From positions 1 to 44,902 of the forward strand of contig CAZYVS010000005.1 of the NCBI GenBank assembly GCA_964651655.1: DNA of 44,902 nucleotides, given 5' to 3'. The position numbers were made by a program, and so were the translations under genes. The notes under the pieces are model-generated. The model was not told where the DNA came from and did not search any database. It saw nothing but the letters and a program-made list of their open reading frames with translations. The stretch comes from an uncultured Candidatus Saccharibacteria bacterium (lineage in GTDB: Bacteria > Patescibacteriota > Minisyncoccia > Phycocordibacterales > Zambryskibacteraceae). Shown here piece after piece: positions 1 to 44,902 of this stretch (positions are counted from its first letter, which is position 1; the number at the start of each line of letters is the position of its first letter).

Positions 1-82
1 CAAACGCCGCTCGCCGGCAGAAGATCCCCGCCTTTCGAGAGAGGGGTGTCTGGAAGATTCCAGAGAATTTTGAATATTAAAA

Positions 83-712
83 ATGAAAACTACAAAAAGT
101 AAAATTCAAGTGCTATTAATTCACGGCGGAATGACTTTCAAAAACGAGAAAGATTATTTGCATTATCTAAAAACCAAAAAAGTAACGACAAAGAAAAAAG
201 TTTCTTGGACGGGAAATTATTTAGAAAAGAGTTTGGGAAAGAGATTTGAAATAATCTCACCTCGAATGCCTTTACAGGATTTTGCGAAGTATAGAGATTG
301 GAAGATATTTTTTGAGAGATATTTATCTCTTATCAAAAACGAGTATATTTTAATTGGTTCATCTCTTGGCGGAGTTTTTCTAGCAAAATATCTTTCTGAA
401 AATAAACTCCGCAAAAAGGCTTTGTCGGTATATTTGGTTTGTCCGCCTTTTGACAATACGTTACCAGGTGAAGATTTGGTTGGTGGCTTTACGCTCGGAA
501 ATAATCTGTCGTTGATTGAAAAGAACTGCAAAAATCTTCATTTGCTATTTTCAAAAGACGACGATGTTGTGCTAACCTCTCATGCGGATAAGTACAGGCA
601 AAAATTGAAAAAAGCTCATATTGTGATTTACAAAAGCAAAGGTGGGCATTTCGACATCATCAAGTTTCCTGAAATAGTTAAAATGATTTTAGCAGATATT
701 AAAAGAAATTAG
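83..712 (+). CDS. Alpha/beta hydrolase (RBBP9/YdeN-like)
   Basis: IHGG oxyanion motif, nucleophile elbow GSSLGG, late SKDDDVV and GGHF acid/His motifs. Confidence 0.85.
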   Translation: MKTTKSKIQVLLIHGGMTFKNEKDYLHYLKTKKVTTKKKVSWTGNYLEKSLGKRFEIISPRMPLQDFAKYRDWKIFFERYLSLIKNEYILIGSSLGGVFLAKYLSENKLRKKALSVYLVCPPFDNTLPGEDLVGGFTLGNNLSLIEKNCKNLHLLFSKDDDVVLTSHADKYRQKLKKAHIVIYKSKGGHFDIIKFPEIVKMILADIKRN

Positions 713-988
713 CCGCCGATTTTTTAAAAAAAGAAAGCCGAAGCCCGCGCGGATTTTTACCACCTCCTTCTCCTTACAGGAGTAATACACCTTTTGGATA
801 TTTTGTTTTGCTTTGCTCACAAAATCGCTGTTTCATTTTAAATTGCGGCGCGGGGTTTGGTGTATTTTAAAATAACAAAGACAGGATATAGACAAAGGGA
901 TAACCAAAATGCTATATTTTTAGCAAGTTGTACGCCGAAAGGAGGGGGTCAGAGTTGTTAGATAAATTTGACGCGTTGGTAGATTAGC

Positions 989-1150
989 ATGGTCAAAGCC
1001 ATTAAACAAAACGACACAGAACTATACCAATGCGAAGAGTGCAGTTTTCATTACGAGGATTGCGAGTGGGCCGAGAAGTGCGAGGCGTGGTGCCGTGAGC
1101 ACAAAAGCTGTAATTTAGAAATCACCGCTCACGCCGAGGAAAATAAATAA
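989..1150 (+). CDS. Small Cys/His-rich protein, 53 aa (not in ORF track)
   Basis: ATG 989 to TAA 1150 reads MVKAIKQNDTELYQCEECSFHYEDCEWAEKCEAWCREHKSCNLEITAHAEENK; CxxC plus CxxWCxxHxxC pattern; fills an otherwise empty gap. Confidence 0.75.
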   Translation: MVKAIKQNDTELYQCEECSFHYEDCEWAEKCEAWCREHKSCNLEITAHAEENK

Positions 1151-1163
1151 CATACTTATAAAC

Positions 1164-1191
1164 TTGAGAATGTAAGGATGTGGTGTATAAT
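1164..1191 (+). promoter_or_regulatory. Sigma70 promoter, probably giving a leaderless transcript
   Basis: TTGAGA-16 nt-TATAAT, then 6 nt to ATG 1198. Confidence 0.55.
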
Positions 1192-1197
1192 GAAAAT

Positions 1198-1482
1198 ATG
1201 GCGAAGGTAAAAACGGCAAAACAAATGGAGCGGCACTTGAAAGGGATGGCCAATCACCATCGGATCGAGATTTTGTTGTTTATCGCAAGCAACGACGGAG
1301 CAACACTGGATGATATTGTTACCGCTCTTGGCGCGAACGAGAAGACTCTCGGCGAACATACGCGGAGGCTGTCTGTAGCCGGGCTGGTGAATAAAAAGTA
1401 TCGTGGTAAATTTGTAGAACACGCGCTTTCGCCGTATGGCAAGACATTCGTCCGTTTTCTGCAATCATTCCAAAAGATATAA
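1198..1482 (+). CDS. ArsR/SmtB-like winged-helix transcriptional regulator
   Basis: KGMANHHRIEILLFI helix, HTH ANEKTLGEHTRRL and wing GLVNKKYRG; start moved to ATG 1198 because the promoter overlaps the longer ORF start. Confidence 0.8.
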   Translation: MAKVKTAKQMERHLKGMANHHRIEILLFIASNDGATLDDIVTALGANEKTLGEHTRRLSVAGLVNKKYRGKFVEHALSPYGKTFVRFLQSFQKI

Positions 1483-1531
1483 TGACATCCTTATAAACTG
1501 GAGTTTGTAAGGATGATGTAGTAAAGAATTT

Positions 1532-2068
1532 ATGCGTATAAATAACTTTTTTAAATTAGTAATCGCGATTGGTGTTTCGCTAGGAGCGGGAGTGATTGGT
1601 TCCTTATTCACAACGCCTGCGGTCCAGTCTAGTTGGTATTTAGAGCTCACAAAGCCGGCTCTTAATCCTCCGGCGTGGGTGTTCGGTCCGGTCTGGGCGA
1701 CATTGTTTGCGCTTATGGGAGTTGCTGTTTTTCTCGTTTATATTAAAAACGAAAAAACAGTCCTGAGCGCAGTCGAAGGACGGCAATTTAAAAGAAAGAA
1801 AAAAATTGCACTTATTTTGTTTGGTATTCAATTGGTTTTGAACACCCTTTGGTCAATTATCTTTTTTGGTTCGACTTCGCTCACCATAAACGGTCTTAAC
1901 AACATCGGTATTGCGCTTGTTGAGATCGTGTTCCTCTGGCTTGCCATCCTCGCCATGATCATCGCTTTTGCGAAAGTTTCTCGTCCTGCCGCGTGGCTTT
2001 TGGTGCCGTATATTCTTTGGGTCAGCTTTGCCTCGTATTTAAACTACATGATTTGGATATTAAATTAA
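1532..2068 (+). CDS. tspO: TspO/MBR family tryptophan-rich sensory protein
   Basis: WYLELTKPALNPPAWVFGPVW and LLVPYILWVSFASYLN signatures. Confidence 0.92.
   Translation: MRINNFFKLVIAIGVSLGAGVIGSLFTTPAVQSSWYLELTKPALNPPAWVFGPVWATLFALMGVAVFLVYIKNEKTVLSAVEGRQFKRKKKIALILFGIQLVLNTLWSIIFFGSTSLTINGLNNIGIALVEIVFLWLAILAMIIAFAKVSRPAAWLLVPYILWVSFASYLNYMIWILN
1760..1781. repeat. In-frame palindromic element (family A) in tspO
   Basis: gtcctgagcgcagtcgaaggac, 5-bp terminal stem, encodes VLSAVEG in a loop. Confidence 0.7.
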
Positions 2069-2097
2069 TTATTGCTAAAATATAACTGTGAAGGGCT

Positions 2098-2805
2098 ATG
2101 CCACCGACCATGATTGCCATTTTTTACGCTTTTCTCACTTCGTTTGCAACGCTTATCGGCGGCCTGCTTCCGAATCTCGCCTTTTTCAAGAAATTAGATG
2201 GCCGCTACCTTATCGGTTTTGCCGCCGGAGCAATGCTCTCCATTTCTTTTTTTGATATTTTACCGGAATTGGACAGCGGAGCCATGACCTGGGTGGCCGT
2301 GGGTTTTTTCACTATTTTTTTGATAGAAAAATTCGTTATTCTTCATACGCTGGACGAATACGAATGCGAACATCGCTCTCTTGGCTGGCCGGCAATGATC
2401 GGCGTGGCGGCTGAAAGTATTGTGGACGGGGTGGCTATCGCTATCGGCTATTCAGTGGCGCCGGCTCTGGGACTTTCGGTAGCGATCGCGGTTATCGCGC
2501 ATGAGTTGCCAAGAGGATTTACCACTACCATGGTGATGAAGAATGCCGGGAAGGGTGCGGCGGCAGTAGCGGGAGCGCTCTTGATTGACGCCGGCTTCAC
2601 GCCCGTGGGCGCCCTTATTGGAACGCTTTTGCCCGATACGTATTTTATGGCCACGCTCGCATTTACCGCCGGAGCATTCCTTTATGTCGGAGCGGTGGAT
2701 TTGTTGCCGGAAATTCATAAGCGTTTTAATTGGAAAGTTATATCTTCCGTCATGCTCGGCGTGCTGGTTATTTATGGCGTAAGCAGATTTGTAAATTTTT
2801 TGTAG
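2098..2805 (+). CDS. ZIP family divalent metal transporter
   Basis: GFAAGAML, SIVDGVAI, AHELPRG, AGAFLYV motifs; multiple TM segments. Confidence 0.88.
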   Translation: MPPTMIAIFYAFLTSFATLIGGLLPNLAFFKKLDGRYLIGFAAGAMLSISFFDILPELDSGAMTWVAVGFFTIFLIEKFVILHTLDEYECEHRSLGWPAMIGVAAESIVDGVAIAIGYSVAPALGLSVAIAVIAHELPRGFTTTMVMKNAGKGAAAVAGALLIDAGFTPVGALIGTLLPDTYFMATLAFTAGAFLYVGAVDLLPEIHKRFNWKVISSVMLGVLVIYGVSRFVNFL

Positions 2806-2824
2806 TTGTCCACAAAACTTTATT

Positions 2825-2853
2825 TTGACAAATAGGGTCTGGGGATATATACT
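2825..2853 (+). promoter_or_regulatory. Sigma70 promoter of the metal cluster
   Basis: TTGACA-17 nt-TATACT upstream of GTG 2874. Confidence 0.7.
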
Positions 2854-2873
2854 GGCATGGTAAACTTACGAAA

Positions 2874-3275
2874 GTGAAATATCTCGCGACAGCGTTATTG
2901 GTAATAAGCTTAGTCGGAATAAGCGTTTTCGGTTTTTCTCTTTTTACCCACACCGCGATGGACGGTTCAAGTGGTAATTGTGTCGTTTCGGCCATAGATG
3001 GGACTAAATGCCCGACAAACATCATGGGGATGGCCTTGCACCATATCTTCGCCGCGCGCATACCCATGACGATAGTGACGCCGCCGATTTTCAGCTTGCT
3101 TTTATTGCTCGCTTCCCTGCTTTTTATGGGCTTAGCCTTTTTCTCCCCGCATTTTGTCAGACCCCCTCAATTAGTTTTTTACAAATATCGTTTTGGAGAT
3201 TCTTTTTCTCCGCCTCAAAAACAACAGCTCACTCGCTGGCTGGCGCTTCACGAAAACAGCCCGACTATTCTTTAG
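2874..3275 (+). CDS. Hypothetical membrane protein with Cys pair, HH and C-terminal WLALHENSP
   Basis: Two hydrophobic segments flank CVVSAIDGTKCP and ALHHI; first gene after the promoter. Confidence 0.7.
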   Translation: MKYLATALLVISLVGISVFGFSLFTHTAMDGSSGNCVVSAIDGTKCPTNIMGMALHHIFAARIPMTIVTPPIFSLLLLLASLLFMGLAFFSPHFVRPPQLVFYKYRFGDSFSPPQKQQLTRWLALHENSPTIL

Positions 3276-3378
3276 GACGCTGATACATAACCACTTGCCA
3301 AAAGGGTTTTGTATCGTCTGTCCGCTTATCCCTGCCTCAAGAGATTTTTCGTATTCCTTAATTCACTAAACAAAACAC

Positions 3379-3873
3379 ATGAACAAAATAATTATCGGAA
3401 TCATTACCACAATTCTTGTCCTGGGAGGGCTCATCTGGATCGCCCGCCCTGATTCCCAAAGCAATAACATAGCATCTATTAAAAGTAACGGAACACTCGC
3501 GGTAGAAGAAGCCAATAACTACGACTTCGGTGCTATCTCAATGTCGAAAGGCATTGTCACCCATCAGTTCAAAATTAAAAATACCAGTGACGAAGCTGTC
3601 GTCGTTAATAAAATATATACATCCTGCATGTGCACAACAGCCAAGTTTATTGTCGGAGATAAACAGATCGGGCCTGTTGGCATGCCCGGTCACGGAGCGA
3701 TACCTTCAATAAATCAAACAATCAGCCCGAACGAAGAAGCCATTGTTGAAGTGGTCTTTGATCCGGCGGCTCACGGACCGGCCGGAGTGGGTCGAATCCA
3801 AAGAACAGTAACTCTGGAAAATAACGCGGGACAGCCGATAGAACTTCAATTCACAGCCGTTGTGACTCCATAA
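3379..3873 (+). CDS. DUF1573-like Ig-fold membrane-anchored protein
   Basis: N-terminal TM, YDFGAI, HQFKIKN, TSCMCT, VVFDPAAHG motifs. Confidence 0.8.
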   Translation: MNKIIIGIITTILVLGGLIWIARPDSQSNNIASIKSNGTLAVEEANNYDFGAISMSKGIVTHQFKIKNTSDEAVVVNKIYTSCMCTTAKFIVGDKQIGPVGMPGHGAIPSINQTISPNEEAIVEVVFDPAAHGPAGVGRIQRTVTLENNAGQPIELQFTAVVTP

Positions 3874-3877
3874 TTGT

Positions 3878-4660
3878 ATGAGTAAAAAACTTACAATTCT
3901 TATCGGGATCGCAGTTGTTCTGTTTGGAGGGGTATTATTGCTCAAAACAGGCAATATCGGCACAACAGCACTCTGGAACTTGAGTGACGGTGGCAAATGG
4001 ATGCTTCCTCTTGTTAGTGTGGCCGCGCTTATTGACAGCATCAACCCGTGCGCGTTCGGCATTCTTCTCTTAACCATCGCATTTCTGCTTTCTCTTCAAA
4101 AAACGAGAGCGAGCATATTAAAAATCGGAAGCGTGTATATTCTCGGACTGGTAATGGTCTACCTTCTCATTGGGCTGGGAATTTTACAAGCGCTTCACCT
4201 GTTCAATACGCCGCACTTCATGGCAAAAGTTGGGGCGCTACTTTTGATCGTGCTTGGTGGCATAAATCTAATCAACGAATTCTTTCCATCATTCTCGATT
4301 AAACTTCGTATTCCGCGAGCGGCGCACACCAAAATGGCATCGCTTATGAACAAGGCCTCGCTTCCGGCGGTATTCCTATTGGGCGCGCTGGTAGGTCTCT
4401 GCGAGTTTCCTTGCACCGGAGGACCGTATCTTATGGTGCTTGGACTTCTGCATGACCAAGGAACATACTTGACCGGTGTCGGCTACCTTCTGCTCTATAA
4501 TCTAATCTTCATCCTGCCGCTCATCGTAATTCTTCTAATCGCAAGCGACAACGCGCTTCTTGTAAAAGTGCAAGCCTGGAAAAAATCGGAAACAAATAAC
4601 ATGAGACGTTGGGGTGGTGCCGCCATGATCGTCCTTGGCTTTCTCATATTCTTTATCTAA
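3878..4660 (+). CDS. CcdA/DsbD-like transmembrane thiol-exchange protein
   Basis: DSINPCAF and CEFPCTGGPY membrane cysteines, about 7 TM segments. Confidence 0.82.
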   Translation: MSKKLTILIGIAVVLFGGVLLLKTGNIGTTALWNLSDGGKWMLPLVSVAALIDSINPCAFGILLLTIAFLLSLQKTRASILKIGSVYILGLVMVYLLIGLGILQALHLFNTPHFMAKVGALLLIVLGGINLINEFFPSFSIKLRIPRAAHTKMASLMNKASLPAVFLLGALVGLCEFPCTGGPYLMVLGLLHDQGTYLTGVGYLLLYNLIFILPLIVILLIASDNALLVKVQAWKKSETNNMRRWGGAAMIVLGFLIFFI

Positions 4661-4672
4661 CCAATCATAACT

Positions 4673-4918
4673 ATGACTACCAAACGACAACTAAAACTTG
4701 GGGATGCGGTGGCTAAGATTGCTAAGGCGCTCCATATACCTCATTGCGAAAAATGCGAACAGCGGCGTCGTATCCTCAATGAGATCAGGACCCTAGGAGT
4801 ACGAGAGACCATCAAAAAACTGAAAGCTGTTGAACTTTCTGAATCTAAAAACACAAGTGAGTCTTGGTCAATCGAAGAAATAATCCAGAAGATGGAAGAT
4901 TGTTGTGATGAAAAATAA
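4673..4918 (+). CDS. Small CxxC protein of unknown function
   Basis: HCEKCEQRRRILN motif and terminal CC; tightly packed in the operon. Confidence 0.65.
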   Translation: MTTKRQLKLGDAVAKIAKALHIPHCEKCEQRRRILNEIRTLGVRETIKKLKAVELSESKNTSESWSIEEIIQKMEDCCDEK

Positions 4919-5690
4919 CTATACACTCCCCGCTGCCATTATCGTGGCAGGAATCTTAATTGCGGGAGCCATGATCTATAACACCGAAGATCGTCCGCTT
5001 GAAGCGCAAGCATTAAAAAATTCAAGCGGTCAGAAAGCACGGGCGGTATTGGTTGACGGAGGACGCCTATTACCCCTGGAGGCAGAAGAGAAAATGCTCG
5101 CCACCTTGACTGCCAATGGCACTATTGATCCCGCTAAATTATCGCGAGTGACCGAACTTAATCTGCTTTGGGCATATGGCTTGGCAAATAAAAATCAGAT
5201 TCTTAAGAGCGGACCGATTGCTGATATCCGATATGGCGGACCGACGAATATGGCATCAGTCGGCGGCTGGACCGTAATGACCGAGTCAATAATGGATCAT
5301 TACAACAAACACACTTTGGCCTCTCTGACACCAGAACAACAGTTACTTGTGGAGAAAATTGCAAAAGGTATTTATAGACCATGTTGCAACAACTCGACGC
5401 ATTTTCCGGACTGCAATCACGGCATGGCCATGCTCGGACTTCTTGAATATATGGCATCGCAAGGAGCGACAGAAGAACAGATGTGGAATACGGCCATGAC
5501 AGCTGATAGAAGCTGGTTCCCCGATCAATATCAGACAGTCACTCAATATCTGAAAATAAAAGGCGTTGATGCGAAAAGTGTAACTCCGCAGACGCTTCTT
5601 GGCGCGGAGTATTCAAGCGGTTCCGGTTTTGCAAGGATTGCCGCTCAGGTTCCTAAAATAGAACAGCGGCAGGGCGAATGCGGGATATAG
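4905..5690 (+). CDS. Membrane-anchored protein with PCCxxxxHxxDCNHG motif, unknown function
   Basis: N-terminal TM (LPAAIIVAGILIAGAMIY), YRPCCNNSTHFPDCNHGMAM, C-terminal ECGI; overlaps previous gene by 14 nt. Confidence 0.8.
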   Translation: MMKNNYTLPAAIIVAGILIAGAMIYNTEDRPLEAQALKNSSGQKARAVLVDGGRLLPLEAEEKMLATLTANGTIDPAKLSRVTELNLLWAYGLANKNQILKSGPIADIRYGGPTNMASVGGWTVMTESIMDHYNKHTLASLTPEQQLLVEKIAKGIYRPCCNNSTHFPDCNHGMAMLGLLEYMASQGATEEQMWNTAMTADRSWFPDQYQTVTQYLKIKGVDAKSVTPQTLLGAEYSSGSGFARIAAQVPKIEQRQGECGI

Positions 5691-5747
5691 GATCGTATGC
5701 ATTGCTAAATAAATAATTATTAAACATAAAAAACTAAGTAAAAAATC

Positions 5748-7754
5748 ATGAATCATAATCATCACTCCGGACACGACATGCAGAAAATGGAAGCGGATAT
5801 GCGTCGCCGGTTTTGGATTTCATTCTTGCTTTCAATCCCAATTTTTCTCTACTCTCCTGTTGGTATTAATTTTTTCGGACTTAATCTTCCTGCACCGATC
5901 CCGGTAAACTGGCTTCTTCTTATTCTCACTACCCCGATTGTCTTTTGGACCGGTTCGATTTTTATTACCGGCACCTATTATTCGCTCAAAGCACGGAAAC
6001 TTAATATGGCGGTTTTGGTTGCAACCGGAGTTTTGGCGGCGTATCTTTTCAGCGTACTTCTAACATTTATCCGTCCAGAGTCAGAAACCTTCTACGAAGC
6101 GGCGGCTCTTCTGGTTACTTTCGTATTATTCGGCCACTGGATGGAGATGAAAGCGCGCCGAGGTACGTCCGATTCCTTGCGCGCACTTTTTGATCTTGTG
6201 CCTCCCAAAGCCAATGTCATTCGCTCTGGCAAAGAGATCAGTATTCCCAGTGCGGAAATAGTTCAGGGCGACATCGTTGTGCTCCGGCCCGGCGACAAAG
6301 TGCCGGTGGATGGTGAAGTAACCATCGGCGAAACTTCCATTGACGAATCACTCGTCACAGGAGAATCTATCCCGGTTACCAAAACTGTTAGTGCAAAAGT
6401 GGTGGGAGGATCGGTAAATCTTACCGGCCTCGCACAATTTAAAGCTACGAAAGTGGGATCGGAGACGGTATTGGCACAGATCATAAAAATGGTTGAGACC
6501 GCCCAGAACTCCAAAGCTCCTGGCCAGCGCATAGCAGACAGGGCCGCCGGGTGGCTTGTTATGGTTGCCCTTGGCTCCGGTCTTGCCGCTTTCTTTAGCT
6601 GGTATTTCGGTGCTGACGCTGGTCTCTTAACCGCCCTTACCTTTGCGGTCTCAACCGTCGTCATTGCCTGTCCGGATGCCTTAGGGCTGGCCACACCTAC
6701 GGCAGTTGCTGTTGGGACCGGCATTGGCGCAAAACATAATATTCTTATTAAGGACGCGGCAACACTTGAAAACACCTCCAGACTCAATGCAATCGTGCTC
6801 GATAAGACAGGAACCCTCACGGAAGGAAAACCAAAAGTTACCGAAGTCGTTGTCCGACCCGGATACGACCACCGCGAAGTTTTATCGCTTGCGGCATCGG
6901 CTGAGCAAGGATCAAACCATCCAATTAGCGCGGCCATTCTTGAAGAAGCTCAAAAGAATGGGCTTAAAGCAAATGAGAAAGTGGAAAAATTTGAGAGCGT
7001 AGGCGGTCATGGCGTCCGCGCAGTAGTCAATGGCAAGTCGGTTGTTGTTGGTACTGAACGGCTCATGCAACAGAACAGAGTCGATCTTTTGCCGATTAAA
7101 AAAGATATTGACCGTCTGCTCAATACCGGCAATACTATCGGCATTATTGCGGTTGACGGGCAAGTGGCAGGAGCGATCGGTGTCGCAGACACAATTCGCC
7201 CCTCGGCCAAAAAATCTATGTTTGCCCTGAAGTCGCTCGGACTCGAAGTAGCAATGATCACGGGTGATCACGATCAAGTTGCAAAGGCAGTCTCAAACGA
7301 GCTTGGTATTGATCGCTACTTCGCACAGGTCTTGCCCGAAGATAAGGCTAAGTACGTCAAAAAGCTCCAAGACGAAGGCAAGTTCGTGGCTATGGTCGGC
7401 GACGGCATCAATGATGCTCCAGCGTTGGCGCAATCTGATATCGGTATTGCTATCGGCGCAGGAACAGATGTTGCTATTGAGACTGGCAATATTGTGCTTA
7501 TGAAATCAGATCCGTATGACATTGTCGCCGCGCTTCGTTTGTCGAAAGCGACGGTGGTCAAAATGAAACAAAATTTATTCTGGGCGGCTATTTATAACTT
7601 GCTGGCTATCCCGGTGGCGGCCGGAGTATTTTATAATTCGTTTGGTCTATCGCTACGTCCTGAAATTTCCGCTCTCCTTATGTCCGCCTCGTCCATTATT
7701 GTCGCCATCAATGCCGTGTCGCTTAAAAGAGTTGAGCCGAAGTTAAAAAGATAA
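5748..7754 (+). CDS. Heavy-metal (copper-type) P1B ATPase
   Basis: TGES, DKTGT, HP, GDGIND motifs; TM motifs CPD, YN, MSASS; His-rich N-terminus. Confidence 0.95.
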   Translation: MNHNHHSGHDMQKMEADMRRRFWISFLLSIPIFLYSPVGINFFGLNLPAPIPVNWLLLILTTPIVFWTGSIFITGTYYSLKARKLNMAVLVATGVLAAYLFSVLLTFIRPESETFYEAAALLVTFVLFGHWMEMKARRGTSDSLRALFDLVPPKANVIRSGKEISIPSAEIVQGDIVVLRPGDKVPVDGEVTIGETSIDESLVTGESIPVTKTVSAKVVGGSVNLTGLAQFKATKVGSETVLAQIIKMVETAQNSKAPGQRIADRAAGWLVMVALGSGLAAFFSWYFGADAGLLTALTFAVSTVVIACPDALGLATPTAVAVGTGIGAKHNILIKDAATLENTSRLNAIVLDKTGTLTEGKPKVTEVVVRPGYDHREVLSLAASAEQGSNHPISAAILEEAQKNGLKANEKVEKFESVGGHGVRAVVNGKSVVVGTERLMQQNRVDLLPIKKDIDRLLNTGNTIGIIAVDGQVAGAIGVADTIRPSAKKSMFALKSLGLEVAMITGDHDQVAKAVSNELGIDRYFAQVLPEDKAKYVKKLQDEGKFVAMVGDGINDAPALAQSDIGIAIGAGTDVAIETGNIVLMKSDPYDIVAALRLSKATVVKMKQNLFWAAIYNLLAIPVAAGVFYNSFGLSLRPEISALLMSASSIIVAINAVSLKRVEPKLKR

Positions 7755-7788
7755 AAATATGGTAAAATGGCGGTATGGAATATGAGAT

Positions 7789-8178
7789 ATGAAATCTTTT
7801 TTAAAGTTTTTTGATATCTTGGAAGATAAAATTCGTTTCTCTTTGAGCAAGCGACCGATTCTTTATGGTCTCATAAGTGGTATCGGCGTTGTTTTCTTTT
7901 TCCGTGGAGTGTGGCTCATCGCAGACGAATTTCCATTCATGACGGGCGCTATTACTCTTATAGCAAGTGTTATTATTTTGCTTCTTTCTGGCGCTTTTGT
8001 AGAACATTTTATAAGCGACAAAATCATTGCCAGTGGTATCAAGAAGGAAAAGAAGCTAATTGAAAAGGAGACGGCAGAGATTTACGCCGAAACAAGCATT
8101 CTTCGCGATGTCCAGAAAGATATCCAGGAACTCGATAAAAAAATTTCTGCCTTAAACGATACTCTTAAGGACAGGTGA
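7789..8178 (+). CDS. Hypothetical membrane protein with C-terminal coiled coil
   Basis: Two TM helices followed by a charged heptad-like tail. Confidence 0.7.
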   Translation: MKSFLKFFDILEDKIRFSLSKRPILYGLISGIGVVFFFRGVWLIADEFPFMTGAITLIASVIILLLSGAFVEHFISDKIIASGIKKEKKLIEKETAEIYAETSILRDVQKDIQELDKKISALNDTLKDR

Positions 8179-8885
8179 CGACAATGATTAAGTGCATGAC
8201 GGCCGCACCAACAGAGTTTAAAGATCGCAAGGATGCCGGCAGGCAATTAGCCAAGCGGTTAAAAAGTTACGCCAAAAAAGACGTGGTGGTCTATGCTTTA
8301 CCTCGCGGCGGTGTAGTAGTGGGGGCGGAAGTAGCGCGTGCGCTTCATGCGCCGCTTGATATCCTCACTGCGAGAAAAATAGGTCACCCAGACTTCCCAG
8401 AATTTGCCATTGCTGCTGTCGGTCAAAGTGGATATGTAGTGAAAGATAAGGAGACAGCGGCATCAATCGGGGAAAACAAATTTGAGGAGTTGGTGGAAGA
8501 CGCGCAGATTGAGGCGCGCAGAAGACATGACTTATATCTCAAGGGGATTCATATCCCTGAAGTGGCGGGGAAAATAGCTATAGTTGTAGACGATGGTTTG
8601 GCCACGGGACTAACCGCACGCGCAGCATTAAGCGATCTGAAACTGCTTAAACCGAAAAAGATTATTCTTGCTGTTCCGGTAGCCCCGGACACGGCTGTTA
8701 ATACAATGACAAACGAAGTAAATGATTTTATCTGTCTTTATTCAGATCCTAATTTCGTCTCTATCAGCCCATACTACGAGGAATTCTCACAAATTTCCGA
8801 CGAAGCAGTCATAGAACTTTTACAATCAATTAATAAAAAAGAGAAACCACAGAATCTGTTACCAGTTAAAAATAATTTGTCCTGA
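8175..8885 (+). CDS. Phosphoribosyltransferase family protein
   Basis: FKDRKDAGRQLA, ALPRGG, PRPP loop VVDDGLATG; true start may be ATG 8184 or 8196. Confidence 0.9.
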   Translation: MTTMIKCMTAAPTEFKDRKDAGRQLAKRLKSYAKKDVVVYALPRGGVVVGAEVARALHAPLDILTARKIGHPDFPEFAIAAVGQSGYVVKDKETAASIGENKFEELVEDAQIEARRRHDLYLKGIHIPEVAGKIAIVVDDGLATGLTARAALSDLKLLKPKKIILAVPVAPDTAVNTMTNEVNDFICLYSDPNFVSISPYYEEFSQISDEAVIELLQSINKKEKPQNLLPVKNNLS

Positions 8886-9419
8886 ATACGCCACCAACGT
8901 AACCACAGTAATACTGCCAGCCATGAGTACAGGAGCCAACTGCTTAAACGACATGCCCACGAGAGCCAGGGCAATCATTAAGATATCATTCGGAAGAGGG
9001 GTAAACCCAATATAAATATAAACACCGATTAAGACGATGCTTAATGGCACATTTTTTATTGCGGAGACTAACCGTAAAGAAACGGGCTTGGTATTTGTAT
9101 AAAAAATTTTAATACCATATCGCACGGCAAAGAAGAAAATTGTATCACTGATAAAAATTCCCAAACCTCCTAAGAGACCGAGAAGAAACGGATTGGCGCC
9201 CCCGCTTGAAAAAGTAATCACAGAAGTAAAAAAAGACACACCGGTGACAGTTGAGAGCCCGCCAAACACCGCTAACAAAAAAGAAACAAGATACGTGTTC
9301 TCAACGCCGATATAATCCACTATCTCCTTTGGAGTAACATAGATAGAAATTAAAATAAACACCAAAAGAAAGGCGAGAAGCAATAAGATCATCCAGTGTC
9401 TTTTAAAAAAGTTTAACAT
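8859..9419 (-). CDS. VTT/DedA-like membrane protein
   Basis: Several TM segments, GLLGGLGIFISD and FTPLPNDILM motifs. Confidence 0.65.
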   Translation of the reverse strand: MLNFFKRHWMILLLLAFLLVFILISIYVTPKEIVDYIGVENTYLVSFLLAVFGGLSTVTGVSFFTSVITFSSGGANPFLLGLLGGLGIFISDTIFFFAVRYGIKIFYTNTKPVSLRLVSAIKNVPLSIVLIGVYIYIGFTPLPNDILMIALALVGMSFKQLAPVLMAGSITVVTLVAYSGQIIFNW

Positions 9420-9534
9420 ATACAGACATTTTGACAGAAAAAGACACTGATTAGTAGTTCTGCCAGATTGATTATATAATGGTAAGCAGAAGTGATCTTA
9501 GTTTCAGAGATAAAAAGGAAAGGAGGGTTTGACC

Positions 9535-10305
9535 ATGTATCTATTGTTTACATTAGGTGTCGCAATGGTCGTGGCGCAAGTGGCCATGTTTGGCACCAGC
9601 ATTTACTTACATAGAACAATGGCGCATTATGCACTGACATTACATCCAACAGCGGCTTGGATGTTCCGTTGTCTCTTGTGGATTACCACGGGACAAAAAA
9701 CACGGGAATGGGTAGCGGTGCACCGCAAACACCACACCTTTGCGGATAGAGAAGGAGACCCTCACAGTCCGCTACTTGAGGGTTTCTGGTCCATACAACT
9801 TGGCAACGTTATTCACTACGCACGAGCACTAAAGGATAAGAATATCCTGATAAAGTACGCTCCGGATATCCGGAGCGATATTTGGGACAGGTTATTCTTT
9901 GATTATAGTCTGCTCGGTGTTTCACTGGGTATCATGCTACTTTGTACGTTCTTGGGTCTAGGATGGGGATTACTGGCCGCCGGGGTTCATGCGTTCATGT
10001 ACGTCTTTGTGTTGTCGTCATCCATCAATGGACTATGCCATTACAAAGGATACAAGAACTTTTTCAACACGGCGACCAATCTTAGATTCGTGGCACTGAT
10101 TACTGCGGGTGAAGGGTTGCACAACAATCATCACGGATTCGCGCACAGTCCAAAGTTCAGTGTACGACAGAGTGAGTTTGACCCGGCGTGGCCGATAATT
10201 AAGCTTTTGAAGATGCTGGGTTTAGCCAGAAACATTAAGAAGACCAGCTCTGAACAGGGGCTGAAGTTTAGGAGGATCAGACGCTCCATGCTTCCGCGGT
10301 CATAA
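9535..10305 (+). CDS. Membrane fatty-acid (acyl-CoA delta-9 type) desaturase
   Basis: Three His boxes HRTMAH, HRKHH, HNNHH plus GDPHSP; GGAGG RBS at 9522-9526 favours ATG 9535. Confidence 0.92.
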   Translation: MYLLFTLGVAMVVAQVAMFGTSIYLHRTMAHYALTLHPTAAWMFRCLLWITTGQKTREWVAVHRKHHTFADREGDPHSPLLEGFWSIQLGNVIHYARALKDKNILIKYAPDIRSDIWDRLFFDYSLLGVSLGIMLLCTFLGLGWGLLAAGVHAFMYVFVLSSSINGLCHYKGYKNFFNTATNLRFVALITAGEGLHNNHHGFAHSPKFSVRQSEFDPAWPIIKLLKMLGLARNIKKTSSEQGLKFRRIRRSMLPRS

Positions 10306-10335
10306 GCGCATATCTGCGCTTATGACCGCTTTGCG
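10296..10335 (+). terminator. Intrinsic terminator of the desaturase gene
   Basis: Perfect 15-bp stem gcggtcataagcgca/tgcgcttatgaccgc, 4-nt loop, T-rich tail; overlaps the stop codon. Confidence 0.8.
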
Positions 10336-10435
10336 TTTTATTCACTGAAAATAATACACATTTCATCAACAAGATATCCACCGAATTATTCAAAAAATGG
10401 GTTTGACTTTTACAAATATCAGGAGAATGATTATA

Positions 10436-10563
10436 CCAGGTCAGCTTCATTGAAGAGATTCCTTAAACACACAATTAAAGGGATCTCAAACAAATTGAGT
10501 GTTATGAGCCTCAATCAGAGATAACCCAAAATAATAAAAAGTGGAATCCTCTTCTGACACGGA
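10436..10563 (+). ncRNA. Putative 6S-like rod-shaped RNA
   Basis: Closing stem 10452-10462/10543-10554, A-rich central bubble 10463-10479/10528-10542, terminal stem ggg-atctc-attgag/ctcaat-gagat-ccc; TTGACT at 10403 upstream and a terminator downstream. Confidence 0.5.
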
Positions 10564-10576
10564 GCGGACCGCGAGG

Positions 10577-10607
10577 CGAAAATCTCCTACTCGGGGATTT
10601 TCGTTTT
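10577..10607 (+). terminator. Intrinsic terminator
   Basis: cgaaaatctcc/ggggattttcg stem followed by TTTT. Confidence 0.75.
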
Positions 10608-10625
10608 GATGTTAAAATGGAAGCA

Positions 10626-11174
10626 ATGAAGAAAGTTATCGTTATTATGGTTGTGATAGTCATCGCCGCTTTTCTATATGTCGCGCGCAACAATCCTTCC
10701 GCTCCCGTAATCGAAACTTCGGCGCCGAATGAGACCGGCGCCTTTCGTCCAGATCCATCAAATGCCACATTCACATTAGACAATGAATCTATCACTCTTT
10801 CAAAAGGGAAAAATTCGAGATCGGTTGTTCCGGGAAGCGCGCTTATAGAAGAGACAAACTTGATGGACAAATTCGCCTATGGCGATATCAACGCGGACAA
10901 CAAAGAAGACACGGTCTTATTTCTAGCTCGTTACGGCGGCGGTTCTGGAATATTTGTATATCTAGCCGGCTATGTTTCCGGACCGGTAACTTATAGAGGA
11001 TCGGTGGCTATGTTTATAGGAGACAGAATCATTCCTCAATCAATTGATGTTAGCCGGGGAATCGTAACGATAAAATATTTGGATCGCCAAGCCGGCGAAG
11101 CCTTGGCGGCTGAACCAACCGTCCTAGCGTCCAAACAATTTATCTTCAAGAACGGAGAGTTTGTGGAAAGATAA
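10626..11174 (+). CDS. Membrane-anchored exported protein of unknown function
   Basis: N-terminal TM, GDINADNKEDT Ca-binding-like loop, GGGSG; start at ATG 10626, 7 nt after an extended -10 TGTTAAAAT. Confidence 0.75.
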   Translation: MKKVIVIMVVIVIAAFLYVARNNPSAPVIETSAPNETGAFRPDPSNATFTLDNESITLSKGKNSRSVVPGSALIEETNLMDKFAYGDINADNKEDTVLFLARYGGGSGIFVYLAGYVSGPVTYRGSVAMFIGDRIIPQSIDVSRGIVTIKYLDRQAGEALAAEPTVLASKQFIFKNGEFVER

Positions 11175-11197
11175 AAATTGTGCTCTAATGGCTATTT

Positions 11198-13057
11198 ATG
11201 GAAATTCGTAATATAGCTATTATCGCGCACGTTGACCACGGCAAGACTACTCTGACCGACGCCTTGATGCGCCAGACCGGAACGGCGGCCGTAGGAGTCT
11301 CAATGGATTCAAACGTCCTTGAATTGGAGCGTGGCATCACTATTTATGCCAAAAATACATCCATTTTTTATAAGGGAACCAAAATCAATATTGTAGATAC
11401 ACCCGGACATTCAGATTTCGGTTCTGAAGTGGAAAGGGTTTTGCGTTCTATAGACACGGTGCTTCTCGTCGTCGATGCTCAAGAAGGACCGATGCCGCAA
11501 ACTCGTTTCGTTTTAAAGAAATCCCTGGAGCTCGGTTTGAAACCTATTGTAGTCATAAACAAAATTGACAAACCAGCCGCTCGACCAGAGGAAGTACATG
11601 AATCCGTACTGGAACTTTTTTTAGAACTAGGCGCTAACAACGAACAAATAGATTTCCCTACCGTCTACGCCATTGGACGAGAAGGCATTGCTAAGAAAAA
11701 TCTCACGGATAAATCCAAGGATTTAACTCCTTTGCTTGATGTTATTCTTGAACATGTCTCACCGGCGAATAGTCTCACGGAAAAAGGTCAGACCTTAGGT
11801 ACAAATTCTAAAGGTCTGACCTTGAGGAGCGAGAGCTTGAGGGCCCAGCCTTTTAATCTGGCTTATGACAATTTTCTCGGACGGCTGGCCATCGCGCGAA
11901 TTTATGAGGGCGCGCTGAAAGACGGACAAAAAGTTTTTGTCAAGAAACCAAACGGAGAAACTTACACCGGAAAAATAAACAAACTCTATACTTTTGAAGG
12001 ACTCAAAAGGAAAGAGGTGGACGAGGTCGTCGCTGGGGATATTTGCATGCTTGCGGGACTATCACAAATTTATATCGGTGACACAATAACAGCAAGCGAA
12101 GATGCTTCGGCTCTGCCGGCGATATCAGTTGATGAGCCGACTATTTCTCTTAATCTCGTCGTCAATGACTCCCCTTTTGCCGGGCGCGCCGGTAAATTTG
12201 TCACCAATCGGCAAATTCGCGAGCGATTAGAGCGGGAATTGGAAGTAAATGTCGGACTTAAAATAGATTTCTCATCCGGTGAATTCATAACTGTTTATGG
12301 CCGAGGAGAATTACATCTCGCTATTCTCTTGGAAAATATGCGGCGCGAAGGATTTGAACTTCAAGTGTCTCAACCGCACGTCATTATCCGTAAGGGTAAT
12401 GATGGTGAGCTTGTCGAACCATTCGAGGAAGTAATAGTGGATGTGCCTGAACAAATGTCTGGCACTGTAATCTCAAAATTAACAGAACGCCGAGCCATTC
12501 TTCTTGATATGAGAACCGATCCCTCGACTCCGCTCGGGATAAATAATCAAACTCGCCTTACTTTGGAAGTGCCGACCCGCGGACTCTTGGGCTATCGCAA
12601 TCAATTTGTCATAGACACCAAGGGCTTAGGTATTCTCTCTTCTCGATTCACCGCGTTCAAACCCTACACCGGTGAAATGAAACATGAAAAGAGTGGTTCG
12701 ATGATCTCTATGGAGAATGGCAAGGCTCTGGCCTTCTCGCTCAACAATCTACAAGACAGGGGTGTCTTATACATAGAGCCGGCAGATGAGGTGTATGAGG
12801 GGCAAGTGATTGGTAATACTTCAAGGGGTGAAGATCTCTACGTTAATCCGACCAAAGGCAAACAACTGACCAATATGCGAGCCTCCGGTTCGGACGAAAG
12901 CATTTTCCTGACACCGGCTTATAAACTTGATATTGAGCGAGCCATGGAAATTATGAAAGATGATGAATATATAGAAATTACCCCCACGGCTGTTCGTCTG
13001 CGAAAAATCCATCTAACCCAGACTGAACGTTCAAAAGCCCAGAGAAAGAACAGCTAA
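11198..13057 (+). CDS. typA: Translational GTPase TypA/BipA
   Basis: AHVDHGKTT, ERGITI, DTPGH, NKID, GRGELHL, EPFEE, YEGQVIG, EITP motifs. Confidence 0.97.
   Translation: MEIRNIAIIAHVDHGKTTLTDALMRQTGTAAVGVSMDSNVLELERGITIYAKNTSIFYKGTKINIVDTPGHSDFGSEVERVLRSIDTVLLVVDAQEGPMPQTRFVLKKSLELGLKPIVVINKIDKPAARPEEVHESVLELFLELGANNEQIDFPTVYAIGREGIAKKNLTDKSKDLTPLLDVILEHVSPANSLTEKGQTLGTNSKGLTLRSESLRAQPFNLAYDNFLGRLAIARIYEGALKDGQKVFVKKPNGETYTGKINKLYTFEGLKRKEVDEVVAGDICMLAGLSQIYIGDTITASEDASALPAISVDEPTISLNLVVNDSPFAGRAGKFVTNRQIRERLERELEVNVGLKIDFSSGEFITVYGRGELHLAILLENMRREGFELQVSQPHVIIRKGNDGELVEPFEEVIVDVPEQMSGTVISKLTERRAILLDMRTDPSTPLGINNQTRLTLEVPTRGLLGYRNQFVIDTKGLGILSSRFTAFKPYTGEMKHEKSGSMISMENGKALAFSLNNLQDRGVLYIEPADEVYEGQVIGNTSRGEDLYVNPTKGKQLTNMRASGSDESIFLTPAYKLDIERAMEIMKDDEYIEITPTAVRLRKIHLTQTERSKAQRKNS
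11784..11823. repeat. In-frame double palindrome (family B) in typA
   Basis: aaggtcagacctt ... aaggtctgacctt, perfect 13-bp inverted repeat with self-palindromic arms. Confidence 0.8.
12519..12540. repeat. In-frame palindromic element (family A) in typA
   Basis: atccctcgactccgctcgggat, reverse-strand variant of the tspO copy, encodes PSTPLG. Confidence 0.7.
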
Positions 13058-13203
13058 CCTCTAGATTCTCTCATACGTCAATAACTCACGGTCGTGAACT
13101 TATAACGTATAGAAAAAAATAAGTAGAGTTATTCATCAGGTTGCAATTATTTAAAAATAGTGTACAACATAGCCAGGATCGTGGAATAAAAAAGGAGGAG
13201 CCA

Positions 13204-13464
13204 ATGGAAAAATCAGAGATCCAGACAAGTGTTACAGCCGTAGTTGCCGAGGTTCTTGGTGAGTCTCAAGGGGATATCGGCTTGGATTGTGATCTGGGCG
13301 ATGATCTGGGTGTAGATTCTCTCGACCTTGTCGAGATAATCATGGGACTGGAAGAAAGGTACTCTATTGTTCTCCACAATCTCGACTGGGCTTCCACGGG
13401 TAAAGTTACGGCAAGAAAAATATCGGAGGATATCTGCCGATTCATAAGGGTGCCGGTAGTGTAA
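13204..13464 (+). CDS. acpP: Acyl carrier protein
   Basis: DLGVDSLDLVEIIMGLEE phosphopantetheine site, acidic 86 aa; AGGAGG RBS upstream of ATG 13204. Confidence 0.85.
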   Translation: MEKSEIQTSVTAVVAEVLGESQGDIGLDCDLGDDLGVDSLDLVEIIMGLEERYSIVLHNLDWASTGKVTARKISEDICRFIRVPVV

Positions 13465-13502
13465 GTGGCAATCTGAAGAATGCGTGTTGGTGAGGTTGAT
13501 TG

Positions 13503-13540
13503 AGGTTCGGAGGACGCACGTTCTCCGAACCTTTTTTATT
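13503..13540 (+). terminator. Intrinsic terminator of the ACP gene
   Basis: aggttcggag/ctccgaacct stem followed by a T-tract. Confidence 0.8.
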
Positions 13541-13603
13541 TGTCTTATAAGTATTACAAGCTAAAAGCTAGAAGCAAACATCTAGAAACTGTATAATAGC
13601 GAC

Positions 13604-14371
13604 ATGGCAAAACTTGGAACCGATCCGTACAAAGGAGTTAGAGATTTCTACCCTGAAGATATGGTCATCCAGAATTATATTTTCAACGTCTGGCGTAAAA
13701 CTGCCGAAAAATTTGGATATGTTGAATACGGCGCTTCGTTACTGGAACCAACTGAAATTTATACCGAAAAATCGGGCGCGGAGATAATTAACGAACAAAC
13801 TTTTACCTTCATGGATCGGGGCGATCGATCTGTCACCCTACGTCCGGAGATAACTCCATCGCTCGCTCGCATGGTCGCCGCGCGCCGTAGAAATTTAAAA
13901 TTCCCCTTACGCTGGTACTCAATTCCAAATTTATTCCGCTACGAACGACCGCAACGCGGAAGAAAACGCGAACATTGGCAATTAAACTGCGACCTTTTGG
14001 GTATCGCCGGTATTGAAGCGGAAAAAGAAATTATTTCTCTGATCTACACAATCATGAAGGAATTTGGAGCAAAAGATGAAGATTTTGAAATAAGAATTAA
14101 TAATTCAGACATCAATAACTTTAAAGAAATTGGGTCAAACTTGGTTTTTGACCCAGAATTGGCCAGAGGACAAACCTATTACACCGGAATAGTTTTTGAA
14201 ATCTTTGATACAAATAAAGCAAACGGGCGGGCGCTGGCCGGTGGTGGAAGATATGATAATCTTCTGGAAATGTTTGAGGCCGAACCAATCCCCGCGGTTG
14301 GCTTCGGTATGGGAGATATTACTATTCGTGACTTTCTGGAAACACATGGACTGCCATTATGCGCAAAGTAG
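13604..14371 (+). CDS. hisS: Histidyl-tRNA synthetase, catalytic core only (255 aa)
   Basis: KGVRDF, LRPEITP, FRYERPQRGRKREHWQ (motif 2), LARGQTYYTG, GGGRYD, AVGFGMG (motif 3); no C-terminal anticodon-binding domain. Confidence 0.85.
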   Translation: MAKLGTDPYKGVRDFYPEDMVIQNYIFNVWRKTAEKFGYVEYGASLLEPTEIYTEKSGAEIINEQTFTFMDRGDRSVTLRPEITPSLARMVAARRRNLKFPLRWYSIPNLFRYERPQRGRKREHWQLNCDLLGIAGIEAEKEIISLIYTIMKEFGAKDEDFEIRINNSDINNFKEIGSNLVFDPELARGQTYYTGIVFEIFDTNKANGRALAGGGRYDNLLEMFEAEPIPAVGFGMGDITIRDFLETHGLPLCAK

Positions 14372-14934
14372 TCTTGGATATAGAAACAAAAAATTTTTTT
14401 CAAGATGTCGGCAAGAACGATCCGGCCCTTTTGGACATTGCTTTAGTGGCCATACACGATTCTCTAACTGACTCATATTCCTCGTTCATAGAAGAAGAGT
14501 TGCCAAAACTTTGGCCAATATTGGAGCGAGCTGATATGCTCATCGGTTTTAATTCCGATCATTTTGACATTCCGCTTCTTAATAAATATTACCCGGGCGA
14601 TTTAACAAAGATAAGAAGCCTGGATATTTTAAGGGAGATAAAAAATTCTTACGGGCGCCGAATGCGTCTCGACCAATTGGCGGACGGCACCTTGGGCAAA
14701 AATAAAACCGGCCGCGGCGACGATGCTATTAACTGGTGGAAGGCGGGCGATATAGAACAAGTGCGCGCTTATTGTTTGAATGACGTCAAACTCACCAAAG
14801 AACTCTATGACTACGCTCTCGCCAATAATTTACTAATATTTAAAGAAGGTAATGCGCTCAACAAAATTAAGTTAAATACTTCAGAATGGGAAAAATCAAA
14901 CAACCACAAACTTACCTTCTCTTTACCATTTTAA
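14359..14934 (+). CDS. RNase H-like DEDD 3'-5' exonuclease (YprB-like)
   Basis: VLDIET, GFNSDHFD, YCLNDV motifs. Confidence 0.85.
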   Translation: MRKVVLDIETKNFFQDVGKNDPALLDIALVAIHDSLTDSYSSFIEEELPKLWPILERADMLIGFNSDHFDIPLLNKYYPGDLTKIRSLDILREIKNSYGRRMRLDQLADGTLGKNKTGRGDDAINWWKAGDIEQVRAYCLNDVKLTKELYDYALANNLLIFKEGNALNKIKLNTSEWEKSNNHKLTFSLPF

Positions 14935-14971
14935 ATGTTTGAATGTTATACTGTAATCCTAATATAAAATT

Positions 14972-15664
14972 ATGGAACAAAATCAACAAAATACGTATGT
15001 TATTCCTTTAGCCATCGTGGTAGCCGGTGGTCTTATCGCGGCAGCCGTTTACTTTGGCGCTGGTACTGAAAGACCGAAAGCAATTACCAGTACCAACGAT
15101 CAAACTGCTGAAATTAATCTTGTGCCGGTAACAGAAAAAGATCACATTATAGGCAGTAGAAATGCCAAATTGGTAATAGTTGAATACTCGGATACCGAAT
15201 GTCCTTTTTGCAAAACTTTTCATAAGACAATGAAGGATGTCGTGCAAACATACAACGGGGAAGTGGCCTGGGTTTATAGGCACTTCCCTATCGCTCAATT
15301 GCATTCCAGGGCCATAAAAGAAGCGGAAGCAACGGAATGTGCCACCGAGCTTGGTGGCAATCAAGCATTCTGGAAATATATAGACAAAGTTTTTGAAACC
15401 ACTAATTCCAACAACTCTCTCGATCCTAATGAATTACCACGAATAGCAACGGCTATAGGGCTCGACAGTGCCGCCTTCAACACTTGTCTCTCAAGCGGCA
15501 AATATACCGAGTCTATAACTAAAAGCGTAGAAGAAGCAGTTAAGGCCGGAGCGCTTGGCACGCCTTATTCTGTTATCGTGTCGCAAGATGGACAAAAAGT
15601 ATTGATAAATGGAGCTGAACCGGTTGCGATGGTGAAGGCCAAGATTGATGCGTTACTCAAGTAG
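14972..15664 (+). CDS. DsbA-family thioredoxin-fold protein, membrane anchored
   Basis: EYSDTECPFC active site, YRHFP, cis-Pro GTP, N-terminal TM. Confidence 0.92.
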   Translation: MEQNQQNTYVIPLAIVVAGGLIAAAVYFGAGTERPKAITSTNDQTAEINLVPVTEKDHIIGSRNAKLVIVEYSDTECPFCKTFHKTMKDVVQTYNGEVAWVYRHFPIAQLHSRAIKEAEATECATELGGNQAFWKYIDKVFETTNSNNSLDPNELPRIATAIGLDSAAFNTCLSSGKYTESITKSVEEAVKAGALGTPYSVIVSQDGQKVLINGAEPVAMVKAKIDALLK

Positions 15665-15669
15665 CAACA

Positions 15670-17193
15670 TCAAATCCGTTCTTCAAGATATTTGAGGATG
15701 GCGTACATGGCATAAGTGTCTAGGCCACAGTAGATTTTCAAGTCGTTCATTATTTTTTCTTTTTTTTCCGAATCTTGGCCCTTCAAGACAGTCTGCATCC
15801 AAATACGTTGCGCTTGGCCGCCATCAGAAATATTAAGTTTTTTATAGCTGAATTCGGGTAAGAGGGCCGGCAGGACCAGTTTGATTGAAGCTTTTCCAAA
15901 AAAATCTTTATCCACAAACCAACCTTTGGAAAAAGGAACCATCAGATCAACCATCCTGTCGTTAACGCCGGATAAAAACTTTTCATATTTTGGATGCATT
16001 TTCCCCATTTCAATATTTCTGTTTTTTTCAAAAGTCATAAACCATGAAATAACCGATCCCTTACCGGAAAAATCGCTTTCGAGGTGTTTAAGAAGCGATA
16101 GTGTCGGGTCGCTGTTTTTTGTATGCAAAAATTCTTTGTGCGTCAACTTGCCTCCCGGTTTATCCAGAATATGAAGAGAATATTGAAAAGGCACTTGCTG
16201 ATACGGCCGATAGCCGTCAAAGACCGGTATGACGCCAGCCATCGTTTCATAATCTAAAAAATGCAACGGGTATCTTAAAGCATTAATAAAATTGGCAATT
16301 TCTTCTTTATTAATATGCTGGGTTCCGGATTTCATGGCTTCCACTTGTCGCAATTGTTTTTCTGTCAGCGGACCATCGAGCGGAATTTCGTCTAAAAGTT
16401 CAATGCCGTTATCTTCAAGCCAGGCAAGCGTTTTCGGATCGGAACTGTAAAGTTTATAAATACTGTAACGAGGCAATTTTCCTTTAATCGCCTGAAAAAT
16501 TTCAAGCCACTCTTCCAAAGTCTCGCCACCATGCGTAAGATGGCGCGGAGAGATATCGGGCATCTGTTTTTCCTGAAGAATCTTAAACGCTTTTTTGATA
16601 TTTTCGCGTGTTTCTTTAAGACTCTCGCGCACCTCATCGGTCACATCCGATTTTTCACTAATGCCGGCGGGATCAATTTCTCCGCGCTTGATATATTTGT
16701 TGTTCACATGAAGAACATGCATATGGCGCACGATCAGCCCCGCATCCTCCAGCACAATGGTTTGAAAAGCCAAATCGGGAATATGCTCCGGTTTAACACT
16801 GGTAGAGGACTTGATTTCATATAAATCATAAACTTTATCATCCACTCTTTCCAAAACATCAAAAATGGATGTAATATTATTTGCTTCAACTCTGCCCTGT
16901 AAAATAACTTTCGTTCCTTTCTTGATTTCCTGCATTGTAAGATCAGGTAGAGCGTAATATCGAGTGCCACTGAAAACCTGCTTGCCGGCAGGCAGGTCGC
17001 TATCATTTTTATAGCCAAGCTTAACGGCTTTGGGAAAAAGTTTTTCTGCGTATTGTTCAAAGAGCGTTCCTTCGTCAAAAAGCGCTTGCAGTTCTTCGTC
17101 CGGCAAAGGTAATTTATCTTTATCGTACTTCTTGAGCCACAGCCATGCCGGATGTTTCAGAAACATCATAAACTCTGATTTTGATATAACCAT
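15670..17193 (-). CDS. DUF2779 domain protein (N-terminal PD-(D/E)XK-like, C-terminal RNase H-like)
   Basis: FDVL...YEIKSS, DLAFQ, HFLDYET, QVPFQYSLH, YCGLDT motifs. Confidence 0.85.
   Translation of the reverse strand: MVISKSEFMMFLKHPAWLWLKKYDKDKLPLPDEELQALFDEGTLFEQYAEKLFPKAVKLGYKNDSDLPAGKQVFSGTRYYALPDLTMQEIKKGTKVILQGRVEANNITSIFDVLERVDDKVYDLYEIKSSTSVKPEHIPDLAFQTIVLEDAGLIVRHMHVLHVNNKYIKRGEIDPAGISEKSDVTDEVRESLKETRENIKKAFKILQEKQMPDISPRHLTHGGETLEEWLEIFQAIKGKLPRYSIYKLYSSDPKTLAWLEDNGIELLDEIPLDGPLTEKQLRQVEAMKSGTQHINKEEIANFINALRYPLHFLDYETMAGVIPVFDGYRPYQQVPFQYSLHILDKPGGKLTHKEFLHTKNSDPTLSLLKHLESDFSGKGSVISWFMTFEKNRNIEMGKMHPKYEKFLSGVNDRMVDLMVPFSKGWFVDKDFFGKASIKLVLPALLPEFSYKKLNISDGGQAQRIWMQTVLKGQDSEKKEKIMNDLKIYCGLDTYAMYAILKYLEERI
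16976..16997. repeat. In-frame palindromic element (family C) in the DUF2779 gene
   Basis: acctgcttgccggcaggcaggt, 22-bp palindrome with one mismatch, encodes LPAGKQ. Confidence 0.75.
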
Positions 17194-17252
17194 TATCTCT
17201 ATAATACTATAAAATTAAGATTTTTAGCCATATTTTACAGGCCTCCAAATCC

Positions 17253-17281
17253 TTGACATCACAATAGATAAGTGATAGGAT
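17253..17281 (+). promoter_or_regulatory. Strong sigma70 promoter
   Basis: TTGACA-17 nt-TAGGAT with extended -10 TG; same hexamers as the rpoB promoter. Confidence 0.75.
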
Positions 17282-17284
17282 GGA

Positions 17285-17562
17285 GGTGGATAAATCGACC
17301 GCTGTGACATTCGCCGTCACAAATGTCGCAGGACAGGTCGTACGAGGCCAAATCGGTTTTGTAGATGGAAAACATCTGCAAGCAATCAGCGAGTGCTAGA
17401 TATCGCTGCCTGAATCCGATTTGAAAAAACGTGGTGAGCCTCCCCACATTCCTAGATATTGCACACTGGATAACTAAGCTGCAATCCGGTGCAATCTTCT
17501 GGGGCTTGCAAGGGATGTGGTATTGGTACTAATCTAGCTGCCAGTCCACGTCCCATTTCCAC
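17285..17562 (+). ncRNA. Putative multi-domain structured non-coding RNA of unknown class
   Basis: Nine or more nested helices forming three branched domains between a promoter and a terminator; no long ORF. Confidence 0.65.
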
Positions 17563-17563
17563 A

Positions 17564-17595
17564 AGGCTCGACAATGTTGTCGGCCTTTTTATTTT
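17564..17595 (+). terminator. Intrinsic terminator
   Basis: aggc(t)cgaca/tgtcg-gcct stem followed by TTTTTT. Confidence 0.8.
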
Positions 17596-17692
17596 TTAAT
17601 TGATATTCCATTTACATAATAAAAAAGCTGTAGCATATTTATTATGTATGTTAAACGCCGAGTGTTTAACAATTTTGAGTGTTTAATAATTT

Positions 17693-18898
17693 TTAGTATC
17701 CTCGGAGCCTGTTGATTTTTTCATGCTGGCGAATTTTTTCGTGCGCTTTGGCCTCTATTTGGCGAATGCGTTCGCGAGTGACGCCAAACACTCTACCGAC
17801 TTCTTCCAGCGTGTGAGTATAACCGTCCAGGAGCCCGTGGCGCATTTCCAAAATTTTTCTCTCCTTGGGAGGCAAATCGTCCAAAATTTCGCGCACCTGG
17901 TCGGACACAATGCGTCTCGAAGAATCCTGGTCCGGAGAGAGAATCTTGTCATCCGCCAGAAAATCGCCCAATTTGCTCTTGTCATCCTCGCCGTCACTGC
18001 CTACGGGGCTTTCCAGAGAAACTGTGGATTGGTCAATCTTTTCGATCTGGTAAATTTTTTCCACATCCAAATTCATCTCCAGGGCAATCTCTTCTTGCAA
18101 AGGGTCCCTGCCAAGATCTTGAGTCAAGCGTCGGACGACTTGTTTATATTTAGCGATGGTTTCCACCATATGCACCGGCACGCGAATGGTGCGCGATTGA
18201 TCAGCCAAAGCGCGAGTGATGGCTTGCCTGATCCACCAAGTGGCATAGGTGGAAAATTTGAAACCCTTGGTCCAATCAAATTTCTCCACCGCCTTGTGCA
18301 AACCTAAATTTCCTTCTTGAATTAAATCAAGCAAAGTAAGATCAGGGCTTCTATTAGCGTACTTTTTGGCAATTGAAACCACTAGACGAAGATTGGCTTT
18401 CATCAATAAACTTTTAGCATCTTCGTCTCCGTTCTCAATTCTTTTGGCAAGTTCCTTTTCCATCGAGCCGGCGATCAGCGGATATTGTCCGATTTCTCTC
18501 AAATACATTTGAATCGAATCGTAGGATGAATCGCCTCTTGAGTATGTATAATGTTTATCGGTTTCTTCTGGAGGCATTTCCAATAATCCCCCACCCTCCA
18601 AAATATCGACACCGAGGATGCGGAGTTTTTCATACAACTCATCAAGAAATATGATATTAGTTTCTATTGTCGGAAATTCTTTCAAGATTTCATCGTAAGT
18701 GACAAAACCGCGCTCTTTGCCACGCGCGATCAGGCGTTCCGTTCTAAGCGCCTCATCAATCTTCTTCTTAATCGGCGACTTGGTCTTGGCCTTCTGTTTC
18801 TTGGTTGCTTTATGAATCTTTTTTTTAGTCAGTTTTCTTCTGGACTGTTTTTTAACAGTCTTTTTGAATTTCTTGTTTTTTTGTTTGTTTTTTTTCAT
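17693..18898 (-). CDS. rpoD: RNA polymerase primary sigma factor
   Basis: Region 1.1 RGFVTYDEI, 1.2 DSIQMYLREIG, 2.x ANLRLVVSIAKKY and KFSTYATWWIRQAI, 4.2 TLEEVGRVFGVTRERIRQIE; Lys-rich N-terminal extension. Confidence 0.98.
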   Translation of the reverse strand: MKKNKQKNKKFKKTVKKQSRRKLTKKKIHKATKKQKAKTKSPIKKKIDEALRTERLIARGKERGFVTYDEILKEFPTIETNIIFLDELYEKLRILGVDILEGGGLLEMPPEETDKHYTYSRGDSSYDSIQMYLREIGQYPLIAGSMEKELAKRIENGDEDAKSLLMKANLRLVVSIAKKYANRSPDLTLLDLIQEGNLGLHKAVEKFDWTKGFKFSTYATWWIRQAITRALADQSRTIRVPVHMVETIAKYKQVVRRLTQDLGRDPLQEEIALEMNLDVEKIYQIEKIDQSTVSLESPVGSDGEDDKSKLGDFLADDKILSPDQDSSRRIVSDQVREILDDLPPKERKILEMRHGLLDGYTHTLEEVGRVFGVTRERIRQIEAKAHEKIRQHEKINRLRGY

Positions 18899-18931
18899 GG
18901 TTTGGCTTGGTCCGCCAAGAGATTTCCCATT

Positions 18932-20545
18932 CTATAATATTTTTTTCTTTTCTTCGAGCGTTCTCATTTGAGCATGCACTTCTTGAATCCTAAGGGTTAA
19001 ATCGGCAATCAAACCGCTATCCTTGGACGCTTCCGCTTGAGCCAGTCCGGATAATAATCGGCTAAGGTGATCGCGCAACAGCAGTCCGGACAAATTGTCC
19101 GCCAGTTCAAGTTCTTCTTTCTTAAGAGAAAGATTCTCTGGAGAAGATTCCGGCAATTCCTGCCGCCAGAATTTAATTTCAGCTAAACGCTCTTCGATCT
19201 GTCCTTGTTGAGAAAGAGAGGATGTCCTCGCGATGTCTGCCGTCTTTGCATCCTTAAAATCCGACCCTTGAGAAATTTTCACTTTCTTCAAATCTTCCCA
19301 GAGTATCGTTTCTTTGATGCTCGTGCGTTTGGCCAGCATCGAGATAAAGTGCGATTGTTCTATGGCGCTTTCAATGAGCTTAATCATCGGCAGAATTTTC
19401 TTCTCAACCTGCTGGCCAAGTTTTCTTGAATCTTTTTCTTTTTCTGCAATCTTGTTGAAAAAGAATTCCACGGCCGGAAGCGACTCCCGAAGAATATCCC
19501 GCCATTTTTGAGGATCTTTTTTGATTACTTCCGCCGGGTCAAGACCGGTCGGCAGATTAGCTACCTTCACTTCAAGACCTAAAGATATGCCTAAAAAACT
19601 GGCTTTTTCTGCCGCTTTTTCTCCCGCAGGGTCCCCGTCAAAGGCGATAATAATCCTGGGAGACAGGCGCTTGAGACGCTCTAGATGCATACGAGTAAAG
19701 GTCGTGCCCGAAGAAGCCACGGTGTTTTTGATACCCGATTGATGAGATAGCGTTAAATCTATCTGCCCTTCCACGAGAACGGTGTAGTTCTTTCTGCGAA
19801 TCTGGTCTTTGGCCTTATCTAAACCATGCAACACTTCGCCTTTGGTAAAAAGTATGGTATCCGGACTGTTTAAATATTTCGGTTCTGTCTCTTGGGCCAA
19901 GGCTCGACCAGAAAAAGCGATAATTGAGCCGTTAGAATCGGCAAGCGGAAACATAATTCTATCCCGAAAAACGTCATATGGTTCTTTACTCTTGATTTCA
20001 TCGCCAGATTTTTTTATCAAGCCGGCTCTGGCAAGAAGCGTATCATCGTATCCTAGACCTTTCAGATACTCAATAAGAGCCCGCCATTCTGCCGGCGCGT
20101 AACCGATGCGCCAATCTTTGATTGTTTCGGCGCTTAGACCCCTTGAAGTTATGTAACTGCGCGCCGATTGATTGCCGGCTAATTCCTTTTCAAAGAACTC
20201 GGCGGCTTCCTCGAGAACATTCAAAAGTTTATCTTTTTCGGTTCTTGATTCGTCACGGCCATGATATTTGATTTCCACACCCGCTTTTTCAGCCAGCAGC
20301 TTGAGAGCTCCGCGGAAATCCAGACCTTCTATTTCTTCCACAAAAGTAAAAATGTCTCCTTTGGCGCCGCAACCGAAACAACAAAAACTTTGACGCACTG
20401 GCGACACAAAAAAAGACGGGGTTTTTTCATTATGAAAGGGACAACGCGCCTTGAAACTTATTCCCGCCTTTTCCAGTTTGAGATAACCGGAGACTATCTC
20501 CACTATATCTAAGCGCTCTTTGATTGTGTCAACATCGCCTCGCAT
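18932..20545 (-). CDS. dnaG: DNA primase
   Basis: CPFHNEKTPSF/CFGC zinc finger, KYLNSP, TOPRIM VEGQID and FDGD. Confidence 0.97.
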   Translation of the reverse strand: MRGDVDTIKERLDIVEIVSGYLKLEKAGISFKARCPFHNEKTPSFFVSPVRQSFCCFGCGAKGDIFTFVEEIEGLDFRGALKLLAEKAGVEIKYHGRDESRTEKDKLLNVLEEAAEFFEKELAGNQSARSYITSRGLSAETIKDWRIGYAPAEWRALIEYLKGLGYDDTLLARAGLIKKSGDEIKSKEPYDVFRDRIMFPLADSNGSIIAFSGRALAQETEPKYLNSPDTILFTKGEVLHGLDKAKDQIRRKNYTVLVEGQIDLTLSHQSGIKNTVASSGTTFTRMHLERLKRLSPRIIIAFDGDPAGEKAAEKASFLGISLGLEVKVANLPTGLDPAEVIKKDPQKWRDILRESLPAVEFFFNKIAEKEKDSRKLGQQVEKKILPMIKLIESAIEQSHFISMLAKRTSIKETILWEDLKKVKISQGSDFKDAKTADIARTSSLSQQGQIEERLAEIKFWRQELPESSPENLSLKKEELELADNLSGLLLRDHLSRLLSGLAQAEASKDSGLIADLTLRIQEVHAQMRTLEEKKKIL

Positions 20546-23500
20546 AGTAATTGTTCTTTATGACCGCCCTTGAAACTGGTGCCGGCTGGGATAAGACGAC
20601 CGATAATAACATTCTCCTTTAAACCGACCAAATTATCTTCAACTCCGCGAATAGCGGCCTGAATCAGCACTCGAGGCGTATGCTGAAACGAAGCGGCAGA
20701 CAAGAAACTTGAACGAGAAAGAGAGACTTCCGTAATGCCCATAATGACAGCATCGGCCGTAGCTTCCTCCAATCCTTTCTCTTTCATTAAATTATTGATT
20801 TTGACAAGTTCAGAAACTTCAACAATATCCCCGCGAGTCAAACCAGTGTTTCCCGGATTTTTAATCTTGCGACGAGCAAACATCTGGCGCACGATTAATT
20901 CAATATGTTTGTGAGAAACCGCAGCGCCTTGCAGTTCATAGAGTTTAGACACTTCATGAATAATATAATTTTCTGTCTTTTCCCGACCGGCATAACGAAA
21001 AAGCTCATCTAAATCCACCGAACCATCGGTCATAATATCGCCTTTTTTAACGTCTTGGCCGACCTTAACCAAAAGGTATCTGGAGGCTTGAACGGTATAT
21101 TCATTATCAAGCTTCTTTACCCCAACTTGTCCCGAACTTTGTCGAGGAGGCTTCGCCGAAGAATTTTTCTTGGTCTCTCCGATATCGGGAGTCACGACTA
21201 TCAATCTGTCATGACCAAGCACCTTGATCTCGGTAACCGTGCCGTCAAGATGGCTGATAACCGCCGAGATCTTGGGTTTGCGTTTCTCGAATATTTCTTC
21301 GACACGCGGCAGACCGGCCGTGATATCACCGCCGGTTGAGGCGATGCCGCCGGAGTGGAAAGTGCGCATGGTCAGCTGTGTTCCCGGTTCGCCAATAGCT
21401 TGGGCGGCAACCGTACCAACCGCTTCGCCCAATTCAATCGGTTTGTTATTCCCCAGATCCACGCCATAGCACTTGATACAGACGCCGTGAGTAGATTTGC
21501 AGGCCAGAGGCGAACGGACATTCACAGATTCAACGGAGGATTTATCGACCACTTCCGCATCCGCCTTGGTAAACAGATGCCCGCGTTTAAACAGCACCGC
21601 GCCGGCGCCGTCAAGCAAATCAACGGCCAGAAACCGACCTTTAATATTTTTGGACAACAACATTTCAATGCCGGAAGCAGTTTTTTTGTGAATAGTGATT
21701 CCCTCCTTTGCGCCGCAATCTTCTTCGGTTATAATCTCGTCTTGTGCCACATCAAAAAGTCGTCTGGTCAGATAACCGGCCTTGGCGGTGTTAAGCGCTG
21801 TATCGGTCAAACCTTTGCGACTGCCGTGAGTGGTGATGAAATATTCTAGCGGAGTCAGCCCTTCTTTGTAACACGACAAAATAGGAAATTCCAGAGATTC
21901 ACCGGAAACATTGGCAATAATACCTTTCATGCCGGCCATTTGAGTGAGATTGCCGAGAGAACCTCTGGCTTCCGAATAAGTCATATCATAGACAGAATCA
22001 TTGATATTAAGAGTGTCGGGAATGAGTTTTTCAACTTCCGATTTTATTCCTTGCCAAATTTCCACCGATTTGACAATACGCTCGCGTTCAGACAGCAAAC
22101 CTTCCCGATATTGGCCCACGACCTCATTAACCGCCGCGCGGCCCTTATCAATAATAGCTTTTTTACCCAACGGAATATTGACGTCATCAAGTCCCCAAGT
22201 CACCCCGGAAGTGGTGGCGTAACGGAAACCAAAATTTTTAATTTTATCCATAATCGGCGGGATATTTTCAATGCCGTAGCGATCTATCAAATCGTCAACG
22301 AGTTCGGACATTTTTTTTCTGCTCATTTCATGATTAAGAAACGGATAGTTTGACGGTAAAACACCGTTAAAGAGGAGCCGGCCGACGGAAGTCTCAAATC
22401 TTTTTCCTTCAAAATGTTTGTACCGCTCGGTATTAGTCGGCAAGACGAAAATTTTGGCGCGCAGGCCGACGACGCCAAAGTCATAGGCGGTGACGGCGCT
22501 GTTTGGATTTGAATAGTATCTCCCCTCGCCCTTTTCGCCCGGCACAGTACGCGTCATCCAAAAAGTGCCAAGCACAATGTCAAGCAATTTGGCGGATACC
22601 ACCGGTTCGCCATTGCCCGGCTTCAAGATATTTTTATCCGCCGCCATCACCAAACGCGCCTCGGCTTGAGCTTCATCGGAGAGGGGCACATGAACGGCCA
22701 TTTGATCGCCGTCAAAATCGGCATTGAAAGCGGTACAGACCAGTGGATGAAGCTGAATGGCGTTGCCTTCGATAAGCACCGGCTGAAAAGCTTGAATACC
22801 CAAACGATGCAGTGTCGGCGCGCGATTCAAGAGCACATATTTACCATGAATAATTTCCTCAAGAATTGCCCAAACTTCCGGAATGGCATCTTCAATAAGA
22901 CGGCGGGCACCCGGAATATTATAGGCCAGTTCGCGTTTGAGCAGTTCAGAAACAATAAACGGTTTAAAAAGTTCCAGGGCCATATGTTTGGGCAGACCGC
23001 ACTGATGGAGCCTCAATTCCGGACCAACGACGATTACCGATCGGCCGGAATAATCCACGCGTTTGCCCAAAAGATTCTGCCTGAAAAGGCCTCTTTTACC
23101 CTTCAGATTATCAGACAATGATTTAAGTGGCCGACGTTGAGATTGACTGCCGGAAATACTTGAGTGTCTGATGGTGTTGTCTATCAGGGCGTCAACCGCT
23201 TCCTGAAGAATCCTTTTTTCATTGCGTAAGATAACATCCGGAGCATTTATCTCTTTGAGTTTCTTGAGACGATTATTACGATTAATCACCCGACGATAAA
23301 GGTCATTGACATCGGAAGTGGCGTAACGTCCTCCGTCCAAAGGCACCATCGGTCTAATCGCCGGCGGGATAACGGGAACGCGCACCAGAAACATCCACTC
23401 CGGCCTATTGCCGGAATTAATCATCCATTGAATAGTGCTGATGCGTTTGTTTAATCTCGGAATTTCAGTCGAGGACGAATGCTCAAGCCCCGTTTCCAGT

Positions 23501-24216
23501 TCTTTCAAGAGTTTTTCAAGATCAAGGTTTTTCAAAATATTATAAATCGCTTCCGCGCCAATCCCGGCTTCAAAAATGGTCGGATACTTCACACTTGAAC
23601 GATGATATTCGACTTCGTTCAGCACCCGGCCGGGCACAAGAGTCTCAATATCACGTTTGGTGGCCAGAGCCAATTCTTTGAGAGCCAGTTTGCTTTTGTC
23701 ATCTTGGAGAGTCTTTACTTTCGCCTTAAATTCGGATTCCAAATCTTTAAGAACTCGGGTCCTTTCCGTCTCCGAGACGCTGGTCACAATATAGCCCGCA
23801 AAATAAACGACTTTTTCAAGGTCCGACACGGGAATACCCATAACCAGAGCGATCCGCGAAGGAACATTTTTAAGAAACCAAATATGAGCCACGGGCGTGG
23901 CAAGTTCTATATGACCCATCCGATCGCGTCGCACTATGGAACGAGTAATTTCAACGCCACACTTCTCGCAAATAATGCCCTTGTACCGGATGCCGCGATA
24001 TTTGCCGCAATAACATTCAAAATCTTTGTCAGGCCCAAAAATTTTTTCATCAAAAAGACCGTTGCGTTCGCTCCTCTGCGTACGATAGTTGATAGTCTCC
24101 GGCTTGGTCACCTCGCCGTAAGACCATTCCTTAATACGATCAGGGGAAGCCAGTTTAATACTTATAGCATCAAACTCTTTAGCGACAGCGGCTCTGGTTT
24201 TGTAGTTTTGCATCAT
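20509..24216 (-). CDS. rpoC: RNA polymerase beta-prime subunit
   Basis: NADFDGD catalytic motif, zinc ribbon CYCGK, QLTMRTFH, GRLIPAGT. Confidence 0.99.
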   Translation of the reverse strand: MMQNYKTRAAVAKEFDAISIKLASPDRIKEWSYGEVTKPETINYRTQRSERNGLFDEKIFGPDKDFECYCGKYRGIRYKGIICEKCGVEITRSIVRRDRMGHIELATPVAHIWFLKNVPSRIALVMGIPVSDLEKVVYFAGYIVTSVSETERTRVLKDLESEFKAKVKTLQDDKSKLALKELALATKRDIETLVPGRVLNEVEYHRSSVKYPTIFEAGIGAEAIYNILKNLDLEKLLKELETGLEHSSSTEIPRLNKRISTIQWMINSGNRPEWMFLVRVPVIPPAIRPMVPLDGGRYATSDVNDLYRRVINRNNRLKKLKEINAPDVILRNEKRILQEAVDALIDNTIRHSSISGSQSQRRPLKSLSDNLKGKRGLFRQNLLGKRVDYSGRSVIVVGPELRLHQCGLPKHMALELFKPFIVSELLKRELAYNIPGARRLIEDAIPEVWAILEEIIHGKYVLLNRAPTLHRLGIQAFQPVLIEGNAIQLHPLVCTAFNADFDGDQMAVHVPLSDEAQAEARLVMAADKNILKPGNGEPVVSAKLLDIVLGTFWMTRTVPGEKGEGRYYSNPNSAVTAYDFGVVGLRAKIFVLPTNTERYKHFEGKRFETSVGRLLFNGVLPSNYPFLNHEMSRKKMSELVDDLIDRYGIENIPPIMDKIKNFGFRYATTSGVTWGLDDVNIPLGKKAIIDKGRAAVNEVVGQYREGLLSERERIVKSVEIWQGIKSEVEKLIPDTLNINDSVYDMTYSEARGSLGNLTQMAGMKGIIANVSGESLEFPILSCYKEGLTPLEYFITTHGSRKGLTDTALNTAKAGYLTRRLFDVAQDEIITEEDCGAKEGITIHKKTASGIEMLLSKNIKGRFLAVDLLDGAGAVLFKRGHLFTKADAEVVDKSSVESVNVRSPLACKSTHGVCIKCYGVDLGNNKPIELGEAVGTVAAQAIGEPGTQLTMRTFHSGGIASTGGDITAGLPRVEEIFEKRKPKISAVISHLDGTVTEIKVLGHDRLIVVTPDIGETKKNSSAKPPRQSSGQVGVKKLDNEYTVQASRYLLVKVGQDVKKGDIMTDGSVDLDELFRYAGREKTENYIIHEVSKLYELQGAAVSHKHIELIVRQMFARRKIKNPGNTGLTRGDIVEVSELVKINNLMKEKGLEEATADAVIMGITEVSLSRSSFLSAASFQHTPRVLIQAAIRGVEDNLVGLKENVIIGRLIPAGTSFKGGHKEQLLCEAMLTQSKSA
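21126..21161. repeat. Composite in-frame palindromic element (family A plus cttcgccgaag) in rpoC
   Basis: cttgtcccgaactttgtcgagg next to ggcttcgccgaag; encodes SSAKPPRQSSGQ in a variable loop. Confidence 0.65.
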
Positions 24217-27200
24217 TTTCTGGGATTATTTGGTTTCTCTATTAATTCCACATCAAGAGCAAGACCGCGCAAGTTATTCATCAGCACATTAAAAGAGGCC
24301 GGCAAGTGCGGCTCTGGAATTTTCTCTCCCTTGACAATGGCGTCAAAAGCGGCGGAACGGCCGATAATATCGTCCGACTTTATCGTCAACATTTCGCGCA
24401 AAGTGTAACTTGCCCCGTGTCCAAGAAGCGCCCAAACTTCCATTTCTCCAAAACGCTGACCGCCGTTCTGGGCCTTGCCGCCGAGAGGCTGTTGAGTGAT
24501 GAGAGAATATGGGCCGATAGAACGCATATGTATTTTGTCTTCAACCATATGATGAAGTTTGAGAACATACATATAACCGATGGCAATTTCTTGATTGAAG
24601 GGTTCGCCGGTGCGACCGTCAAAAAGTTTAACCTTGCCGGATTCTTTAAATTCCGCTTTGACAAGTTCTGATTTGATTTCATCCTCGGTCGCACCGGCGA
24701 ACGGAGGTACGATGGCTTGATAATTGAGAGTGTGCGCCGCCAGACCTAAATGCATTTCCAAAATCTGGCCGAGATTCATGCGAGAAGGCACGCCAAGAGG
24801 AGTGAGAATGACATCAATGGGGGTGCCATTGGCCATATAGGGCATATCTTCAACCGGCAGAATTCTAGAGATAACGCCTTTGTTGCCATGTCGACCGGCC
24901 AATTTATCACCCACTGACACATTTCTCAATTGAGCCACTTGGATGTGGATTCTCTTTAAAATTCCGGAATCCAGTTTGTCGCCCTTTTCTCTCGAGAAAA
25001 TCTGCACCGAGATAACACGACCGCGCTTGCCTCCTTCCATGCGTTTGGAAGTATCTTTAACATCACGAGCTTTCTCGCCAAACAGTGATCGGAGCAAACG
25101 CTCTTCCGGCGTCAGCTGTGATTCGCCCTTAGGAGTGATCTTACCAACTAAAATATCGCCCGAACGCACTTCCGCACCGACTCTGATAATGCCATCCTCG
25201 GCCAAATTTTTGAGTTTGGATTCTCCAACATTCGGAATATCACAAGTAGTCATCTCCGGACCGAGTTTAGTATCGCGGACAGTCACCTCGAATTCCTCAA
25301 TATGAATTGAGGTAAATTTACTTTTCTCCACCAAACGTTCAGAGATGATAATGGCATCTTCGTAATTGGCCCCGGACCAAGACATAAACGCCACCAAAAC
25401 GTTCTGGCCAATGGACATCTGGCCGCCGGACGAAGAAGAGCAATCGGCTAGAACCGCGCCCTTTTTCACTTTTTGCCCCAGCTCAACAGACGGTCTTTGG
25501 TGAAAAGTGGTAAAACCGTTAGTCATGGCAAAATTCACCAAAGGAAACTTGTGATAATCGCCCTTGTTATCTTTTACTTCAATCAATTTGCCGTCAACGT
25601 AAGACACCGCTCCATCCACATTTGAGAAAATAATCCGGCCAGTATCGCGGATGGCCACTTCTTCGATACCGGTGGCTACCAATGGCACTTCCGGCACGAT
25701 GCACGGGGTGGCTTGCTTTTGCATGTTGGAACCCATGAGTGCTCGATTGGCATCATCGTGATTGAGAAACGGAATCATTGAAGTGGCTATAGAGAAGGCC
25801 TGATTGGTCGCCACGTCCATAAAGTTGACTTCATCTTTGGGTAATGTTTGCGGCGCGCCCTTCACGCGCACCTCTACCATTTCGGGCACAATCTTATTTT
25901 CTTCGACCGGAGTGGCGGCATGAGCGATAGTTGAATTTTCTTCTTCTAACGCGTTGAGGTATTTGACTTCACCGGTTAGTTGACCGTTTAAAACGACGGC
26001 ATACGGAGTCTCAATCATGCCAAATTCATTAATACGGGCGTAAGCGGACAAGCGCAGAATCAGACCGATATTTGGACCTTCCGGAGTTTGAATAGGACAA
26101 AGACGACCATAATGCGAAGGATGAACATCGCGCACCTCATAACCGGCACGGGAACGGGTCAGACCGCCCGGACCGAGAGCGGAAACCGTGCGGAGATGCT
26201 CAAGTTCTTCCAAAGCATTGGTTTGTTGCATAAATTGCGAGAGTTGATTGGTGGTAAAAAACTCTTTCATTCTGGCTTGTAGCGGTTTGGGAGAAATAAA
26301 TTGCACCGGCAAGGTAACACCGGTATCGATAGTAGACATCCTGTTCTGGATGTTTCTCTTGATTTGAGCCATGCCGACACGAATCTTCTGTTGGAAAAGC
26401 TCCCCAACCAAACGCACCCTTCGAGAACCCAAATGGTCAATGTCGTCCTCCATGGCATTAGGCGTAATATTGAGGTGAATGACGCGAGCAATAATGATGA
26501 CTAAATCGGAAAGTGAAAGAGTGCGGCGTTCTATTTCTTTGGCAGTCTCTTTTATATTAAAGCGATTATTAAATCTGAAACGCCCCACGCGGGAAAGATC
26601 GTAACGCTCTTTGTCAAAGATGGAACGAACAAATTCACGGGCATTCTCCGCCGCCGCCAAATCGCCGTCCCGCAGACGTTTATGGATTTCTATAGAGGCT
26701 TCATCGAGAGTGGTAGTGTGATCTTTAGCGAGAGTCTTTTCGATATAATGCTTGGCGCCAGGCATGTCTTTGAAAAGAGCGAGAATCTTATTGTTTGAAA
26801 CCACGCCGCCCGCTTCAGTGGGCAGAAAGACGCGCAAAAGAGTGGTGATGGGAAACTTTCTCTTACGATCAATGCGCACATATAGCGTGCCGTCCAGATC
26901 GGTTTCAATCTCAATCCAGGCCCCGCGACCGGGAATAATTTTAGCGCCGAAAGTTTTTTTACCCTTCAATTCTTGGGCGGTAAACGCCACTCCGGTTGAA
27001 CGAGCCAGCTGCGGCACCACCACGCGCTCGATACCAGAAATAATAAAAGTGCCGTGAGAAGTCATGAGAGGAAAATCCGCCATGAAAATTTCTTGTTCCT
27101 TTTCCGTATTAAGAATTAGGTTTTTCAATCTGATTCGCACTTTAAGCGGCGCTTCATAAGATAATTTCCTATTTTTAGCCGTATACTCGTCAAATTTTGG

Positions 27201-27413
27201 TTCCGCCAATTCAAAACTGACGAAATCAAGCTGAAACTTTTTTGCCGAAAAATCTTTAATGGACGAAAATTCTTCAAAGACCTCCTTGAGGCCCTTTTCA
27301 ATAAGCCATTTGAATGACTCCACTTGCGATACTACCAGATTTGGTATGACAGTTAAGGGCTTTTTAAATCGGCCGAAATATTTCTTTTCTCTTGAGGAGT
27401 TGGTTTGTATCAT
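24213..27413 (-). CDS. rpoB: RNA polymerase beta subunit
   Basis: SALGPGG, GRLCPIQTPEG, GDKLAGRHGNKG, GQRFGEMEVWAL; ATG 27413 preferred over TTG 27431; 4-nt overlap with rpoC. Confidence 0.99.
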   Translation of the reverse strand: MIQTNSSREKKYFGRFKKPLTVIPNLVVSQVESFKWLIEKGLKEVFEEFSSIKDFSAKKFQLDFVSFELAEPKFDEYTAKNRKLSYEAPLKVRIRLKNLILNTEKEQEIFMADFPLMTSHGTFIISGIERVVVPQLARSTGVAFTAQELKGKKTFGAKIIPGRGAWIEIETDLDGTLYVRIDRKRKFPITTLLRVFLPTEAGGVVSNNKILALFKDMPGAKHYIEKTLAKDHTTTLDEASIEIHKRLRDGDLAAAENAREFVRSIFDKERYDLSRVGRFRFNNRFNIKETAKEIERRTLSLSDLVIIIARVIHLNITPNAMEDDIDHLGSRRVRLVGELFQQKIRVGMAQIKRNIQNRMSTIDTGVTLPVQFISPKPLQARMKEFFTTNQLSQFMQQTNALEELEHLRTVSALGPGGLTRSRAGYEVRDVHPSHYGRLCPIQTPEGPNIGLILRLSAYARINEFGMIETPYAVVLNGQLTGEVKYLNALEEENSTIAHAATPVEENKIVPEMVEVRVKGAPQTLPKDEVNFMDVATNQAFSIATSMIPFLNHDDANRALMGSNMQKQATPCIVPEVPLVATGIEEVAIRDTGRIIFSNVDGAVSYVDGKLIEVKDNKGDYHKFPLVNFAMTNGFTTFHQRPSVELGQKVKKGAVLADCSSSSGGQMSIGQNVLVAFMSWSGANYEDAIIISERLVEKSKFTSIHIEEFEVTVRDTKLGPEMTTCDIPNVGESKLKNLAEDGIIRVGAEVRSGDILVGKITPKGESQLTPEERLLRSLFGEKARDVKDTSKRMEGGKRGRVISVQIFSREKGDKLDSGILKRIHIQVAQLRNVSVGDKLAGRHGNKGVISRILPVEDMPYMANGTPIDVILTPLGVPSRMNLGQILEMHLGLAAHTLNYQAIVPPFAGATEDEIKSELVKAEFKESGKVKLFDGRTGEPFNQEIAIGYMYVLKLHHMVEDKIHMRSIGPYSLITQQPLGGKAQNGGQRFGEMEVWALLGHGASYTLREMLTIKSDDIIGRSAAFDAIVKGEKIPEPHLPASFNVLMNNLRGLALDVELIEKPNNPRK
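26806..26825. repeat. Possible in-frame palindromic element (family C-like) in rpoB
   Basis: ccgccc-gcttcagt-gggcag hairpin encoding LPTEAGG at a position that is normally a short loop. Confidence 0.45.
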
Positions 27414-27517
27414 AAAGCAAAAAAAATCCAAAGCGCGCCCGTCTTGGCGTGTTTTCTAAAAAAATTATTAATTTATCTAAACCCTCACTTATCTACCGTA
27501 ACTCAATCGTTCTCGCT

Positions 27518-27545
27518 ATCCTATCAGAGCCCTATTTCTTGTCAA
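27518..27545 (-). promoter_or_regulatory. rpoB promoter
   Basis: Minus strand TTGACA-16 nt-TAGGAT with extended -10 TG. Confidence 0.7.
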
Positions 27546-27559
27546 GACCCTGTATCCGT

Positions 27560-27817
27560 TCATAACATTTGAGACTTTTCTTTGGGGAGAGTTTTTATCA
27601 CCCATCTATTACGACTCTTATGTGCTTGCACAAACTGTCCACTTTTACTATTACGCATAAGTGATATATTAGCGTCGGATAATTTTTTATCATTAGTAAC
27701 AGTTATCACAATATGGGCACCTTTAGGGATGCGACGATACGCGTTTGGATTGTTAGATATATAACGATCTAATTCGTGGGAAAGTTTTATATTCTTTTGT
27801 ATCAAATCTTTTGGCAT
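27560..27817 (-). CDS. DUF5647-like protein, putative antitoxin
   Basis: KNIKLSHELDRYISNNP...RIPKGAHIV pattern; 3 nt downstream of its partner. Confidence 0.65.
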   Translation of the reverse strand: MPKDLIQKNIKLSHELDRYISNNPNAYRRIPKGAHIVITVTNDKKLSDANISLMRNSKSGQFVQAHKSRNRWVIKTLPKEKSQML

Positions 27818-27820
27818 ATT

Positions 27821-28132
27821 TTAATTTCTCAAAAAATTATTTTTTATTTTAAAGAAGTTTTTCTTTACAAAACTTATGGATTCAGTAAGCACATTATTCA
27901 CACTTTCTCCCCTACCGGTCAAATTCACTATATACTCTTTATCTTTCAGATGGAAGGTATGTTTATGCGCATACCCATGACATGTATCGATTCTCATTAT
28001 AGACCGCCAGCGATTATTAATCAACGCCGAATACTGGACTATGAAATGTTCAATTCTACCTCTTCTTTTTCTAAAAGCTATCCGTAATTTATCTTTATCA
28101 GTCAACAAATACGAATAGTCCACAGATTTCAT
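27821..28132 (-). CDS. DUF7718/TumE-like protein, putative toxin
   Basis: FIVQY...WRSIMRIDTCHGYAHKH motif (R-x-D-x-x-H-G-x-x-H). Confidence 0.65.
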   Translation of the reverse strand: MKSVDYSYLLTDKDKLRIAFRKRRGRIEHFIVQYSALINNRWRSIMRIDTCHGYAHKHTFHLKDKEYIVNLTGRGESVNNVLTESISFVKKNFFKIKNNFLRN

Positions 28133-28137
28133 AGTTT

Positions 28138-28311
28138 TTAATGCTTTGTCGGATCTACCAGTCTATAGGTTATTCCCGGTTTCTTTGCTGGAGGTAACGG
28201 TTTACCCTTTACAGAAGTGACTTCCTCTCCAGTCTTACCCCCTCTTGGTCCGATAAGTTCATATTGTCCTGACCTTTTTGTAATTTCCCCTGGTTTGAAT
28301 ACAGTTTTCAT
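28138..28311 (-). CDS. YjzC-family small protein, 57 aa (not in ORF track)
   Basis: MKTVFKPGEITKRSGQYELIGPRGGKTGEEVTSVKGKPLPPAKKPGITYRLVDPTKH; spaced 4-5 nt from both neighbours. Confidence 0.85.
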   Translation of the reverse strand: MKTVFKPGEITKRSGQYELIGPRGGKTGEEVTSVKGKPLPPAKKPGITYRLVDPTKH

Positions 28312-28315
28312 ATGG

Positions 28316-28984
28316 CTAAAAGTTATTTTCTAATGGGAAAACACCGTCAATCACCACATTTGGATTTGGAATAACTCCAATGACCTTTCCGGCGATCTTA
28401 AAATCTTCACGCAAAACGATCGGTTTATATTTAGGATCTGCAGATTCTGGACGTAGAATTGTAAACCCCTCTTTACGATCTAATTTTTTAACTGTAACCA
28501 TGTCACCGACTATTACTGCTACACGTTCGCCAATTTGAGCATCTTGAGTTAATTGAATGAGAATATAATCACCGTCGGTTATATTTGCATCATTCATACT
28601 ATTTCCGACTGCACGCACAGCAACAATATCGCCCCTACCTTCAACTAAAGAAAGATCTACTTCAATAGCTTCATCATAGTGTCTATCCGCAACTACATTT
28701 AAGTTATCACAGCCGACTGACGCTAAAACTGGAACAGTTACAGTTTTTACAGAAACACCAAAAGTATCAGTATTTCTTAATTCAATATTACGTTTCGCAT
28801 TCTTTCTACGGATAATATACTCTTTGATTTCTAGGGCGTTAAGTAACCCATAAATGGTGTTAGGCCATTTCGCCCCCATTCTATTACATAGTTCACGGAT
28901 AGTTGGAGATCGCTCATATTCCTCATTAAATTTTTTAATGGTGGTATATAATTTTGCCTGTTTTGGTGTAAGTGGTCGTTGCAT
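28316..28984 (-). CDS. lexA: LexA-like repressor (winged helix plus S24 peptidase)
   Basis: LTPKQ...SPTIREL N-domain, catalytic GNSM and VTVKK; cleavage-site position reads VGCD. Confidence 0.88.
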   Translation of the reverse strand: MQRPLTPKQAKLYTTIKKFNEEYERSPTIRELCNRMGAKWPNTIYGLLNALEIKEYIIRRKNAKRNIELRNTDTFGVSVKTVTVPVLASVGCDNLNVVADRHYDEAIEVDLSLVEGRGDIVAVRAVGNSMNDANITDGDYILIQLTQDAQIGERVAVIVGDMVTVKKLDRKEGFTILRPESADPKYKPIVLREDFKIAGKVIGVIPNPNVVIDGVFPLENNF

Positions 28985-28991
28985 GCCTACC

Positions 28992-29021
28992 AGTATAGCA
29001 AATCATACCATTATTAGTCAA
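28992..29021 (-). promoter_or_regulatory. lexA promoter (leaderless) with flanking inverted repeat
   Basis: Minus strand TTGACT-18 nt-TATACT, 7 nt to ATG; cagtat (28991) and atactg (29021) bracket it. Confidence 0.65.
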
Positions 29022-29118
29022 TACTGCACTGTACTACTTGTAAATTATTAAGGGACATGCTAAGATACGGCTAATTCGGCCTCCAGAGCCGAGGGTTATT
29101 AGTTAATTAAAAATCAAG

Positions 29119-29400
29119 ATGTTTAAGAAAACATTTGGTGAAGAGACAATTCAGGCTGTGTGGGAAAAGGGACAAGAGGTTTCAAGTTGGGATTCCACAA
29201 AATTTCGCAAAGACAAGTGTGGAGCACCCATAACCCATTCCCAATATGGCAACATTGATAGTGATGAAGGGTGGGAGATTGATCATATCAATCCGGATGG
29301 TTCAGACCATATCAGCAACCTTCGTCCACTTCAGTGGGCAAACAATCGCGCAAAATCTGATAATCGTGATGGTGGCTGGACTTGTGCAATAAGAGGTTAA
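29119..29400 (+). CDS. Stand-alone HNH endonuclease
   Basis: GWEIDHINP...SNLRPLQWANNRAKSD. Confidence 0.88.
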   Translation: MFKKTFGEETIQAVWEKGQEVSSWDSTKFRKDKCGAPITHSQYGNIDSDEGWEIDHINPDGSDHISNLRPLQWANNRAKSDNRDGGWTCAIRG

Positions 29401-29498
29401 ATTGAGTAAAAGTACTGGCCTATAGATGGCTCGCGGAGAAGGAGAAAAGATTGAGTTACTGCTACTTCCCAACGGCGCTAGAAAGGTACACCTCGCTT

Positions 29499-29530
29499 AT
29501 AAAAATACTCTCTGGGGTATTTTTATTTTG
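29499..29530. terminator. Bidirectional terminator between HNH and the MmeI-like gene
   Basis: ataaaaatactc/gggtatttttat stem with A and T tracts. Confidence 0.7.
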
Positions 29531-32213
29531 CAAGTCTTTTATACAAATCAAACAAGAAAGAGATTCTTTCTTGGTCATTTTTGAATTTTTTGCCATAACA
29601 AGTTTCTACCGCTCTATCAAGTTTTTCATGAGCTTCTCTAAGGTCAGACGGCATAGTATTGGGGTCATATAGGTCAGCTAGCGAACTATTAGGATAGATG
29701 GTGCGAAAAAAGATTACATCTTCCGCGCACTTTTCTACTGCCTTTTTCTTCTCCCCCGACACATTTTGTGGCCAAGGAAAATTATTGTAAACAATATTAT
29801 TTGAATAACGGTAATCACTCTTTAGACGACCACAAACATATTTCACCCATACCATATGCATTTCAGATTGCAGAACACCGAAGTGGTAAAAAGTGGCGTT
29901 TGGAACAGCGAGACATGTATCTCCAATAATTTTTTCCTTATCAAAAAAACTCATGGGAATATAATCTCTGTTCTCTGAACTTACTCTAGGAATCACAATA
30001 TAATCACTTTCCGGTTGTTTTATAAATCCAAAAAGGGTCGGGTAATTAGCAAGATCTCTGGTTGCTTCTCTTGTACTTTTATTTCTATCCTTCTTTACGT
30101 TTTCCACACGCTCTAAAACTTTTGGTAATTTTTTTAAAGCTGTCGGATTGGCATCTTTAAGCCAAAGACAATACCGCTTCTCACCATTTAGATATTCTTT
30201 CGCGCTTATCAATTCCCTTATAAAGGGTTCTGCCGCAGGTTCGCTTTCAAGAAATATGTCTTTTTCTTCAAGTGTAAAAAGAAAATTCCCGCCATCATTC
30301 GGCTGATTTCCATAAGTTATTTCTGGAACAGATGAAATTGGTCTTGTTCGGCCTTCAATCAAAACATCTTCCCCTTCTACAAGATACGGATTTATGTGTT
30401 TTACTTCCCTCTCTTTGTCTTCGCCTTTTATATCCACATATTCATATAGATACTTTCTTTCCACATCAAATGCGCCGAAACCAATTATCACACAATAGAC
30501 CGCTGCCACACCCGGAGCATCGTTAGACCATTTGAATGTTTGATGGGCAAAATGAATAACAATATTGAAATCTTTGAGATACTTCCAGAGTAAGCCCACT
30601 TGCTCGCCCTGTGAAATTGAATTGGTCGAAACAAAACCAACTTTTATTTTGGTGTCTTGAATATATTTTGCCGCTTTGGCATACCACGCGGTAACAAAGT
30701 CAAGATTGCCTGCACCCTTCATGTCGTCAAAAGCTTTTATGATTCCTTCTTTTTGTTCATCCGACATCAACCGAGCACCTAGAAATGGCGGGTTACCTAG
30801 AATATAAGAAAGTTCTGTTTTAGAGACAAGATCGTTCCAATCAAAAGATAGAGCATCGGCATTTTTGATGGTTGCAGAGCTTTTAATTGGTAGTTCTGGT
30901 ATGTATTTACCAAGCATTTTGTCTAGCTCAAGATTCATCTGATGGTCTATTAAATGCATTGCCACTTCTGCAATACGCGCTGGAAATTCTTCAATCTCAA
31001 TTCCATAAAATTGACCTATATTTAGGCGTCGTGGATCTTCTGGTAACTTCTCGTTGTTTTTGGATTTAATTTTTAAAATTTCCATTTCAAGCGTTCGCAA
31101 CTCTCGATAAGCAATTACAAGAAAATTTCCGCACCCACAAGCAGGATCCATAAATTTAAGTTTTCCGAGTTTTGTATGAAATGCATCAAGCCGTTTTGGA
31201 TTGTGTCGAACCACATCAAGCTCAATGTATAGATCATCAAGAAAAAGGGACCTTATAAGTTTGAGGATATTTTGCTCCGACGTGTAGTGGGCTCCAAGAT
31301 GCCTACGAGCGTCTTCATTCATTACCCCCTGGAACAATGAGCCAAAAATGGCGGCTGAAATAGCGGACCAATCAAAATTACAGCATTTTATAAGTCTAAG
31401 TTTTGTGCTTACATCACAAGACAAAATACCAATATTTCTTGAGAAAATACCACCGTTGACATACGGCATTTTTGCCAAGTCTTCGTCCAAATTAAACTGC
31501 CGACCCTTTTCATCTGTATTCAGAATTTGAAATATTTCAGCAAGCTTTGGGCCAAGGTCACTCCCATCTGCACTAATTCTATTGTTGATGTAATTTTTAA
31601 AGACATCTTTTGGAAAAATTCCGGTATCATCGGCGAAAAGACAGAAAAGTACTCTGATTAGAAAAACCTCTAAGTCAGGGCCAGAATAGCCTGTCTTAGC
31701 TATTTCATTGTGAAATTCTGCCATTAGTTCGGCAGCTTGAATGTTTGCGGCTACTTCTACTTCATAATCAATCTGATTTTCATGACCAGAAATAAATCCG
31801 AACAAATCGATATGTTGAGAAAGTTCTCTCGTTGGAAAATCATACTGTTTGTCTTCATCTAAGTCATATACTCGAAACTTTTCAAAATCTGAAACAATTA
31901 TATATCTTGGAAGTTCTTCTTCTTTGAGTCCGGGGAAATAATCTATTGCCTGTTTATAAGCCGTATCCAAACTCTTTCCTCTTGATTTATGTTCAACAAG
32001 CAAAACGCCCTTCCAAAGAAGGTCAGCATATCCTTGGGAATTATCTAATTTTTTAATTGGGTGTTCAAAGGAGGCAATACGCCGCCTAGTAACACCAAAC
32101 ACTTCAAAAAAATTATCCCAAAATGTTTTGGCCTCCGCATCTTCTCTTGTTTCTAAAGCCCATTCTAAAGAAAAAGCTAGGGCTCTATTTCTTATTTCAT
32201 TCGGACTAATCAT
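29523..32213 (-). CDS. MmeI-family type IIL restriction-modification enzyme (fused endonuclease, m6A methyltransferase, TRD)
   Basis: N-terminal YADLLWKGVLLVEHKS nuclease motif, DPACGCGNFL motif I, GNPPF motif IV, C-terminal LADLYDPNTMP. Confidence 0.93.
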   Translation of the reverse strand: MISPNEIRNRALAFSLEWALETREDAEAKTFWDNFFEVFGVTRRRIASFEHPIKKLDNSQGYADLLWKGVLLVEHKSRGKSLDTAYKQAIDYFPGLKEEELPRYIIVSDFEKFRVYDLDEDKQYDFPTRELSQHIDLFGFISGHENQIDYEVEVAANIQAAELMAEFHNEIAKTGYSGPDLEVFLIRVLFCLFADDTGIFPKDVFKNYINNRISADGSDLGPKLAEIFQILNTDEKGRQFNLDEDLAKMPYVNGGIFSRNIGILSCDVSTKLRLIKCCNFDWSAISAAIFGSLFQGVMNEDARRHLGAHYTSEQNILKLIRSLFLDDLYIELDVVRHNPKRLDAFHTKLGKLKFMDPACGCGNFLVIAYRELRTLEMEILKIKSKNNEKLPEDPRRLNIGQFYGIEIEEFPARIAEVAMHLIDHQMNLELDKMLGKYIPELPIKSSATIKNADALSFDWNDLVSKTELSYILGNPPFLGARLMSDEQKEGIIKAFDDMKGAGNLDFVTAWYAKAAKYIQDTKIKVGFVSTNSISQGEQVGLLWKYLKDFNIVIHFAHQTFKWSNDAPGVAAVYCVIIGFGAFDVERKYLYEYVDIKGEDKEREVKHINPYLVEGEDVLIEGRTRPISSVPEITYGNQPNDGGNFLFTLEEKDIFLESEPAAEPFIRELISAKEYLNGEKRYCLWLKDANPTALKKLPKVLERVENVKKDRNKSTREATRDLANYPTLFGFIKQPESDYIVIPRVSSENRDYIPMSFFDKEKIIGDTCLAVPNATFYHFGVLQSEMHMVWVKYVCGRLKSDYRYSNNIVYNNFPWPQNVSGEKKKAVEKCAEDVIFFRTIYPNSSLADLYDPNTMPSDLREAHEKLDRAVETCYGKKFKNDQERISFLFDLYKRLAK

Positions 32214-32254
32214 TAGTCAATATTCTCATACTATTGCGTATAACCAAATAGTGT

Positions 32255-32911
32255 TTATTTTCTCCCCCTCTTCCACTCCTCTATTTTGGCGCGGTGGCCG
32301 GAGAGTAGAACTTTGGGTACCTTGAGTCTCTTGCCATCTACTAATATCACTTCCGGACGAGTGTAATGCGGATATTCTAGAAAGTCTGGCACTTTAAATG
32401 ATTCATCTTTTATAGAATCTTGTTTAGCTATAGCGCCCGGCAAAAGTCTGGTAATGGCCTCCATCACCACCATTGCCGGCACCTCGCCGCCAAAGAGCAC
32501 ATAGTTGCCTATTGATACTTCTTCATCTGCTACATATTTGATAACCCTTTCATCTATGCCTTCGTAGCGTCCGCAAATCATCACCAATTGTTCATACTTA
32601 GACCACTTTCGAGCCATTGTTTGTGTGAATTTCTTGCCCTTCGGGCCAAAAGCTATAACCCGTATTTTTTTATTCTTATTCTTTGACTTTATTTTCTTAA
32701 TCGATTTATAAATTGGGTCAAACAAGAGTACCATCCCTACTCCTCCACCATACGGCCTATCGTCAACAGTCCCCCTTTTGTCACTCGCGAAATCACGCAA
32801 ATTGTGCGCGTTTATAGAAATAATTTTCTTCTTCTGAGCACGAGCGATCAAAGCCTCACTTTTGAAGCTGTCGAAAAACTTTGGGAAAATTGTGACAATA
32901 TCAAAGCGCAT
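32255..32911 (-). CDS. trmD: tRNA (guanine-N1)-methyltransferase
   Basis: DDRPYGGGVGM, CGRYEGIDER, SIGNYVLFGGE, EYPHYTRP. Confidence 0.97.
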   Translation of the reverse strand: MRFDIVTIFPKFFDSFKSEALIARAQKKKIISINAHNLRDFASDKRGTVDDRPYGGGVGMVLLFDPIYKSIKKIKSKNKNKKIRVIAFGPKGKKFTQTMARKWSKYEQLVMICGRYEGIDERVIKYVADEEVSIGNYVLFGGEVPAMVVMEAITRLLPGAIAKQDSIKDESFKVPDFLEYPHYTRPEVILVDGKRLKVPKVLLSGHRAKIEEWKRGRK

Positions 32912-32931
32912 CCCGAAGATACCCTTTGGGG

Positions 32932-33282
32932 CTAATCCAAGTTCAAATCTTCCATCGCTTCGTCTAGAGTTTTTGAATTATTGGAAACGTTCGGCGACAT
33001 CGGTCCTCGCCTCTCCTGCCATGATTGGCCGTTCATTCCCGCCGGCTCGTTAATTTTGAGATTTATACGAGCATTATTTTTCATACCAACCACGCGCAGA
33101 AGGATCCTGATGGCTTTAGCGGTATTGCCACTACGGCCGATCACTTTCCCCATATCATCAGGGTGAACATCCAGAGTCATCAGCACACCCATCTCATCAA
33201 CGGTTCTCTTTATCTTGACCTCATTCGGGTAAGTCACCAAGGCCTTCACAACATATTCTAGAAATTGGACATCATCAATCAT
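32932..33282 (-). CDS. khpA: KH-domain RNA-binding protein
   Basis: DMGKVIGRSGNTAKAIR GxxG loop; located after rpsP. Confidence 0.92.
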   Translation of the reverse strand: MIDDVQFLEYVVKALVTYPNEVKIKRTVDEMGVLMTLDVHPDDMGKVIGRSGNTAKAIRILLRVVGMKNNARINLKINEPAGMNGQSWQERRGPMSPNVSNNSKTLDEAMEDLNLD

Positions 33283-33302
33283 GTTCTTTGATTAAGGAAT
33301 AA

Positions 33303-33656
33303 TCAGACGGATTCTTGTTTAGCCGCCGGTTTCATTGTAACACCTTCTTTAATCACAGGCGCTCTTTTAGATGTTGCCGAGACATCAATCTTTTTCGCCA
33401 TAATAACTCCGTGTTTTACTAAAAGATTGTGGACGGTATCGGTGGGATTTGCGCCTTGAGAAAGCCAGTATTTGATGCGTTCAGCTTCGAGAGAATCATT
33501 TGATTTGCGAGAGCCTGCCCCGCTATGGCGGGGATCATATGTCCCGAGAATTTCCTTGAAACGACCGCTCCTGGTGGCATTTTTTGAATCGGTTAAAACT
33601 AATCTGAAACTCGGTTCGTGTTTCCTACCGACTCTCTGCAATCTGATTTTAAGCAT
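33303..33656 (-). CDS. rpsP: 30S ribosomal protein S16
   Basis: MLKIRLQRVGRK, EILGTYDP, WLSQGANPTDTV. Confidence 0.97.
   Translation of the reverse strand: MLKIRLQRVGRKHEPSFRLVLTDSKNATRSGRFKEILGTYDPRHSGAGSRKSNDSLEAERIKYWLSQGANPTDTVHNLLVKHGVIMAKKIDVSATSKRAPVIKEGVTMKPAAKQESV
33514..33533. repeat. In-frame palindromic element (family C-like) in rpsP
   Basis: cctgccccgctatggcgggg with a perfect ccccgc/gcgggg stem, encodes PRHSGAG. Confidence 0.6.
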
Positions 33657-33687
33657 TGGAACAGATTAACAAGAAATTCCGCATCAG

Positions 33688-33936
33688 TCAATTTTTAGGA
33701 TGTTTAATAATTGTGATAATTTCATAGATATTATGGTAAATTTTGAAATAAAATCTCCAATCTCCCGTTATTCTTCCTTGCCAGATATCCTGAGTTTCGT
33801 CATATTTCTTTGCATGAAGTGACGGATGATTCAGATTTTTCAGTAAAAAATTAAACTGTTTATTAACAATTTTCTTCAAATTTTCAGGCAAATTACTGTA
33901 ATCTCTTAGAGCTTTCTTCGAGAAATTCAATTGCAT
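33688..33936 (-). CDS. RelE/ParE-superfamily toxin
   Basis: FSKKALRDY, HPSLHAKK, WQGRITGDWRFYF. Confidence 0.85.
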   Translation of the reverse strand: MQLNFSKKALRDYSNLPENLKKIVNKQFNFLLKNLNHPSLHAKKYDETQDIWQGRITGDWRFYFKIYHNIYEIITIIKHPKN

Positions 33937-33937
33937 A

Positions 33938-34156
33938 TCATTTTTTCTTTATTCGAAGAGAATTTGTGAATTCCTTTACACTTTCGAACGGTCCATATAC
34001 TCGTCCCGCCTTAATATCAGCCAATCCCTCTGCAATTGCTGAGTTAATAATTTTCTGCGTCCTCGCGGAAAGTTCTGCTCTTCCATCAGATACAGATTTA
34101 AGCGGAATCTTTACCACAAGATAATCTTTAGTTTTTTCAATGGTTACTTCTGACAT
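33938..34156 (-). CDS. Cognate antitoxin
   Basis: 72 aa, AIAEGLADIKAGRVYGPF motif, 1 nt upstream of the toxin; own promoter TTGGAC-18-TATAAT at 34164-34193. Confidence 0.8.
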   Translation of the reverse strand: MSEVTIEKTKDYLVVKIPLKSVSDGRAELSARTQKIINSAIAEGLADIKAGRVYGPFESVKEFTNSLRIKKK

Positions 34157-34204
34157 ATGTTTGATTATAAATAAAATTCACCCCGAAGTCCAACATTGGA
34201 AAAT

Positions 34205-34223
34205 AAAGGTGCCAGACACCTTT
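34205..34223. terminator. Probable terminator after prfB
   Basis: aaaggtg/caccttt hairpin with flanking A/T tracts. Confidence 0.55.
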
Positions 34224-34236
34224 TTTCGTCCTATGT

Positions 34237-35115
34237 TTAAAGAGCTCGTTCTGCCTCTATAAATTCATCGAGATTACCATTGAGCACCTTCTCGACATCT
34301 CTGACTTCGACTTCGGTCCTGTGATCTTTAATCATTTTATACGGGTGTAGTACGTAGGAACGGATTTGATTGCCCCATTCTATTTGAGTCGTCTTGGAAA
34401 TATACATTCCTTTTTCTTTCGCCTGACGTTCCGCTTCAAGCAATTTATAGAGCTTGGCTTCAAGCATTCTCTGTGCCCTTTCCCTGTTTTGCGCTTGAGA
34501 ACGTTCGGATTCAACATGCACGGCCAGATTGGTCGGGAGATGCACCAAGCGCACCGCCGTCTCGCGTTTGTTGACATTTTGTCCGCCCGGACCGGACGAT
34601 TTTGAGTACTCTATTCTCATGTCTTCCGGCGGAATTTTTATCTCCTCCTGTTTTTCAAATTTCGGAATCACTTCCACCATGGAAAACGACGTGTGCCGGA
34701 GCGCCTTGGCATTGAAAGGGGAGAGGCGCACCAGACGATGCACACCGGATTCGTTCTTAAGCGTGCCGTAAATATTCTGACCGCTTATTTCTAAGGTAAT
34801 ATTCCTATATCCACCGTGGTCATTTTCGTTTTTATGAATTATTGAAAATTTCCACTTTTTCTTGTTAAAAAATTTCTGATACATCTCCAGAAGCATGCGG
34901 GAAAAGTCTTCGGCGTCATCTCCGCCCGCACCGGAAAAGATGGTCATCACGGCCCCGCCCTTGTCATATTTCCCCACTCCCGCAAGTTCACTTTTCAATG
35001 TCTCATATTCGCGGATAGTCGCTTGAGCCTTGTCTTTATCCACCCAAAACTCCGCCGAGCTCATCGCCCGTTCTATCTCTGTGATTTTTTTCTGAATTTT
35101 TTCCGAACTGGACAT
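34237..35115 (-). CDS. prfB: Peptide chain release factor 2, shortened N-terminal domain
   Basis: SPF anticodon-mimic (RLSPFN), GGQ (SGPGGQNVN), WGNQIRSYVLHPY. Confidence 0.93.
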   Translation of the reverse strand: MSSSEKIQKKITEIERAMSSAEFWVDKDKAQATIREYETLKSELAGVGKYDKGGAVMTIFSGAGGDDAEDFSRMLLEMYQKFFNKKKWKFSIIHKNENDHGGYRNITLEISGQNIYGTLKNESGVHRLVRLSPFNAKALRHTSFSMVEVIPKFEKQEEIKIPPEDMRIEYSKSSGPGGQNVNKRETAVRLVHLPTNLAVHVESERSQAQNRERAQRMLEAKLYKLLEAERQAKEKGMYISKTTQIEWGNQIRSYVLHPYKMIKDHRTEVEVRDVEKVLNGNLDEFIEAERAL

Positions 35116-35117
35116 AG

Positions 35118-35190
35118 AGCCACCTCCCAGAATCGAACTGGGGACCCCGTCTTTACGAAAGACGCGCTCTGCCGACTGAGCTAAGGTGGC
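35118..35190 (-). tRNA. tRNA-Thr(CGT), CCA not encoded
   Basis: Acceptor gccacct/aggtggc, anticodon arm cgtct-ttCGTaa-agacg, T-loop TTCGATT. Confidence 0.95.
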
Positions 35191-35240
35191 CTAGCCGCTA
35201 ACTTTAGCAAAAAGAGTGAGTAATTAAAAGATTGTATAAA

Positions 35241-35564
35241 TTATATGAAGCCAAGGCGTCGTCTAAATCCGGGAAAATAAGAGACGATATCGCGCACAAA
35301 AAGGAGGCCAATTACTCCGACAGACAGAAGTACGAATTGAACAAAAAGTTCAGCTTCTGAAAATGCGTTGATAAAATATGCGTACGAATGTTCGGACGCC
35401 AACATGTTGGCCAAGGCGCTCGAAAGAGAGACGAAATAAAAAAGAACTGCGGCCAAAATAGTCAATATAAAAGATTCGGCAATCAACGGGTTCTTTAATT
35501 GACGCATGCAATATATGGCATACACGTTAAACAATATTCTGTTTTTCATATTTATAATCGTCAT
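35241..35564 (-). CDS. Small two-TM protein, candidate anti-sigma factor
   Basis: Two hydrophobic segments; 4-nt overlap with the ECF sigma stop codon. Confidence 0.6.
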   Translation of the reverse strand: MTIINMKNRILFNVYAIYCMRQLKNPLIAESFILTILAAVLFYFVSLSSALANMLASEHSYAYFINAFSEAELFVQFVLLSVGVIGLLFVRDIVSYFPGFRRRLGFI

Positions 35565-36121
35565 ATCATTTTCAAAGCATAATCCTTAAACTGTCGTCTG
35601 GCTCGGTAAAGACCGGACCGAACGGCCGATAAAGAAATATGTTCCAGAGAAGCAATCTCTTTATAACTTTTGTCCTCGAAGAAATAGAGAGAAAGAAGAC
35701 GAGAGAGACGTTTCGGTAGCCGAGTCAACACGGACCGCACAAATGAGACTCGTTCCGTATCGGGAACAAATTCTACACTCCGAGAAATATCCAAGTCAGT
35801 GAAATCCATCAGTTTGATACGACTGGAATTTATGGTTTTTTGAGCAGTGTAATCATAGCAAGTGTTGATCAGAATCTTGTAAGCCCATGACTGGAAACTG
35901 GCGCCTTTCTTTTCTGTAAATTTGTCAGCATATTTGTATATCTTAATAAAGGTATCTTGCACGGCGTCTTCAGCGTCATCTCGAGAACGAAGAACGTGAA
36001 GCCCTTTGCGTAAAAAGACCTCTTGATAACGGTCAACCAACATTCCAAACATCCAAGGATAATCTCGTGAATCTTTTAGGATTTTGACGTCTGAAAGTTG
36101 GGGCGCGATTTTCATAAGCAA
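35561..36121 (-). CDS. ECF-type sigma-70 factor
   Basis: DAEDAVQDTFIK, SFQSWAYKILIN, SYKEIA...VRSGLYRARRQF; start may be ATG 36115. Confidence 0.92.
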   Translation of the reverse strand: MLMKIAPQLSDVKILKDSRDYPWMFGMLVDRYQEVFLRKGLHVLRSRDDAEDAVQDTFIKIYKYADKFTEKKGASFQSWAYKILINTCYDYTAQKTINSSRIKLMDFTDLDISRSVEFVPDTERVSFVRSVLTRLPKRLSRLLSLYFFEDKSYKEIASLEHISLSAVRSGLYRARRQFKDYALKMI

Positions 36122-36221
36122 GGGAACGGAGCCCGTTTTTACGGCGCTCTTGTGTTTATTATAATATTGTTCCCTTCAACCATTATAACTCTTTTAAATC
36201 ACAAAAAGTTGCGGGCAGACT

Positions 36222-37163
36222 TTATAATGATTTCTTTAACTGTTCTATAAAAGGAATACTGTTCGCATCAACGCCGTGCAACTCTGCAATGGCTTTGGCG
36301 GTGACGCTCGCTATGGATAAAACATAGAGAAGTTTGTTTGTCCTGCCTTGAGGAAGGTTTAAAGATAATACTTCCACGCCCTGCGAAGAAGCTAGGGTTT
36401 GAAAGACGGTCATGACCCGCGAAAGCTCAAGACTGTCTTCCTGATCCGAGAGAAGCAGAACCTTTAGATTCTTGGTCATAAGTCCTGCCGTTTCCGGAAT
36501 AATTCCCTGCGCTTCGTTATGCGCCAGTTCTGGAAAATAATTGGCAAATGCCGGAATTTTTCCCGTTTCATTTAGCATTATTTTCCAGATATAAGAGAGG
36601 GTGTAATTACTTCTAGACGAATAAATTAAGGGAATTTTCTTCTCAAATTTTTCACCGATTTCTTTTCCGTGTTCAACGGCTTTTTGAAAATCGATGAGAT
36701 CCTCTTGGGGGTCCAGAAACAAATACTCGCGACCTATAACACAAAGAAGTGCGCGTAACATATATAACACAGCATCTCTGGGCGCAAAACCGGATGGGAT
36801 AAGAACATGCGGCAGTTTATTCTGAAGTGTCCAGTTTAGAAGCATTCCTCCCGAAGTAATTACAGCTAAAGTGTGTTTCTTCGCCAGTGCCTCCTTAGCG
36901 AAACTCAAGGTTTCGGCAGTATTGCCTGAATACGATATGGCGATATACAAAGTATTGCCTTCATGTTTCGTTGGCAGGCCGTAATCATCATGGAGCCAAG
37001 CTGGAAATGTCGGGTCCAAAAAGAAAAGTATCCTAGCCGCTAAGCCAGACCCGCCCATACCACCGACAATCACATTGTCAAATCCGGTGATCTTCTTGCG
37101 AGACAAATCGCCTTCCAACTTCGGAATAAACGATAGCTGTTTCCTAATCTCCGCCTCATTCAT
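36222..37163 (-). CDS. Bifunctional phosphoglucose/phosphomannose isomerase (SIS domains)
   Basis: GGMGGSG, SYSGNTAET, NETGKIPA, FPELAHNE. Confidence 0.9.
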   Translation of the reverse strand: MNEAEIRKQLSFIPKLEGDLSRKKITGFDNVIVGGMGGSGLAARILFFLDPTFPAWLHDDYGLPTKHEGNTLYIAISYSGNTAETLSFAKEALAKKHTLAVITSGGMLLNWTLQNKLPHVLIPSGFAPRDAVLYMLRALLCVIGREYLFLDPQEDLIDFQKAVEHGKEIGEKFEKKIPLIYSSRSNYTLSYIWKIMLNETGKIPAFANYFPELAHNEAQGIIPETAGLMTKNLKVLLLSDQEDSLELSRVMTVFQTLASSQGVEVLSLNLPQGRTNKLLYVLSIASVTAKAIAELHGVDANSIPFIEQLKKSL

Positions 37164-37233
37164 ACACCCAGTGTAACACCTATATTAAAATTTTCCCCGC
37201 TTATAAATTTGAGTAACCATATCGATTTTATTA

Positions 37234-37998
37234 TTATAGATATTCTAGCAGACGATCATAGTTAATAAAATCTAAAAGTTCGTATCCATACTGGATGGTG
37301 AGGCCGAAATTGTCAGTTGATAAAAGAATACCGAGAATAATGAGAAATATACCACCGACAATAGATACTCCTTTGAGATACTTTGAGATTTTGTCGATAT
37401 AAACAGTTGCGCGTGAGAACGCGAAAGCAATCACCAGAAACGGAATGGCAAGACCGAATGAGAATACGGTAAGCATTAGTCCGCCCTGAAGCGCGGTGCC
37501 ACTCGTTCCGGCAAGAAGAAGTATCGAACCGAGAATGGGCCCAACGCATGGCGTCCAGCCAAGCGCGAATGTGCCGCCGATAAAGAGCGAGCTAGAGGGC
37601 TTGCCGAGCGTAAGCCACTTCGGGATGGGAATTCGTTTATCAGTTTGGAAAAACGAGAGCTTGAAGAAGCCGAGCATAAAAAGACCGAAGAGAATGACTA
37701 AGACGCCGCCAATGCGCGCAAGCCAAATGCGATACGGCGCGAGCGCCGTACCGACAAATCCTGCCAGTACGCCAAATATTATAAAGACGAACGAAAAACC
37801 GATGATAAAGGCAAGGCCGTTTAAAAAAATCTTTCGGCGGGCAATCCTTGCCGTTGCGGGATTTTTAAGCGCTTCTTGATCTACTCCGCTGATAAAACCC
37901 AAATAGGCAGGTACAAGCGGCAGAGTACATGGCGCAAGAAACGTAAGCAGTCCCGCAAAGAACGAAGCGACTATGAATCCGATATTTAGTTCAATCAT
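37234..37998 (-). CDS. ccdA: CcdA-family thiol-disulfide membrane transporter
   Basis: FLAPCTLPLVPAY and GWTPCVGPIL. Confidence 0.92.
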   Translation of the reverse strand: MIELNIGFIVASFFAGLLTFLAPCTLPLVPAYLGFISGVDQEALKNPATARIARRKIFLNGLAFIIGFSFVFIIFGVLAGFVGTALAPYRIWLARIGGVLVILFGLFMLGFFKLSFFQTDKRIPIPKWLTLGKPSSSLFIGGTFALGWTPCVGPILGSILLLAGTSGTALQGGLMLTVFSFGLAIPFLVIAFAFSRATVYIDKISKYLKGVSIVGGIFLIILGILLSTDNFGLTIQYGYELLDFINYDRLLEYL

Positions 37999-38561
37999 AG
38001 TGATGTTTCGTTAGTTTCTACTTGTCTCGAGCCTTGTCGAGAGATAATTTTATTGACATGCTCTCGCATCTCTTCTAATTCCATTGGACCCCGTTTGTGT
38101 ATGACGATATCTCCGGCACTATTTACAAAAATGGTTTCCGGCATAGAAAAACCGCCAATTGATTTATAAAAGGAATCCGACGAATCAAGAAGAAAGAGCA
38201 TGTCGTTTGAGATGCCGAGCTCATCGGTATATCCCCTTGCCTTATCAAGCGGTTCTTGCCGATCAATTGCAATAACCGTTATATCGTCACCAAACTCTTT
38301 TTGAAGCTCTGCAAAATCAGGCAACTCTTCGCGACAAAACGGACACCATACCGCCCAGCTGTTTATCACAAGCGGCTTTCCTCGAAATTCCGAGAGAGAA
38401 ACATTGTTGCCTTGGTAACCCATAAGCGAAATAGAAGCGAATGTATCAAAATCACTCGCACTTGATTGCGGTTTCTCTCCCCGGTCTCTCATAACAAGGA
38501 AAACTCCCCCGAGAACTAAAAGTATTACGATGCCAATAAAGAGAGTAGAATTTGTTTGCAT
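37995..38561 (-). CDS. TlpA-family disulfide reductase, membrane anchored
   Basis: NSWAVWCPFCREELP, MPET cis-Pro; ATG 38561 chosen to avoid overlap with the upstream gene. Confidence 0.92.
   Translation of the reverse strand: MQTNSTLFIGIVILLVLGGVFLVMRDRGEKPQSSASDFDTFASISLMGYQGNNVSLSEFRGKPLVINSWAVWCPFCREELPDFAELQKEFGDDITVIAIDRQEPLDKARGYTDELGISNDMLFLLDSSDSFYKSIGGFSMPETIFVNSAGDIVIHKRGPMELEEMREHVNKIISRQGSRQVETNETSL
38021..38043. repeat. In-frame palindromic element (family A) in the tlpA tail
   Basis: cttgtctcgagccttgtcgagag, encodes SRQGSRQ. Confidence 0.7.
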
Positions 38562-38565
38562 ATAT

Positions 38566-39177
38566 TTATATGCCACGCACTTTTTCAGGTCCGCGATTGT
38601 CATATCTTTTAATAAAATCACTGATACGATTTTCGTTCACGACACTATTTTCTATATCAAACGTATCAACTCGGCCCCACGCGACGAGGGCGATATCCCT
38701 CTCATTTTCTGTGCGTGGTGACACAACTACGTATTGTCCGGCAAAAGATTCAAGCACTTTCTTTGCCTCATCGCTTATATCGGAGTGATATGCAATCCAA
38801 ATGTCACCATGCTCCAGGTTGTGAAGCACCTGCTCATCGGGTAATGGCTCATTATAGTATCCGCCACGAGCGGGTGAACCATAATGCCAACCGGAGGATG
38901 GCGGGTTTGAATTGTATTCCGGATGCGAAGCGCCGTCTGCAATATGATCGCGACCTTGTATTTCGTATGCAACGCTAAAATCTTCACCGTCCGGTCCTGT
39001 CGTCTGGGCAAGCAAAAAGATCCCGTACCCTACAGCGACCAGAATAAGAATCCAAAGAGTGTAGCGGGTGATGGATTTTTGTACTTTAGCCCGTCCTGCC
39101 TGCGTGCGTTCTTTCTCTTTCGCCACTTCGCGTTCCTGTTTCTTTTGTTCGTAGTTATTTTTTGTTTCGTTTTTCAT
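38566..39177 (-). CDS. DUF3105 domain protein
   Basis: GRDH...YNSNPPSSGWHY, LHNLEHGDIWIAY, VAWG. Confidence 0.88.
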   Translation of the reverse strand: MKNETKNNYEQKKQEREVAKEKERTQAGRAKVQKSITRYTLWILILVAVGYGIFLLAQTTGPDGEDFSVAYEIQGRDHIADGASHPEYNSNPPSSGWHYGSPARGGYYNEPLPDEQVLHNLEHGDIWIAYHSDISDEAKKVLESFAGQYVVVSPRTENERDIALVAWGRVDTFDIENSVVNENRISDFIKRYDNRGPEKVRGI

Positions 39178-39211
39178 GGTACATTACTGCGGCAAGTTTC
39201 GTTAATTTTAA

Positions 39212-40225
39212 TTACTTATAAAGTTCGGTTTCTGAATGGACGGCAAGCCAAGAAAACCAAAAACCCGGTATTGAGGCAAGCGGTTTTCCATCGGAAGTTA
39301 TGGTTATTTCTCCAGAGCCTTTTTTGGTCACGGCAATTTCTTTTCCGGCAAAGGTGTCATTAATCGTTCCTGAAAGTGCAGCGTCACTGTATGCTTTATA
39401 CTGCCCGTTAATTTCTATACCGTGCACCAGTGCCTTTGGATGAAGTCGCGTGTCATTGAATGTCGCTCCGAACGACACGGATTCGCTTGTGTAGTAATCG
39501 CCATACGGGTCGCGGCCGTAGTCGCGAACGGTTCCGGTATCTTGCGATAACACTTTTGTATTAGGGTGTGCTGATTTCCAATCGCCGAAACGCACAACGT
39601 CAGACCGAACAATTTTAAGTTTTTCTCCAGTGTTCACGCCTAAGACCGCTTCACCTAAGACCTGCGACCAGAGCGACTCATTCTCTTCACTTCCTGCGCG
39701 GTTATACATCAAGAGATTCGACTGCCATAATCGCCCCGACACGCCAAATTCTTGCACCTCACCGTCTACTCTTCGCTCAAACACGATGCCGGTAGCACAG
39801 AGTGGACAGTACGTTACCAACACCGGCTCTCCGGCAATGGTGTCATTCACAATCTCGTGCCAGACAAGAATGCGATACGGATAAAAGCGACTTTCTCCGT
39901 TTACAGTTAAACCGAGCCCGGGGTCATTATCATTCAAGAACATAGCGTCACTCACTGAAATAAATTTTGGATTATTAACCGCAGGAATACCGTCCTTTCC
40001 CGGACCACCTGATAGTATTTCATTCAAGGGTATAGAGTGCTTTACTCCGTCTGTTACTAAAATTTCTCTTTGTGTTTTCATGGTTTGAGTTTGTTCACGA
40101 TCTTTTTCCTCTGCGGTTTGCGTAGTGGTCTCACCGCCAGGAAGAGAAAACGATCTGCCTTGAAAATACCATAAACCAAGTGTGGAAAGGGCGATTATTG
40201 CAATGATACTAAAAAGATACTTCAT
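39212..40225 (-). CDS. DUF3179 domain protein (CxxC)
   Basis: GGPGKDGIP, WHEIVND, TYCPLCATG, GVSGRLWQSNLLMY, FWFSW. Confidence 0.9.
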   Translation of the reverse strand: MKYLFSIIAIIALSTLGLWYFQGRSFSLPGGETTTQTAEEKDREQTQTMKTQREILVTDGVKHSIPLNEILSGGPGKDGIPAVNNPKFISVSDAMFLNDNDPGLGLTVNGESRFYPYRILVWHEIVNDTIAGEPVLVTYCPLCATGIVFERRVDGEVQEFGVSGRLWQSNLLMYNRAGSEENESLWSQVLGEAVLGVNTGEKLKIVRSDVVRFGDWKSAHPNTKVLSQDTGTVRDYGRDPYGDYYTSESVSFGATFNDTRLHPKALVHGIEINGQYKAYSDAALSGTINDTFAGKEIAVTKKGSGEITITSDGKPLASIPGFWFSWLAVHSETELYK

Positions 40226-40229
40226 ACGA

Positions 40230-40412
40230 TTATTTCAAAGATTCAATAACTTTAGCAACCTTTTTGGTAAGCAAGACATTGGTTGGCTCATAGCACATGG
40301 TCTTTCCCATACGCACACTCTTAACTAGACCGCGCGCTTCAAGATAGGCAAGCTGGTGTGATGTAGATGATTGAGAAATGCCTACAGCTTCTGACAGCTC
40401 GTGAACACACAA
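40230..40412 (-). pseudogene. N-terminally truncated ArsR-family regulator
   Basis: CVHEL...SQSSTSHQLAYLEARGLV HTH and wing present; in-frame TGA a few codons upstream, so helices 1-2 are absent. Confidence 0.55.
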
Positions 40413-40514
40413 ATCTCTTTTTGCATTTGTTCATATATTATACACAGACATTTCTTATGTCAAATATTGTATCCTGATATACTATAGAAGATTGAGTATT
40501 GAAGTCGTAACACT

Positions 40515-40823
40515 ATGTATAATCCGCAAAATCTGCACGAATGCGAAGTGGAAAAAAAGCACAACCCTCGCAAATACATTGACGGCCTAATGACTGCAAT
40601 CGGTGGTATTGCATCGATATCAAGTATCCCACAGGTGCTGAAGATTTGGCAGACAGGAAATGTCGCCGGAATTTCTCTTATGACACAATTACTTGCCCTC
40701 GGCGCAGTTATTTCTTGGTTTCTCTACGGCCTCTACATTAAAAACAAGCCACTAGCAATAACAAGCGGGCTTTCGATATTGGTACTTGGTGCTGTTGTCA
40801 TACAAATTTTTGTGTACCAATAA
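40515..40823 (+). CDS. SemiSWEET/PQ-loop transporter
   Basis: SIPQVLKIW PQ motif, GIS, WFLYG, three TM segments. Confidence 0.88.
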   Translation: MYNPQNLHECEVEKKHNPRKYIDGLMTAIGGIASISSIPQVLKIWQTGNVAGISLMTQLLALGAVISWFLYGLYIKNKPLAITSGLSILVLGAVVIQIFVYQ

Positions 40824-40887
40824 ATTGACCGGACCACCACGCGCGTGGCATGTTTTTCGGCCCCTGAAAAGCCGCTCTGTTTGAATG

Positions 40888-40962
40888 TGGAGCCAGAGGG
40901 GAGAATCGGACTCCCGACCTCTTTCTTACCATGAAAGCGTTCTACCACTGAACTACTCTGGC
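40888..40962 (-). tRNA. tRNA-Thr(GGT), CCA encoded
   Basis: Acceptor gccagag/ctctggc, anticodon arm ctttc-atGGTaa-gaaag, 3' TCCA. Confidence 0.95.
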
Positions 40963-40993
40963 TTATTTGGCACAAAAGTTATAATACTAAACA

Positions 40994-41551
40994 GTGGATA
41001 TCTTTACCAATAACTTTGGTATCATATTTATCATGATAGAGGAGCCGAAGTATGAAGATACTCAAAGATGGAAGAGTTATGTTTATTTTGCCATCAGTAT
41101 CCTTGTCCTATTAATCATCGTCCTGCTGATTAAGAACAGTATCAATGGACGAAACAGCGTGGATAATCCCCAGAATCCACCCGACAACATAGTAGTGCCA
41201 AATATAGTGAGAGCAGAACCCAAGAAAGTGGCTGATGGGTTTCCTCAAGAATTAACTCTAAACTCAAGAACCGAAATTATCGGGTCTTATTCGGCGTCGT
41301 ATCCCAATTCATCAGCCAAGCAAACTACAGTTGAATTTATTTCGTCTAAAAATCCGGAGGTAAATTATAATTTTTATATTAAATGGGCCGAAGACAATGG
41401 TTGGCAAATCGTTAATTCTTCAAAGAGTGATTTAATTTTTTCTCTCTACTTCAAAAAAACATCTGAAGCGATAAATATCACCATCCGTTCCTCTGTAAAG
41501 ACTGGGAAATCGTCGGAGATTATCATAAGCTATGTAAATTTAAATAAATGA
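40994..41551 (+). CDS. Single-pass membrane protein of unknown function
   Basis: One TM then a polar extracellular domain (GFPQEL, WAEDNGWQI); 4-nt overlap with the next gene. Confidence 0.7.
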   Translation: MDIFTNNFGIIFIMIEEPKYEDTQRWKSYVYFAISILVLLIIVLLIKNSINGRNSVDNPQNPPDNIVVPNIVRAEPKKVADGFPQELTLNSRTEIIGSYSASYPNSSAKQTTVEFISSKNPEVNYNFYIKWAEDNGWQIVNSSKSDLIFSLYFKKTSEAINITIRSSVKTGKSSEIIISYVNLNK

Positions 41552-44016
41552 AAAAATTTCTAAAAACTGCGACGATTCTTTTAATCATTTTTTCTTGGCT
41601 TCCAAACGTTCAAAATGTTTCAGCATCTGTTTGTTGGGAAGGCCCATCATACCCGGGTTATAATGAGCGAAAAAAAATCACGATTGACCGCACCGAGGTT
41701 TCCGGAAGTAGCGCTTTAGTTAATTTTCCAGTACTTATTTCCTTAACTAATAATGATTTAAAAACTATTGCCAATGGTGGGAAAGTAGCTAATTCAAACG
41801 GTTACGATATAATTTTTACCGATTCGGACGGCACTACGAAATTTGACCATGAAATTGAAAAATATAACGGCAGTACCGGCCAATTTATTAGTTGGGTCAG
41901 AATTCCCAGCCTTTCTTCAAATGCCGACAAAGTAATTTATATGTATTACAGTAACTCTTCCGTCTCCGCTTCTCAAGAAAACAGGACGGCCGTCTGGAAC
42001 AGTAACTATAAAGGGGTGTGGCATATGCACAATACTTCCAGCCCAGCAAGAGATTCAACGGTTAATGGATATAATGGTACAGCTTTCGGCACAATCTCAT
42101 TCAATGCCACGGGGAAAATCAACAGTGCTACGCGCTATAACAGTACCCAGCAGTACGGCGATGATGCCCACCTTAATCTTGGTAGAAATCTTGACATTTC
42201 CAGTCTTCCATTTACGATTTCTGCCTGGGTTAATCCTGATAATTTCAATTACTTTCACACTATATTTGCCAAACGGGACACTTACAATATTAACGATATG
42301 CGATTTGATTTGATAATGGACCAGGGTTCTTACAAAAATCCCGGCTCAATTCTTTTACAATCAGGTTTTTCGTGGGAAGGCGGGGCTGATCTGGCTTCCG
42401 ATTATACTCTTCCTGCCGGACAATGGACGTATGTAACAGTTGTACCAACATCAGGAGCTACCAACCTTTATATTAACGGCCAGTTTCAAGAAAATATGGG
42501 TAGTTTTTGGCTTGGCACCGATAGTAGCGCGGAAAGTTTTATCGGCAAAACTCCGGATGGTCTGGGCCCAGACCAATACGCAGGTAACATTGACGAGCTT
42601 CGTATTTCAAGTGTGGCCCGTTCCGCGGACTGGATTAAAACCGAATATAATAACCAAAGCAATCCATCCGGATTTGCAAACATTGGCGCTGAAGAAAGTT
42701 GTGTCGCTCCAGGAAATATAATTGTGAATGCCACATTAGACGGTAATCCGTGGCCGGCGTCAGGTACGGGCGCGATAAATTATACTTTGTCCGGCCCGTC
42801 CGGCAATATCAGCAATTCTTCCGTGCCATTTACTTATGAAGATGTAATGGCTGATGAAAGCTATACACTAACCTACACCAGTGGCGGCCCAACAAACGCC
42901 ATCATAAATTCTATTTCGCCCATTTCTCCTGTGTCTTCACAGTTTTTGCCAAATAACTCATCTATTGCTTTTAATTTGAATTTTATCAGCGGATCAACCA
43001 TGTGTCCTCTGACACCGAAGTCCGGACGGACAATCATCTCTTTTGAACCTTATCAAGTGATCGGCTCGCCGGATTACGCGCCGCATATGATAGGGCCATA
43101 TTCACTTAATCCCCCGCTGTCAGGGGCATACGACATTACTTTAGTCGCTTATGACAGCCATACCGGCCCGGGAGGCAGTGGTGGTCAAAACCAGCCGAAT
43201 GAGCAGTATTATCTTAAATTATTAGATCAGAGTAATAATCTCATAACATCTACCAATCCAAGTGATGACATTCCAAACAATCAAGATTTTGTAACAAAGC
43301 TTGTTAATACCAATCTGCAAACAGCAAAAAAAATTTACAGTGTAGAAGCTTGGCATAAAGCTTATATTGATAACAGCTCTTACAATAGTTTATATCCTAT
43401 TTGCGCCGCGTTTGATGAATCGTTTGATTACTCTCTCTCAAATTCAGGTACATCCAGTGTAACCAAAACCACCAATGATACATTCACGCAAAACACGATT
43501 ACCAAGACTTTGACTGCGGGCGCCGCGCAAGATGTTTCTTTGTCTGTCACTGGCGCCCCGCCCGGAGTAACCACGAGCATCTCCGGCCAAAATTGCAATC
43601 TAACTTGCACTTCAGTCATTACCTTCACCGTATCGCCAAGCACCGTCATAGGGGTATATCCCATAACGGTCACCGGTTCTCCGCTTGATAAACAAACGAA
43701 CTTCAATTTAGTCGTATCGGGAGACCCGCTTATTGTTTCTTGCACAGCTTCTCCGACGACAGTGTTTCTTGGAGAAACCGCTACATTAACTGCCAATGTA
43801 TCGGGAGGCACTCCGCCGTATATCTATTCATGGGAAGGCACTGATATCCCGACCAGCCCTTCTCCGGATATTAATCCATTCAATATTAGCTACAACACTG
43901 TGGGTCAGAAAAATGTTTCCGTGACTGTCACCGATTCCAGTTCTCCTCCATTCCAAACCACTTGTCCAACCATCACCGTCAGAGCCAGCATTGACCCTTC
44001 ATACGAAGAGTTTTGA
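41548..44016 (+). CDS. Secreted surface protein: DUF2341, LamG-like jelly roll and Ig/PKD-like modules
   Basis: Signal peptide, RKKITI...NFPVLI...DIIFTD...WVRIP...IYMYY (DUF2341), FTISAWV...WTYV...LYING...IDELRIS (LamG), YSWEG...YNTVGQK (PKD-like). Confidence 0.85.
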   Translation: MKKFLKTATILLIIFSWLPNVQNVSASVCWEGPSYPGYNERKKITIDRTEVSGSSALVNFPVLISLTNNDLKTIANGGKVANSNGYDIIFTDSDGTTKFDHEIEKYNGSTGQFISWVRIPSLSSNADKVIYMYYSNSSVSASQENRTAVWNSNYKGVWHMHNTSSPARDSTVNGYNGTAFGTISFNATGKINSATRYNSTQQYGDDAHLNLGRNLDISSLPFTISAWVNPDNFNYFHTIFAKRDTYNINDMRFDLIMDQGSYKNPGSILLQSGFSWEGGADLASDYTLPAGQWTYVTVVPTSGATNLYINGQFQENMGSFWLGTDSSAESFIGKTPDGLGPDQYAGNIDELRISSVARSADWIKTEYNNQSNPSGFANIGAEESCVAPGNIIVNATLDGNPWPASGTGAINYTLSGPSGNISNSSVPFTYEDVMADESYTLTYTSGGPTNAIINSISPISPVSSQFLPNNSSIAFNLNFISGSTMCPLTPKSGRTIISFEPYQVIGSPDYAPHMIGPYSLNPPLSGAYDITLVAYDSHTGPGGSGGQNQPNEQYYLKLLDQSNNLITSTNPSDDIPNNQDFVTKLVNTNLQTAKKIYSVEAWHKAYIDNSSYNSLYPICAAFDESFDYSLSNSGTSSVTKTTNDTFTQNTITKTLTAGAAQDVSLSVTGAPPGVTTSISGQNCNLTCTSVITFTVSPSTVIGVYPITVTGSPLDKQTNFNLVVSGDPLIVSCTASPTTVFLGETATLTANVSGGTPPYIYSWEGTDIPTSPSPDINPFNISYNTVGQKNVSVTVTDSSSPPFQTTCPTITVRASIDPSYEEF

Positions 44017-44026
44017 TAATCATTAG

Positions 44027-44101
44027 CGCGGCCGACCGGATTTGAACCGGCGATCTATTCCGTGACAGGGAATCGTGTTAACCAGGCTACACCACGGCCG
44101 C
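44027..44101 (-). tRNA. tRNA-Asp(GTC), CCA not encoded
   Basis: Acceptor gcggccg/cggccgc with G discriminator, anticodon arm attcc-ctGTCac-ggaat, T-loop TTCAAAT. Confidence 0.95.
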
Positions 44102-44136
44102 AATGCACTACAAAATAACAGATTTTTACGACTTAA

Positions 44137-44391
44137 TCAATTTTTCAGAGTGTCACTAAGCATAATTTTTAAAGCTCTCTTTCCCTGATTGGTTTTGAAG
44201 TAGCTCTCTCTACGTTTGGCATCTGACAAAGATTTATAAGCTTCATAAAACAACAAATCAAAAGGTTTATATGGTTTTGTGGCAAGAGAAAATCCTTTCT
44301 GATGTTCCGCAATCCGTCGCCTTAAATTCGTGGTATATCCAACATAAATCCATGGCTGTTTTTTACTTCGTAATAAATACACATAATACAT
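44137..44391 (-). CDS. Small GIY-YIG nuclease
   Basis: YYVYLL...IYVGYT.NL.RR..EH, A..RE..FK motifs. Confidence 0.92.
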   Translation of the reverse strand: MYYVYLLRSKKQPWIYVGYTTNLRRRIAEHQKGFSLATKPYKPFDLLFYEAYKSLSDAKRRESYFKTNQGKRALKIMLSDTLKN

Positions 44392-44644
44392 AGCAACATT
44401 GTACAGATTCGGGGTGGCCTAAACCAGAGTGAATACACACGGTTCAGGCCGACCCCAAACCGTGTCGCGTAGCAACTCTGGTTTGGGGTGCGTCTCTATG
44501 AAACTACTCGAGCATATTTTAGCAGAAATTGACCAAATTTACCTAGTCATACAGGTAGTCATTCGCCCTACCTCGGAATGACTACCCTGCGTTTCTGAAA
44601 CTGCCCATCATTCCTCGCTATTCTGACCTCGCCTCTCTCAAATT

Positions 44645-44792
44645 CCAAGTCCTACTTCACTCCGGTTTACCCCTTCACGCACCCCTTCACTCGCTTGGTG
44701 CCGGATTGAAGGGGTATGCCTCCTCAATCTCCCCGCCAATGCTCGTCTTTCTGCTCTCGCACCCCCATATTCCCAAGTCCGACTTCACTCCG
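44645..44792. repeat. Direct repeat pair with 128-nt period
   Basis: ccaagtcctacttcactccg (44645-44664) and ccaagtccgacttcactccg (44773-44792), with weaker similarity about 40 nt further upstream. Confidence 0.75.
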
Positions 44793-44902
44793 CTTTGTGC
44801 CTCCGTTCGTATCTGTGGTATGACCCCGTTTTTCTAGTCGCAGAGTCCCTGCCTAGACCGCGCTTCGCGCGGTTGCAGTCGGGCGGCAATTCCTTCCCCC
44901 AA

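Follow-up and report, generated by a model that had tools for sequence, protein, structure and literature searches.

The window, that is the whole 44,902-nucleotide (45-kb) stretch of DNA analysed here, contains at least five copies of a short hairpin-forming repeat, family A: two in tspO and one each in typA, rpoC and tlpA. All these sites are exact, lineage-specific in-frame indels with respect to related genes. Family A is a real family of dispersed repeats; taking the explanation as a whole, with the proposed way of spreading counted in the estimate, we consider it likely that it is REP-like and non-autonomous. The host of the window is a Zambryskibacteria-like Parcubacteria (CPR) MAG, from an ultra-small groundwater bacterium. 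A first-pass annotation had described four palindromic elements of 20–24 nucleotides, encoding VLSAVEG, PSTPLG, PRQSSGQ and SRQGSRQ; all four are present with these peptides where it placed them, while a fifth, at 1868–1891 on the minus strand, had been missed. The unit is about 24 nucleotides long, tail included, and the rpoC copy is half of a 48-nucleotide insertion. The features are:

1756..1781, plus strand: copy 1, tspO loop 1; tail AACAGT, core CCTGAGCGCAGTCGAAGG (1762–1779)
1868..1891, minus strand: copy 2, tspO loop 2; GTTTAT followed by GGTGAGCGAAGTCGAACC, stem flipped to GGT/ACC
12402..12425, plus strand: look-alike in typA; ATGGT-GAGCTTGTCGA-ACCAT, read as GELVEP, matching the structural pattern
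12521..12544, minus strand: copy 3, typA; tail ATTTAT (12539–12544) followed by CCCGAGCGGAGTCGAGGG (12521–12538)
21118..21165, minus strand: 48-nucleotide (16-amino-acid) insertion in the rpoC C-terminal region; NSSAKPPRQSSGQVGV
21125..21148, plus strand: copy 4, rpoC; ACTTGT followed by CCCGAACTTTGTCGAGGA, antisense reading PRQSSGQ(V)
38020..38043, plus strand: copy 5, tlpA C-terminal tail; ACTTGT followed by CTCGAGCCTTGTCGAGAG, stem CTC/GAG

Insertion sites in the window and in relatives

Plain similarity among the sites is unremarkable; what settles the reality of the family is the comparison with relatives. The best pair by 20-mer identity, tspO versus typA (17/20), is not exceptional, since about 230 pairs that reach 17/20 or better (111 direct, 119 inverted) occur across the window. 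A search with the first-pass consensus is circular, since that consensus had been built from the same four sites, and with three mismatches allowed it is not enriched over chance (6 hits versus 3.6 expected). A structure-aware scan (GAGC-N2-4-GTCGA with at most one mismatch and at least three complementary flanking pairs) is enriched: it gives five hits in the window, compared to an average of 0.3 over 20 shuffles. Five of the six motif matches fall on rare lineage-specific insertions, which make up only about 1–9% of each protein. The sixth, the typA look-alike at 12402–12425, is doubtful as a family member; it overlaps the conserved EPFEEV motif, relatives show no multi-codon indel there, and native sequence or a fortuitous match is the probable explanation.

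In tspO, the hairpin of copy 1 (GTCCT...AGGAC) spans 1760–1781 and is read in sense as VLSAVEG. Many TspO relatives lack loop 1 or have a different one, while the DNA motif is kept in the L210 and L211 orthologues with a compensatory change of the closing pair from T-A to C-G. Orthologues carrying the peptides without the palindrome, which the first-pass annotation had named as grounds for abandoning its proposal, are thus not what is found; the DNA hairpin is kept too, with compensatory changes in its stem. Copy 2, found by the structure scan and located 105 nucleotides from copy 1, has the antisense reading GSTSLTIN and adds eight amino acids, present in many TspO relatives and absent from others; the coordinates of the insertion at the protein level are those of the predicted 24-nucleotide unit. 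The insert is identical (24/24 nucleotides) in the window, L210 and L209, whose genes are elsewhere 72–77% identical, and is missing in L211, the closest relative of L209, making its distribution phylogenetically discordant. At the site of window copy 1, the L209 gene has an outer copy, CCCTGAACGA^AGTCGAAGGG, broken in its loop by a nested 24-nucleotide copy, TTTATCCCGAGTGGAGTCGAGGGG, which is 17/18 identical to the typA copy of the window; L211 carries the unbroken form of the outer copy.

The typA insertion, a net 21 nucleotides at 12518–12538 by protein alignment and read as DPSTPLG, is absent from the nearest relatives P0002–P0010 and L003 (86–88% amino acid identity), and E. coli BipA has a gap opposite the site (NPDG------KGR). 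L004 (77% amino acid identity) has CCTTCGACTGCACTCGGG at the same spot, and the L003 and L127 typA genes hold another copy (PSTNSGRAV) at a position where the window has no insertion. Both typA events are net 21 nucleotides with replaced flanking codons, departing from the unit length, while the insertions of tspO copy 2, tlpA and the nested L209 copy are exactly 24 nucleotides, tail plus hairpin.

The rpoC insertion consists of a family-A unit plus 24 further nucleotides (AATTCTTCGGCGAAGCC...TGGGGTA), and the unit may be nested inside another 24-nucleotide element. L003, L005 and L006 lack the insertion, and no other indel interrupts the roughly 1000 residues aligned; compared with solved beta' subunits, it lies within a gap of 22 residues. 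A co-occurring relative with about 85% identity is shorter here by exactly 48 nucleotides. The tail and YTT middle of the rpoC copy match those of the tlpA copy (20/24 nucleotides, same frame), an intergenic copy of L211, and the CTT- or TTT-middle copies of other phyla. The tlpA insertion has the antisense reading SRQGSRQ(V). Its relatives mostly end in KIIS(R/T)NETSL; L207 has an empty site and L208 has CCCTCGACAGGGCTCGGGACAAGT in the place of the window copy.

Net additions are seven amino acids in typA, 16 in rpoC and eight in tlpA, with tspO loop 1 variable, giving a range of 7–16 amino acids across the sites, located in surface loops and tails. Copies occur in both orientations and three reading frames, with four of the five in the window antisense to the mRNA, and a single DNA motif is read as LSxVEG, xSTxLx or RQxSxQ in unrelated proteins. 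The earlier proposals of both orientations, different frames and conservation at the DNA level are thereby borne out, as are those of reading frames kept open at loops and tails (the typA gap, the rpoC gap and the tlpA tail) and of peptides added to essential proteins (rpoC and typA); each of the four sites first described lies on an in-frame insertion when aligned with relatives. Presence and absence among close relatives, the nested copy and tandem arrays also agree with its description as small non-autonomous insertions.

About ten copies are present in 89 kb of loci from close relatives, and the motif density in the clade of the window is about one copy per 9 kb; in 993 kb of other TypA-bearing metagenome relatives (61–70% TypA identity), density is at background level. 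No within-strain insertion polymorphism was seen in the assembled contigs of four metagenomes.

Anatomy of the unit and copies in other phyla

The unit of about 24 nucleotides, or eight codons, consists of a six-nucleotide 5' tail and an 18-nucleotide hairpin, in which a 3–5-bp stem of free sequence closes a conserved 12-nucleotide loop, GAGC-NNN-GTCGA. The palindrome first described is limited to the short stem around this loop. The loop itself could possibly form an inner GC stem with a GNA triloop. The tail is weakly conserved (ACTTGT, ATTTAT and GTTTAT in the window; GCCTGY and TGTCAY elsewhere); among 249 copies, 28 have xGTCAY, 77 have YYTGY and about half fit no class. In YYTGY tails, TGT and the first C of the core together read TGTC; the ACTTGT|C copies of the window include TGTC, and the L003 copy has ACGTC. 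The GTAG tetranucleotide is absent from these tails, and position-wise conservation of copies from genome contigs reveals no CCA tail. The ends of the unit are sharp, conservation in 132 copies from genome contigs being limited to positions −6 to +19.

Stems in the lineage include CCT/AGG, CCC/GGG, CTC/GAG, GGT/ACC and CAT/ATG. In 11 lineage copies, 95.5% of the cells are paired, with compensatory changes in four of the six pairs and a covariation score that 0 of 500 shuffles reached; these copies include orthologues, which makes the counts less than fully independent. Nearest-neighbour DNA folding energies are ordinary, from −1.4 to −4 kcal/mol, with z-scores near zero except for the tlpA copy. 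The canonical consensus unit is free of stop codons in five of the six frames and its length is a multiple of three, and it can therefore survive easily inside genes.

The motif is also found in genomes of many bacterial phyla and in viral contigs, including head-to-tail arrays with a 24-nucleotide period (L067, L068 and the viral contig L289). Among 86 cross-phylum copies, 70 have a Watson-Crick pair at −1/+18, compared to 35.5 ± 4.1 in shuffles. A GNA middle triplet is present in 65% of the hits in genomes and 50% of those in viral contigs, where chance would give 6%. On the motif strand, T.G is far commoner than C.A (38 versus 4), an indication that one particular strand folds.

Relation to known repeat systems

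The first-pass likening to Rickettsia palindromic elements and REP sequences is apt. The closest published analogues are the CGTC-tagged REPs, or short Rickettsia palindromic elements (RPEs), and the small dispersed repeats of cyanobacteria. REPs are stem-loop repeats of 20–40 bp whose hairpin is flanked on one side by a short conserved tag; the CGTC-tagged class, whose tag is often TGTC and can also be CCTC, includes Neisseria dRS3 and Rickettsia conorii RPE-4 and RPE-6, the best fit to family A (Di Nocera, De Gregorio & Rocco 2013, PMC3733652). Members of this class occur in several phyla, mostly downstream of genes, with documented intragenic in-frame copies, also in replication and repair genes, and have no known dedicated transposase (PMC3733652). 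Family A is likewise multi-phylum, intragenic in frame and devoid of an adjacent dedicated transposase; many copies have TGTCAY or ..TGT|C tails, about half of 249 fitting no tail class. CGTC-tagged REPs have stems of 8–9 bp starting with A-T pairs, loops of 4–5 nucleotides and a CCA tail (PMC3733652), whereas family A has 3–5 Watson-Crick pairs, a conserved 12-nucleotide loop, no CCA tail and, additionally, head-to-tail arrays. CPR/Patescibacteria are not among the phyla listed as carriers of CGTC repeats, and the motif CCTGAGC..GTCGAAGG is absent from the supplementary tables of that study (PMC3733652).

Like classical REPs and REPINs (associated with RAYT, an IS200/IS605-like Y1 enzyme), family A is a short (20–40 nucleotides) imperfect palindrome present in many dispersed copies within the loci examined, with a short, loosely conserved 5' tag and no target-site duplication. 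In ordinary genomes it is mostly extragenic and downstream of genes, as classical REPs are, and strand-specific recognition of a single-stranded form is plausible for it. It differs in having no GTAG tag and no RAYT in the window, and its units are not inverted doublets, except for the two tspO copies. REP families are usually species- or genus-specific, whereas the family-A loop motif crosses phyla.

The small dispersed repeats (SDRs) of Nostoc/Anabaena, which Elhai and colleagues are said to have described in 2008, are reportedly 21–27 nucleotides long, form hairpins with compensatory changes, lie in varied contexts including genes, show nested self-insertions and are confined to one cyanobacterial subgroup; they were reportedly proposed to be the smallest mobile elements. 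Family A shares the unit size, the covariation-supported hairpin, the varied contexts and the nesting reported for them, but is found in a CPR lineage and many other phyla. RPE-1-type elements, reportedly described by Ogata and colleagues in 2000, are said to be about 100–150 bp long and restricted to Rickettsia. Like family A, they are palindromic repeats that sit in frame in functional genes of a bacterium with a small genome and contribute peptide segments at the protein surface; they differ from family A, with its 24-nucleotide unit, in size and taxon. The GC clusters of yeast mitochondria are short, G+C-rich, palindromic mobile clusters of about 30–40 bp in a compact A+T-rich genome, occasionally in frame (VAR1) and flanked by characteristic AT-rich target repeats. 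Unlike family A they are organellar, longer and associated with these target repeats, and the sequences are unrelated.

Mode of movement

Among the genes of the window there is no transposase, RAYT, GIY-YIG or HNH gene and no reverse transcriptase, and the neighbourhoods of 120 cross-phylum copies show no enriched protein family; the mobilising enzyme suggested earlier is putative. This would suit a copy-choice process that needs no enzyme of its own: units would spread from one existing copy to another through template switching, slippage or short-patch gene conversion as the DNA is replicated or repaired, with single-stranded hairpin formation promoting both gains and precise losses. The head-to-tail arrays and the copy nested in a hairpin loop are sites of possible strand mispairing, the net-21-nucleotide typA events with their replaced codons are untidy for a transposase, and the identical insert of tspO copy 2 in diverged genes fits conversion. 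Copy-choice leaves unexplained how units first reached naive sites in unrelated genes without flanking homology, why the loop is kept across many phyla despite freely varying stems, and why the ends of the unit are sharp, and we consider it unlikely.

The hairpin might instead act at the RNA level, for instance by stabilising transcript 3' ends in the manner of REPs or by binding a protein, perhaps spreading via an RNA intermediate as proposed for cyanobacterial SDRs, with intragenic copies as by-products. In other genomes, only 50% of copies are inside long ORFs compared to 87% of random positions; intergenic copies favour convergent (26) and tandem (32) over divergent spacers (11) and, in tandem contexts, are sense to the upstream gene in 24 cases against 8 (p = 0.007). 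The tolerance of T.G on the motif strand fits too, although in single-stranded DNA, too, no mismatch is more stable than G.T, and this bias cannot separate RNA from DNA. Viral contigs do not show the orientation bias (16 to 16), intragenic copies of other genomes are evenly divided (24 sense, 24 antisense), window copies are mainly antisense, no Rfam family matches the motif and the window lacks a reverse transcriptase, leaving an RNA-level element distinctly improbable.

Short, repeated, partly palindromic sequences with a patchy distribution among lineages also bring to mind a MITE or the excision footprint of a DDE-type transposon, but the target-site duplication that the first-pass annotation had suggested looking for is absent at any boundary offset in 251 copies, there are no terminal inverted repeats beyond the hairpin stem, the inserts do not duplicate their flanks, and 24 nucleotides is far below MITE size (about 70–300 bp), so that this origin is disfavoured and very improbable. 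A fortuitous likeness between ordinary loop indels, or peptide modules under protein-level selection, would suit the common 17/20 pairs, the unenriched consensus and the indel-free match in typA, but is contradicted by the coincidence with rare insertions, the reading of the same DNA in three frames and both orientations, the compensatory stem changes and the cross-phylum copies with non-random loops and covarying stems, and is scarcely credible.

For the preferred reading, a mobile REP-like repeat, we infer that the family-A unit spreads as a discrete unit via a single-stranded, strand-specific hairpin intermediate, the conserved loop of which would be recognised by an enzyme supplied in trans, most likely an HUH/Y1 transposase of the IS200/IS605 or RAYT type. 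In a compact genome, selection would purge all insertions but those in tolerant protein loops and tails, and the peptides added by the family-A copies are probably neutral passengers.

In-frame insertions in tspO, typA, rpoC and tlpA

Family A is a hairpin repeat of about 24 nt with the core GAGC-NNN-GTCGA. The four copies described by the first-pass annotation in tspO, typA, rpoC and tlpA are present at their coordinates and encode the peptides assigned to them. The statistical argument made for them fails: the consensus was built from the same four sites, which makes the clean result of the consensus search circular, and similarity alone is not significant. At three mismatches this consensus has 6 matches in the window against 3.6 expected, and the enrichment is gone. 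In an all-pairs census of the window, 111 direct and 119 inverted 20-mer pairs reach at least 17/20 identity, and the tspO/typA pair (17/20) is one among these roughly 230. The annotation had also proposed presence/absence differences between relatives, and alignments of TspO, TypA, RpoC and TlpA bear this out, the family-A sites coinciding with such insertions. Below, L numbers denote DNA loci of relatives, other genomes or viral contigs, and P numbers TypA protein relatives.

In an alignment of TypA with 120 relatives, the window protein contains a seven-residue insertion, DPSTPLG (GATCCCTCGACTCCGCTCGGG at the DNA level), which the nearest relatives (86–88% identity) do not have. At the same spot L004 (77% identity) has CCTTCGACTGCACTCGGG, the reverse complement of which is 16/18 identical to the tspO copy, and other lineages hold other short inserts in this loop (PATGSAGR, PATGPADK, PASTRGGEPTRGG and GLSALAG). 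For several families of hairpins this loop is either a hotspot or a site that permits insertion.

TypA residues 441-447: loop inserts in P0011, P0012, P0015, P0016, P0035, P0047, P0067, P0073, P0077 and P0096, in L005 (8425) and in L127

Different short G+C-rich palindromic inserts occupy these residues in different lineages, such as CCGCCACCGGACCGGCGG (PATGPA) in L005; the PASTRGGEPTRGG insert, of 13 residues, is that of L127.

The rpoC insertion comprises 16 residues (48 nt) and is the sole indel in about 1000 aligned residues. It is missing from L003, L005 and L006, and over this stretch a relative that co-occurs in the same metagenomes is shorter by exactly 48 nt. It is composed of a family-A unit and another 24 nt, which may be a different 24-nt element that was the target of the family-A insertion.

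21118-21124 and 21149-21165: rpoC insertion outside the family-A unit, coding strand AATTCTTCGGCGAAGCC...TGGGGTA

A mini-palindrome, CTTCG-G-CGAAG, lies within these other 24 nt. Neither the window nor the loci yielded a second copy of them, save a 14-mer with one mismatch in L169.

TlpA relatives mostly terminate in KIIS(R/T)NETSL and the window protein has eight more residues; L207 has the empty site and L208 a related 24-nt insert. The TspO loop with VLSAVEG is variable, many relatives having (T)LSEVEG(R/L) and others nothing there. A second copy in tspO (tspO2), overlooked previously, forms an eight-residue insertion, GSTSLTIN, which many relatives have and others lack. Compared with the E. 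coli BipA structure the typA insert falls in a gap, as does the rpoC insert compared with one solved beta' subunit (a 22-residue gap); the copies are therefore in loops, except for that of tlpA, which is in the C-terminal tail.

The window, with a G+C content of about 43%, is contained in four groundwater-metagenome runs and includes tspO, typA, rpoD, dnaG, rpoC, rpoB and tlpA. Its TypA has Candidatus Zambryskibacteria and other Parcubacteria as best-named relatives, and synteny from typA to rpoC is conserved between the window and its relatives. The rpoC stop region overlaps the dnaG start by 37 nt (20509-20545, minus strand), an overlap that is also 37 nt in L005 and L006, and 4 nt in L003. 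Genes lie on the + strand from 1 to 15.6 kb and on the - strand from 15.7 to 40 kb (switch at 15600-15700), and the cumulative GC skew peaks at about 14–16 kb and declines after, a pattern that would fit a strand switch related to replication or to transcription. The orientation of family A relative to this switch is uninformative, there being five copies only.

Other hairpin inserts interrupt genes of the window and its relatives:

11786-11824, + strand: 39-nt near-perfect palindrome GGTCAGACCTTAGGTACAAATTCTAAAGGTCTGACCTTG in typA, in-frame insert GQTLGTNSKGLTL
16975-16995, - strand: 21-nt hairpin insert CTGCCTGCCGGCAAGCAGGTT (LPAGKQV) in the DUF2779 gene
L003, about 7514, - strand: related element CTGCCTGCCGGTAGACAGG (GLPAGRQ), same DUF2779 protein, different position
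L206, 15320: related element CTGCCTGCCGGCAGGCAGG
19256-19273, - strand: dnaG six-residue insertion SQGSDF (TCTCAAGGGTCGGATTTT), relative to L005 only

The 39-nt palindrome is missing from L003, L127 and L004. In each of the four metagenomes the contig word depth over 11782-11828 reaches 5–7 times the flanking value; the sequence shared with other contigs is limited to about 52–58 nt around the palindrome, which is therefore a multi-copy dispersed repeat. The 21-nt insert is missing from L003 and L005, and inserts of this type make up a second hairpin family, whose positions differ from genome to genome. The dnaG insertion has no obvious palindrome.

Anatomy, gain and loss of the 24-nt unit

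A structure-aware scan (core GAGC-N2-4-GTCGA, at most one mismatch, at least three complementary flanking pairs) gives 5 matches in the window, compared with a mean of 0.3 in 20 shuffles. These are three of the known sites, the minus-strand tspO2 and a look-alike in typA, which has no indel and overlaps a conserved motif and is therefore probably native sequence. The rpoC copy, with two mismatches in the core, is found only through the first-pass consensus.

1868-1891, minus strand: tspO2, protein-level insertion coordinates identical to those of the predicted unit, GTTTAT+GGTGAGCGAAGTCGAACC
tlpA copy: unit ACTTGT+CTCGAGCCTTGTCGAGAG
rpoC copy: unit ACTTGT+CCCGAACTTTGTCGAGGA
typA copy: unit ATTTAT+CCCGAGCGGAGTCGAGGG
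12402-12425: typA look-alike, no indel, overlapping the conserved EPFEEV motif

The unit is 24 nt long, a 6-nt tail followed by an 18-nt hairpin. Three insertions are of exactly 24 nt (tspO2, tlpA and a nested copy in L209), and the typA event is a net 21 nt. Among 11 aligned lineage copies, 95.5% of cells are paired and four of the six pairs show compensatory changes, with stems as different as CCT/AGG, CCC/GGG, CTC/GAG, GGT/ACC and CAT/ATG. None of 500 shuffles matches this covariation, and sliding the partner columns lowers pairing to at most 64%; the counts are not fully independent, since some of the 11 copies are orthologous. Unusual stability of the hairpin was considered and rejected: standard-parameter thermodynamic folding is ordinary, with modest energies as DNA (−1.4 to −4 kcal/mol) and z-scores near 0 in all but the tlpA copy. 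What dominates is the conserved 12-nt loop; the short stem that closes it is free in sequence. Inside the loop, tandem G.A pairs, a G-C pair, a C-G pair and a GNA triloop could possibly form.

Comparison of tspO genes reveals both nesting and patchy presence. In L209, the copy matching the first of the previously described sites has a further 24-nt copy nested in its loop, 17/18 identical to the window typA copy and with the same tail; L211 has the uninterrupted form, which differs from the orthologous window copy by a compensatory change at the closing pair. The insert encoding GSTSLTIN is identical over 24/24 nt in the window, L210 and L209, the tspO genes of which are elsewhere 72–77% identical (synonymous third positions 0.51–0.62), and it is missing from L211, the closest relative of L209. 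In typA, L003 and L127 have another family-A copy (PSTNSGRAV) at a position that is empty in the window, L004 and L005. No within-strain insertion polymorphism was seen in the assembled contigs of the four metagenomes.

In the window and its close relatives, family A occurs about once per 9 kb. In the TypA regions (993 kb in all) of 79 more distant metagenome relatives (61–70% TypA identity) the motif is at background level, and it is therefore not a general feature of those relatives.

Distribution across phyla and viral contigs

An exact-pattern scan with CCTGAGCNNNGTCGAAGG over species-representative genomes lists matches in Saccharibacteria, Andersenbacteria, Curtissbacteria, cyanobacteria, Acidobacteriota, Bacteroidota, Planctomycetota, Chloroflexota, Nitrospirota and others, cultured Flavobacteriia and Treponema among them. 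The cross-phylum matches are not due to chance: of the matches listed, 87 of 133 have GNA as their free middle triplet (6% expected), conservation among these genome matches is confined to positions −6 to +19 with random flanks, and Watson-Crick pairing at −1/+18 is seen in 70 of 86 listed copies (shuffles, 35.5 ± 4.1). Family A also occurs in viral contigs, with the same tails and GNA in 64 of 129 matches. The closing pair, in 249 copies among the matches listed, is C-G in 103, T-A in 57, T.G in 38, G-C in 18 and C.A in 4; the asymmetry between T.G and C.A implies that one particular strand folds alone. Head-to-tail arrays with a 24-nt period are present in L067 and L068.

L067, 358-423, - strand: three head-to-tail 24-nt units in an alphaproteobacterial MAG

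Manual translation of these units gives the in-frame peptides HVLSEVEG HVLSEVEG PVLSEVEG, near the C-terminus of an apparent ORF.

About half of the other genomes' listed copies lie outside long ORFs, compared with 87% of random positions inside. Intergenic copies among the matches listed are between tandem genes in 32 cases, convergent genes in 26 and divergent genes in 11. Among listed copies, sense bias to the upstream gene is 24:8 in genomes (significant) and 16:16 in viral contigs; as the latter fail to replicate it, this bias is not relied on.

Rfam at gathering thresholds, searched with the window and 20 loci, contains no family for the motif, and neither did a search at a lax E-value with one tandem array retrieve any. 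The sole notable match is a group II intron that by chance contains one copy.

L086 (Leeuwenhoekiella aestuarii), 6146-6395, - strand: group II intron, Rfam RF02001 D1-D4-3
L086, 6274-6291, + strand: family-A copy inside the intron

A second copy in L086 is about 160 nt from the first.

Mechanism, known repeats and meaning

Family A consists of discrete 24-nt units that form a hairpin with a covarying stem and a conserved loop, and that occur nested and in tandem. No target-site duplication, which the first-pass annotation had proposed looking for, is present at any boundary offset in the scan of copies. The family is patchy among lineages and present across phyla and in viral contigs. The canonical consensus unit is free of stop codons in five of six frames and a multiple of three in length, and can therefore survive inside genes. 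These units would spread via a single-stranded hairpin intermediate recognised in trans, for which an IS200/IS605 or RAYT-like enzyme would be the simplest candidate, and selection would retain only the insertions in tolerant loops.

The first-pass annotation had interpreted the copies as a non-autonomous micro-element inserted in frame in essential genes and mobilised by an enzyme. The observation is confirmed and this interpretation supported as regards the element itself. As regards a linked enzyme, precomputed Pfam assignments over the whole window contain no candidate, and clustering of 2150 ORFs near 120 cross-phylum copies finds none, the families there being generic (ABC-F, short-chain dehydrogenase, crotonase and histidine kinase). 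An MmeI-family type IIL restriction-modification enzyme of 896 residues is encoded in the window at 29523-32213 (-), with MmeI_N, helicase-like, MTase, TRD and C domains, and a LexA-like repressor is encoded nearby. MmeI recognises TCCRAC; the motif does not contain this site, and a link with the enzyme was therefore dropped.

Two other explanations are live: copy-choice or conversion, in which copies would arise free of any enzyme, and function or spread at the RNA level. Chance and selection at the level of the encoded peptides are disfavoured, as are MITEs of the DDE type.

Among known repeats, REPs have been sorted into GTAG- and CGTC-tagged superfamilies, with intragenic in-frame copies documented; the CGTC REPs, with which Neisseria dRS3 and Rickettsia RPE-4 and RPE-6 have been equated, have no dedicated transposase (Di Nocera et al., PMC3733652). 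Family A resembles them in pairing a loosely conserved tag with a hairpin, in the TGTC of many of its tails, in its intragenic copies and in the lack of a linked enzyme, but fails their defining stem of 8–9 bp and loop of 4–5 nt, and its motif is not in the tables of that paper (PMC3733652). In the searchable literature, no description of the motif was found under its DNA strings or encoded peptides, only the general REP framework (PMC3733652, PMC3116915). Neither was a report of REP-like elements found there for bacteria of the CPR (Patescibacteria). The small dispersed repeats of cyanobacteria, for which PMC3116915 cites Elhai et al. 2008, reportedly combine small size, compensatory hairpin changes and nested insertions. 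On these three points they are the best behavioural analogue for family A. It is a REP-like micro-repeat, unusual in its eight-codon unit, its loop conserved across phyla and its insertions in essential CPR genes.

Repeats that are small and palindromic tend to be regarded as extragenic features of single species. Here, one hairpin motif spans CPR bacteria, Acidobacteria, Bacteroidota, cyanobacteria and viral contigs, is exactly eight codons long, and lies inside rpoC and typA of a genome with little non-coding DNA. We suggest tentatively, and with rather less than even confidence, that the 24-nt unit may be an actively mobile, coding-compatible element common to bacterial phyla and their viruses and among the smallest transposable units known, its 12-nt hairpin loop being recognised by a putative, widely conserved trans-acting factor, and that in CPR, where intergenic space is all but absent, it may repeatedly remodel surface loops of essential proteins (RNA polymerase beta', TypA/BipA).

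The conserved loop could be used to search for the missing factor, whether it mobilises or binds the unit, the same question as is posed by CGTC-type REPs. In annotation, the inserts make apparent indel hotspots and spurious ORFs in MAGs, which the motif can flag. If mobile, family A would account for recurrent 'hypothetical protein' peptides such as LSEVEG, PSTSLR and FDFAQG, presumably linked with it, and would provide a concrete route for lineage-specific loops in essential proteins of ultra-small bacteria.

Follow-up and report, generated by a model that had tools for sequence, protein, structure and literature searches.

A short DesA-type desaturase and a mobile orphan acyl carrier protein at one locus of a Zambryskibacteria-like genome

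Do a fatty-acid desaturase and an acyl carrier protein (ACP) encoded close together act as partners in a bacterium of the CPR, a group from which complete lipid synthesis is absent (PMC7242380)? Both genes lie in a stretch of 44,902 nucleotides, here called the window. The preliminary description interpreted them either as a minimal lipid-remodelling module, which loads and desaturates scavenged acyl chains, or as recently acquired genes. The features of the locus are as follows (window coordinates, strand).

8859–9419, minus: orf186, multi-pass membrane protein, divergent upstream neighbour of the desaturase; sub-threshold full-length VTT/DedA match
9420–9534, plus: 5′ region of the desaturase with Shine-Dalgarno sequence GGAGG (9522–9526), read directly from the sequence
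9535–10305, plus: short SCD1/DesA-type membrane fatty-acid desaturase, 256 aa (ORF 9529/9535–10305; Pfam, NCBIfam)
10296–10339, plus: intrinsic terminator of the desaturase (hairpin 10296–10329; its 15-bp stem overlaps the stop codon and leads into a T-rich tail)
10617–11174, plus: orf185, conserved membrane-anchored protein, downstream edge of the desaturase site
11198–13057, plus: typA/bipA, housekeeping translational GTPase between desaturase and ACP (TIGR01394, 788 bits, above cut-off)
13073–13109, no strand: solo imperfect palindrome of 37–38 nt between typA and ACP
13191–13547, plus: ACP cassette of 0.36 kb (RBS, CDS and terminator), with a copy in related metagenome contigs
13204–13464, plus: AcpP-derived orphan ACP, 86 aa (PF00550, 37.1 bits; cut-off 20.8)
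13502–13543, plus: intrinsic terminator of the ACP (hairpin 13502–13533, 14 pairs, then a T-run)
13604–14371, plus: HisRS-like catalytic core, 255 aa, lacking the anticodon-binding domain; bounds the ACP insertion site on its downstream side

Lipid genes and redox partners in the host genome

The host is a tiny host-dependent groundwater bacterium. Its genome (G000) is Candidatus Zambryskibacteria-like and comprises 0.59 Mb (592 kb; 94% complete, 20 contigs), in a genus with genomes of 0.4–0.6 Mb; among named records, Candidatus Zambryskibacteria RIFOXYD2_FULL_43_10 is the closest. The assumed CPR lineage was supported, and no FAS II gene was detected. The searches proposed in the preliminary description, for acpS/sfp, acyl-ACP synthetase, fab/pls genes and a ferredoxin or cytochrome b5 donor, were carried out on the genome and found none of them. 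Using E. coli queries, tblastn did not find PlsX, FabH/D/F/Z/I, AccA, AcpS, PlsC, PlsY, Aas, CdsA or LpxA/D in the genome; the sole matches to the lipid-gene queries were one SDR and the ACP itself. The SDR gene is located inside a sugar-modification cluster. Likewise, the Pfam profiles PF01648, PF01553, PF00501, PF02660, PF01148 and PF01066 had no match in the whole genome, while control genomes were positive. Neither an acyl-ACP synthetase, an acyl-CoA synthetase or any other AMP-binding enzyme, nor CdsA or a CDP-alcohol or other head-group transferase was detected in the genome. The same was true for a PPTase, also with a CPR-tailored AcpS HMM, and PF01648 was absent from all four genomes of the relative set with an ACP match (G000, G018, G041 and G052). 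Ferredoxin, flavodoxin, rubredoxin and cytochrome b5 were not found in the genome, the only candidate redox proteins seen being a TrxB-like and a MerA-like flavoprotein. Given this level of completeness and the fragmentation of the assembly, genes for a PPTase, ferredoxin or acyltransferase could be located in the part that is missing.

The desaturase and its history

Translation of the desaturase gene starts at ATG 9535, with the GGAGG sequence 8 nt upstream. The gene is clearly monocistronic, as the gene upstream diverges from it and a dedicated terminator follows. An intact three-His-box desaturase had been described, and indeed the boxes HRTMAH (residues 26–31), HRKHH (63–67) and HNNHH (196–200) are all present, together with the extra SCD1 pair N165-x3-H169. 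All ten di-iron ligands (H26, H31, H63, H66, H67, N165, H169, H196, H199 and H200) are retained, and they are invariant in eight extracted genus homologues down to 35% identity. The protein scored 54.4 bits against PF00487 (cut-off 29.7). The only curated family match was NCBIfam DesA (NF049918; 207 bits, profile positions 10–245), which is below the equivalog cut-off of 400 bits and lacks the C-terminal ~140 of 385 profile positions. An AF2 model (pLDDT 68) matched SCD1 structures only, with TM values of 0.59–0.64. A sequence comparison with solved structures likewise matched mammalian SCD1 alone (4YMK, 6WF2 and 4ZYO; E 7e-9). At an identity of ~21%, all nine His and the Asn di-metal ligands of SCD1 align with the desaturase, and the N-x3-H and GEGxHNxHH signatures are shared. 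Sequence and structural model together place the protein among the membrane desaturases of the SCD1/DesA type, as a short member that depends on O2 and a di-iron centre. Its substrate class (phospholipid, lysolipid, glycolipid or other) and the position of the double bond are not readable from the sequence.

The PF00487 superfamily includes hydroxylases and desaturases acting on many substrates. An enzyme of this fold might thus hydroxylate, or might act on host-membrane lipids at the attachment site, on lysolipids, or on a sphingoid or other hydrocarbon chain. The score below the DesA equivalog cut-off and the missing C-terminal part of the profile are consistent with such a function, as is the lysolipid enrichment reported in CPR (PMC7242380). 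Against it stand the DesA-type family match, the SCD1 proteins as only structural and sequence neighbours, and more than 7,000 homologues, the close ones of which are delta-9 desaturases throughout, by annotation and not by experiment. We consider such a different activity distinctly unlikely.

The distribution of the gene was examined in a genus set of 37 genomes, i.e. G000 and 36 others. Ten of the 36 contained a desaturase match, and five of these ten (G008, G017, G027, G024 and G004; 83–53% identity) carry the syntenic DesA-type form in the order orf186, desaturase, orf185, typA. Including the host, the gene thus occupies the same site in six genomes. Searches of Pfam and NCBIfam gave no family match for orf185, which bounds the site downstream and always adjoins typA in the genus; the pair is present in 29 other genus genomes. 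The orf186 protein matched PF09335 with 17.9 bits, four orthologues with 18–23 bits, always over approx. positions 5–122 of 123; it is a syntenic context gene, and genomes that lack the desaturase conserve it too. In the close relatives G018 and G001 the desaturase site is empty, indicating loss.

The synonymous divergence of the desaturase (dS 0.82, compared with 1.0–1.25 for orf185, typA and hisS) matches that of its flanks, which marks it as an old resident. A recent acquisition, as suggested before, is wrong for this syntenic gene. Synteny and divergence show vertical inheritance, accompanied by losses, within a single sub-clade of the Zambryskibacteria-like genus. A phylogeny, as recommended in the preliminary description, placed the homologues of G000, G008, G017, G024 and G004 in one clade (100/98; starred in the tree) nested among homologues of ~244 aa; the syntenic G027 homologue fell outside, beside the long-branch G009. 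The closest non-CPR homologues are encoded on contigs of 4.09 Mb and 295 kb. A SerC gene next to one of them had its best named matches in Vicinamibacterales (67–68% identity), and this carrier looks Acidobacteriota/Vicinamibacterales-like. An old transfer from large-genome bacteria is the probable origin; as the tree is midpoint-rooted, we infer its direction. PF00487 desaturases occur in ~10% of sampled Patescibacteria genomes, which points to a recurrent trait; no discussion of it was found in the literature searched.

The losses in G018 and G001, together with the undetected ferredoxin, flavodoxin, rubredoxin and cytochrome b5, would also fit an inactive or decaying relic left without an electron donor in an anaerobic cell. 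In contrast, a dN/dS of 0.12 over a dS of 0.82 indicates purifying selection, the metal ligands are kept in all eight homologues, and a strong RBS and a terminator are dedicated to this gene. A relic is therefore very improbable.

The ACP cassette has moved between related lineages

The ACP was found as described, 2,899 bp downstream of the desaturase with orf185 and typA in between, and with an intact DSL motif (D38-S39-L40; Ser codon 13318–13320). Its RBS, GGAGG at 13194–13198, is located 5 nt before the ATG. In this genome, such a full GGAGG precedes the start codon in only a minority of cases (no more than 58 among 518 genes, crudely called), in agreement with the earlier remark that strong RBSs set both genes apart from most neighbours. 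Both genes also possess the terminator hairpins ascribed to them; monocistronic transcription, clear for the desaturase, is only plausible for the ACP as no terminator separates it from typA.

The protein resembles the FAS II AcpP of E. coli and B. subtilis (PF00550, TIGR00517) in its DSLD-helix II motif, acidic pI of 4.2 and helix pattern, and among solved structures B. subtilis ACP is the closest to it (34 bits). Unlike AcpP, it has an atypical C-terminal half, carrying LHNLDWASTGKVT in place of the acidic helix III, and is encoded on a mobile cassette; no AcpS/Sfp, Fab or Pls partner was detected for it. It falls below every NCBIfam AcpP cut-off (50.5 compared with 71), and only two relatives were found among 5.8e9 proteins.

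The cassette shares 90.8% nucleotide identity with its copy in related metagenome contigs, whereas the flanks share only 78–82%; correspondingly, dS is 0.17 for the ACP and 0.8–1.8 for the flanks. Only two of the 37 genus genomes, G000 and G018, contain the ACP. In Zambryskibacteria RIFOXYD2_FULL_43_10 (L009) the cassette is absent and typA abuts the HisRS-like gene. A Y1 transposase adjoins the ACP in relatives, and a 67% relative is found in different genomic contexts. These data show that the cassette recently moved between related lineages into the spacer between typA and the HisRS-like gene, so that "recently acquired" applies, in a sense, to the ACP. The 37–38-nt palindrome upstream has three further copies in the genome (no matches in 100 shuffles); it is missing from the ACP cassette of the relatives and is not aligned in L029/L030. 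A stand-alone acpP has been reported among genes transferred into Patescibacteria between phyla, as detected by MetaCHIP (PMC12455944). In both cases, transfer brought a lone acpP into a lineage that lacks FAS II; the movement observed here is recent and between related Zambryskibacteria, with no donor outside CPR identified.

No ACP-dependent enzyme was found in the genome. All ACP relatives share an unchanged DSL serine and helix II, and omega is 0.25, indicating purifying selection; the invariant serine hints that the ACP may still be phosphopantetheinylated by an enzyme that escaped our searches. A working holo-carrier would need a PPTase that is encoded in the unassembled 6% or belongs to a type not yet recognised; the acyl- or aminoacyl-transfer reaction that it served would likewise be an unrecognised one. 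Amino acid:carrier-protein ligases derive from class II synthetases, and by analogy the adjacent HisRS-like core might charge the ACP, which lies directly upstream of this anticodon-domain-less gene in three lineages. Conversely, the HisRS-like protein is the sole HisRS of the genome and is also encoded in ACP-less genomes, PF01648 is missing from all four genomes of the relative set that matched the ACP, and other ACP relatives are found in unrelated contexts. A functional holo-carrier is thus unlikely.

Relationship of the two genes and proposed role of the desaturase

Both genes are intact, close to each other and equipped with strong RBSs, and their arrangement recurs on one related metagenome contig (L030). 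These observations speak for a minimal unit in which the ACP is charged with scavenged fatty acids that are then desaturated or handed on. L030 was the one exception seen, however: across the reference genomes of the genus the two are not found together, and the only one of the 36 others with the ACP, G018, lacks the desaturase. Moreover, their dS values (0.17 and 0.82) differ approx. five-fold, and PPTase, acyl-ACP synthetase and acyltransferase were all undetected in the genome. SCD/DesA-type enzymes act on acyl-CoA or phospholipid and not on acyl-ACP; acyl-ACP desaturases form an unrelated soluble family. A joint unit is therefore extremely improbable: the proposed two-gene module failed on the PPTase, on the separate histories of the genes and on co-occurrence, the very combination of missing PPTase and unrelated origins named beforehand as speaking against it. 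We saw no evidence for an ACP serving the desaturase. Lipid remodelling is a reasonable reading of the desaturase, which is intact and selectively maintained; it does not extend to the ACP as a partner. The locus probably consists of two independent accessory genes, a desaturase editing preformed lipids and a mobile orphan ACP.

As no gene making, activating or transferring acyl chains was detectable, the only substrates would be chains esterified in lipids taken up whole. Most likely, by analogy with Pseudomonas DesA, the desaturase acts directly on preformed scavenged membrane lipids. P. aeruginosa DesA (NF049918), a membrane protein with matching His boxes, acts on phospholipid acyl chains (PMC10634369), and chains already in phospholipids are the only substrate kind that this genome offers. 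The desaturase differs from DesA in its length (256 aa compared with a 385-position profile), its score and its host, which has no detectable fatty-acid or phospholipid synthesis and no candidate donor. SCD1 uses acyl-CoA and cytochrome b5; an acyl-CoA synthetase and cytochrome b5 were not found here. B. subtilis Des, a PF00487 membrane delta-5 acyl-lipid desaturase, modifies existing phospholipids for homeoviscous adaptation. It differs in regiospecificity and sub-family and was not matched in our searches; its donors are reportedly ferredoxin or flavodoxins, neither of which was found in this genome. The searches found no electron donor recognised for membrane desaturases, so that the enzyme is only predicted to be active in this cell.

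CPR bacteria are commonly described as anaerobic fermenters, and the O2 requirement of the desaturase counts against the proposed role.

Lipids taken up whole from the host or the environment would enter the bacterium's own membrane, where the desaturase would introduce a cis double bond into their acyl chains, probably at the delta-9 position. Such desaturation in place would allow a cell with no choice of fatty acids to tune the fluidity of its membrane in the presence of O2. While the enzyme itself is ordinary, its genomic setting is of interest: a desaturase has been kept in a genome without detectable genes for fatty-acid or membrane-lipid synthesis.

Two intact genes and their setting

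The assembly of genome G000, of which the window forms contig C5, comprises 591,908 bp in 20 contigs and is 94% complete. Genomes of the same genus measure 0.4-0.6 Mb and, among named records, Candidatus Zambryskibacteria bacterium RIFOXYD2_FULL_43_10 comes closest, so the CPR assignment given in the preliminary description is sound. The genes considered here are listed in window coordinates.

8859-9419, minus strand: orf186, divergent neighbour of the desaturase gene
9535-10305, plus strand: desaturase gene, 256 aa
10617-11174: orf185
11198-13057: typA
13204-13464, plus strand: acyl carrier protein (ACP) gene, 86 aa
13604-14371, plus strand: HisRS-like gene, 255 aa
14359-14934: RNase-H-fold 3'-5' exonuclease gene, 191 aa

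The desaturase ORF is preceded by a GGAGG sequence (9522-9526), which is followed after 8 nt by the ATG. All three His boxes (HX4H, HX2HH and HX2HH) are present as HRTMAH (residues 26-31), HRKHH (63-67) and HNNHH (196-200). Alignment to mouse SCD1 revealed the GEGxHNxHH signature and a conserved N165/H169 pair, which aligns to VNSAAH of SCD1 and corresponds to the extra Asn-x3-His ligands in TM4 of that enzyme. The ten metal ligands, His boxes included, were invariant across eight homologues from the genus. The protein passed the PF00487 gathering threshold (54.4 bits against 29.7), and its sole curated NCBIfam match was the DesA family NF049918, with 207 bits over profile positions 10-245 of 385. 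Lying below the 400-bit cut-off and not covering the full profile, the protein is a short relative of DesA and no equivalog. An AF2 model of moderate quality (pLDDT 68, pTM 0.67) matched SCD1 chains only (prob 1.00, TM 0.59-0.64). The gene product is an SCD/DesA-type membrane fatty-acid desaturase (PF00487, cd 'delta9-FADS-like') with an intact di-iron active site.

The ACP (pI 4.2) is encoded 5 nt downstream of a GGAGG sequence and passed PF00550 (37.1 bits, cut-off 20.8). It carries the motif D38-S39-L40, with the serine at the start of helix II, and a helix is predicted for residues 40-53. None of the AcpP equivalog or subfamily cut-offs was reached; the best scores were 50.5 against 71 for NF002148 and 45.2 against 70.45 for TIGR00517. 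Among solved structures, FAS II ACPs come closest to it; its own structure model was of low confidence (pLDDT 57). Enzyme and carrier are both of ordinary kinds, and no new kind of enzyme is involved.

A strong terminator hairpin follows each of the two genes. The complete GGAGG before the start codon is a minority feature, occurring in at most 58 of 518 crudely called genes of the genome. With three His boxes, the DSL serine, and GGAGG and hairpin at each gene, the preliminary description was right to regard both ORFs as real and intact. An Rfam scan of 8800-14500 gave no match.

An old desaturase and a mobile ACP cassette

Desaturase matches were found in 10 of the 36 other genomes of the genus. 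Five of these carry the gene at the same position, between orf186 and orf185-typA, with identities of 83, 69, 59, 57 and 53%. In a maximum-likelihood tree, one starred clade (100/98) united the G000 protein with P0001-P0005 and with those of four of these five genomes (G008, which is the RIFOXYD2_FULL_43_10 genome, G017, G024 and G004). The remaining syntenic desaturase, from G027, was placed outside this clade beside the long-branch sequence of G009. Numerous homologues of approx. 244 aa enclose the clade in the tree, and at least two of them come from large contigs outside the CPR (4.09 Mb and 295 kb); a gene adjoining one of the two has its best named matches in Vicinamibacterales. A single acquisition from a bacterium with a large genome is the probable origin of the desaturase, the root of the tree and hence the direction of transfer being inferred.

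Relative to L030, a related metagenome contig, the desaturase showed a dS of 0.82, comparable to orf185 (1.11), typA (1.0) and the HisRS-like gene (1.25). Its dN/dS of 0.12 demonstrates purifying selection. In the close relatives G018 and G001, orf186 directly adjoins orf185; this empty site is best read as loss of the gene. Synteny, tree, dS, metal ligands and empty sites therefore identify the desaturase as an old resident that has been kept vertically and lost at times. The suggestion that it was recently acquired is refuted by dS and by the position shared among genus genomes, though its GC3 exceeds the genome mean by about 1.5 SD. Contamination or mis-binning was likewise ruled out, as in six genomes the gene is embedded between neighbours that the genus conserves.

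Beyond the genus, a PF00487 gene was detected in 20 of 201 evenly drawn Patescibacteria genomes (13 of the 179 of high quality; 17 of 170 genera). A desaturase of this family is a recurring trait of Patescibacteria, present in roughly one genome in ten.

The neighbouring orf186 and four orthologues gave full-length but sub-threshold matches to PF09335 (VTT/DedA), and the gene also occurs in genomes devoid of the desaturase. A role in flipping lipids or polyprenyl phosphate has been proposed for some VTT/DedA proteins. Between the desaturase terminator and orf185, the 311-bp spacer (10306-10616) can be aligned with relatives at approx. 80% nucleotide identity, and the coding flanks of those relatives are no more similar.

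The ACP has a different history. Only two relatives, with 91% and 67% identity, passed a search of 5.8 billion clustered proteins. An exhaustive profile search returned mostly tandem-ACP megasynthases, and the odd C-terminal motif of the ACP was common to only about five stand-alone full-length clusters. Within the genus, the ACP is confined to G000 and to G018, the latter without a desaturase. The RIFOXYD2 locus (L009) has the HisRS-like gene directly after typA with no ACP between them. On the contigs with the 91% relative the order is typA, ACP, Y1 transposase, small ORF and HisRS-like gene. Unrelated housekeeping genes surround the 67% relative as well as the ACP homologues of two further genomes, G052 and G041. 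The segment 13191-13547 (357 bp) shares 90.8% nucleotide identity with the related contigs L029/L030, compared with 78-82% for its flanks, and the ACP dS was 0.17 versus 0.8-1.8 for surrounding genes on the same contigs. By distribution, contexts, identity and dS, the ACP is therefore a small cassette lately exchanged between related lineages. With an omega of 0.25 and a serine invariant among relatives, the ACP is under selection. Transfer of stand-alone acpP into Patescibacteria has already been reported (PMC12455944).

The spacer between typA and hisS looks like an insertion hot spot because relatives hold a Y1 transposase and ORFs there. The 212-aa transposase (IS200/IS605- or RAYT-type) is encoded at L029 3993-4631, L030 5400-6038 and, on the related contigs L031/L032, at 530-1168; in these closest relatives it and an ORF of 111-115 aa separate the ACP from the HisRS-like gene. 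G018 contains a different ORF of 158 aa in this spacer. An imperfect palindrome of 37-38 nt, ATACGTnAATAACTCACGGTCGTGAACTTATAACGTA, is located just 3' of typA (13073-13109). It was rejected as part of the ACP cassette, as it is missing from the cassette of the relatives. Further intergenic copies lie on other contigs of the genome:

C2:27659-27686, palindrome copy
C9:2162-2200, palindrome copy
C1:44427-44463, palindrome copy

Lipid enzymes, carrier-protein partners and electron donors

Searching the genome by tblastn with E. coli PlsX, FabH, FabD, FabG, AcpP, FabF, FabZ, FabI, AccA, AcpS, PlsC, PlsY, Aas, LplT, CdsA and LpxA/D recovered only one SDR and the ACP itself. The idea that the SDR, a FabG-like match at C4:36160-36936, is a FAS II remnant was rejected, since it sits in a nucleotide-sugar/glycosyltransferase (sugar-modification) cluster. 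Whole-genome Pfam searches yielded no PF01648 (PPTase), PF01553 (PlsC-type acyltransferase), PF00501 (AMP-binding), PF02660 (PlsY), PF01148 (CdsA) or PF01066 (CDP-alcohol transferases); control genomes were positive in each of the six. Thus, the desaturase is the sole recognisable lipid-metabolic enzyme of the genome. The searches detected no enzyme able to supply acyl-CoA, acyl-ACP or newly made glycerolipids.

The four relative-set genomes with an ACP match (G000, G018, G041 and G052) were all unmatched by PF01648. Neither tblastn with E. coli AcpS nor a CPR-tailored HMM identified an AcpS in G000. The HMM combined E. coli AcpS with two AcpS sequences from CPR; applied unfiltered to all 3,016 ORFs with 60 aa or more, it reached a best E of 0.4. 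ACP-dependent partners (FabD/H/F/Z/I, PlsX, LpxA/D and AasS) were not found in the genome either. The ACP of G000 lacks both a priming enzyme and a client.

The preliminary description had proposed that ACP and desaturase form a module in which scavenged acyl chains are loaded and desaturated. One metagenome contig, L030, indeed carries both genes. Among the 36 other genus genomes their distributions do not overlap, and their histories differ (dS 0.82 and 0.17). The loading scheme fails on four counts: a PPTase, an acyl-ACP synthetase and co-occurrence of the two genes are all lacking, and the genes have separate histories. Among these counts are findings that its proposers had themselves named as decisive against it.

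Charging of the ACP by the adjacent HisRS-like protein was also considered. In amino acid:carrier-protein ligase pairs, a dedicated class II aaRS paralogue, additional to the housekeeping enzyme, adjoins a carrier protein and a PPTase. G000 has no HisRS gene besides the HisRS-like one, and no PPTase was found. Moreover, L009 and the genome to which it belongs, G008, have the HisRS-like gene but no ACP, and other ACP relatives are located in unrelated contexts; this possibility was rejected as the main reading. The HisRS-like protein (also encoded at L009 9544-10311 and L029 5258-6022) is a catalytic core with GGGRYD and motif-3 regions and no anticodon-binding domain, and scored 245.6 bits with TIGR00442 (hisS; cut-off 286.75). 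The conserved exonuclease gene overlaps its 3' end, and genus members share this gene pair.

No ORF with a 4Fe-4S, 2Fe-2S, rubredoxin or cytochrome b5 motif and no flavodoxin (PF00258) was detected in the genome. None of the partners recommended for inspection in the preliminary description (PPTase, acyl-ACP synthetase, fab/pls genes, ferredoxin or cytochrome b5) was recovered. The only candidate redox flavoproteins are a TrxB-like reductase (C1:104044-104991) and a MerA-like protein (C1:53972-55495). The former contains CASC, and a genome-wide search for the WCGPC thioredoxin motif found it in none of the ORFs; the only thioredoxin-fold CxxC proteins seen were DsbA-like (window 14972-15664) and TlpA-like (window 37998-38636). 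The MerA-like protein belongs to the pyridine-nucleotide disulfide oxidoreductases and carries a Cys-Cys pair at its C-terminus. A heavy-metal P-type ATPase is encoded at window 5748-7754, and a metal-resistance gene set was unexpected in a 0.59-Mb genome.

Possible editing of scavenged lipids

Lipid synthesis is reported to be incomplete in CPR bacteria, and other organisms are the probable source of their lipids (PMC7242380). P. aeruginosa DesA is described as desaturating the acyl chains of membrane phospholipids, and DesB and SCD1 as using acyl-CoA (PMC10634369). We infer an acyl-lipid substrate for the present desaturase solely from the absence of any acyl-activating enzyme. Most probably, the enzyme uses O2 to desaturate acyl chains of lipids that were scavenged ready-made and reside in the membrane of the cell itself. 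Such desaturation would allow a cell unable to choose its fatty acids to adjust fluidity. It is a possible, still rather doubtful, reading that the sole lipid enzyme here, and perhaps also in the tenth or so of Patescibacteria bearing PF00487, is an O2-dependent desaturase editing stolen intact lipids in situ, with electrons from a donor other than ferredoxin, flavodoxin or cytochrome b5, for example directly from the TrxB-like or the MerA-like flavoprotein.

Literature searches on CPR, Patescibacteria, Parcubacteria and Saccharibacteria revealed no discussion of fatty-acid desaturases. What is unusual is the setting, a lone lipid enzyme in a genome that lacks lipid synthesis and any known electron donor and carries an orphan, mobile ACP; the interest rests on this genomic setting and on the frequency of recurrence. 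A smaller question concerns the role of a PPTase-less ACP cassette where no ACP-dependent enzyme was detected. For the question of how CPR bacteria with borrowed lipids control their membrane properties, a desaturase under selection, in a genome where no other lipid enzyme was detected, offers a concrete and testable handle. The desaturase also marks part of a supposedly anaerobic group as oxygen-exposed. If the more doubtful reading, with its unconventional electron donor, is true, these bacteria would perform lipid editing without lipid synthesis, and the gene would be a marker of an oxygen-exposed lifestyle.

Follow-up and report, generated by a model that had tools for sequence, protein, structure and literature searches.

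Bacteria of the candidate phyla radiation have tiny genomes with almost no characterised regulatory RNAs, and a literature search found no paper on 6S or comparable small RNAs (sRNAs) in these organisms. The described RNAs that come closest to the locus reported here are 6S RNA (SsrS; RF00013), the T-box leaders (RF00230), the kissing-loop antisense RNAs and the orphan structured bacterial non-coding RNAs that emerged from comparative genomics, such as raiA, ROOL and OLE. In known 6S RNAs the apical loop is irrelevant and free to vary. The T-boxes of actinobacterial ileS genes carry their specifier in a terminal loop, and in the kissing-loop antisense RNAs, such as ColE1 RNA I/RNA II and R1 CopA/CopT, a 7-nt loop-loop geometry gives stable complexes.

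The locus lies on contig C5 of a 592-kb genome (94% complete), and this contig, 44,902 nt long, is the whole stretch of DNA that was analysed (the window). Like 6S RNA, the candidate is a stand-alone RNA of similar size with one copy per genome, and in its full-length form it has a closing stem, a large two-stranded internal loop between G-C pairs and a terminal stem-loop; unlike 6S RNA, it has neither a model match nor the 6S signature, includes variants without the bubble, has a narrow and patchy range and keeps its apical loop near-invariant. With the T-box it has in common a structured loop that displays a codon, AUG with a purine after it, matching a tRNA anticodon. However, a separate promoter serves the downstream gene, so that the RNA is not a leader; a T-box sequence and an acceptor-binding bulge are missing (UGG occurs only within GUGGAA, and half of the members have GCGGAA there), and the only alternative pairing that has been put forward (aacac-caatt/aattg-gtgtt) is not conserved. 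Furthermore, all seven loop nucleotides are complementary, against three to four in a T-box, and the codon is constant across family members. The RNA resembles the kissing antisense RNAs in a 7-nt hairpin loop that is a 7/7 complement of a 7-nt target loop, but the putative target is a housekeeping tRNA encoded elsewhere instead of an overlapping transcript, no full duplex could follow because the complementarity stops after 11 nt, and the partners do not co-vary, the tRNA arms being either constant or independent of the apical helix P4. As a promoter-to-terminator unit that is strongly covarying, non-coding and lineage-restricted, it is reminiscent of raiA, ROOL and OLE, the functions of which were unknown at their discovery, although it is much smaller and simpler than these (four helices, mostly junction-free) and has a far narrower range.

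Gene boundaries and the conserved rod

The small RNA gene, with a predicted transcript of about 170 nt, occupies positions 10438-10607 of the plus strand and is supported by the covariance models R1, R2 and R3; it consists of a 137-nt structured core (10438-10574) followed by a terminator. The first-pass annotation had placed the RNA between two terminators, and this placement holds (10296-10329 and about 10576-10607). The upstream one belongs to a fatty-acid desaturase gene (9529-10305, Pfam FA_desaturase) and marks the upstream border, outside the RNA gene, and between the desaturase gene and the ATG at 10626 the plus strand contains no open reading frame of at least 30 amino acids. The intrinsic terminator of the RNA gene itself (10576-10607, plus strand), a G+C-rich hairpin formed by GCGAAAAUCUCC and GGGGAUUUUCGU with a U run, could be found in every relative, with compensating changes. 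The predicted promoter comprises a -35 box TTGACT (10403-10408, plus strand; TTGACA in most relatives) and, after a 17-nt spacer, a -10 box AATGAT (10426-10431, plus strand; GAAAAT or AATAAT in relatives), and both hexamers are kept across relatives while the spacer varies. The start of transcription is predicted near A10438, with the first base of a conserved AGGUC lying 7 nt past the -10 box.

Upstream of the -35 box, a block of about 40 nt (10357-10398, plus strand) with the consensus CACA..ACAGGATATCC-N-CCGAATTATTCGAAAAA is conserved in sequence in 14/14 aligned loci and includes, in the relatives, the palindrome GGATATCC. This block could represent a regulator site or an UP-like element. 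In the search for a second genomic copy of the motif, the sole look-alike was the end of recA, with none outside coding sequence, and no promoter motif was found in common with another orphan RNA at 17253-17595.

Downstream of the terminator, an extended -10 element TGtTAAAAT (10610-10618) stands 7 nt before the ATG at 10626, so that the next gene appears to have a promoter of its own (10610-10628, plus strand). In all aligned loci, TGnTAAAAT or TATAAT lies 6-8 nt upstream of the start codon of the next gene with variable intervening bases, and the same spacing is seen in genomes without the RNA and before the other downstream genes of two relatives, G019 and G009. No Shine-Dalgarno sequence occurs between the RNA terminator and the next start codon in the aligned loci. 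Judged by these sequence features, the next gene would be transcribed as a leaderless mRNA from an extended -10 promoter of its own. With its own predicted promoter and terminator, and lying amid unrelated genes in the distant members, the RNA is therefore read as an autonomous gene and not as a leader, and it is very probably an independent sRNA gene of a new family.

The fold is stable on the plus strand, with a minimum free energy of -53.9 kcal/mol (z -5.05) when the terminator is included and -35.6 kcal/mol (z -3.5) without it, and weaker on the minus strand (z -2.4). All pairings that the first-pass annotation had read from the sequence were recovered, including gaagagattcc (10452-10462) with ggaatcctcttc (10543-10554) and the terminal arm ggg/ccc, atctc/gagat and attgag/ctcaat, together with the two A-rich strands (10463-10479, 17 nt; 10528-10542, 15 nt). 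Its gtca/tgac extension of the closing stem is complementary in the source sequence but is not conserved (64.6% paired, no covariation), and the conformational switch it had envisaged, aacac-caatt/aattg-gtgtt, is paired in only 43% of cells, no better than slid controls.

Each of the first 14 homologues, folded alone, gave the same four-helix rod (14/14), and in a plain MAFFT alignment 89.7% of cells were paired vs 37-55% with slid partners, with 14 pairs changed on both sides. The covariation across relatives that had been proposed as a check was found among 31 distinct sequences as well: 90.3% of cells were paired vs 38-52% in slid controls, 22/37 pairs were changed on both sides (85 cells), and 0/500 shuffles matched the observed values on any of five measures. 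The 31-sequence alignment was fitted to the covariance model and thus favours the structure; the unfitted alignment gave the same picture. Covariation is seen in all four helices, P1-P4.

P1 pairs GGUC-A-GCUUC (10439-10448, plus strand) with GGAGC-G-GACC (10561-10570, plus strand) and is the real outer helix (92.8% paired, 5/9 pairs changed on both sides), in which the mismatch A10443/G10566 is replaced by G-C, U-A or A-U in other members. Inside it, P2 joins GAAGAGAUUCC (10452-10462, plus strand) to GGAAUCCUCUUC (10543-10554, plus strand) with one bulged C; 91% of its cells are paired and 7/11 pairs are changed on both sides, and its UUCC/GGAA beside the internal loop is invariant. The large internal loop is formed by UUAAACACACAAUUAAA (10463-10479, plus strand) on the 5' side, which measures 14-19 nt and contains 57% A, 29% U and 0% G in the 31 sequences, and by AAAAUAAUAAAAAGU (10528-10542, plus strand) on the 3' side, which measures 13-18 nt and contains 61% A in the same comparison. 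Above the loop, P3 pairs GGGAUCUC (10480-10487, plus strand) with GAGAU-AA-CCC (10518-10527, plus strand), leaving an AA bulge (84% paired, 5/8 pairs changed on both sides), and the apical hairpin P4, AUUGAG-U-G[UUAUGAG]C-CUCAAU (10494-10515, plus strand), is likewise supported by covariation. The rod is an RNA under selection. The family is absent from Rfam, and the aligned sequences give it firm comparative support.

Occurrence, short forms and losses

The region was matched by BLAST in 10-16 genomes of the same genus, and the covariance models R1 and R2 widened the set to 18 genus genomes with one copy each; the relatives are labelled Candidatus Zambryskibacteria, Parcubacteria or Patescibacteria. 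A further 21 metagenomic loci are free of bias towards the RNA, because they were gathered via the neighbouring protein. Contigs recovered in these wider searches originate from groundwater sites such as Hainich and Rifle. The full form is present in 18/37 genus genomes and a short form in two more. When all species genomes were scanned for the motif and then examined with the model, three distant members came to light, labelled Vogelbacteria, Taylorbacteria and Zambryskiibacteriota PATE-6, each of which has its own promoter and terminator amid unrelated genes and contains the A-rich internal loop. Models R2 and R3 returned 0/150 order genomes and 0/150 class genomes, where about 21-22 first-look candidates per genome were scored with limited sensitivity, so that the family should be called not found there rather than absent. 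As for paralogues, the additional TATGAGCCTCA matches in genus genomes all lie inside coding sequence.

Short forms were identified in G042, G043 and five metagenomic loci. In these the promoter and terminator, AGGUC, the P1 3' strand and the UUAUGAGCCUC-containing hairpin are retained, and P2, P3 and the A-rich loop are missing. The RNA is absent from G004, G052 and several metagenomic loci; in G004, L105, L119 and L122 the RNA body has been cleanly removed, although the upstream block or the -35 box remains. G004 and G052 represent secondary losses, because they are nested among RNA-bearing genomes on the TypA tree. The family is thus patchy in ultra-small groundwater bacteria (Zambryskibacteria and kin), occurring in about half of one genus and in three scattered lineages, and within a single genus it has turned over unusually fast between full, shortened and deleted forms.

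In 15/17 genus relatives the RNA lies directly 5' of a gene for a 185-aa membrane-anchored protein, which has no Pfam domain, and of TypA/BipA, all co-oriented. The upstream neighbour varies among relatives and is often tRNA-Asn(GUU). The gene after the RNA is a HisRS-like gene in G019, which in the window is situated 3 kb further on, and a cytochrome-b5-like gene in G009. The 185-aa protein is kept where the RNA has been deleted, and elsewhere the RNA is kept without the 185-aa protein.

The apical hairpin and the methionine tRNAs

The lower pairs of P4 covary, one of them being UA in 17 sequences vs GC in 11, and GGAG/CUCC and CGAG/CUCG variants exist; upper P4 (GAG/CUC), the closing G-C pair and the loop are near-invariant, and the pair closing the loop shows a compensatory change from G-C to A-U. 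The 7-nt loop UUAUGAG (10502-10508, plus strand) is kept in 28/31 distinct sequences, is invariant in the first 14 and is present in 16/17 sequences gathered via the neighbouring protein, and the P4 hairpin is retained both in the short variants and in the distant lineages. From this pattern of conservation we lean slightly towards the view that the RNA works mainly through its apical hairpin.

UUAUGAG complements the anticodon loop CUCAUAA base for base. The source genome encodes 41 tRNAs with 39 distinct anticodon loops, among which CUCAUAA alone is matched 7/7 by a complement in the RNA, and this complement coincides exactly with the 7-nt apical loop. Both tRNA-CAU genes (contig C6 of the source genome, G000, 29012-29085 and 29158-29229) have this anticodon loop, and one of them is assigned to the initiator because of its A1-A72 mismatch. 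Furthermore, 11 nt of the initiator tRNA arm AGGCUCAUAAC find their complement in GUUAUGAGCCU (10501-10511), and outside the RNA gene the initiator tRNA is the sole place in the genome where the 10-mer GGCTCATAAC is present. The duplex energy between RNA and tRNA is -5.4 kcal/mol for 7 bp and -16.3 kcal/mol for 11 nt, and the covarying pair that closes the P4 loop gives it an anticodon-arm geometry. A 7-nt loop would match one or other of the anticodon loops in register by chance with a probability of about 39/16384 = 0.002; since the match came to notice only afterwards, it is treated as a lead. As a separate observation, P4 of the source genome (UUGAG/CUCAA) resembles the anticodon stem of elongator tRNA-Met.

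Our best explanation, still tentative, is a stand-alone sRNA that acts in trans through its apical hairpin, possibly on tRNA-Met. The RNA would be transcribed from its own sigma-70-type promoter near 10438, end at the intrinsic terminator at 10607 and fold into a rod of four helices, in which P1 and P2 close the structure, followed by the large A-rich internal loop, P3 and the P4 hairpin. It would then act in trans, and the apical hairpin, a short stem presenting the near-invariant UUAUGAG, may be its functional core. UUAUGAG might kiss the 7-nt anticodon loop CUCAUAA of methionine tRNAs, of which the initiator is the better candidate partner because 11 consecutive nucleotides complement its arm. 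By kissing in this way the RNA could bind tRNA-Met, sense it or withhold it. The rod and the A-rich loop could serve as a second docking module that some lineages have dropped.

The identification of the partner as tRNA-Met or tRNA-fMet, which is suggested by the loop complementarity, is nevertheless doubtful, and the specific version in which a free-standing sRNA grips the anticodon loop of initiator or elongator tRNA-Met by 7-bp kissing, as a trans-acting counterpart of the T-box specifier, is a shade less likely still. A grip of this kind could serve to titrate the pool of initiator tRNA or to sense it, or to protect the tRNA from anticodon nucleases, in bacteria whose regulatory equipment is minimal. 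The tRNA-fMet and tRNA-Met of E. coli have the same anticodon loop. That the complementarity is short and the anticodon loop universal counts against the tRNA model, and it is odd for an actor on a universal tRNA that the RNA is missing from about half of the genus and was not found in the 300 order and class genomes sampled. The A-rich loop, which appears to be old as well, given its presence in the distant members, would be left unexplained by the tRNA model and also counts against it.

The flanks show no co-variation with either tRNA-Met. Flanking co-variation with the initiator tRNA was rejected because the tRNA arm is constant in five genomes while the closing pair of the sRNA changes, and an extended duplex with the elongator tRNA-Met was rejected because in G014 the tRNA stem and P4 differ independently. 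Three full-length members carry other loops (GUUAAAC, GCCAUUC and UUAUAGU) with the remainder of the RNA intact, and these match anticodon loops over only 4-5 nt, the chance level; therefore the loop is not indispensable, and T-box-like specifier switching does not take place. A partner tRNA gene beside the RNA was also sought, but the frequent neighbour is tRNA-Asn(GUU) and not a CAU tRNA, and the distant loci are without a tRNA.

Alternative explanations and significance

The conservation of the hairpin might also reflect a protein-binding or scaffold RNA, in which one or more proteins would recognise the P4 top (GAG-N-G-UUAUGAG-C-CUC) as well as the internal-loop edges (UUCC-UUAA and AAG-Y-GGAA), and the anticodon match would be coincidental. 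Both strands of upper P4 are invariant or nearly so, which tRNA pairing cannot explain; the edges of the internal loop are conserved by sequence and not by covariation; the three members with deviant loops keep the remainder of the RNA intact; and a 7-mer match spotted only afterwards carries limited weight. Nevertheless, the neighbours differ between lineages and there is no linked candidate gene for a partner, the adjacent 185-aa protein has no Pfam domain and persists without the RNA just as the RNA persists without it, and a coincidental match would have to accommodate an exact in-register loop complementarity with a chance of about 0.002. We consider protein recognition unlikely, though it keeps real weight.

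The first-pass annotation had suggested a shortened 6S RNA or another sRNA. The latter part stands, as the RNA is a structured, covarying molecule with its own transcription unit, and the former is not supported. A search with RF00013, which had been named as a check, gave no match in the window or the genome at the gathering score, and the looser searches of 10250-10700 (E≤10) and of the loci of five relatives (E≤1) were also empty. The same model detects 6S RNA in 22/151 other Patescibacteria (142-197 nt), seven of them over threshold, and these canonical forms have in common GGGAG...CACCCACCUGG and, within the 3' strand of their bubble, a small hairpin; the candidate RNA shows neither. Canonical 6S was found neither in the source genome nor in 24 genus genomes, and 16 order genomes yielded one weak partial match. 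The two RNAs therefore show no mutual exclusion from which a functional replacement could be argued. A canonical 6S assignment is not supported.

A 6S-like RNA that is analogous, not homologous, to canonical 6S is a separate proposal, in which the A-rich bubble would mimic a melted promoter and sequester the sigma-A holoenzyme. The shape and the 137-nt core do resemble the compact canonical 6S RNAs of Patescibacteria (142-158 nt), the A-rich loop strands cannot pair together and are flanked by invariant G-C pairs, there is a single copy per genome, the internal loop persists in the distant members, and the niche would be unoccupied, since no RF00013 6S was found in the genome and genus set. 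However, besides the failure to match RF00013 even at E≤10 and the missing GGGAG...CACCCACCUGG-hairpin signature of the canonical 6S RNAs of the candidate phyla radiation, the bubble is not kept throughout the family: closing stem, bubble and terminal stem-loop occur together in the 31 full-length and three distant sequences, but the bubble is lacking from at least six short variants in which promoter and terminator are intact. In addition, the G046/L140 branch has a U-rich (pyrimidine-rich) 5' loop strand, which in L140 looks by eye partly pairable with the A-rich 3' strand, the RNA has been cleanly deleted repeatedly inside one genus with no broad vertical conservation, and its best-conserved part is the apical loop. 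Taken as an analogy of shape, a 6S-like role seems improbable.

Much less credible is a cis-acting leader or attenuator of the operon of the 185-aa protein and TypA/BipA, a T-box-like device in which tRNA-Met would decide between termination at 10607 and read-through. Its appeal lies in the position of the RNA directly 5' of the two genes in 15/17 genus relatives and 21 metagenomic loci, in a terminator that ends 19 nt before the start codon and in a codon-like AUG in a loop. Nevertheless, the next gene keeps its own extended -10 at leaderless distance even where the genome is devoid of the RNA, the terminator is not followed by a Shine-Dalgarno sequence, and unrelated or converging genes come after the RNA in G009, Vogelbacteria, Taylorbacteria and PATE-6. 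RF00230 was unmatched at E≤10 on 10250-10700 and at E≤1 in relatives, no UGGN bulge is conserved (GUGGAA in some members, GCGGAA in others), and the sole alternative pairing proposed, aacac-caatt/aattg-gtgtt, is not conserved either.

Translation of a tiny open reading frame from the loop AUG (10504; MSLNQR* here), as a mini-mRNA or dual-function RNA, is scarcely to be entertained, for although the family conserves AUGAGCCUC (Met-Ser-Leu) and all members reach a stop within 4-11 codons, past the third codon the peptides vary in length and frame, the substitutions in the would-be codons are compensatory partners of the P4 5' strand, no Shine-Dalgarno sequence lies at a proper distance, and stops are trivial in an A/U-rich loop. 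A divergent SRP RNA was also rejected: the genome has neither Ffh nor FtsY (no Ffh M domain and no SRP-type GTPase were found), no SRP RNA was detected in it with RF00169 or RF01854, and the candidate contains neither a GNRA tetraloop nor an AGCA motif.

Our results define a new RNA family by its promoter, its terminator, four covarying helices and a near-invariant loop, and remove a tempting but unsupported 6S annotation. They also provide a concrete hypothesis, namely that the hairpin could bind tRNA-Met, and if the tRNA contact is true, it would represent riboregulation of a kind not described for canonical tRNAs.

Conserved upstream block and structural variants of the RNA

A conserved block of about 40 nt with palindromic halves, ACAGGATATCC-N-CCGAATTATTCGAAAAA, lies upstream of the promoter of the small RNA gene (window 10438-10607, forward strand), at window 10357-10398. 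The block is unique within the genome (G000), and it has been retained in loci where the RNA body was precisely deleted (L070, L105, L119, and L122); it looks like a protein-binding site. The RNA itself also varies in structure: in L047 (relative G045), L048 (G019), L049 (G047), and L145, the stretch between its outer and second helices, P1 and P2, contains an additional hairpin, roughly 20-30 nt long, which converts the four-helix rod into a three-way junction; one of these inserts is capped by a GCAA tetraloop.

A second orphan RNA of about 300 nt, organized as a promoter-to-terminator unit, is located at window 17253-17595. Its promoter lacks the ~40-nt upstream block, and no sequence relation between the two RNAs was seen.

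Gene neighborhood and apparently leaderless downstream genes

In many relatives, a tRNA-Asn(GUU) gene recurs upstream of the locus comprising the RNA, the 185-aa membrane-anchored protein gene, and typA (L038, L040, L041, L044, L047, L050, L072, L122, and L192), and in the window this place is occupied by a desaturase gene. Downstream of the RNA, the 185-aa gene, or the gene that replaces it in G019 and G009, is preceded by an extended -10 box, TGnTAAAAT or TATAAT, at a constant distance of 6-8 nt from the start codon, and no Shine-Dalgarno sequence is present ahead of that codon, in either the window (10610-10628) or the related loci (L010-L019, L048, L050, and L070-L074). The 185-aa gene upstream of typA appears to be leaderless, as do its substitutes in G019 and G009.

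6S RNA and signal recognition particle across Patescibacteria

A compact 6S RNA of canonical type, 142-197 nt long, was detected in 22 of the 151 other Patescibacteria sampled, and seven of these RNAs scored above the Rfam threshold (loci L053-L069); none was found in the genus of the window and hardly any in its order. The whole of G000 yielded no signal recognition particle RNA (RF00169, RF01854), Ffh M domain (PF02978), or SRP-type GTPase (PF00448), and scans for the motifs DTAGR and GxxGxGKTT returned just L31, ABC, secretion, and RuvB ATPases. Furthermore, PF02978 was detected in none of 201 genomes sampled across Patescibacteria and RF00169 in none of 61 relatives, and across 121 genomes PF00448 matched nothing more than fragments of P-loops, while each of the 14 control genomes was positive. 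In these searches, no trace of the particle appeared in G000 or the sampled Patescibacteria. Our literature search turned up no publication describing 6S RNA from Patescibacteria and none stating that they lack the signal recognition particle.

CAU tRNAs and AUA decoding

G000 encodes just two tRNAs with a CAU anticodon: one, which carries an A1-A72 mismatch, is the initiator, and the other is an elongator. They are arranged head to head on another contig (C6 29012-29229). In genomes G046 and G010, the T arm of the initiator tRNA is unusual (GGAGCUGGAGCGUUACCAGC). Since these two CAU tRNAs are accompanied by a tRNA-Ile with anticodon UAU (C6 5463-5536), the AUA codon is apparently decoded in G000 without a lysidine-type tRNA-Ile2.

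Follow-up and report, generated by a model that had tools for sequence, protein, structure and literature searches.

Tryptophanyl-tRNA synthetase (TrpRS), at ~330 aa, is usually cited as the smallest of the synthetases. In the histidyl-tRNA synthetase (HisRS) of T. thermophilus, G-1 of the tRNA is contacted by a DRG tripeptide from the partner subunit, and the insertion domain serves as one jaw of the clamp that grips the acceptor stem; the residues with which this domain holds C72–A76 can each be dispensed with individually (PMC4357726). Point mutants of the HisRS residues that contact the anticodon lose only 5–9-fold (PMC4357726), and the catalytic domain of the E. coli enzyme alone still charges tRNA-His, at ~0.6% of wild-type efficiency (~170-fold impaired; PMC4357726). 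HisRS urzymes, for their part, activate histidine without the insertion domain (PMC3060492). To judge from a full-text search of the literature, no natural HisRS without the anticodon-binding domain (ABD) or the insertion domain has been described, nor has a catalytically dead HisRS from the candidate phyla radiation (CPR).

We describe here a gene for a HisRS that consists natively of the catalytic core. It belongs to a groundwater member of Ca. Zambryskibacteria (Parcubacteria/CPR), known from a metagenome-assembled genome of 592 kb in 20 contigs, 94% complete, and it lies within the window, which is the whole stretch of DNA that was analysed (44,902 nucleotides, contig C5). Its 255-aa product, hereafter mini-HisRS, is a catalytic core of the archaeal/eukaryal type, in which the class II fold, motifs 1–3, HisA and HisB are present and the insertion domain and ABD are absent. 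Reasoning from sequence, we put the probability that it is the cell's only catalytically competent HisRS at roughly 80%. An earlier note on this DNA had reported the 255-aa reading frame with its class II motifs and RGQTYYTG, the absence of any frameshift, and a following gene that overlaps the stop. All three observations hold: the same architecture is found in other genomes under strong constraint (dN/dS given below), and the overlap, of 13 nt, is with a gene that encodes an exonuclease. The features of the locus are collected in Table 1.

Table 1. Features of the mini-HisRS locus and of the second HisRS-like gene in the genome (positions in the window unless a contig is named)
Feature	Position	Strand	Remarks
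typA/bipA-like GTPase gene	11198..13057	+	Also precedes hisS in relatives, as a conserved neighbour
Intrinsic terminator	13502..13543	+	14-bp stem and T-run; closes the upstream ACP-like gene and parts it from hisS
TGTATAAT, extended -10-like	13590..13597	+	Ends 6 nt before the hisS ATG
Mini-HisRS CDS	13604..14371	+	ATG start, 255 aa and stop; catalytic core alone
D71-R72-G73 and T78-L-R-P-E82	13814..13849	+	DRG tripeptide and LRPE loop by alignment to 1adj/4rdx
Motif 2, F111-RYERPQRGRKREHW-Q126	13934..13981	+	Residue-for-residue match to T. thermophilus 111–126
Deletion scar, N166-NSDINNFKEIG-S178	14099..14137	+	Joins the halves of the catalytic domain; relatives have a 43–98-aa insertion domain here
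HisA motif, R188-GQTY-Y193	14165..14182	+	Remodelled from RGFDYY to RGQ[AT]YY, with short insertion
HisB motif, G213-GGRY-D218	14240..14257	+	GGGRYD kept
Class II motif 3 segment, A231-VGFGMGDITIRDF-L245	14294..14338	+	The protein ends 10 residues on, at the expected start of the ABD linker
RNase_H-fold 3'-5' exonuclease gene, 191 aa	14359..14934	+	13-nt overlap with the hisS stop
Dead bacterial-type HisRS, 385 aa	contig C1:99196-100353		hisS-model match

The assignment of mini-HisRS to its family is clear from several lines of comparison. The Pfam model tRNA-synt_His (PF13393) matches it at 2.3e-39, the match being split over two stretches. Among the NCBIfam models, TIGR00442 (hisS) scores 245.6 bits as against 166.3 bits for TIGR00443 (HisZ), both scores falling under the curated cut-offs (286.75 and 271.65 bits, respectively); the shortfall for hisS is explained by the two missing domains, model positions 165–239 and 317–406 being unmatched. 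The closest solved structures are the HisRS enzymes of T. brucei, T. cruzi and Thermoplasma acidophilum (E 2e-63 to 3e-60), with which residues 4–170 of mini-HisRS align at target residues 27–192, and residues 176–246 at 280–350. Because the targets advance from ~192 to 280 while the query moves from 170 to 176, some 88 residues, those of the insertion domain, have been replaced in mini-HisRS; in their place a 12-residue link, SDINNFKEIGSN, stands between RINN and LVFDPELARG. At the other end, the protein stops 10 residues past the motif-3 segment AVGFGMGDITIRDFL, and nothing that could be an ABD (~100–130 aa) follows the motif-3 helix, nor is there a match to the HGTP_anticodon model (PF03129) in the protein. 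The AF2 model of mini-HisRS (pLDDT 72, pTM 0.75, with low confidence at residues 1–16 and 44–82) superposes on the trypanosomal and Thermoplasma HisRS catalytic domains with TMq ~0.73.

What has been kept can be read from an alignment to T. thermophilus HisRS (1adj/4rdx), for which a tRNA complex exists. The residues of mini-HisRS motif 2 that align with acceptor-end contacts are E114, R115, Q117, R118, R120 and R122, and their T. thermophilus counterparts hold C72–A76 (PMC4357726). R188, Y192 and Y193 of HisA are retained as well. The positions that correspond to T. thermophilus contacts with His-AMP, G-1 and C72–A76 are invariant in 29 close homologues, and an intact motif 2 and DRG...LRPE segment can be recognised in essentially every one of the 75 orthologues examined. 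The HisA motif reads RGQ[AT]YY in 37 of 37 forms whose insertion does not exceed 12 aa and in none of the 29 long-insertion forms, where RGFDYY is found. Such a change, tracking the collapse of the insertion, looks like adaptation rather than decay, the protein surface having perhaps been repaired after the deletion.

Orthology to bona fide HisRS is supported by both position and phylogeny. The gene order typA-hisS-exonuclease-dsbA is common to the family and, in part, to the order, and in sister genera the same slot carries a HisRS of 410–446 aa, to which the 255-aa gene is therefore orthologous by position. The exonuclease gene lies directly 3' of hisS throughout the order, regardless of HisRS architecture. 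On the 5' side, typA abuts hisS in most relatives checked, and an ACP-like ORF with a DSL phosphopantetheine motif, 140 nt upstream of hisS, adjoins it in this genome only, with a fragment in one relative. No Shine-Dalgarno sequence was found ahead of the hisS ATG, and the default promoter scan called no promoter at TGTATAAT; the position of this -10-like element, taken together with the missing Shine-Dalgarno sequence, suggests that the hisS transcript is leaderless or nearly so.

A protein 40% shorter than any characterised HisRS, recovered from a metagenome-assembled genome in 20 contigs, could be an artefact or a decaying pseudogene, the product of a truncated call, a frameshift or an assembly error. 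Against this stand the identical architecture, shared by 23 independent genomes and >100 metagenomic protein clusters (253–258 aa), a dN/dS of 0.04–0.05 relative to the nearest relatives, a downstream frame that encodes a different, conserved protein, and the existence of domain-loss intermediates. We consider such an origin vanishingly improbable and, on this comparative evidence, effectively refuted; by all appearances the mini gene is adapted and essential-looking, and not a relic. The proposal of the earlier note that this is a natural minimal HisRS, whose deletions should recur in relatives, is upheld as to both architecture and selection, since related genomes do share them.

How such an enzyme could have arisen is suggested by a gene tree of 75 orthologues, built from the core only with the variable parts left out. 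Four architectures occur: full length, with an insertion of 43–98 aa and an ABD; an insertion of 8–12 aa with an ABD (15 genomes, 13 of them in the main clade); an insertion of ~10 aa without an ABD (8 genomes); and neither insertion nor ABD (23 genomes, including this one). A form with no insertion and a retained ABD is not found among the 75 orthologues. The three short-insertion classes make up one clade (SH-aLRT 98), inside which the ABD-less forms are a clade of their own (SH-aLRT 99) with the zero-insertion forms nested therein, and in a separate clade (SH-aLRT 95) the ABD has been lost with an insertion of 34–58 aa kept. Read on this tree, the history would comprise, as a minimum, at least two losses of the ABD and about four reductions of the insertion domain. 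The mini form is the end point of a series in which the insertion goes from 98 to ~10 to 0 aa. It descends from a full-length archaeal/eukaryal-type HisRS by stepwise in-frame deletions, which took most of the helical insertion domain to begin with, the C-terminal ABD next, and the remaining 10 residues of the insertion at the end. In a search of 1.84 billion representative proteins, nearly all of the closest relatives had 410–450 aa, and the fully minimal form seems, on these comparisons, to be largely confined to this family. An unrelated-looking, GC-rich HisRS of 322 aa (P0338) was also encountered, which has no insertion domain and keeps its ABD.

Whether mini-HisRS is the cell's working enzyme depends on what else the genome encodes. 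Matches to the hisS model across the whole genome comprise mini-HisRS, a 385-aa gene treated below as the dead copy, and ORFs that score as ThrRS, GlyRS and ProRS, and none else. With the host genome 94% complete an unassembled gene is conceivable, but in ~100 related genomes no third type of HisRS was found beside the mini form. The genome has four PF03129 domains, in ThrRS, GlyRS, ProRS and the dead HisRS, and none that is free-standing. We also considered an ABD lying downstream, in another frame or on its own, and rejected it, the downstream gene being the conserved exonuclease and no orphan PF03129 domain being present. ThrRS, ProRS and GlyRS, the other class IIa enzymes, are likewise short in this genome and have kept their ABDs.

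Truncated synthetase paralogues that have taken up other jobs are well known, among them EpmA/PoxA, GluQRS and the SerRS-like amino acid:carrier-protein ligases. The 255-aa protein might, by the same token, stand outside translation, as a HisZ-like regulator, as an amino-acid:carrier-protein ligase acting with the upstream ACP-like gene, whose DSL motif and closeness to hisS would fit, or as a histidine sensor. Many of its orthologues bear the PGAP label 'ATP phosphoribosyltransferase regulatory subunit', and HisZ, too, is without an ABD. Yet mini-HisRS is orthologous, by position, to the one HisRS that is live in sister genera, and were it not to charge tRNA-His, nothing else in the genome could; a non-translational role is, in our estimation, very unlikely. 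As to its particular versions, identity with HisZ was rejected on the higher hisS score and the lack of hisG, for which no PF01634 match was found at E<=10 in the 94%-complete genome (controls 14/14). The earlier note had read the gene as a HisRS, and these two results, together with the synteny with full-length HisRS, bear it out. The carrier-protein ligase was rejected in its turn: the ACP-like ORF is not conserved beside hisS, a strong terminator lies between the two, and the genome has no PF01648 match that would mark an ACPS-type phosphopantetheinyl transferase (PPTase).

The tRNA substrate is consistent with a core enzyme that reads the acceptor end. The tRNA-His(GUG) gene, on contig C8, encodes G at position -1, opposite C73, in keeping with the premise of the earlier note that tRNA-His identity rests largely on G-1. 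An encoded G-1:C73 pair is seen in 17 of the 17 family genomes with an archaeal/eukaryal-type HisRS in which tRNA-His was recovered, a count that rests on a subset, since a DNA search of 86 genomes recovered tRNA-His in 18 (with a DNA match in 19); the low recovery is explained by variation in the tRNA sequence. On the mechanism that we propose, mini-HisRS, as a complete class II catalytic domain and probably a homodimer, would activate histidine and transfer it to tRNA-His, and the core itself would select the tRNA, with the motif-2 loop on C72–A76 and the DRG tripeptide on G-1. Specificity would then come from the genome-encoded G-1:C73, a pair found in no other tRNA. Among class IIa enzymes, HisRS is the one best placed to lose its anticodon reader, given that G-1:C73 is unique, that anticodon-contact mutants are mild and that the catalytic domain retains activity.

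Taken together, these comparisons make it most likely that mini-HisRS is the sole HisRS reading the encoded G-1:C73 pair. Its enzymatic activity, its oligomeric state and its independence of a helper are all three things that we infer, and the last of these, that it works alone, we hold to be only somewhat the better bet. The ~170-fold impairment of the ABD-less E. coli enzyme and the part played by the insertion domain as one jaw of the clamp mean that a core without both might, on its own, be too weak or too unspecific.

The only other candidate is the 385-aa gene. The earlier note had treated a full-length hisS elsewhere in the genome as fatal to its reading; a hisS-like gene of 385 aa does exist, on contig C1, but it is catalytically ablated and cannot replace mini-HisRS. 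This copy is of the bacterial type, its top PDB matches being the HisRS enzymes of S. aureus and T. thermophilus, and it retains both the helical insertion domain and a PF03129 ABD. For comparison we used two relatives (G034 and G035), whose sole HisRS is of the bacterial type with every motif kept. Aligned to these, the dead copy and its orthologues are without the N-terminal GxRD, the LRPE loop and the motif-3 Arg; motif 2 has gone from FRHDNPQRGRYREFxQ to KKHASRKKFGNYALH, HisA from RGLDYY to GEKNHA, and HisB from GGGRYD to VGYRYS. We accordingly rejected the 385-aa protein as a real HisRS, since every motif that it has lost is kept in the bacterial-type enzyme of G034 and G035.

Loss of catalysis has not meant loss of fold or of constraint. 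The dead copy is predicted to fold confidently as a complete HisRS (pLDDT 85, pTM 0.88), with the HisRS–tRNA complex 4rdx as the best structural match to the model, and it evolves at a dN/dS of ~0.04–0.08, its ABD being the most conserved part. By alignment, the anticodon readers E388, K397 and Q404 of T. thermophilus correspond to E352, R361 and Q368 of the dead copy, which are invariant in 33 homologues. The gene was found in 39 of 41 related genomes, across the order, including genera with a full-length live HisRS, from which it follows that its catalytic loss predates the truncation of the live enzyme. Mini-HisRS and the dead copy are xenologues of different HisRS types, with a core identity of only ~25–30%, and not recent duplicates; their genes are never adjacent.

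One can imagine, then, a split enzyme, in which mini-HisRS provides catalysis and the insertion domain and anticodon reader of the dead copy bind the tRNA, both proteins acting in one complex after the manner of the animal mitochondrial SerRS2alpha/SLIMP heterodimer. The modules are complementary, in that the dead copy retains exactly the insertion domain and ABD that mini-HisRS has lost, and with no free-standing ABD in the genome only the dead copy could supply one. Its confidently predicted whole-HisRS fold, the invariance of the anticodon-reader equivalents, and its retention under selection in nearly all of the related genomes are also what such a partner would show, and the order of events, active-site loss before domain loss in the live enzyme, is the same as that inferred for SLIMP (PMC10570016). 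Set against this, the dead copy coexists across the order with full-length HisRS that has its own ABD, which indicates that its retained role is independent of the truncation; the two genes are unlinked; and at the core identity just given heterodimerisation is not a given. There is also a geometric objection. In the HisRS–tRNA crystal structure, a single subunit provides most of the grip on the tRNA, through its active site and its ABD (PMC4357726), so that in a canonical heterodimer the ABD of the dead subunit would direct the acceptor end to that subunit's own dead site, unlike the cross-subunit arrangement of SerRS.

We therefore regard the split enzyme as unlikely, though it deserves to be kept in view, and help of any kind from the dead copy as improbable without being negligible. 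A fuller version, in which histidylation is a two-gene affair between an acquired archaeal-type core and a resident bacterial HisRS that would read GUG and clamp the acceptor stem, is by analogy conceivable and, to our minds, doubtful. As tentative, and argued likewise from analogy, is the thought that the pair might form a convergent bacterial counterpart of SerRS2alpha/SLIMP, with a geometry foreign to canonical HisRS. Because anticodon reading could come in trans from the dead copy, the further claim of the earlier note, that mini-HisRS recognises the acceptor stem only, is unproven. The reading that we prefer is still that of mini-HisRS as the one competent HisRS of the cell.

Several consequences follow for annotation and for the study of synthetases. 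In the databases the mini protein is labelled HisZ, 'hypothetical' or HisRS, and the dead copy 'His/Gly/Thr/Pro-type tRNA ligase C-terminal domain-containing protein'. The public HisZ annotation of the mini-HisRS family is wrong, and inferences on completeness or metabolism in CPR genomes would be led astray by calls of 'hisS missing' or 'hisZ present'. If mini-HisRS charges tRNA-His in vivo, it would be smaller than TrpRS and a natural counterpart of the catalytic-domain and urzyme constructs, and a class II core that reads the acceptor end alone (the 'operational RNA code') would be able to sustain cellular translation. The family, moreover, forms a graded natural series, with insertions of 98, ~60, ~34, ~10 and 0 aa and with or without the ABD, whose members can be compared side by side, and so offers a natural test of how little protein suffices for correct tRNA charging. 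Should the dead copy prove to be needed, this would be the first bacterial case of a live and a dead synthetase sharing out catalysis and tRNA recognition between them. In either event, a mini-HisRS and a dead HisRS are here shown together in one genome, in evolutionary order.

Measured against known systems, mini-HisRS stands closest to the canonical archaeal/eukaryal-type HisRS (T. acidophilum 1WU7; T. brucei/T. cruzi 3HRI/3HRK), whose catalytic domain is the same and ~35–45% identical, and to the HisRS of 410–446 aa of sister-genera Parcubacteria, which is 50–70% identical, occupies the same neighbourhood and goes with the same G-1:C73 tRNA-His. The His-AMP and acceptor-end residues are common to mini-HisRS and the canonical enzyme. 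It differs from the canonical and sister enzymes in having neither the 43–98-aa insertion nor the ~130 aa of linker and ABD, in its length (255 vs 410–456 aa), and in a HisA motif that reads RGQTYY in place of RGFDYY. HisZ is another parallel: it has no aminoacylation activity and works with a short HisG (PMC2923632), absent here, whereas mini-HisRS keeps an intact synthetase active site. Classical HisZ is ABD-less like mini-HisRS, and the long HisZ of Geobacteraceae keeps its ABD, like the dead copy (PMC2923632).

For the dead copy, two precedents come to mind. The HisRS-like pseudoenzyme domain of Gcn2 (PMC11363354; PDB 8t7t) is a dead HisRS fold used for tRNA binding or sensing, and in this it compares with the dead copy, among whose fold matches 8t7t appears at rank 49; it belongs to a eukaryotic kinase and has no sequence kinship with the dead copy beyond the HisRS family. 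In SerRS2alpha/SLIMP (PMC10570016), as here, a live partner without the tRNA-binding domain is accompanied by a dead paralogue that has one, and ablation apparently came first. The SerRS proteins, however, are recent duplicates shown to heterodimerise, with the tRNA bound across the subunits; the two proteins here are xenologues of different HisRS types, and HisRS binds its tRNA mostly on one subunit.

For mini-HisRS itself, the nearest constructs are engineered ones. The Ncat HisRS (E. coli residues 1–320; Augustine and Francklyn 1997, as cited in PMC4357726 and PMC3060492) is ABD-less like mini-HisRS; it is engineered, of the bacterial type and still has its insertion domain, whereas mini-HisRS is natural, selected, orthologous to an essential gene and possessed of neither appendage. 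The HisRS urzymes (PMC3060492) are laboratory constructs of 119–145 aa, fragments spanning motifs 1–2 with or without motif 3, from which half of the core is missing along with HisA and HisB. The term 'urzyme-like', which the earlier note had used, was in that light overstated: mini-HisRS, at 255 aa, keeps the whole core, with all seven strands of the class II fold and with both HisA and HisB in place.

The hisS alleles are discordant with the genomes that carry them (L037 of G017 and L038 of G011, two related genomes, as against L013 of the source genome, G000). The flanking genes of G017 are very close to those of the source genome, the exonuclease being 90% identical; its hisS, by contrast, is of a different type, with a 34-aa insertion and the RGFDYY motif. 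That this type groups, despite such flanks, with genomes from other genera and another family suggests that alleles have been exchanged by recombination within the conserved hisS locus. Moreover, the hisS tree shows the genus labels g1 and g29 interspersed.

The 3'-5' exonuclease gene overlaps hisS by 13 nt and is thereby translationally coupled to it. It lies directly 3' of hisS in nearly all genomes checked across the order, whatever the HisRS architecture, and its product has no match to NCBIfam, nor to the PDB by sequence. A database protein of 400 aa, P0028, looks like HisRS fused to the exonuclease, though this fusion may be artefactual. On the upstream side, TGTATAAT ends 6 nt 5' of the hisS ATG, and no Shine-Dalgarno sequence precedes this ATG (window 13590-13603), which together suggest that the hisS mRNA of the source genome could be leaderless. 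The typA-hisS gap in relatives is ~16 nt. Among the genomes compared, only the source genome has the ACP-like ORF between these two genes, with a fragment in G018, a related genome; the ORF does not reach the NCBIfam ACP cut-offs, and no ACPS-type PPTase was found in the source genome.

Coordinates of features in the window and in other contigs (C1, C8) of the source genome
Feature	Position	Remarks
Orphan ACP-like ORF	window 13141-13464	probable start 13204; DSLD phosphopantetheine motif
Strong terminator	window 13502-13543	after the ACP-like ORF
RNase_H-fold 3'-5' exonuclease gene	window 14359-14934	191 aa; PF13482/PF10108
Dead bacterial-type HisRS	C1:99196-100353 (locus L002:1219-2376)	385 aa
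tRNA-His gene	C8:3780-3866 (L123)	family counterparts L124-L141
ThrRS, ProRS, GlyRS (listed together)	C1:72750-73900, C8:22661-23650, C1:80559-81800	

The bacterial-type HisRS paralogue on C1, found throughout the order, has had all its catalytic motifs ablated; it is under purifying selection and keeps the insertion domain, the anticodon-binding domain (ABD) and the anticodon-reading residues. Its start overlaps the lepB stop by 4 nt, with pth upstream and a peroxiredoxin gene, rpsU and ybeY downstream. As for the tRNA, G-1, G1:C72 and C73 are constant among L123-L141, and the family has at least three types of acceptor stem (GTGGCCG, GCGRCTA, GTGSCTA). None of these genes encodes CCA, CCGA following C73 in the source genome, and an ATAAT-like pentamer often stands immediately 5' of G-1.

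Other class IIa synthetases of the source genome are likewise pared down, with ABDs retained: ThrRS (410 aa) matches model positions 167-564 only and thus lacks the N-terminal editing or TGS part, ProRS (415 aa) lacks the INS editing domain, and GlyRS has 389 aa. Insertion-only loss in HisRS has occurred elsewhere too, since P0338, a GC-rich 322-aa HisRS from the representative protein library and apparently not belonging to this family, wholly lacks the insertion domain and keeps the ABD.

What the first reader, a model, noticed from the sequence alone, without database searches (positions are those of the whole stretch)
17253..17595. Large orphan structured RNA with its own promoter and terminator
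Seen: TTGACA-17-TAGGAT (same hexamers and TG extension as the rpoB promoter), about 280 nt without a substantial ORF, then an intrinsic terminator. It pairs into three branched domains. D1: cgacc 17296/ggtcg 17336 enclosing tgtgac/gtcaca and tgtc/gaca hairpins. D2: caaatcgg 17349/ccgatttg 17416 enclosing ttgtagatg/catctgcaa (GAAAA loop) and cagcga/tcgctg. D3: acgtgg 17429/ccacgt 17546 enclosing ccacattcct/agggatgtgg and attgcac/gtgcaat. The ends may also pair (ggaggtgg/ccatttcc), and gagcct 17436 could pair with gggctt 17502 as a pseudoknot. It lacks the hallmarks I know for RNase P, tmRNA, SRP, group I/II introns and common riboswitches. Inference: a previously undescribed ncRNA class.
Basis: partly seen in the sequence, partly recalled or inferred. 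Interest (0 to 1): 0.85.

Follow-up and report, generated by a model that had tools for sequence, protein, structure and literature searches.

The report
New structured RNA gene in Zambryskibacteria
This is a real gene with its own promoter and terminator for a ~300-nt folded non-coding RNA that matches no known RNA family, seen so far in only one small branch of the ultra-small groundwater bacteria Zambryskibacteria; its function is unknown.

Summary
The finding holds. Window 17253-17597 (+) carries a near-consensus extended -10 promoter, about 300 nt with no conserved ORF, and an intrinsic terminator. The host is a Candidatus Zambryskibacteria (Patescibacteria/CPR) genome.

I found six more distinct homologues, one of them cut by a contig end. 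All lie antisense in the same rpoD-to-DUF2779 spacer. Pairwise identity is only 47-75%, yet 89% of pair cells stay paired (43.5% or less when partners are slid). 41 of 86 pairs show changes on both sides.

The conserved fold is an extended hairpin P1, a three-way junction (P2, P2a, P2b), an optional P3, and long hairpins P4 and P5. Its D3 outer helices, end pairing and pseudoknot are not conserved.

The only invariant runs of 5 nt or more are GCUAGAU (P2b loop) and AUCUAGC (P5 loop). They are exact reverse complements, so a 7-bp kissing loop is likely.

Rfam 15 and ARAGORN find nothing, and tests for RNase P RNA, tmRNA, 6S RNA, SRP RNA and riboswitches fail. Sister lineages have an empty site, which fits a single gain in one subclade.

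Function is unknown. My best guess is a trans-acting, protein-binding or otherwise structure-dependent RNA. This is a new family, apparently narrow, and of moderate interest.

The parts
17232..17259 (-). Divergent promoter-like site (ATGTCA-16-TAAAAT) for DUF2779. Its -35 overlaps the RNA promoter's -35. The adjoining block 17219-17237 (TAAAATATGGCTAAAAATC on the - strand) is nearly invariant in all RNA-bearing loci.
17253..17281 (+). RNA promoter: -35 TTGACA (17253-17258), 17-nt spacer, TG extension (17274-17275), -10 TAGGAT (17276-17281). The start of transcription is inferred at about G17288.
   Evidence: conserved as CTTGACAT...TGATAGGAT/TGATAGAAT/TGATAAAAT in 7 loci; same hexamers as the rpoB promoter
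17288..17295 (+). Single-stranded 5' tail (GGAUAAAU; consensus AGACAAAU).
17296..17340 (+). P1: extended hairpin. It is closed by CGACC/GGUCG, with inner stem CUGUGACAUU/AAUGUCGCAG and a loop carrying the conserved (C/U)(C/U)GUCACA.
   Evidence: every homologue folds on its own into this hairpin with different stem sequences
17349..17423 (+). P2 domain, a three-way junction. P2 is CAAAUCGG 17349-17356 / CCGAUUUG 17416-17423. P2a is 17359-17367 / 17373-17381. P2b is 17387-17392 / 17403-17408.
   Evidence: helices 4, 5 and 6: 98%, 93% and 98% of cells paired; 2, 9 and 5 pairs changed on both sides
17395..17401 (+). Invariant GCUAGAU in the P2b loop; 5' strand of the proposed kissing loop.
17424..17430 (+). 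A-rich linker (AAAAAAC); variable in sequence among homologues.
17431..17447 (+). P3: optional small hairpin GUGG/CCAC. The whole segment is absent in L081, L091 and L093.
   Evidence: (helix 7)
17451..17503 (+). P4: long interrupted hairpin. Its three stems are CCUAGA/UCUGGG, AUUGCAC/GUGCAAU and UGGAU/AUCCG.
   Evidence: helix 8: 87% of cells paired, 6 pairs changed on both sides
17345..17348 (+). Tentative long-range helix, 5' strand AGGC, pairing with GCUU 17504-17507. Support is weak, and it competes with an extension of P2 in four homologues.
   Evidence: helix 3 (70.8% paired)
17512..17554 (+). P5: long hairpin. Its stems are GGGAUGUGG/CCACGUCCC and AUUGGUA/UGCCAGU, with a 10-nt loop.
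   Evidence: helix 9: 95.8% of cells paired, 9 pairs changed on both sides
17532..17538 (+). Invariant AUCUAGC in the P5 loop; 3' strand of the proposed kissing loop and the exact reverse complement of 17395-17401.
17565..17597 (+). Intrinsic terminator: GGC(U)CGAC / GUCGGCC stem (17565-17585), then UUUUUAUUUUUU.
   Evidence: helix 10 (95% paired, 2 pairs changed on both sides)

Best explanation
Window 17253-17597 (+) is a stand-alone gene for a structured non-coding RNA of about 300 nt, belonging to a family not described before.

**Shown**
- It is flanked by a near-consensus sigma-70-type extended -10 promoter and an intrinsic terminator; transcription itself has not been observed.
- It lies antisense between rpoD and the DUF2779 nuclease-like gene of a Candidatus Zambryskibacteria genome.
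- Its fold is conserved under selection: P1 extended hairpin, P2 three-way junction with P2a and P2b, optional P3, and long hairpins P4 and P5.
- It has no conserved ORF.
- No downstream gene lies on its strand, so it is not a leader or riboswitch.
- Sister lineages have rpoD abutting DUF2779. The RNA-bearing loci form one clade, which fits a single gain of the cassette, including a new outward promoter for DUF2779.

**Inferred**
- The invariant, mutually complementary heptamers in the P2b and P5 loops form a 7-bp kissing loop. This would clamp the 5' and 3' halves into a compact tertiary fold.
- The RNA acts in trans through that fold, most likely as a protein-binding scaffold or decoy (RNP), rather than through simple antisense pairing.

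My confidence differs by claim. That this is a real structured ncRNA gene of a new family: about 0.9. The kissing loop: about 0.6. The protein-binding mode of action: about 0.3.
For: **Transcription signals**
- Promoter and terminator are present.
- The promoter is conserved in 7 loci and shares its hexamers with the rpoB promoter.

**Stability**
- Fold stability is z = -5.8 on the + strand against -4.0 on the - strand.

**Homologues**
- Six further distinct homologues: L001 (= L086, L087), L081, L082 (= L083), L091, L093, and L092, which is partial.
- The identical RNA occurs in five further sequencing runs.

**Covariation on A7**
- 89.0% of cells are paired, against 80.6% in shuffles and 32-44% with partners slid.
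- 41 of 86 pairs changed on both sides, against 19 in shuffles and 8 or fewer when slid.
- The covariation score is 0.350 against 0.205 (0 of 500 shuffles reach it).

**Strand**
- 47 G-U cells against 14 A-C cells point to the + strand.

**Independent folding**
- Each homologue folded alone reproduces the same domains.

**Kissing loop**
- The only invariant runs of 5 nt or more in an alignment with 47-75% pairwise identity are GCUAGAU and AUCUAGC.
- Both sit in loops closed by covarying stems, and all 42 cells are complementary.

**Exclusions**
- No conserved ORF on either strand.
- No Rfam family and no tmRNA.

**Context**
- Empty sites occur in close relatives.
- RNA-bearing loci are monophyletic in a DUF2779 NJ tree.
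Against: - No transcript data were available.
- There are only seven related sequences, and alignment A7 was fitted to the model, so the pair counts lean towards the structure. The shuffle counts are not probabilities.
- The kissing loop cannot covary because both strands are invariant. A shared ligand or intermolecular pairing would explain them equally well.
- Nothing ties the RNA to a protein partner; the mode of action is inference by analogy.
- Distribution beyond this subclade is untested. The genome scan fetched only rpoD neighbourhoods. The metagenome collection does not even hold the window's own contig.
- A relocated, very divergent housekeeping RNA is therefore not formally excluded.
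Confidence: 0.6

Rival explanations
1. It is a base-pairing regulatory sRNA. The conserved unpaired segments would be seeds that pair with target mRNAs, and the rest would serve as a stability scaffold. Candidate seeds are the 5' tail AGACAAAU, the P1 loop (C/U)(C/U)GUCACA and the junction CCUGAAU.
For: It has a stand-alone promoter and a Rho-independent terminator, as classical sRNAs do. Short single-stranded motifs are conserved.
Against: About 300 nt with five covarying helical domains and a probable tertiary contact is far more structure than seed-type sRNAs need. No target was identified. The one 12-nt similarity to rpoD is same-sense in the two transcripts, not antisense. Chaperones such as Hfq were not examined.
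Confidence: 0.18
2. It is a ribozyme or a self-assembling RNA. The complementary loops would pair between molecules, head to tail, to build dimers or rings, or the compact fold would carry a catalytic site.
For: The fold is large and multi-domain, with strong covariation. Two invariant complementary loops contain the self-complementary core CUAG. From my own knowledge, other large orphan bacterial RNAs (ROOL, GOLLD, OLE) were recently shown to form homo-oligomers.
Against: There is no similarity to any known ribozyme or to those RNAs in Rfam. No substrate or cleavage site is evident. Intramolecular pairing is sterically plausible and simpler.
Confidence: 0.12
3. It is an accessory element of a toxin-antitoxin or defence islet, for example an RNA antitoxin or decoy. 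The basis is that the rpoD-DUF2779 spacer collects such cargo.
For: The same spacer holds a HicB-like gene (L081), a HepT-like toxin (L091) and other small ORFs (L012, L014, L094) in relatives.
Against: The window and L001 carry the RNA with no toxin-like gene beside it. It has no tandem repeats of the kind seen in type III antitoxin RNAs and no conserved small toxin ORF. PADLOC finds no defence system here. Inheritance looks vertical within one clade.
Confidence: 0.07
4. It is a very divergent copy of a housekeeping RNA (RNase P RNA, tmRNA, 6S RNA or SRP RNA) that moved to this site in one subclade.
For: Some CPR RNase P RNAs fall below Rfam noise cut-offs and were found only with a lowered score threshold, according to PMC8172020. 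The size (about 300 nt) and the strong promoter would fit. Whether RNA-free sisters carry it elsewhere could not be tested.
Against: No such family appears even at about 9 bits on the RNA alone. ARAGORN is negative. The 5' and 3' ends do not pair (helix 1: 57%). There are no P4 consensus sequences, no T-arm or CCA end, and no rod with a central bubble. The candidate tag frame has in-frame stops in 3 homologues (reading).
Confidence: 0.05
5. It encodes a small protein (the 37/39-codon ORF at 17280/17286-17399, or a minus-strand ORF), or it is a functionless by-product of a promoter/terminator cassette that uncouples DUF2779 from rpoD.
For: ORFs of 33-40 codons exist in the window. The cassette does supply an outward promoter for DUF2779.
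Against: None of the ORFs is conserved, and indels that are not multiples of three plus stop codons break them. Compensatory changes in 41 pairs show selection on RNA pairing.
Confidence: 0.03

Closest known systems
Large or complex orphan bacterial ncRNAs found by comparative genomics (raiA, ROOL, GOLLD, OLE motif RNAs)
   Same: It is a multi-domain fold supported by covariation, with no coding potential, no obvious cis target, a lineage-restricted distribution and unknown biochemistry. Long-range loop contacts appear important.
   Different: There is no sequence or structure match to any of them in Rfam 15. At about 300 nt it is smaller than ROOL, GOLLD or OLE. It shows no association with prophage genes or with OLE-associated proteins. 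It is known so far from only one Zambryskibacteria subclade.
6S RNA / Ms1 RNA (RNA polymerase-binding sRNAs)
   Same: It is a stand-alone RNA gene with a strong housekeeping-type promoter, and it happens to lie beside rpoD.
   Different: It is not a rod with a central bubble, and the ends do not pair. There is no Rfam 6S hit. The neighbourhood to rpoD is not universal within the clade, since HepT intervenes in L091.
RNAs organised by kissing loops (lysine riboswitch L2-L3, cobalamin riboswitch L5-L13, ColE1 RNA I/RNA II)
   Same: Two hairpin loops carry 6-7 nt of perfect complementarity that is more conserved than the stems that display them.
   Different: It has no aptamer consensus and no expression platform, and no downstream gene lies on the same strand. 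These resemblances come from my own knowledge; only Rfam membership was tested, and it was negative.
Divergent CPR RNase P RNA (PMC8172020)
   Same: It is a Patescibacteria RNA of about 300 nt that standard Rfam thresholds do not report.
   Different: The diverged CPR RNase P RNAs were still found with RF00010 at lowered thresholds and keep P1-P4 architecture. This RNA gives no RF00010 hit at any threshold tried and lacks P1 and P4.

Membership tests
Bacterial RNase P RNA | Match to covariance models RF00010/RF00011, even a weak one | tested here: not met
   There is no hit at gathering thresholds, none at E<=10 on 551 nt, and none on 285 nt, where a 9.2-bit hit was listed. Homologues L091, L092 and L093 also give none.
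Bacterial RNase P RNA | P1 pairing of the 5' and 3' ends, and a long-range P4 helix with the GGAAAGUCC / ACAGAA..GGCUUA consensus | tested here: not met
   End pairing holds in only 57% of cells and is no better than shuffles. The consensus strings are absent on reading the sequence. The AAUCGACC segment pairs locally within P1.
Bacterial RNase P RNA | Present once in essentially every genome of the lineage | not testable with these tools
   The RNA is absent from the syntenic site in nine close relatives. The rest of those genomes could not be searched.
tmRNA | tRNA-like domain (acceptor stem formed by both ends, T-arm, 3' CCA end) detectable by ARAGORN or Rfam | tested here: not met
   ARAGORN finds only three tRNAs in the window. 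No tmRNA-family hit appears.
tmRNA | Conserved tag reading frame ending in a stop codon | tested here: not met
   The window frame GCA AGC ... GCU GCC UGA reads ASNQRVLDIAA*. The same frame hits UGA after 4 codons in L081, L091 and L093 (reading). Those changes are the compensatory changes of stem P2b.
6S RNA | About 180-200 nt rod with closing stem, central bubble and terminal stem; RF00013 match | tested here: not met
   The RNA is a string of separate hairpin domains and the ends are unpaired. There is no Rfam hit.
SRP RNA (4.5S or large bacterial) | Domain IV (helix 8) motif; Rfam SRP clan match | tested here: not met
   No hit.
Riboswitch / T-box / ribosomal-protein leader (cis-regulatory 5' element) | Lies upstream of, and on the same strand as, the gene it controls | tested here: not met
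   The terminator is followed by the 3' end of rpoD on the opposite strand. In L091 a HepT-like gene lies there instead. No riboswitch family is hit.
Type III antitoxin RNA / TIGR or CRISPR-like arrays | Tandem array of short repeats next to the cognate protein gene | tested here: not met
   There are no tandem repeats inside the RNA. No toxin or Cas/Tas gene is adjacent in the window.
Small-protein gene | Reading frame conserved among homologues | tested here: not met
   No shared ORF on either strand in 7 homologues. Indels of 1 and 2 nt fall within the window ORF.
Structured ncRNA gene (generic) | Own promoter and terminator, conserved secondary structure with compensatory changes, strand-specific G-U pairs | tested here: met
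   signals; covariation; 47 G-U against 14 A-C cells
Structured ncRNA gene (generic) | Detected transcript of the predicted size | not testable with these tools
   No transcriptome data are accessible here.

The most novel reading that the evidence does not exclude
This is a new class of complex-folded RNA specific to a lineage of ultra-small Patescibacteria. Its two invariant complementary loops would either lock a catalytic or ligand-binding core, or link copies head to tail into a multimeric RNA particle. It would then be a ribozyme or self-assembling RNA rather than an ordinary regulator.
Probability: 0.15. Interest if true: 0.8.

Novelty: new member of a known kind. Interest (0 to 1): 0.55.

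Why it matters
Patescibacteria have tiny genomes with little spare DNA. Even so, one lineage acquired and has kept a roughly 300-nt RNA gene with a promoter as strong as that of rpoB, and its fold has been preserved through more than 50% sequence divergence.

Multi-domain RNAs with tertiary contacts are usually RNP cores, ribozymes or ligand sensors, and very few are known from uncultivated CPR bacteria.

The family is small, has clear boundaries and offers an obvious mutational handle in the two heptamers. That makes it a tractable target for probing, cryo-EM and metatranscriptome validation.

If it stays restricted to one subclade, it is one more lineage-specific orphan RNA, useful mainly for annotation and for Rfam.

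Tried and rejected
- **Rfam.** Searched at gathering and permissive thresholds on the window, on the RNA alone and on three homologous loci. Only chance-level eukaryotic or unrelated hits appeared.
- **ARAGORN for tmRNA.** Negative.
- **BLASTN ('distant' mode) of the RNA against phage and plasmid collections.** No match.
- **Genome scan through rpoD.** Of 80 Paceibacteria-type loci, only L001 carries the RNA. The covariance model R1 finds nothing more in 94 sources.
- **Metagenome pattern scan.** The three-block pattern returned only the L001 contig. The pattern was probably too strict. The collection also lacks the window's own contig, so this says little about rarity.
- **Two viral-contig pattern scans.** No hits.
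- **Searching the protein database with spurious ORFs from the RNA.** Considered and dropped, because gene callers called no ORF in the RNA region of any locus.
- **tmRNA-like tag frame.** Rejected because of in-frame stops in three homologues.
- **RNA-rpoD antisense site.** Rejected because the 12-nt similarity is same-sense.
- **PADLOC and NCBIfam on neighbouring genes.** No defence system. DUF2779 shows only weak Cas4/RecB-like nuclease similarity.
- **Flanks of the insertion.** No target-site duplication or terminal repeats.

Full report
**1. What is at the coordinates**

The region lies between two genes on the minus strand. One is a 507-aa DUF2779 protein with a weak Cas4/RecB-like nuclease signature (15670-17193). 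The other is the primary sigma factor rpoD (17693-18898), which follows dnaG and rpoC.

On the plus strand the consensus scan finds TTGACA-17-TAGGAT with a TG extension at 17253-17281. This is the best promoter-like site in the 2 kb scanned. It also finds a terminator hairpin at 17568-17583, extendable to 17565-17585, followed by UUUUUAUUUUUU. The exact hexamer pair occurs only twice in the 44.9-kb window.

The plus-strand RNA folds at -122 kcal/mol with z = -5.8. The minus strand gives z = -4.0.

**2. Host and homologues**

Eighty genome loci retrieved through rpoD are all Patescibacteria. The closest are Candidatus Zambryskibacteria.

Only L001 (a Hainich groundwater MAG) carried a homologue of the RNA. 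I found more by walking through close DUF2779 homologues and fetching their contigs.

There are seven distinct sequences in all:
- the window itself;
- L001 (identical in L086 and L087);
- L082 (identical in L083);
- L081;
- L091;
- L093;
- L092, a 5' half cut off by a contig end.

The window's own version recurs unchanged in five further sequencing runs. Pairwise identity among the full-length RNAs is 47-75%.

The promoter (CTTGACAT ... TGATAGGAT or close variants) and the terminator with its U tract are conserved in all of them.

**3. Conserved structure**

I built covariance model R1 from the alignment and my structure and used it to realign the seven sequences as A7. The counts on A7 are:

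| Measure | Observed | Shuffled | Partners slid |
|---|---|---|---|
| Cells forming a standard pair | 89.0% | 80.6% | 32-44% |
| Pairs changed on both sides (of 86) | 41 | 19 | 8 or fewer |
| Covariation score | 0.350 | 0.205 (0 of 500 reach it) | 0.066-0.105 |

Per helix:

| Helix | Window coordinates | Cells paired | Pairs changed on both sides |
|---|---|---|---|
| P2 | 17349-56 / 17416-23 | 98% | 2 |
| P2a | 17359-67 / 17373-81 | 93% | 9 of 9 |
| P2b | 17387-92 / 17403-08 | 98% | 5 of 6 |
| P4 | 17451-17503 | 87% | 6 |
| P5 | 17512-17554 | 96% | 9 |
| Terminator | 17565-17585 | 95% | 2 |

P1 (17296-17340) is poorly aligned by both MAFFT and the model. However, each homologue folded alone gives the same extended hairpin from different stem sequences. 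The loop mostly reads (C/U)(C/U)GUCACA.

P3 (17431-17447) is optional and is missing in L081, L091 and L093.

A short long-range helix, AGGC 17345-48 with GCUU 17504-07, is only weakly supported (71% paired). It competes with an extension of P2 in four homologues, so I treat it as tentative.

G-U cells outnumber A-C cells 47 to 14, which fixes the strand as plus.

Three caveats apply. There are only seven related sequences. A7 is fitted to the model. The shuffle counts are not probabilities. The slid-partner control and the independent single-sequence folds are the stronger arguments.

**4.

These proposals are supported:
- the D1 closing helix;
- all three D2 helices;
- attgcac/gtgcaat;
- the terminator.

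These are not supported (64% of cells paired, every measure within the shuffle range):
- the two small hairpins inside D1;
- acgtgg/ccacgt and ccacattcct/agggatgtgg, whose 5' partners are simply deleted in three homologues;
- the pairing of the ends;
- the gagcct/gggctt pseudoknot.

The 3' third of the RNA is better described as two independent long hairpins, P4 and P5.

**5. A likely tertiary contact**

Across the whole alignment, only two runs of five or more columns are invariant. They are GCUAGAU (17395-17401), in the 10-nt loop of P2b, and AUCUAGC (17532-17538), in the 10-nt loop of P5.

They are exact reverse complements. All 42 cells are Watson-Crick, against 14-43% when slid. The stems that display them covary freely.

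Two independent heptamers would be reverse complements by chance with probability 4^-7, about 6e-5. The flanks of the shared CUAG core are complementary (G...AU against AU...C) rather than identical. That fits pairing better than a common sequence-specific ligand.

I infer a 7-bp kissing loop joining the P2 domain to P5. Because nothing varies, there is no covariation proof, and intermolecular pairing is equally compatible with the data.

**6. Not coding, not cis-regulatory**

The 37/39-codon ORF is not conserved. L001 has 1-nt and 2-nt indels inside it. No ORF on either strand is shared among the homologues.

A tmRNA-like tag frame in the window reads ASNQRVLDIAA followed by a stop. In L081, L091 and L093 it hits in-frame UGA after four codons, and those changes are exactly the compensatory changes of stem P2b.

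The gene downstream of the terminator is on the other strand, so this is not a leader or riboswitch.

**7. Known families**

- Rfam 15 gives nothing at gathering thresholds except three... rather, two tRNA hits elsewhere in the window.
- Permissive searches on 551 nt and on 285 nt gave only chance hits, such as miRNA, snoRNA and lncRNA fragments. The 285-nt search listed hits down to 9.2 bits.
- ARAGORN finds no tmRNA.
- CPR RNase P RNAs are known to be divergent, but they were still recovered with RF00010 at lowered thresholds and keep the P1-P4 core (PMC8172020). This RNA gives no such hit, its ends do not pair, and it has no P4 consensus.
- 6S RNA, SRP RNA, group I/II introns, HEARO/omega RNAs and type III antitoxin repeats also fail, either by Rfam or on their defining architecture (see the membership table).
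- Literature searches returned no described Patescibacteria RNA of this kind.

**8. Genomic history**

In nine close relatives the rpoD stop codon is followed within about 12-28 nt by the DUF2779 start on the same strand. This is the empty site: L002, L010, L020, L022, L084, L085, L088-L090.

In the RNA-bearing loci, a cassette of about 490 nt sits exactly between the stop and start codons. It consists of:
- an AT-rich spacer;
- the RNA gene in antisense orientation;
- a back-to-back promoter region whose minus-strand half (-10 TAAAAT plus the conserved ATGGCTAAAAATC) now serves DUF2779.

No target-site duplication or terminal repeats are visible.

In a DUF2779 neighbour-joining tree, the RNA-bearing loci form one clade with an empty-site sister, P0008. 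One nested member, L094, has a contig too short to judge. This fits a single gain followed by vertical descent.

The same spacer holds other small cargo in relatives: a HicB-like gene, a HepT-like gene and anonymous small ORFs. It is therefore a permissive spot. The window and L001, however, carry the RNA with no toxin-like neighbour, and PADLOC finds no defence system.

**9. Distribution**

No match turned up in phage or plasmid collections or in viral contigs. R1 found nothing in the other 85 rpoD loci.

The single metagenome scan used a strict three-block pattern and returned only the L001 contig. That collection lacks even the window's own contig, so its result says little about rarity.

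The RNA is therefore known only from one Zambryskibacteria subclade. Whether empty-site genomes carry it elsewhere is untested.

**10. Mechanism**

Shown:
- a gene with strong transcription signals;
- a conserved multi-domain fold;
- no coding or cis-regulatory role.

Inferred:
- a kissing loop compacts the molecule;
- the RNA works in trans through its three-dimensional shape.

I rank a protein-binding scaffold or decoy role first (about 0.3). This much conserved structure, with few long single strands, is typical of RNPs. Next come a seed-type regulatory sRNA (about 0.18), a ribozyme or self-assembling RNA (about 0.12), a toxin-antitoxin or defence accessory (about 0.07), a relocated divergent housekeeping RNA (about 0.05), and coding or by-product readings (about 0.03).

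**11. Verdict**

This is an undescribed structured ncRNA family with good comparative support and a striking pair of invariant complementary loops.

Noticed in passing
window 17194-17692; L012:4071-4634; L014:4068-4628; L081:1202-2500; L091:1-1038; L094:1-481: The spacer between the rpoD stop and the DUF2779 start is a variable islet. It is empty (12-28 nt) in nine relatives. Others hold the RNA gene, a small ORF with its own promoter and terminator (L012), a small ORF on the other strand (L014), a HicB-like gene plus an 89-aa ORF (L081), a HepT-like toxin (L091) or a 70-aa ORF (L094).
   Followed up: partly
L081:1540-1680: Next to the RNA promoter, L081 keeps a duplicated remnant of the DUF2779 5' end that contains a stop codon (ATGGTCATATCCAAATAAGAATTCATGATGTT). 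The HicB-like cargo then begins. This shows a later insertion inside the start of DUF2779.
   Followed up: no
window 27518-27545 (-): The promoter-like site in front of rpoB is TTGACA-16-TGATAGGAT. It is the only other exact match in the window to the RNA promoter's hexamers and TG extension.
   Followed up: yes
window 17219-17245: A block upstream of the RNA's -35 is nearly invariant in all seven RNA-bearing loci. Read on the minus strand it is TAAAATATGGCTAAAAATC, which is the -10 and 5' UTR of DUF2779. Its short ATG-led frame is not conserved as protein.
   Followed up: partly
window 17583-17693: Between the RNA terminator and the rpoD stop lie AT-rich inverted repeats (17583-17648) and a 17-nt tandem repeat, GAGTGTTTAACAATTTT x2 (17660-17693). 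They may be the rpoD terminator or a scar of the insertion.
   Followed up: no
window 17344-17355 and 17744-17755: A 12-nt inverted DNA repeat (11 of 12) links the RNA (GAGGCCAAATCG) with the 3' part of the rpoD coding sequence. Because the two genes converge, the two transcripts carry the same sense here, so this is not an antisense site.
   Followed up: partly
window 13604-14371 (+): The HisRS-like ORF is only 255 aa and overlaps the start of the following 191-aa RNase H-like exonuclease gene. Relatives have 254-292 aa versions, and L088 has a 130-aa piece. This is short for a histidyl-tRNA synthetase.
   Followed up: no
L095-L099: The window's RNA and DUF2779 protein recur with identical sequence in five independent runs (SRR12113383, 385, 420, 424, 430). 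The organism is therefore recurrent at its site.
   Followed up: yes
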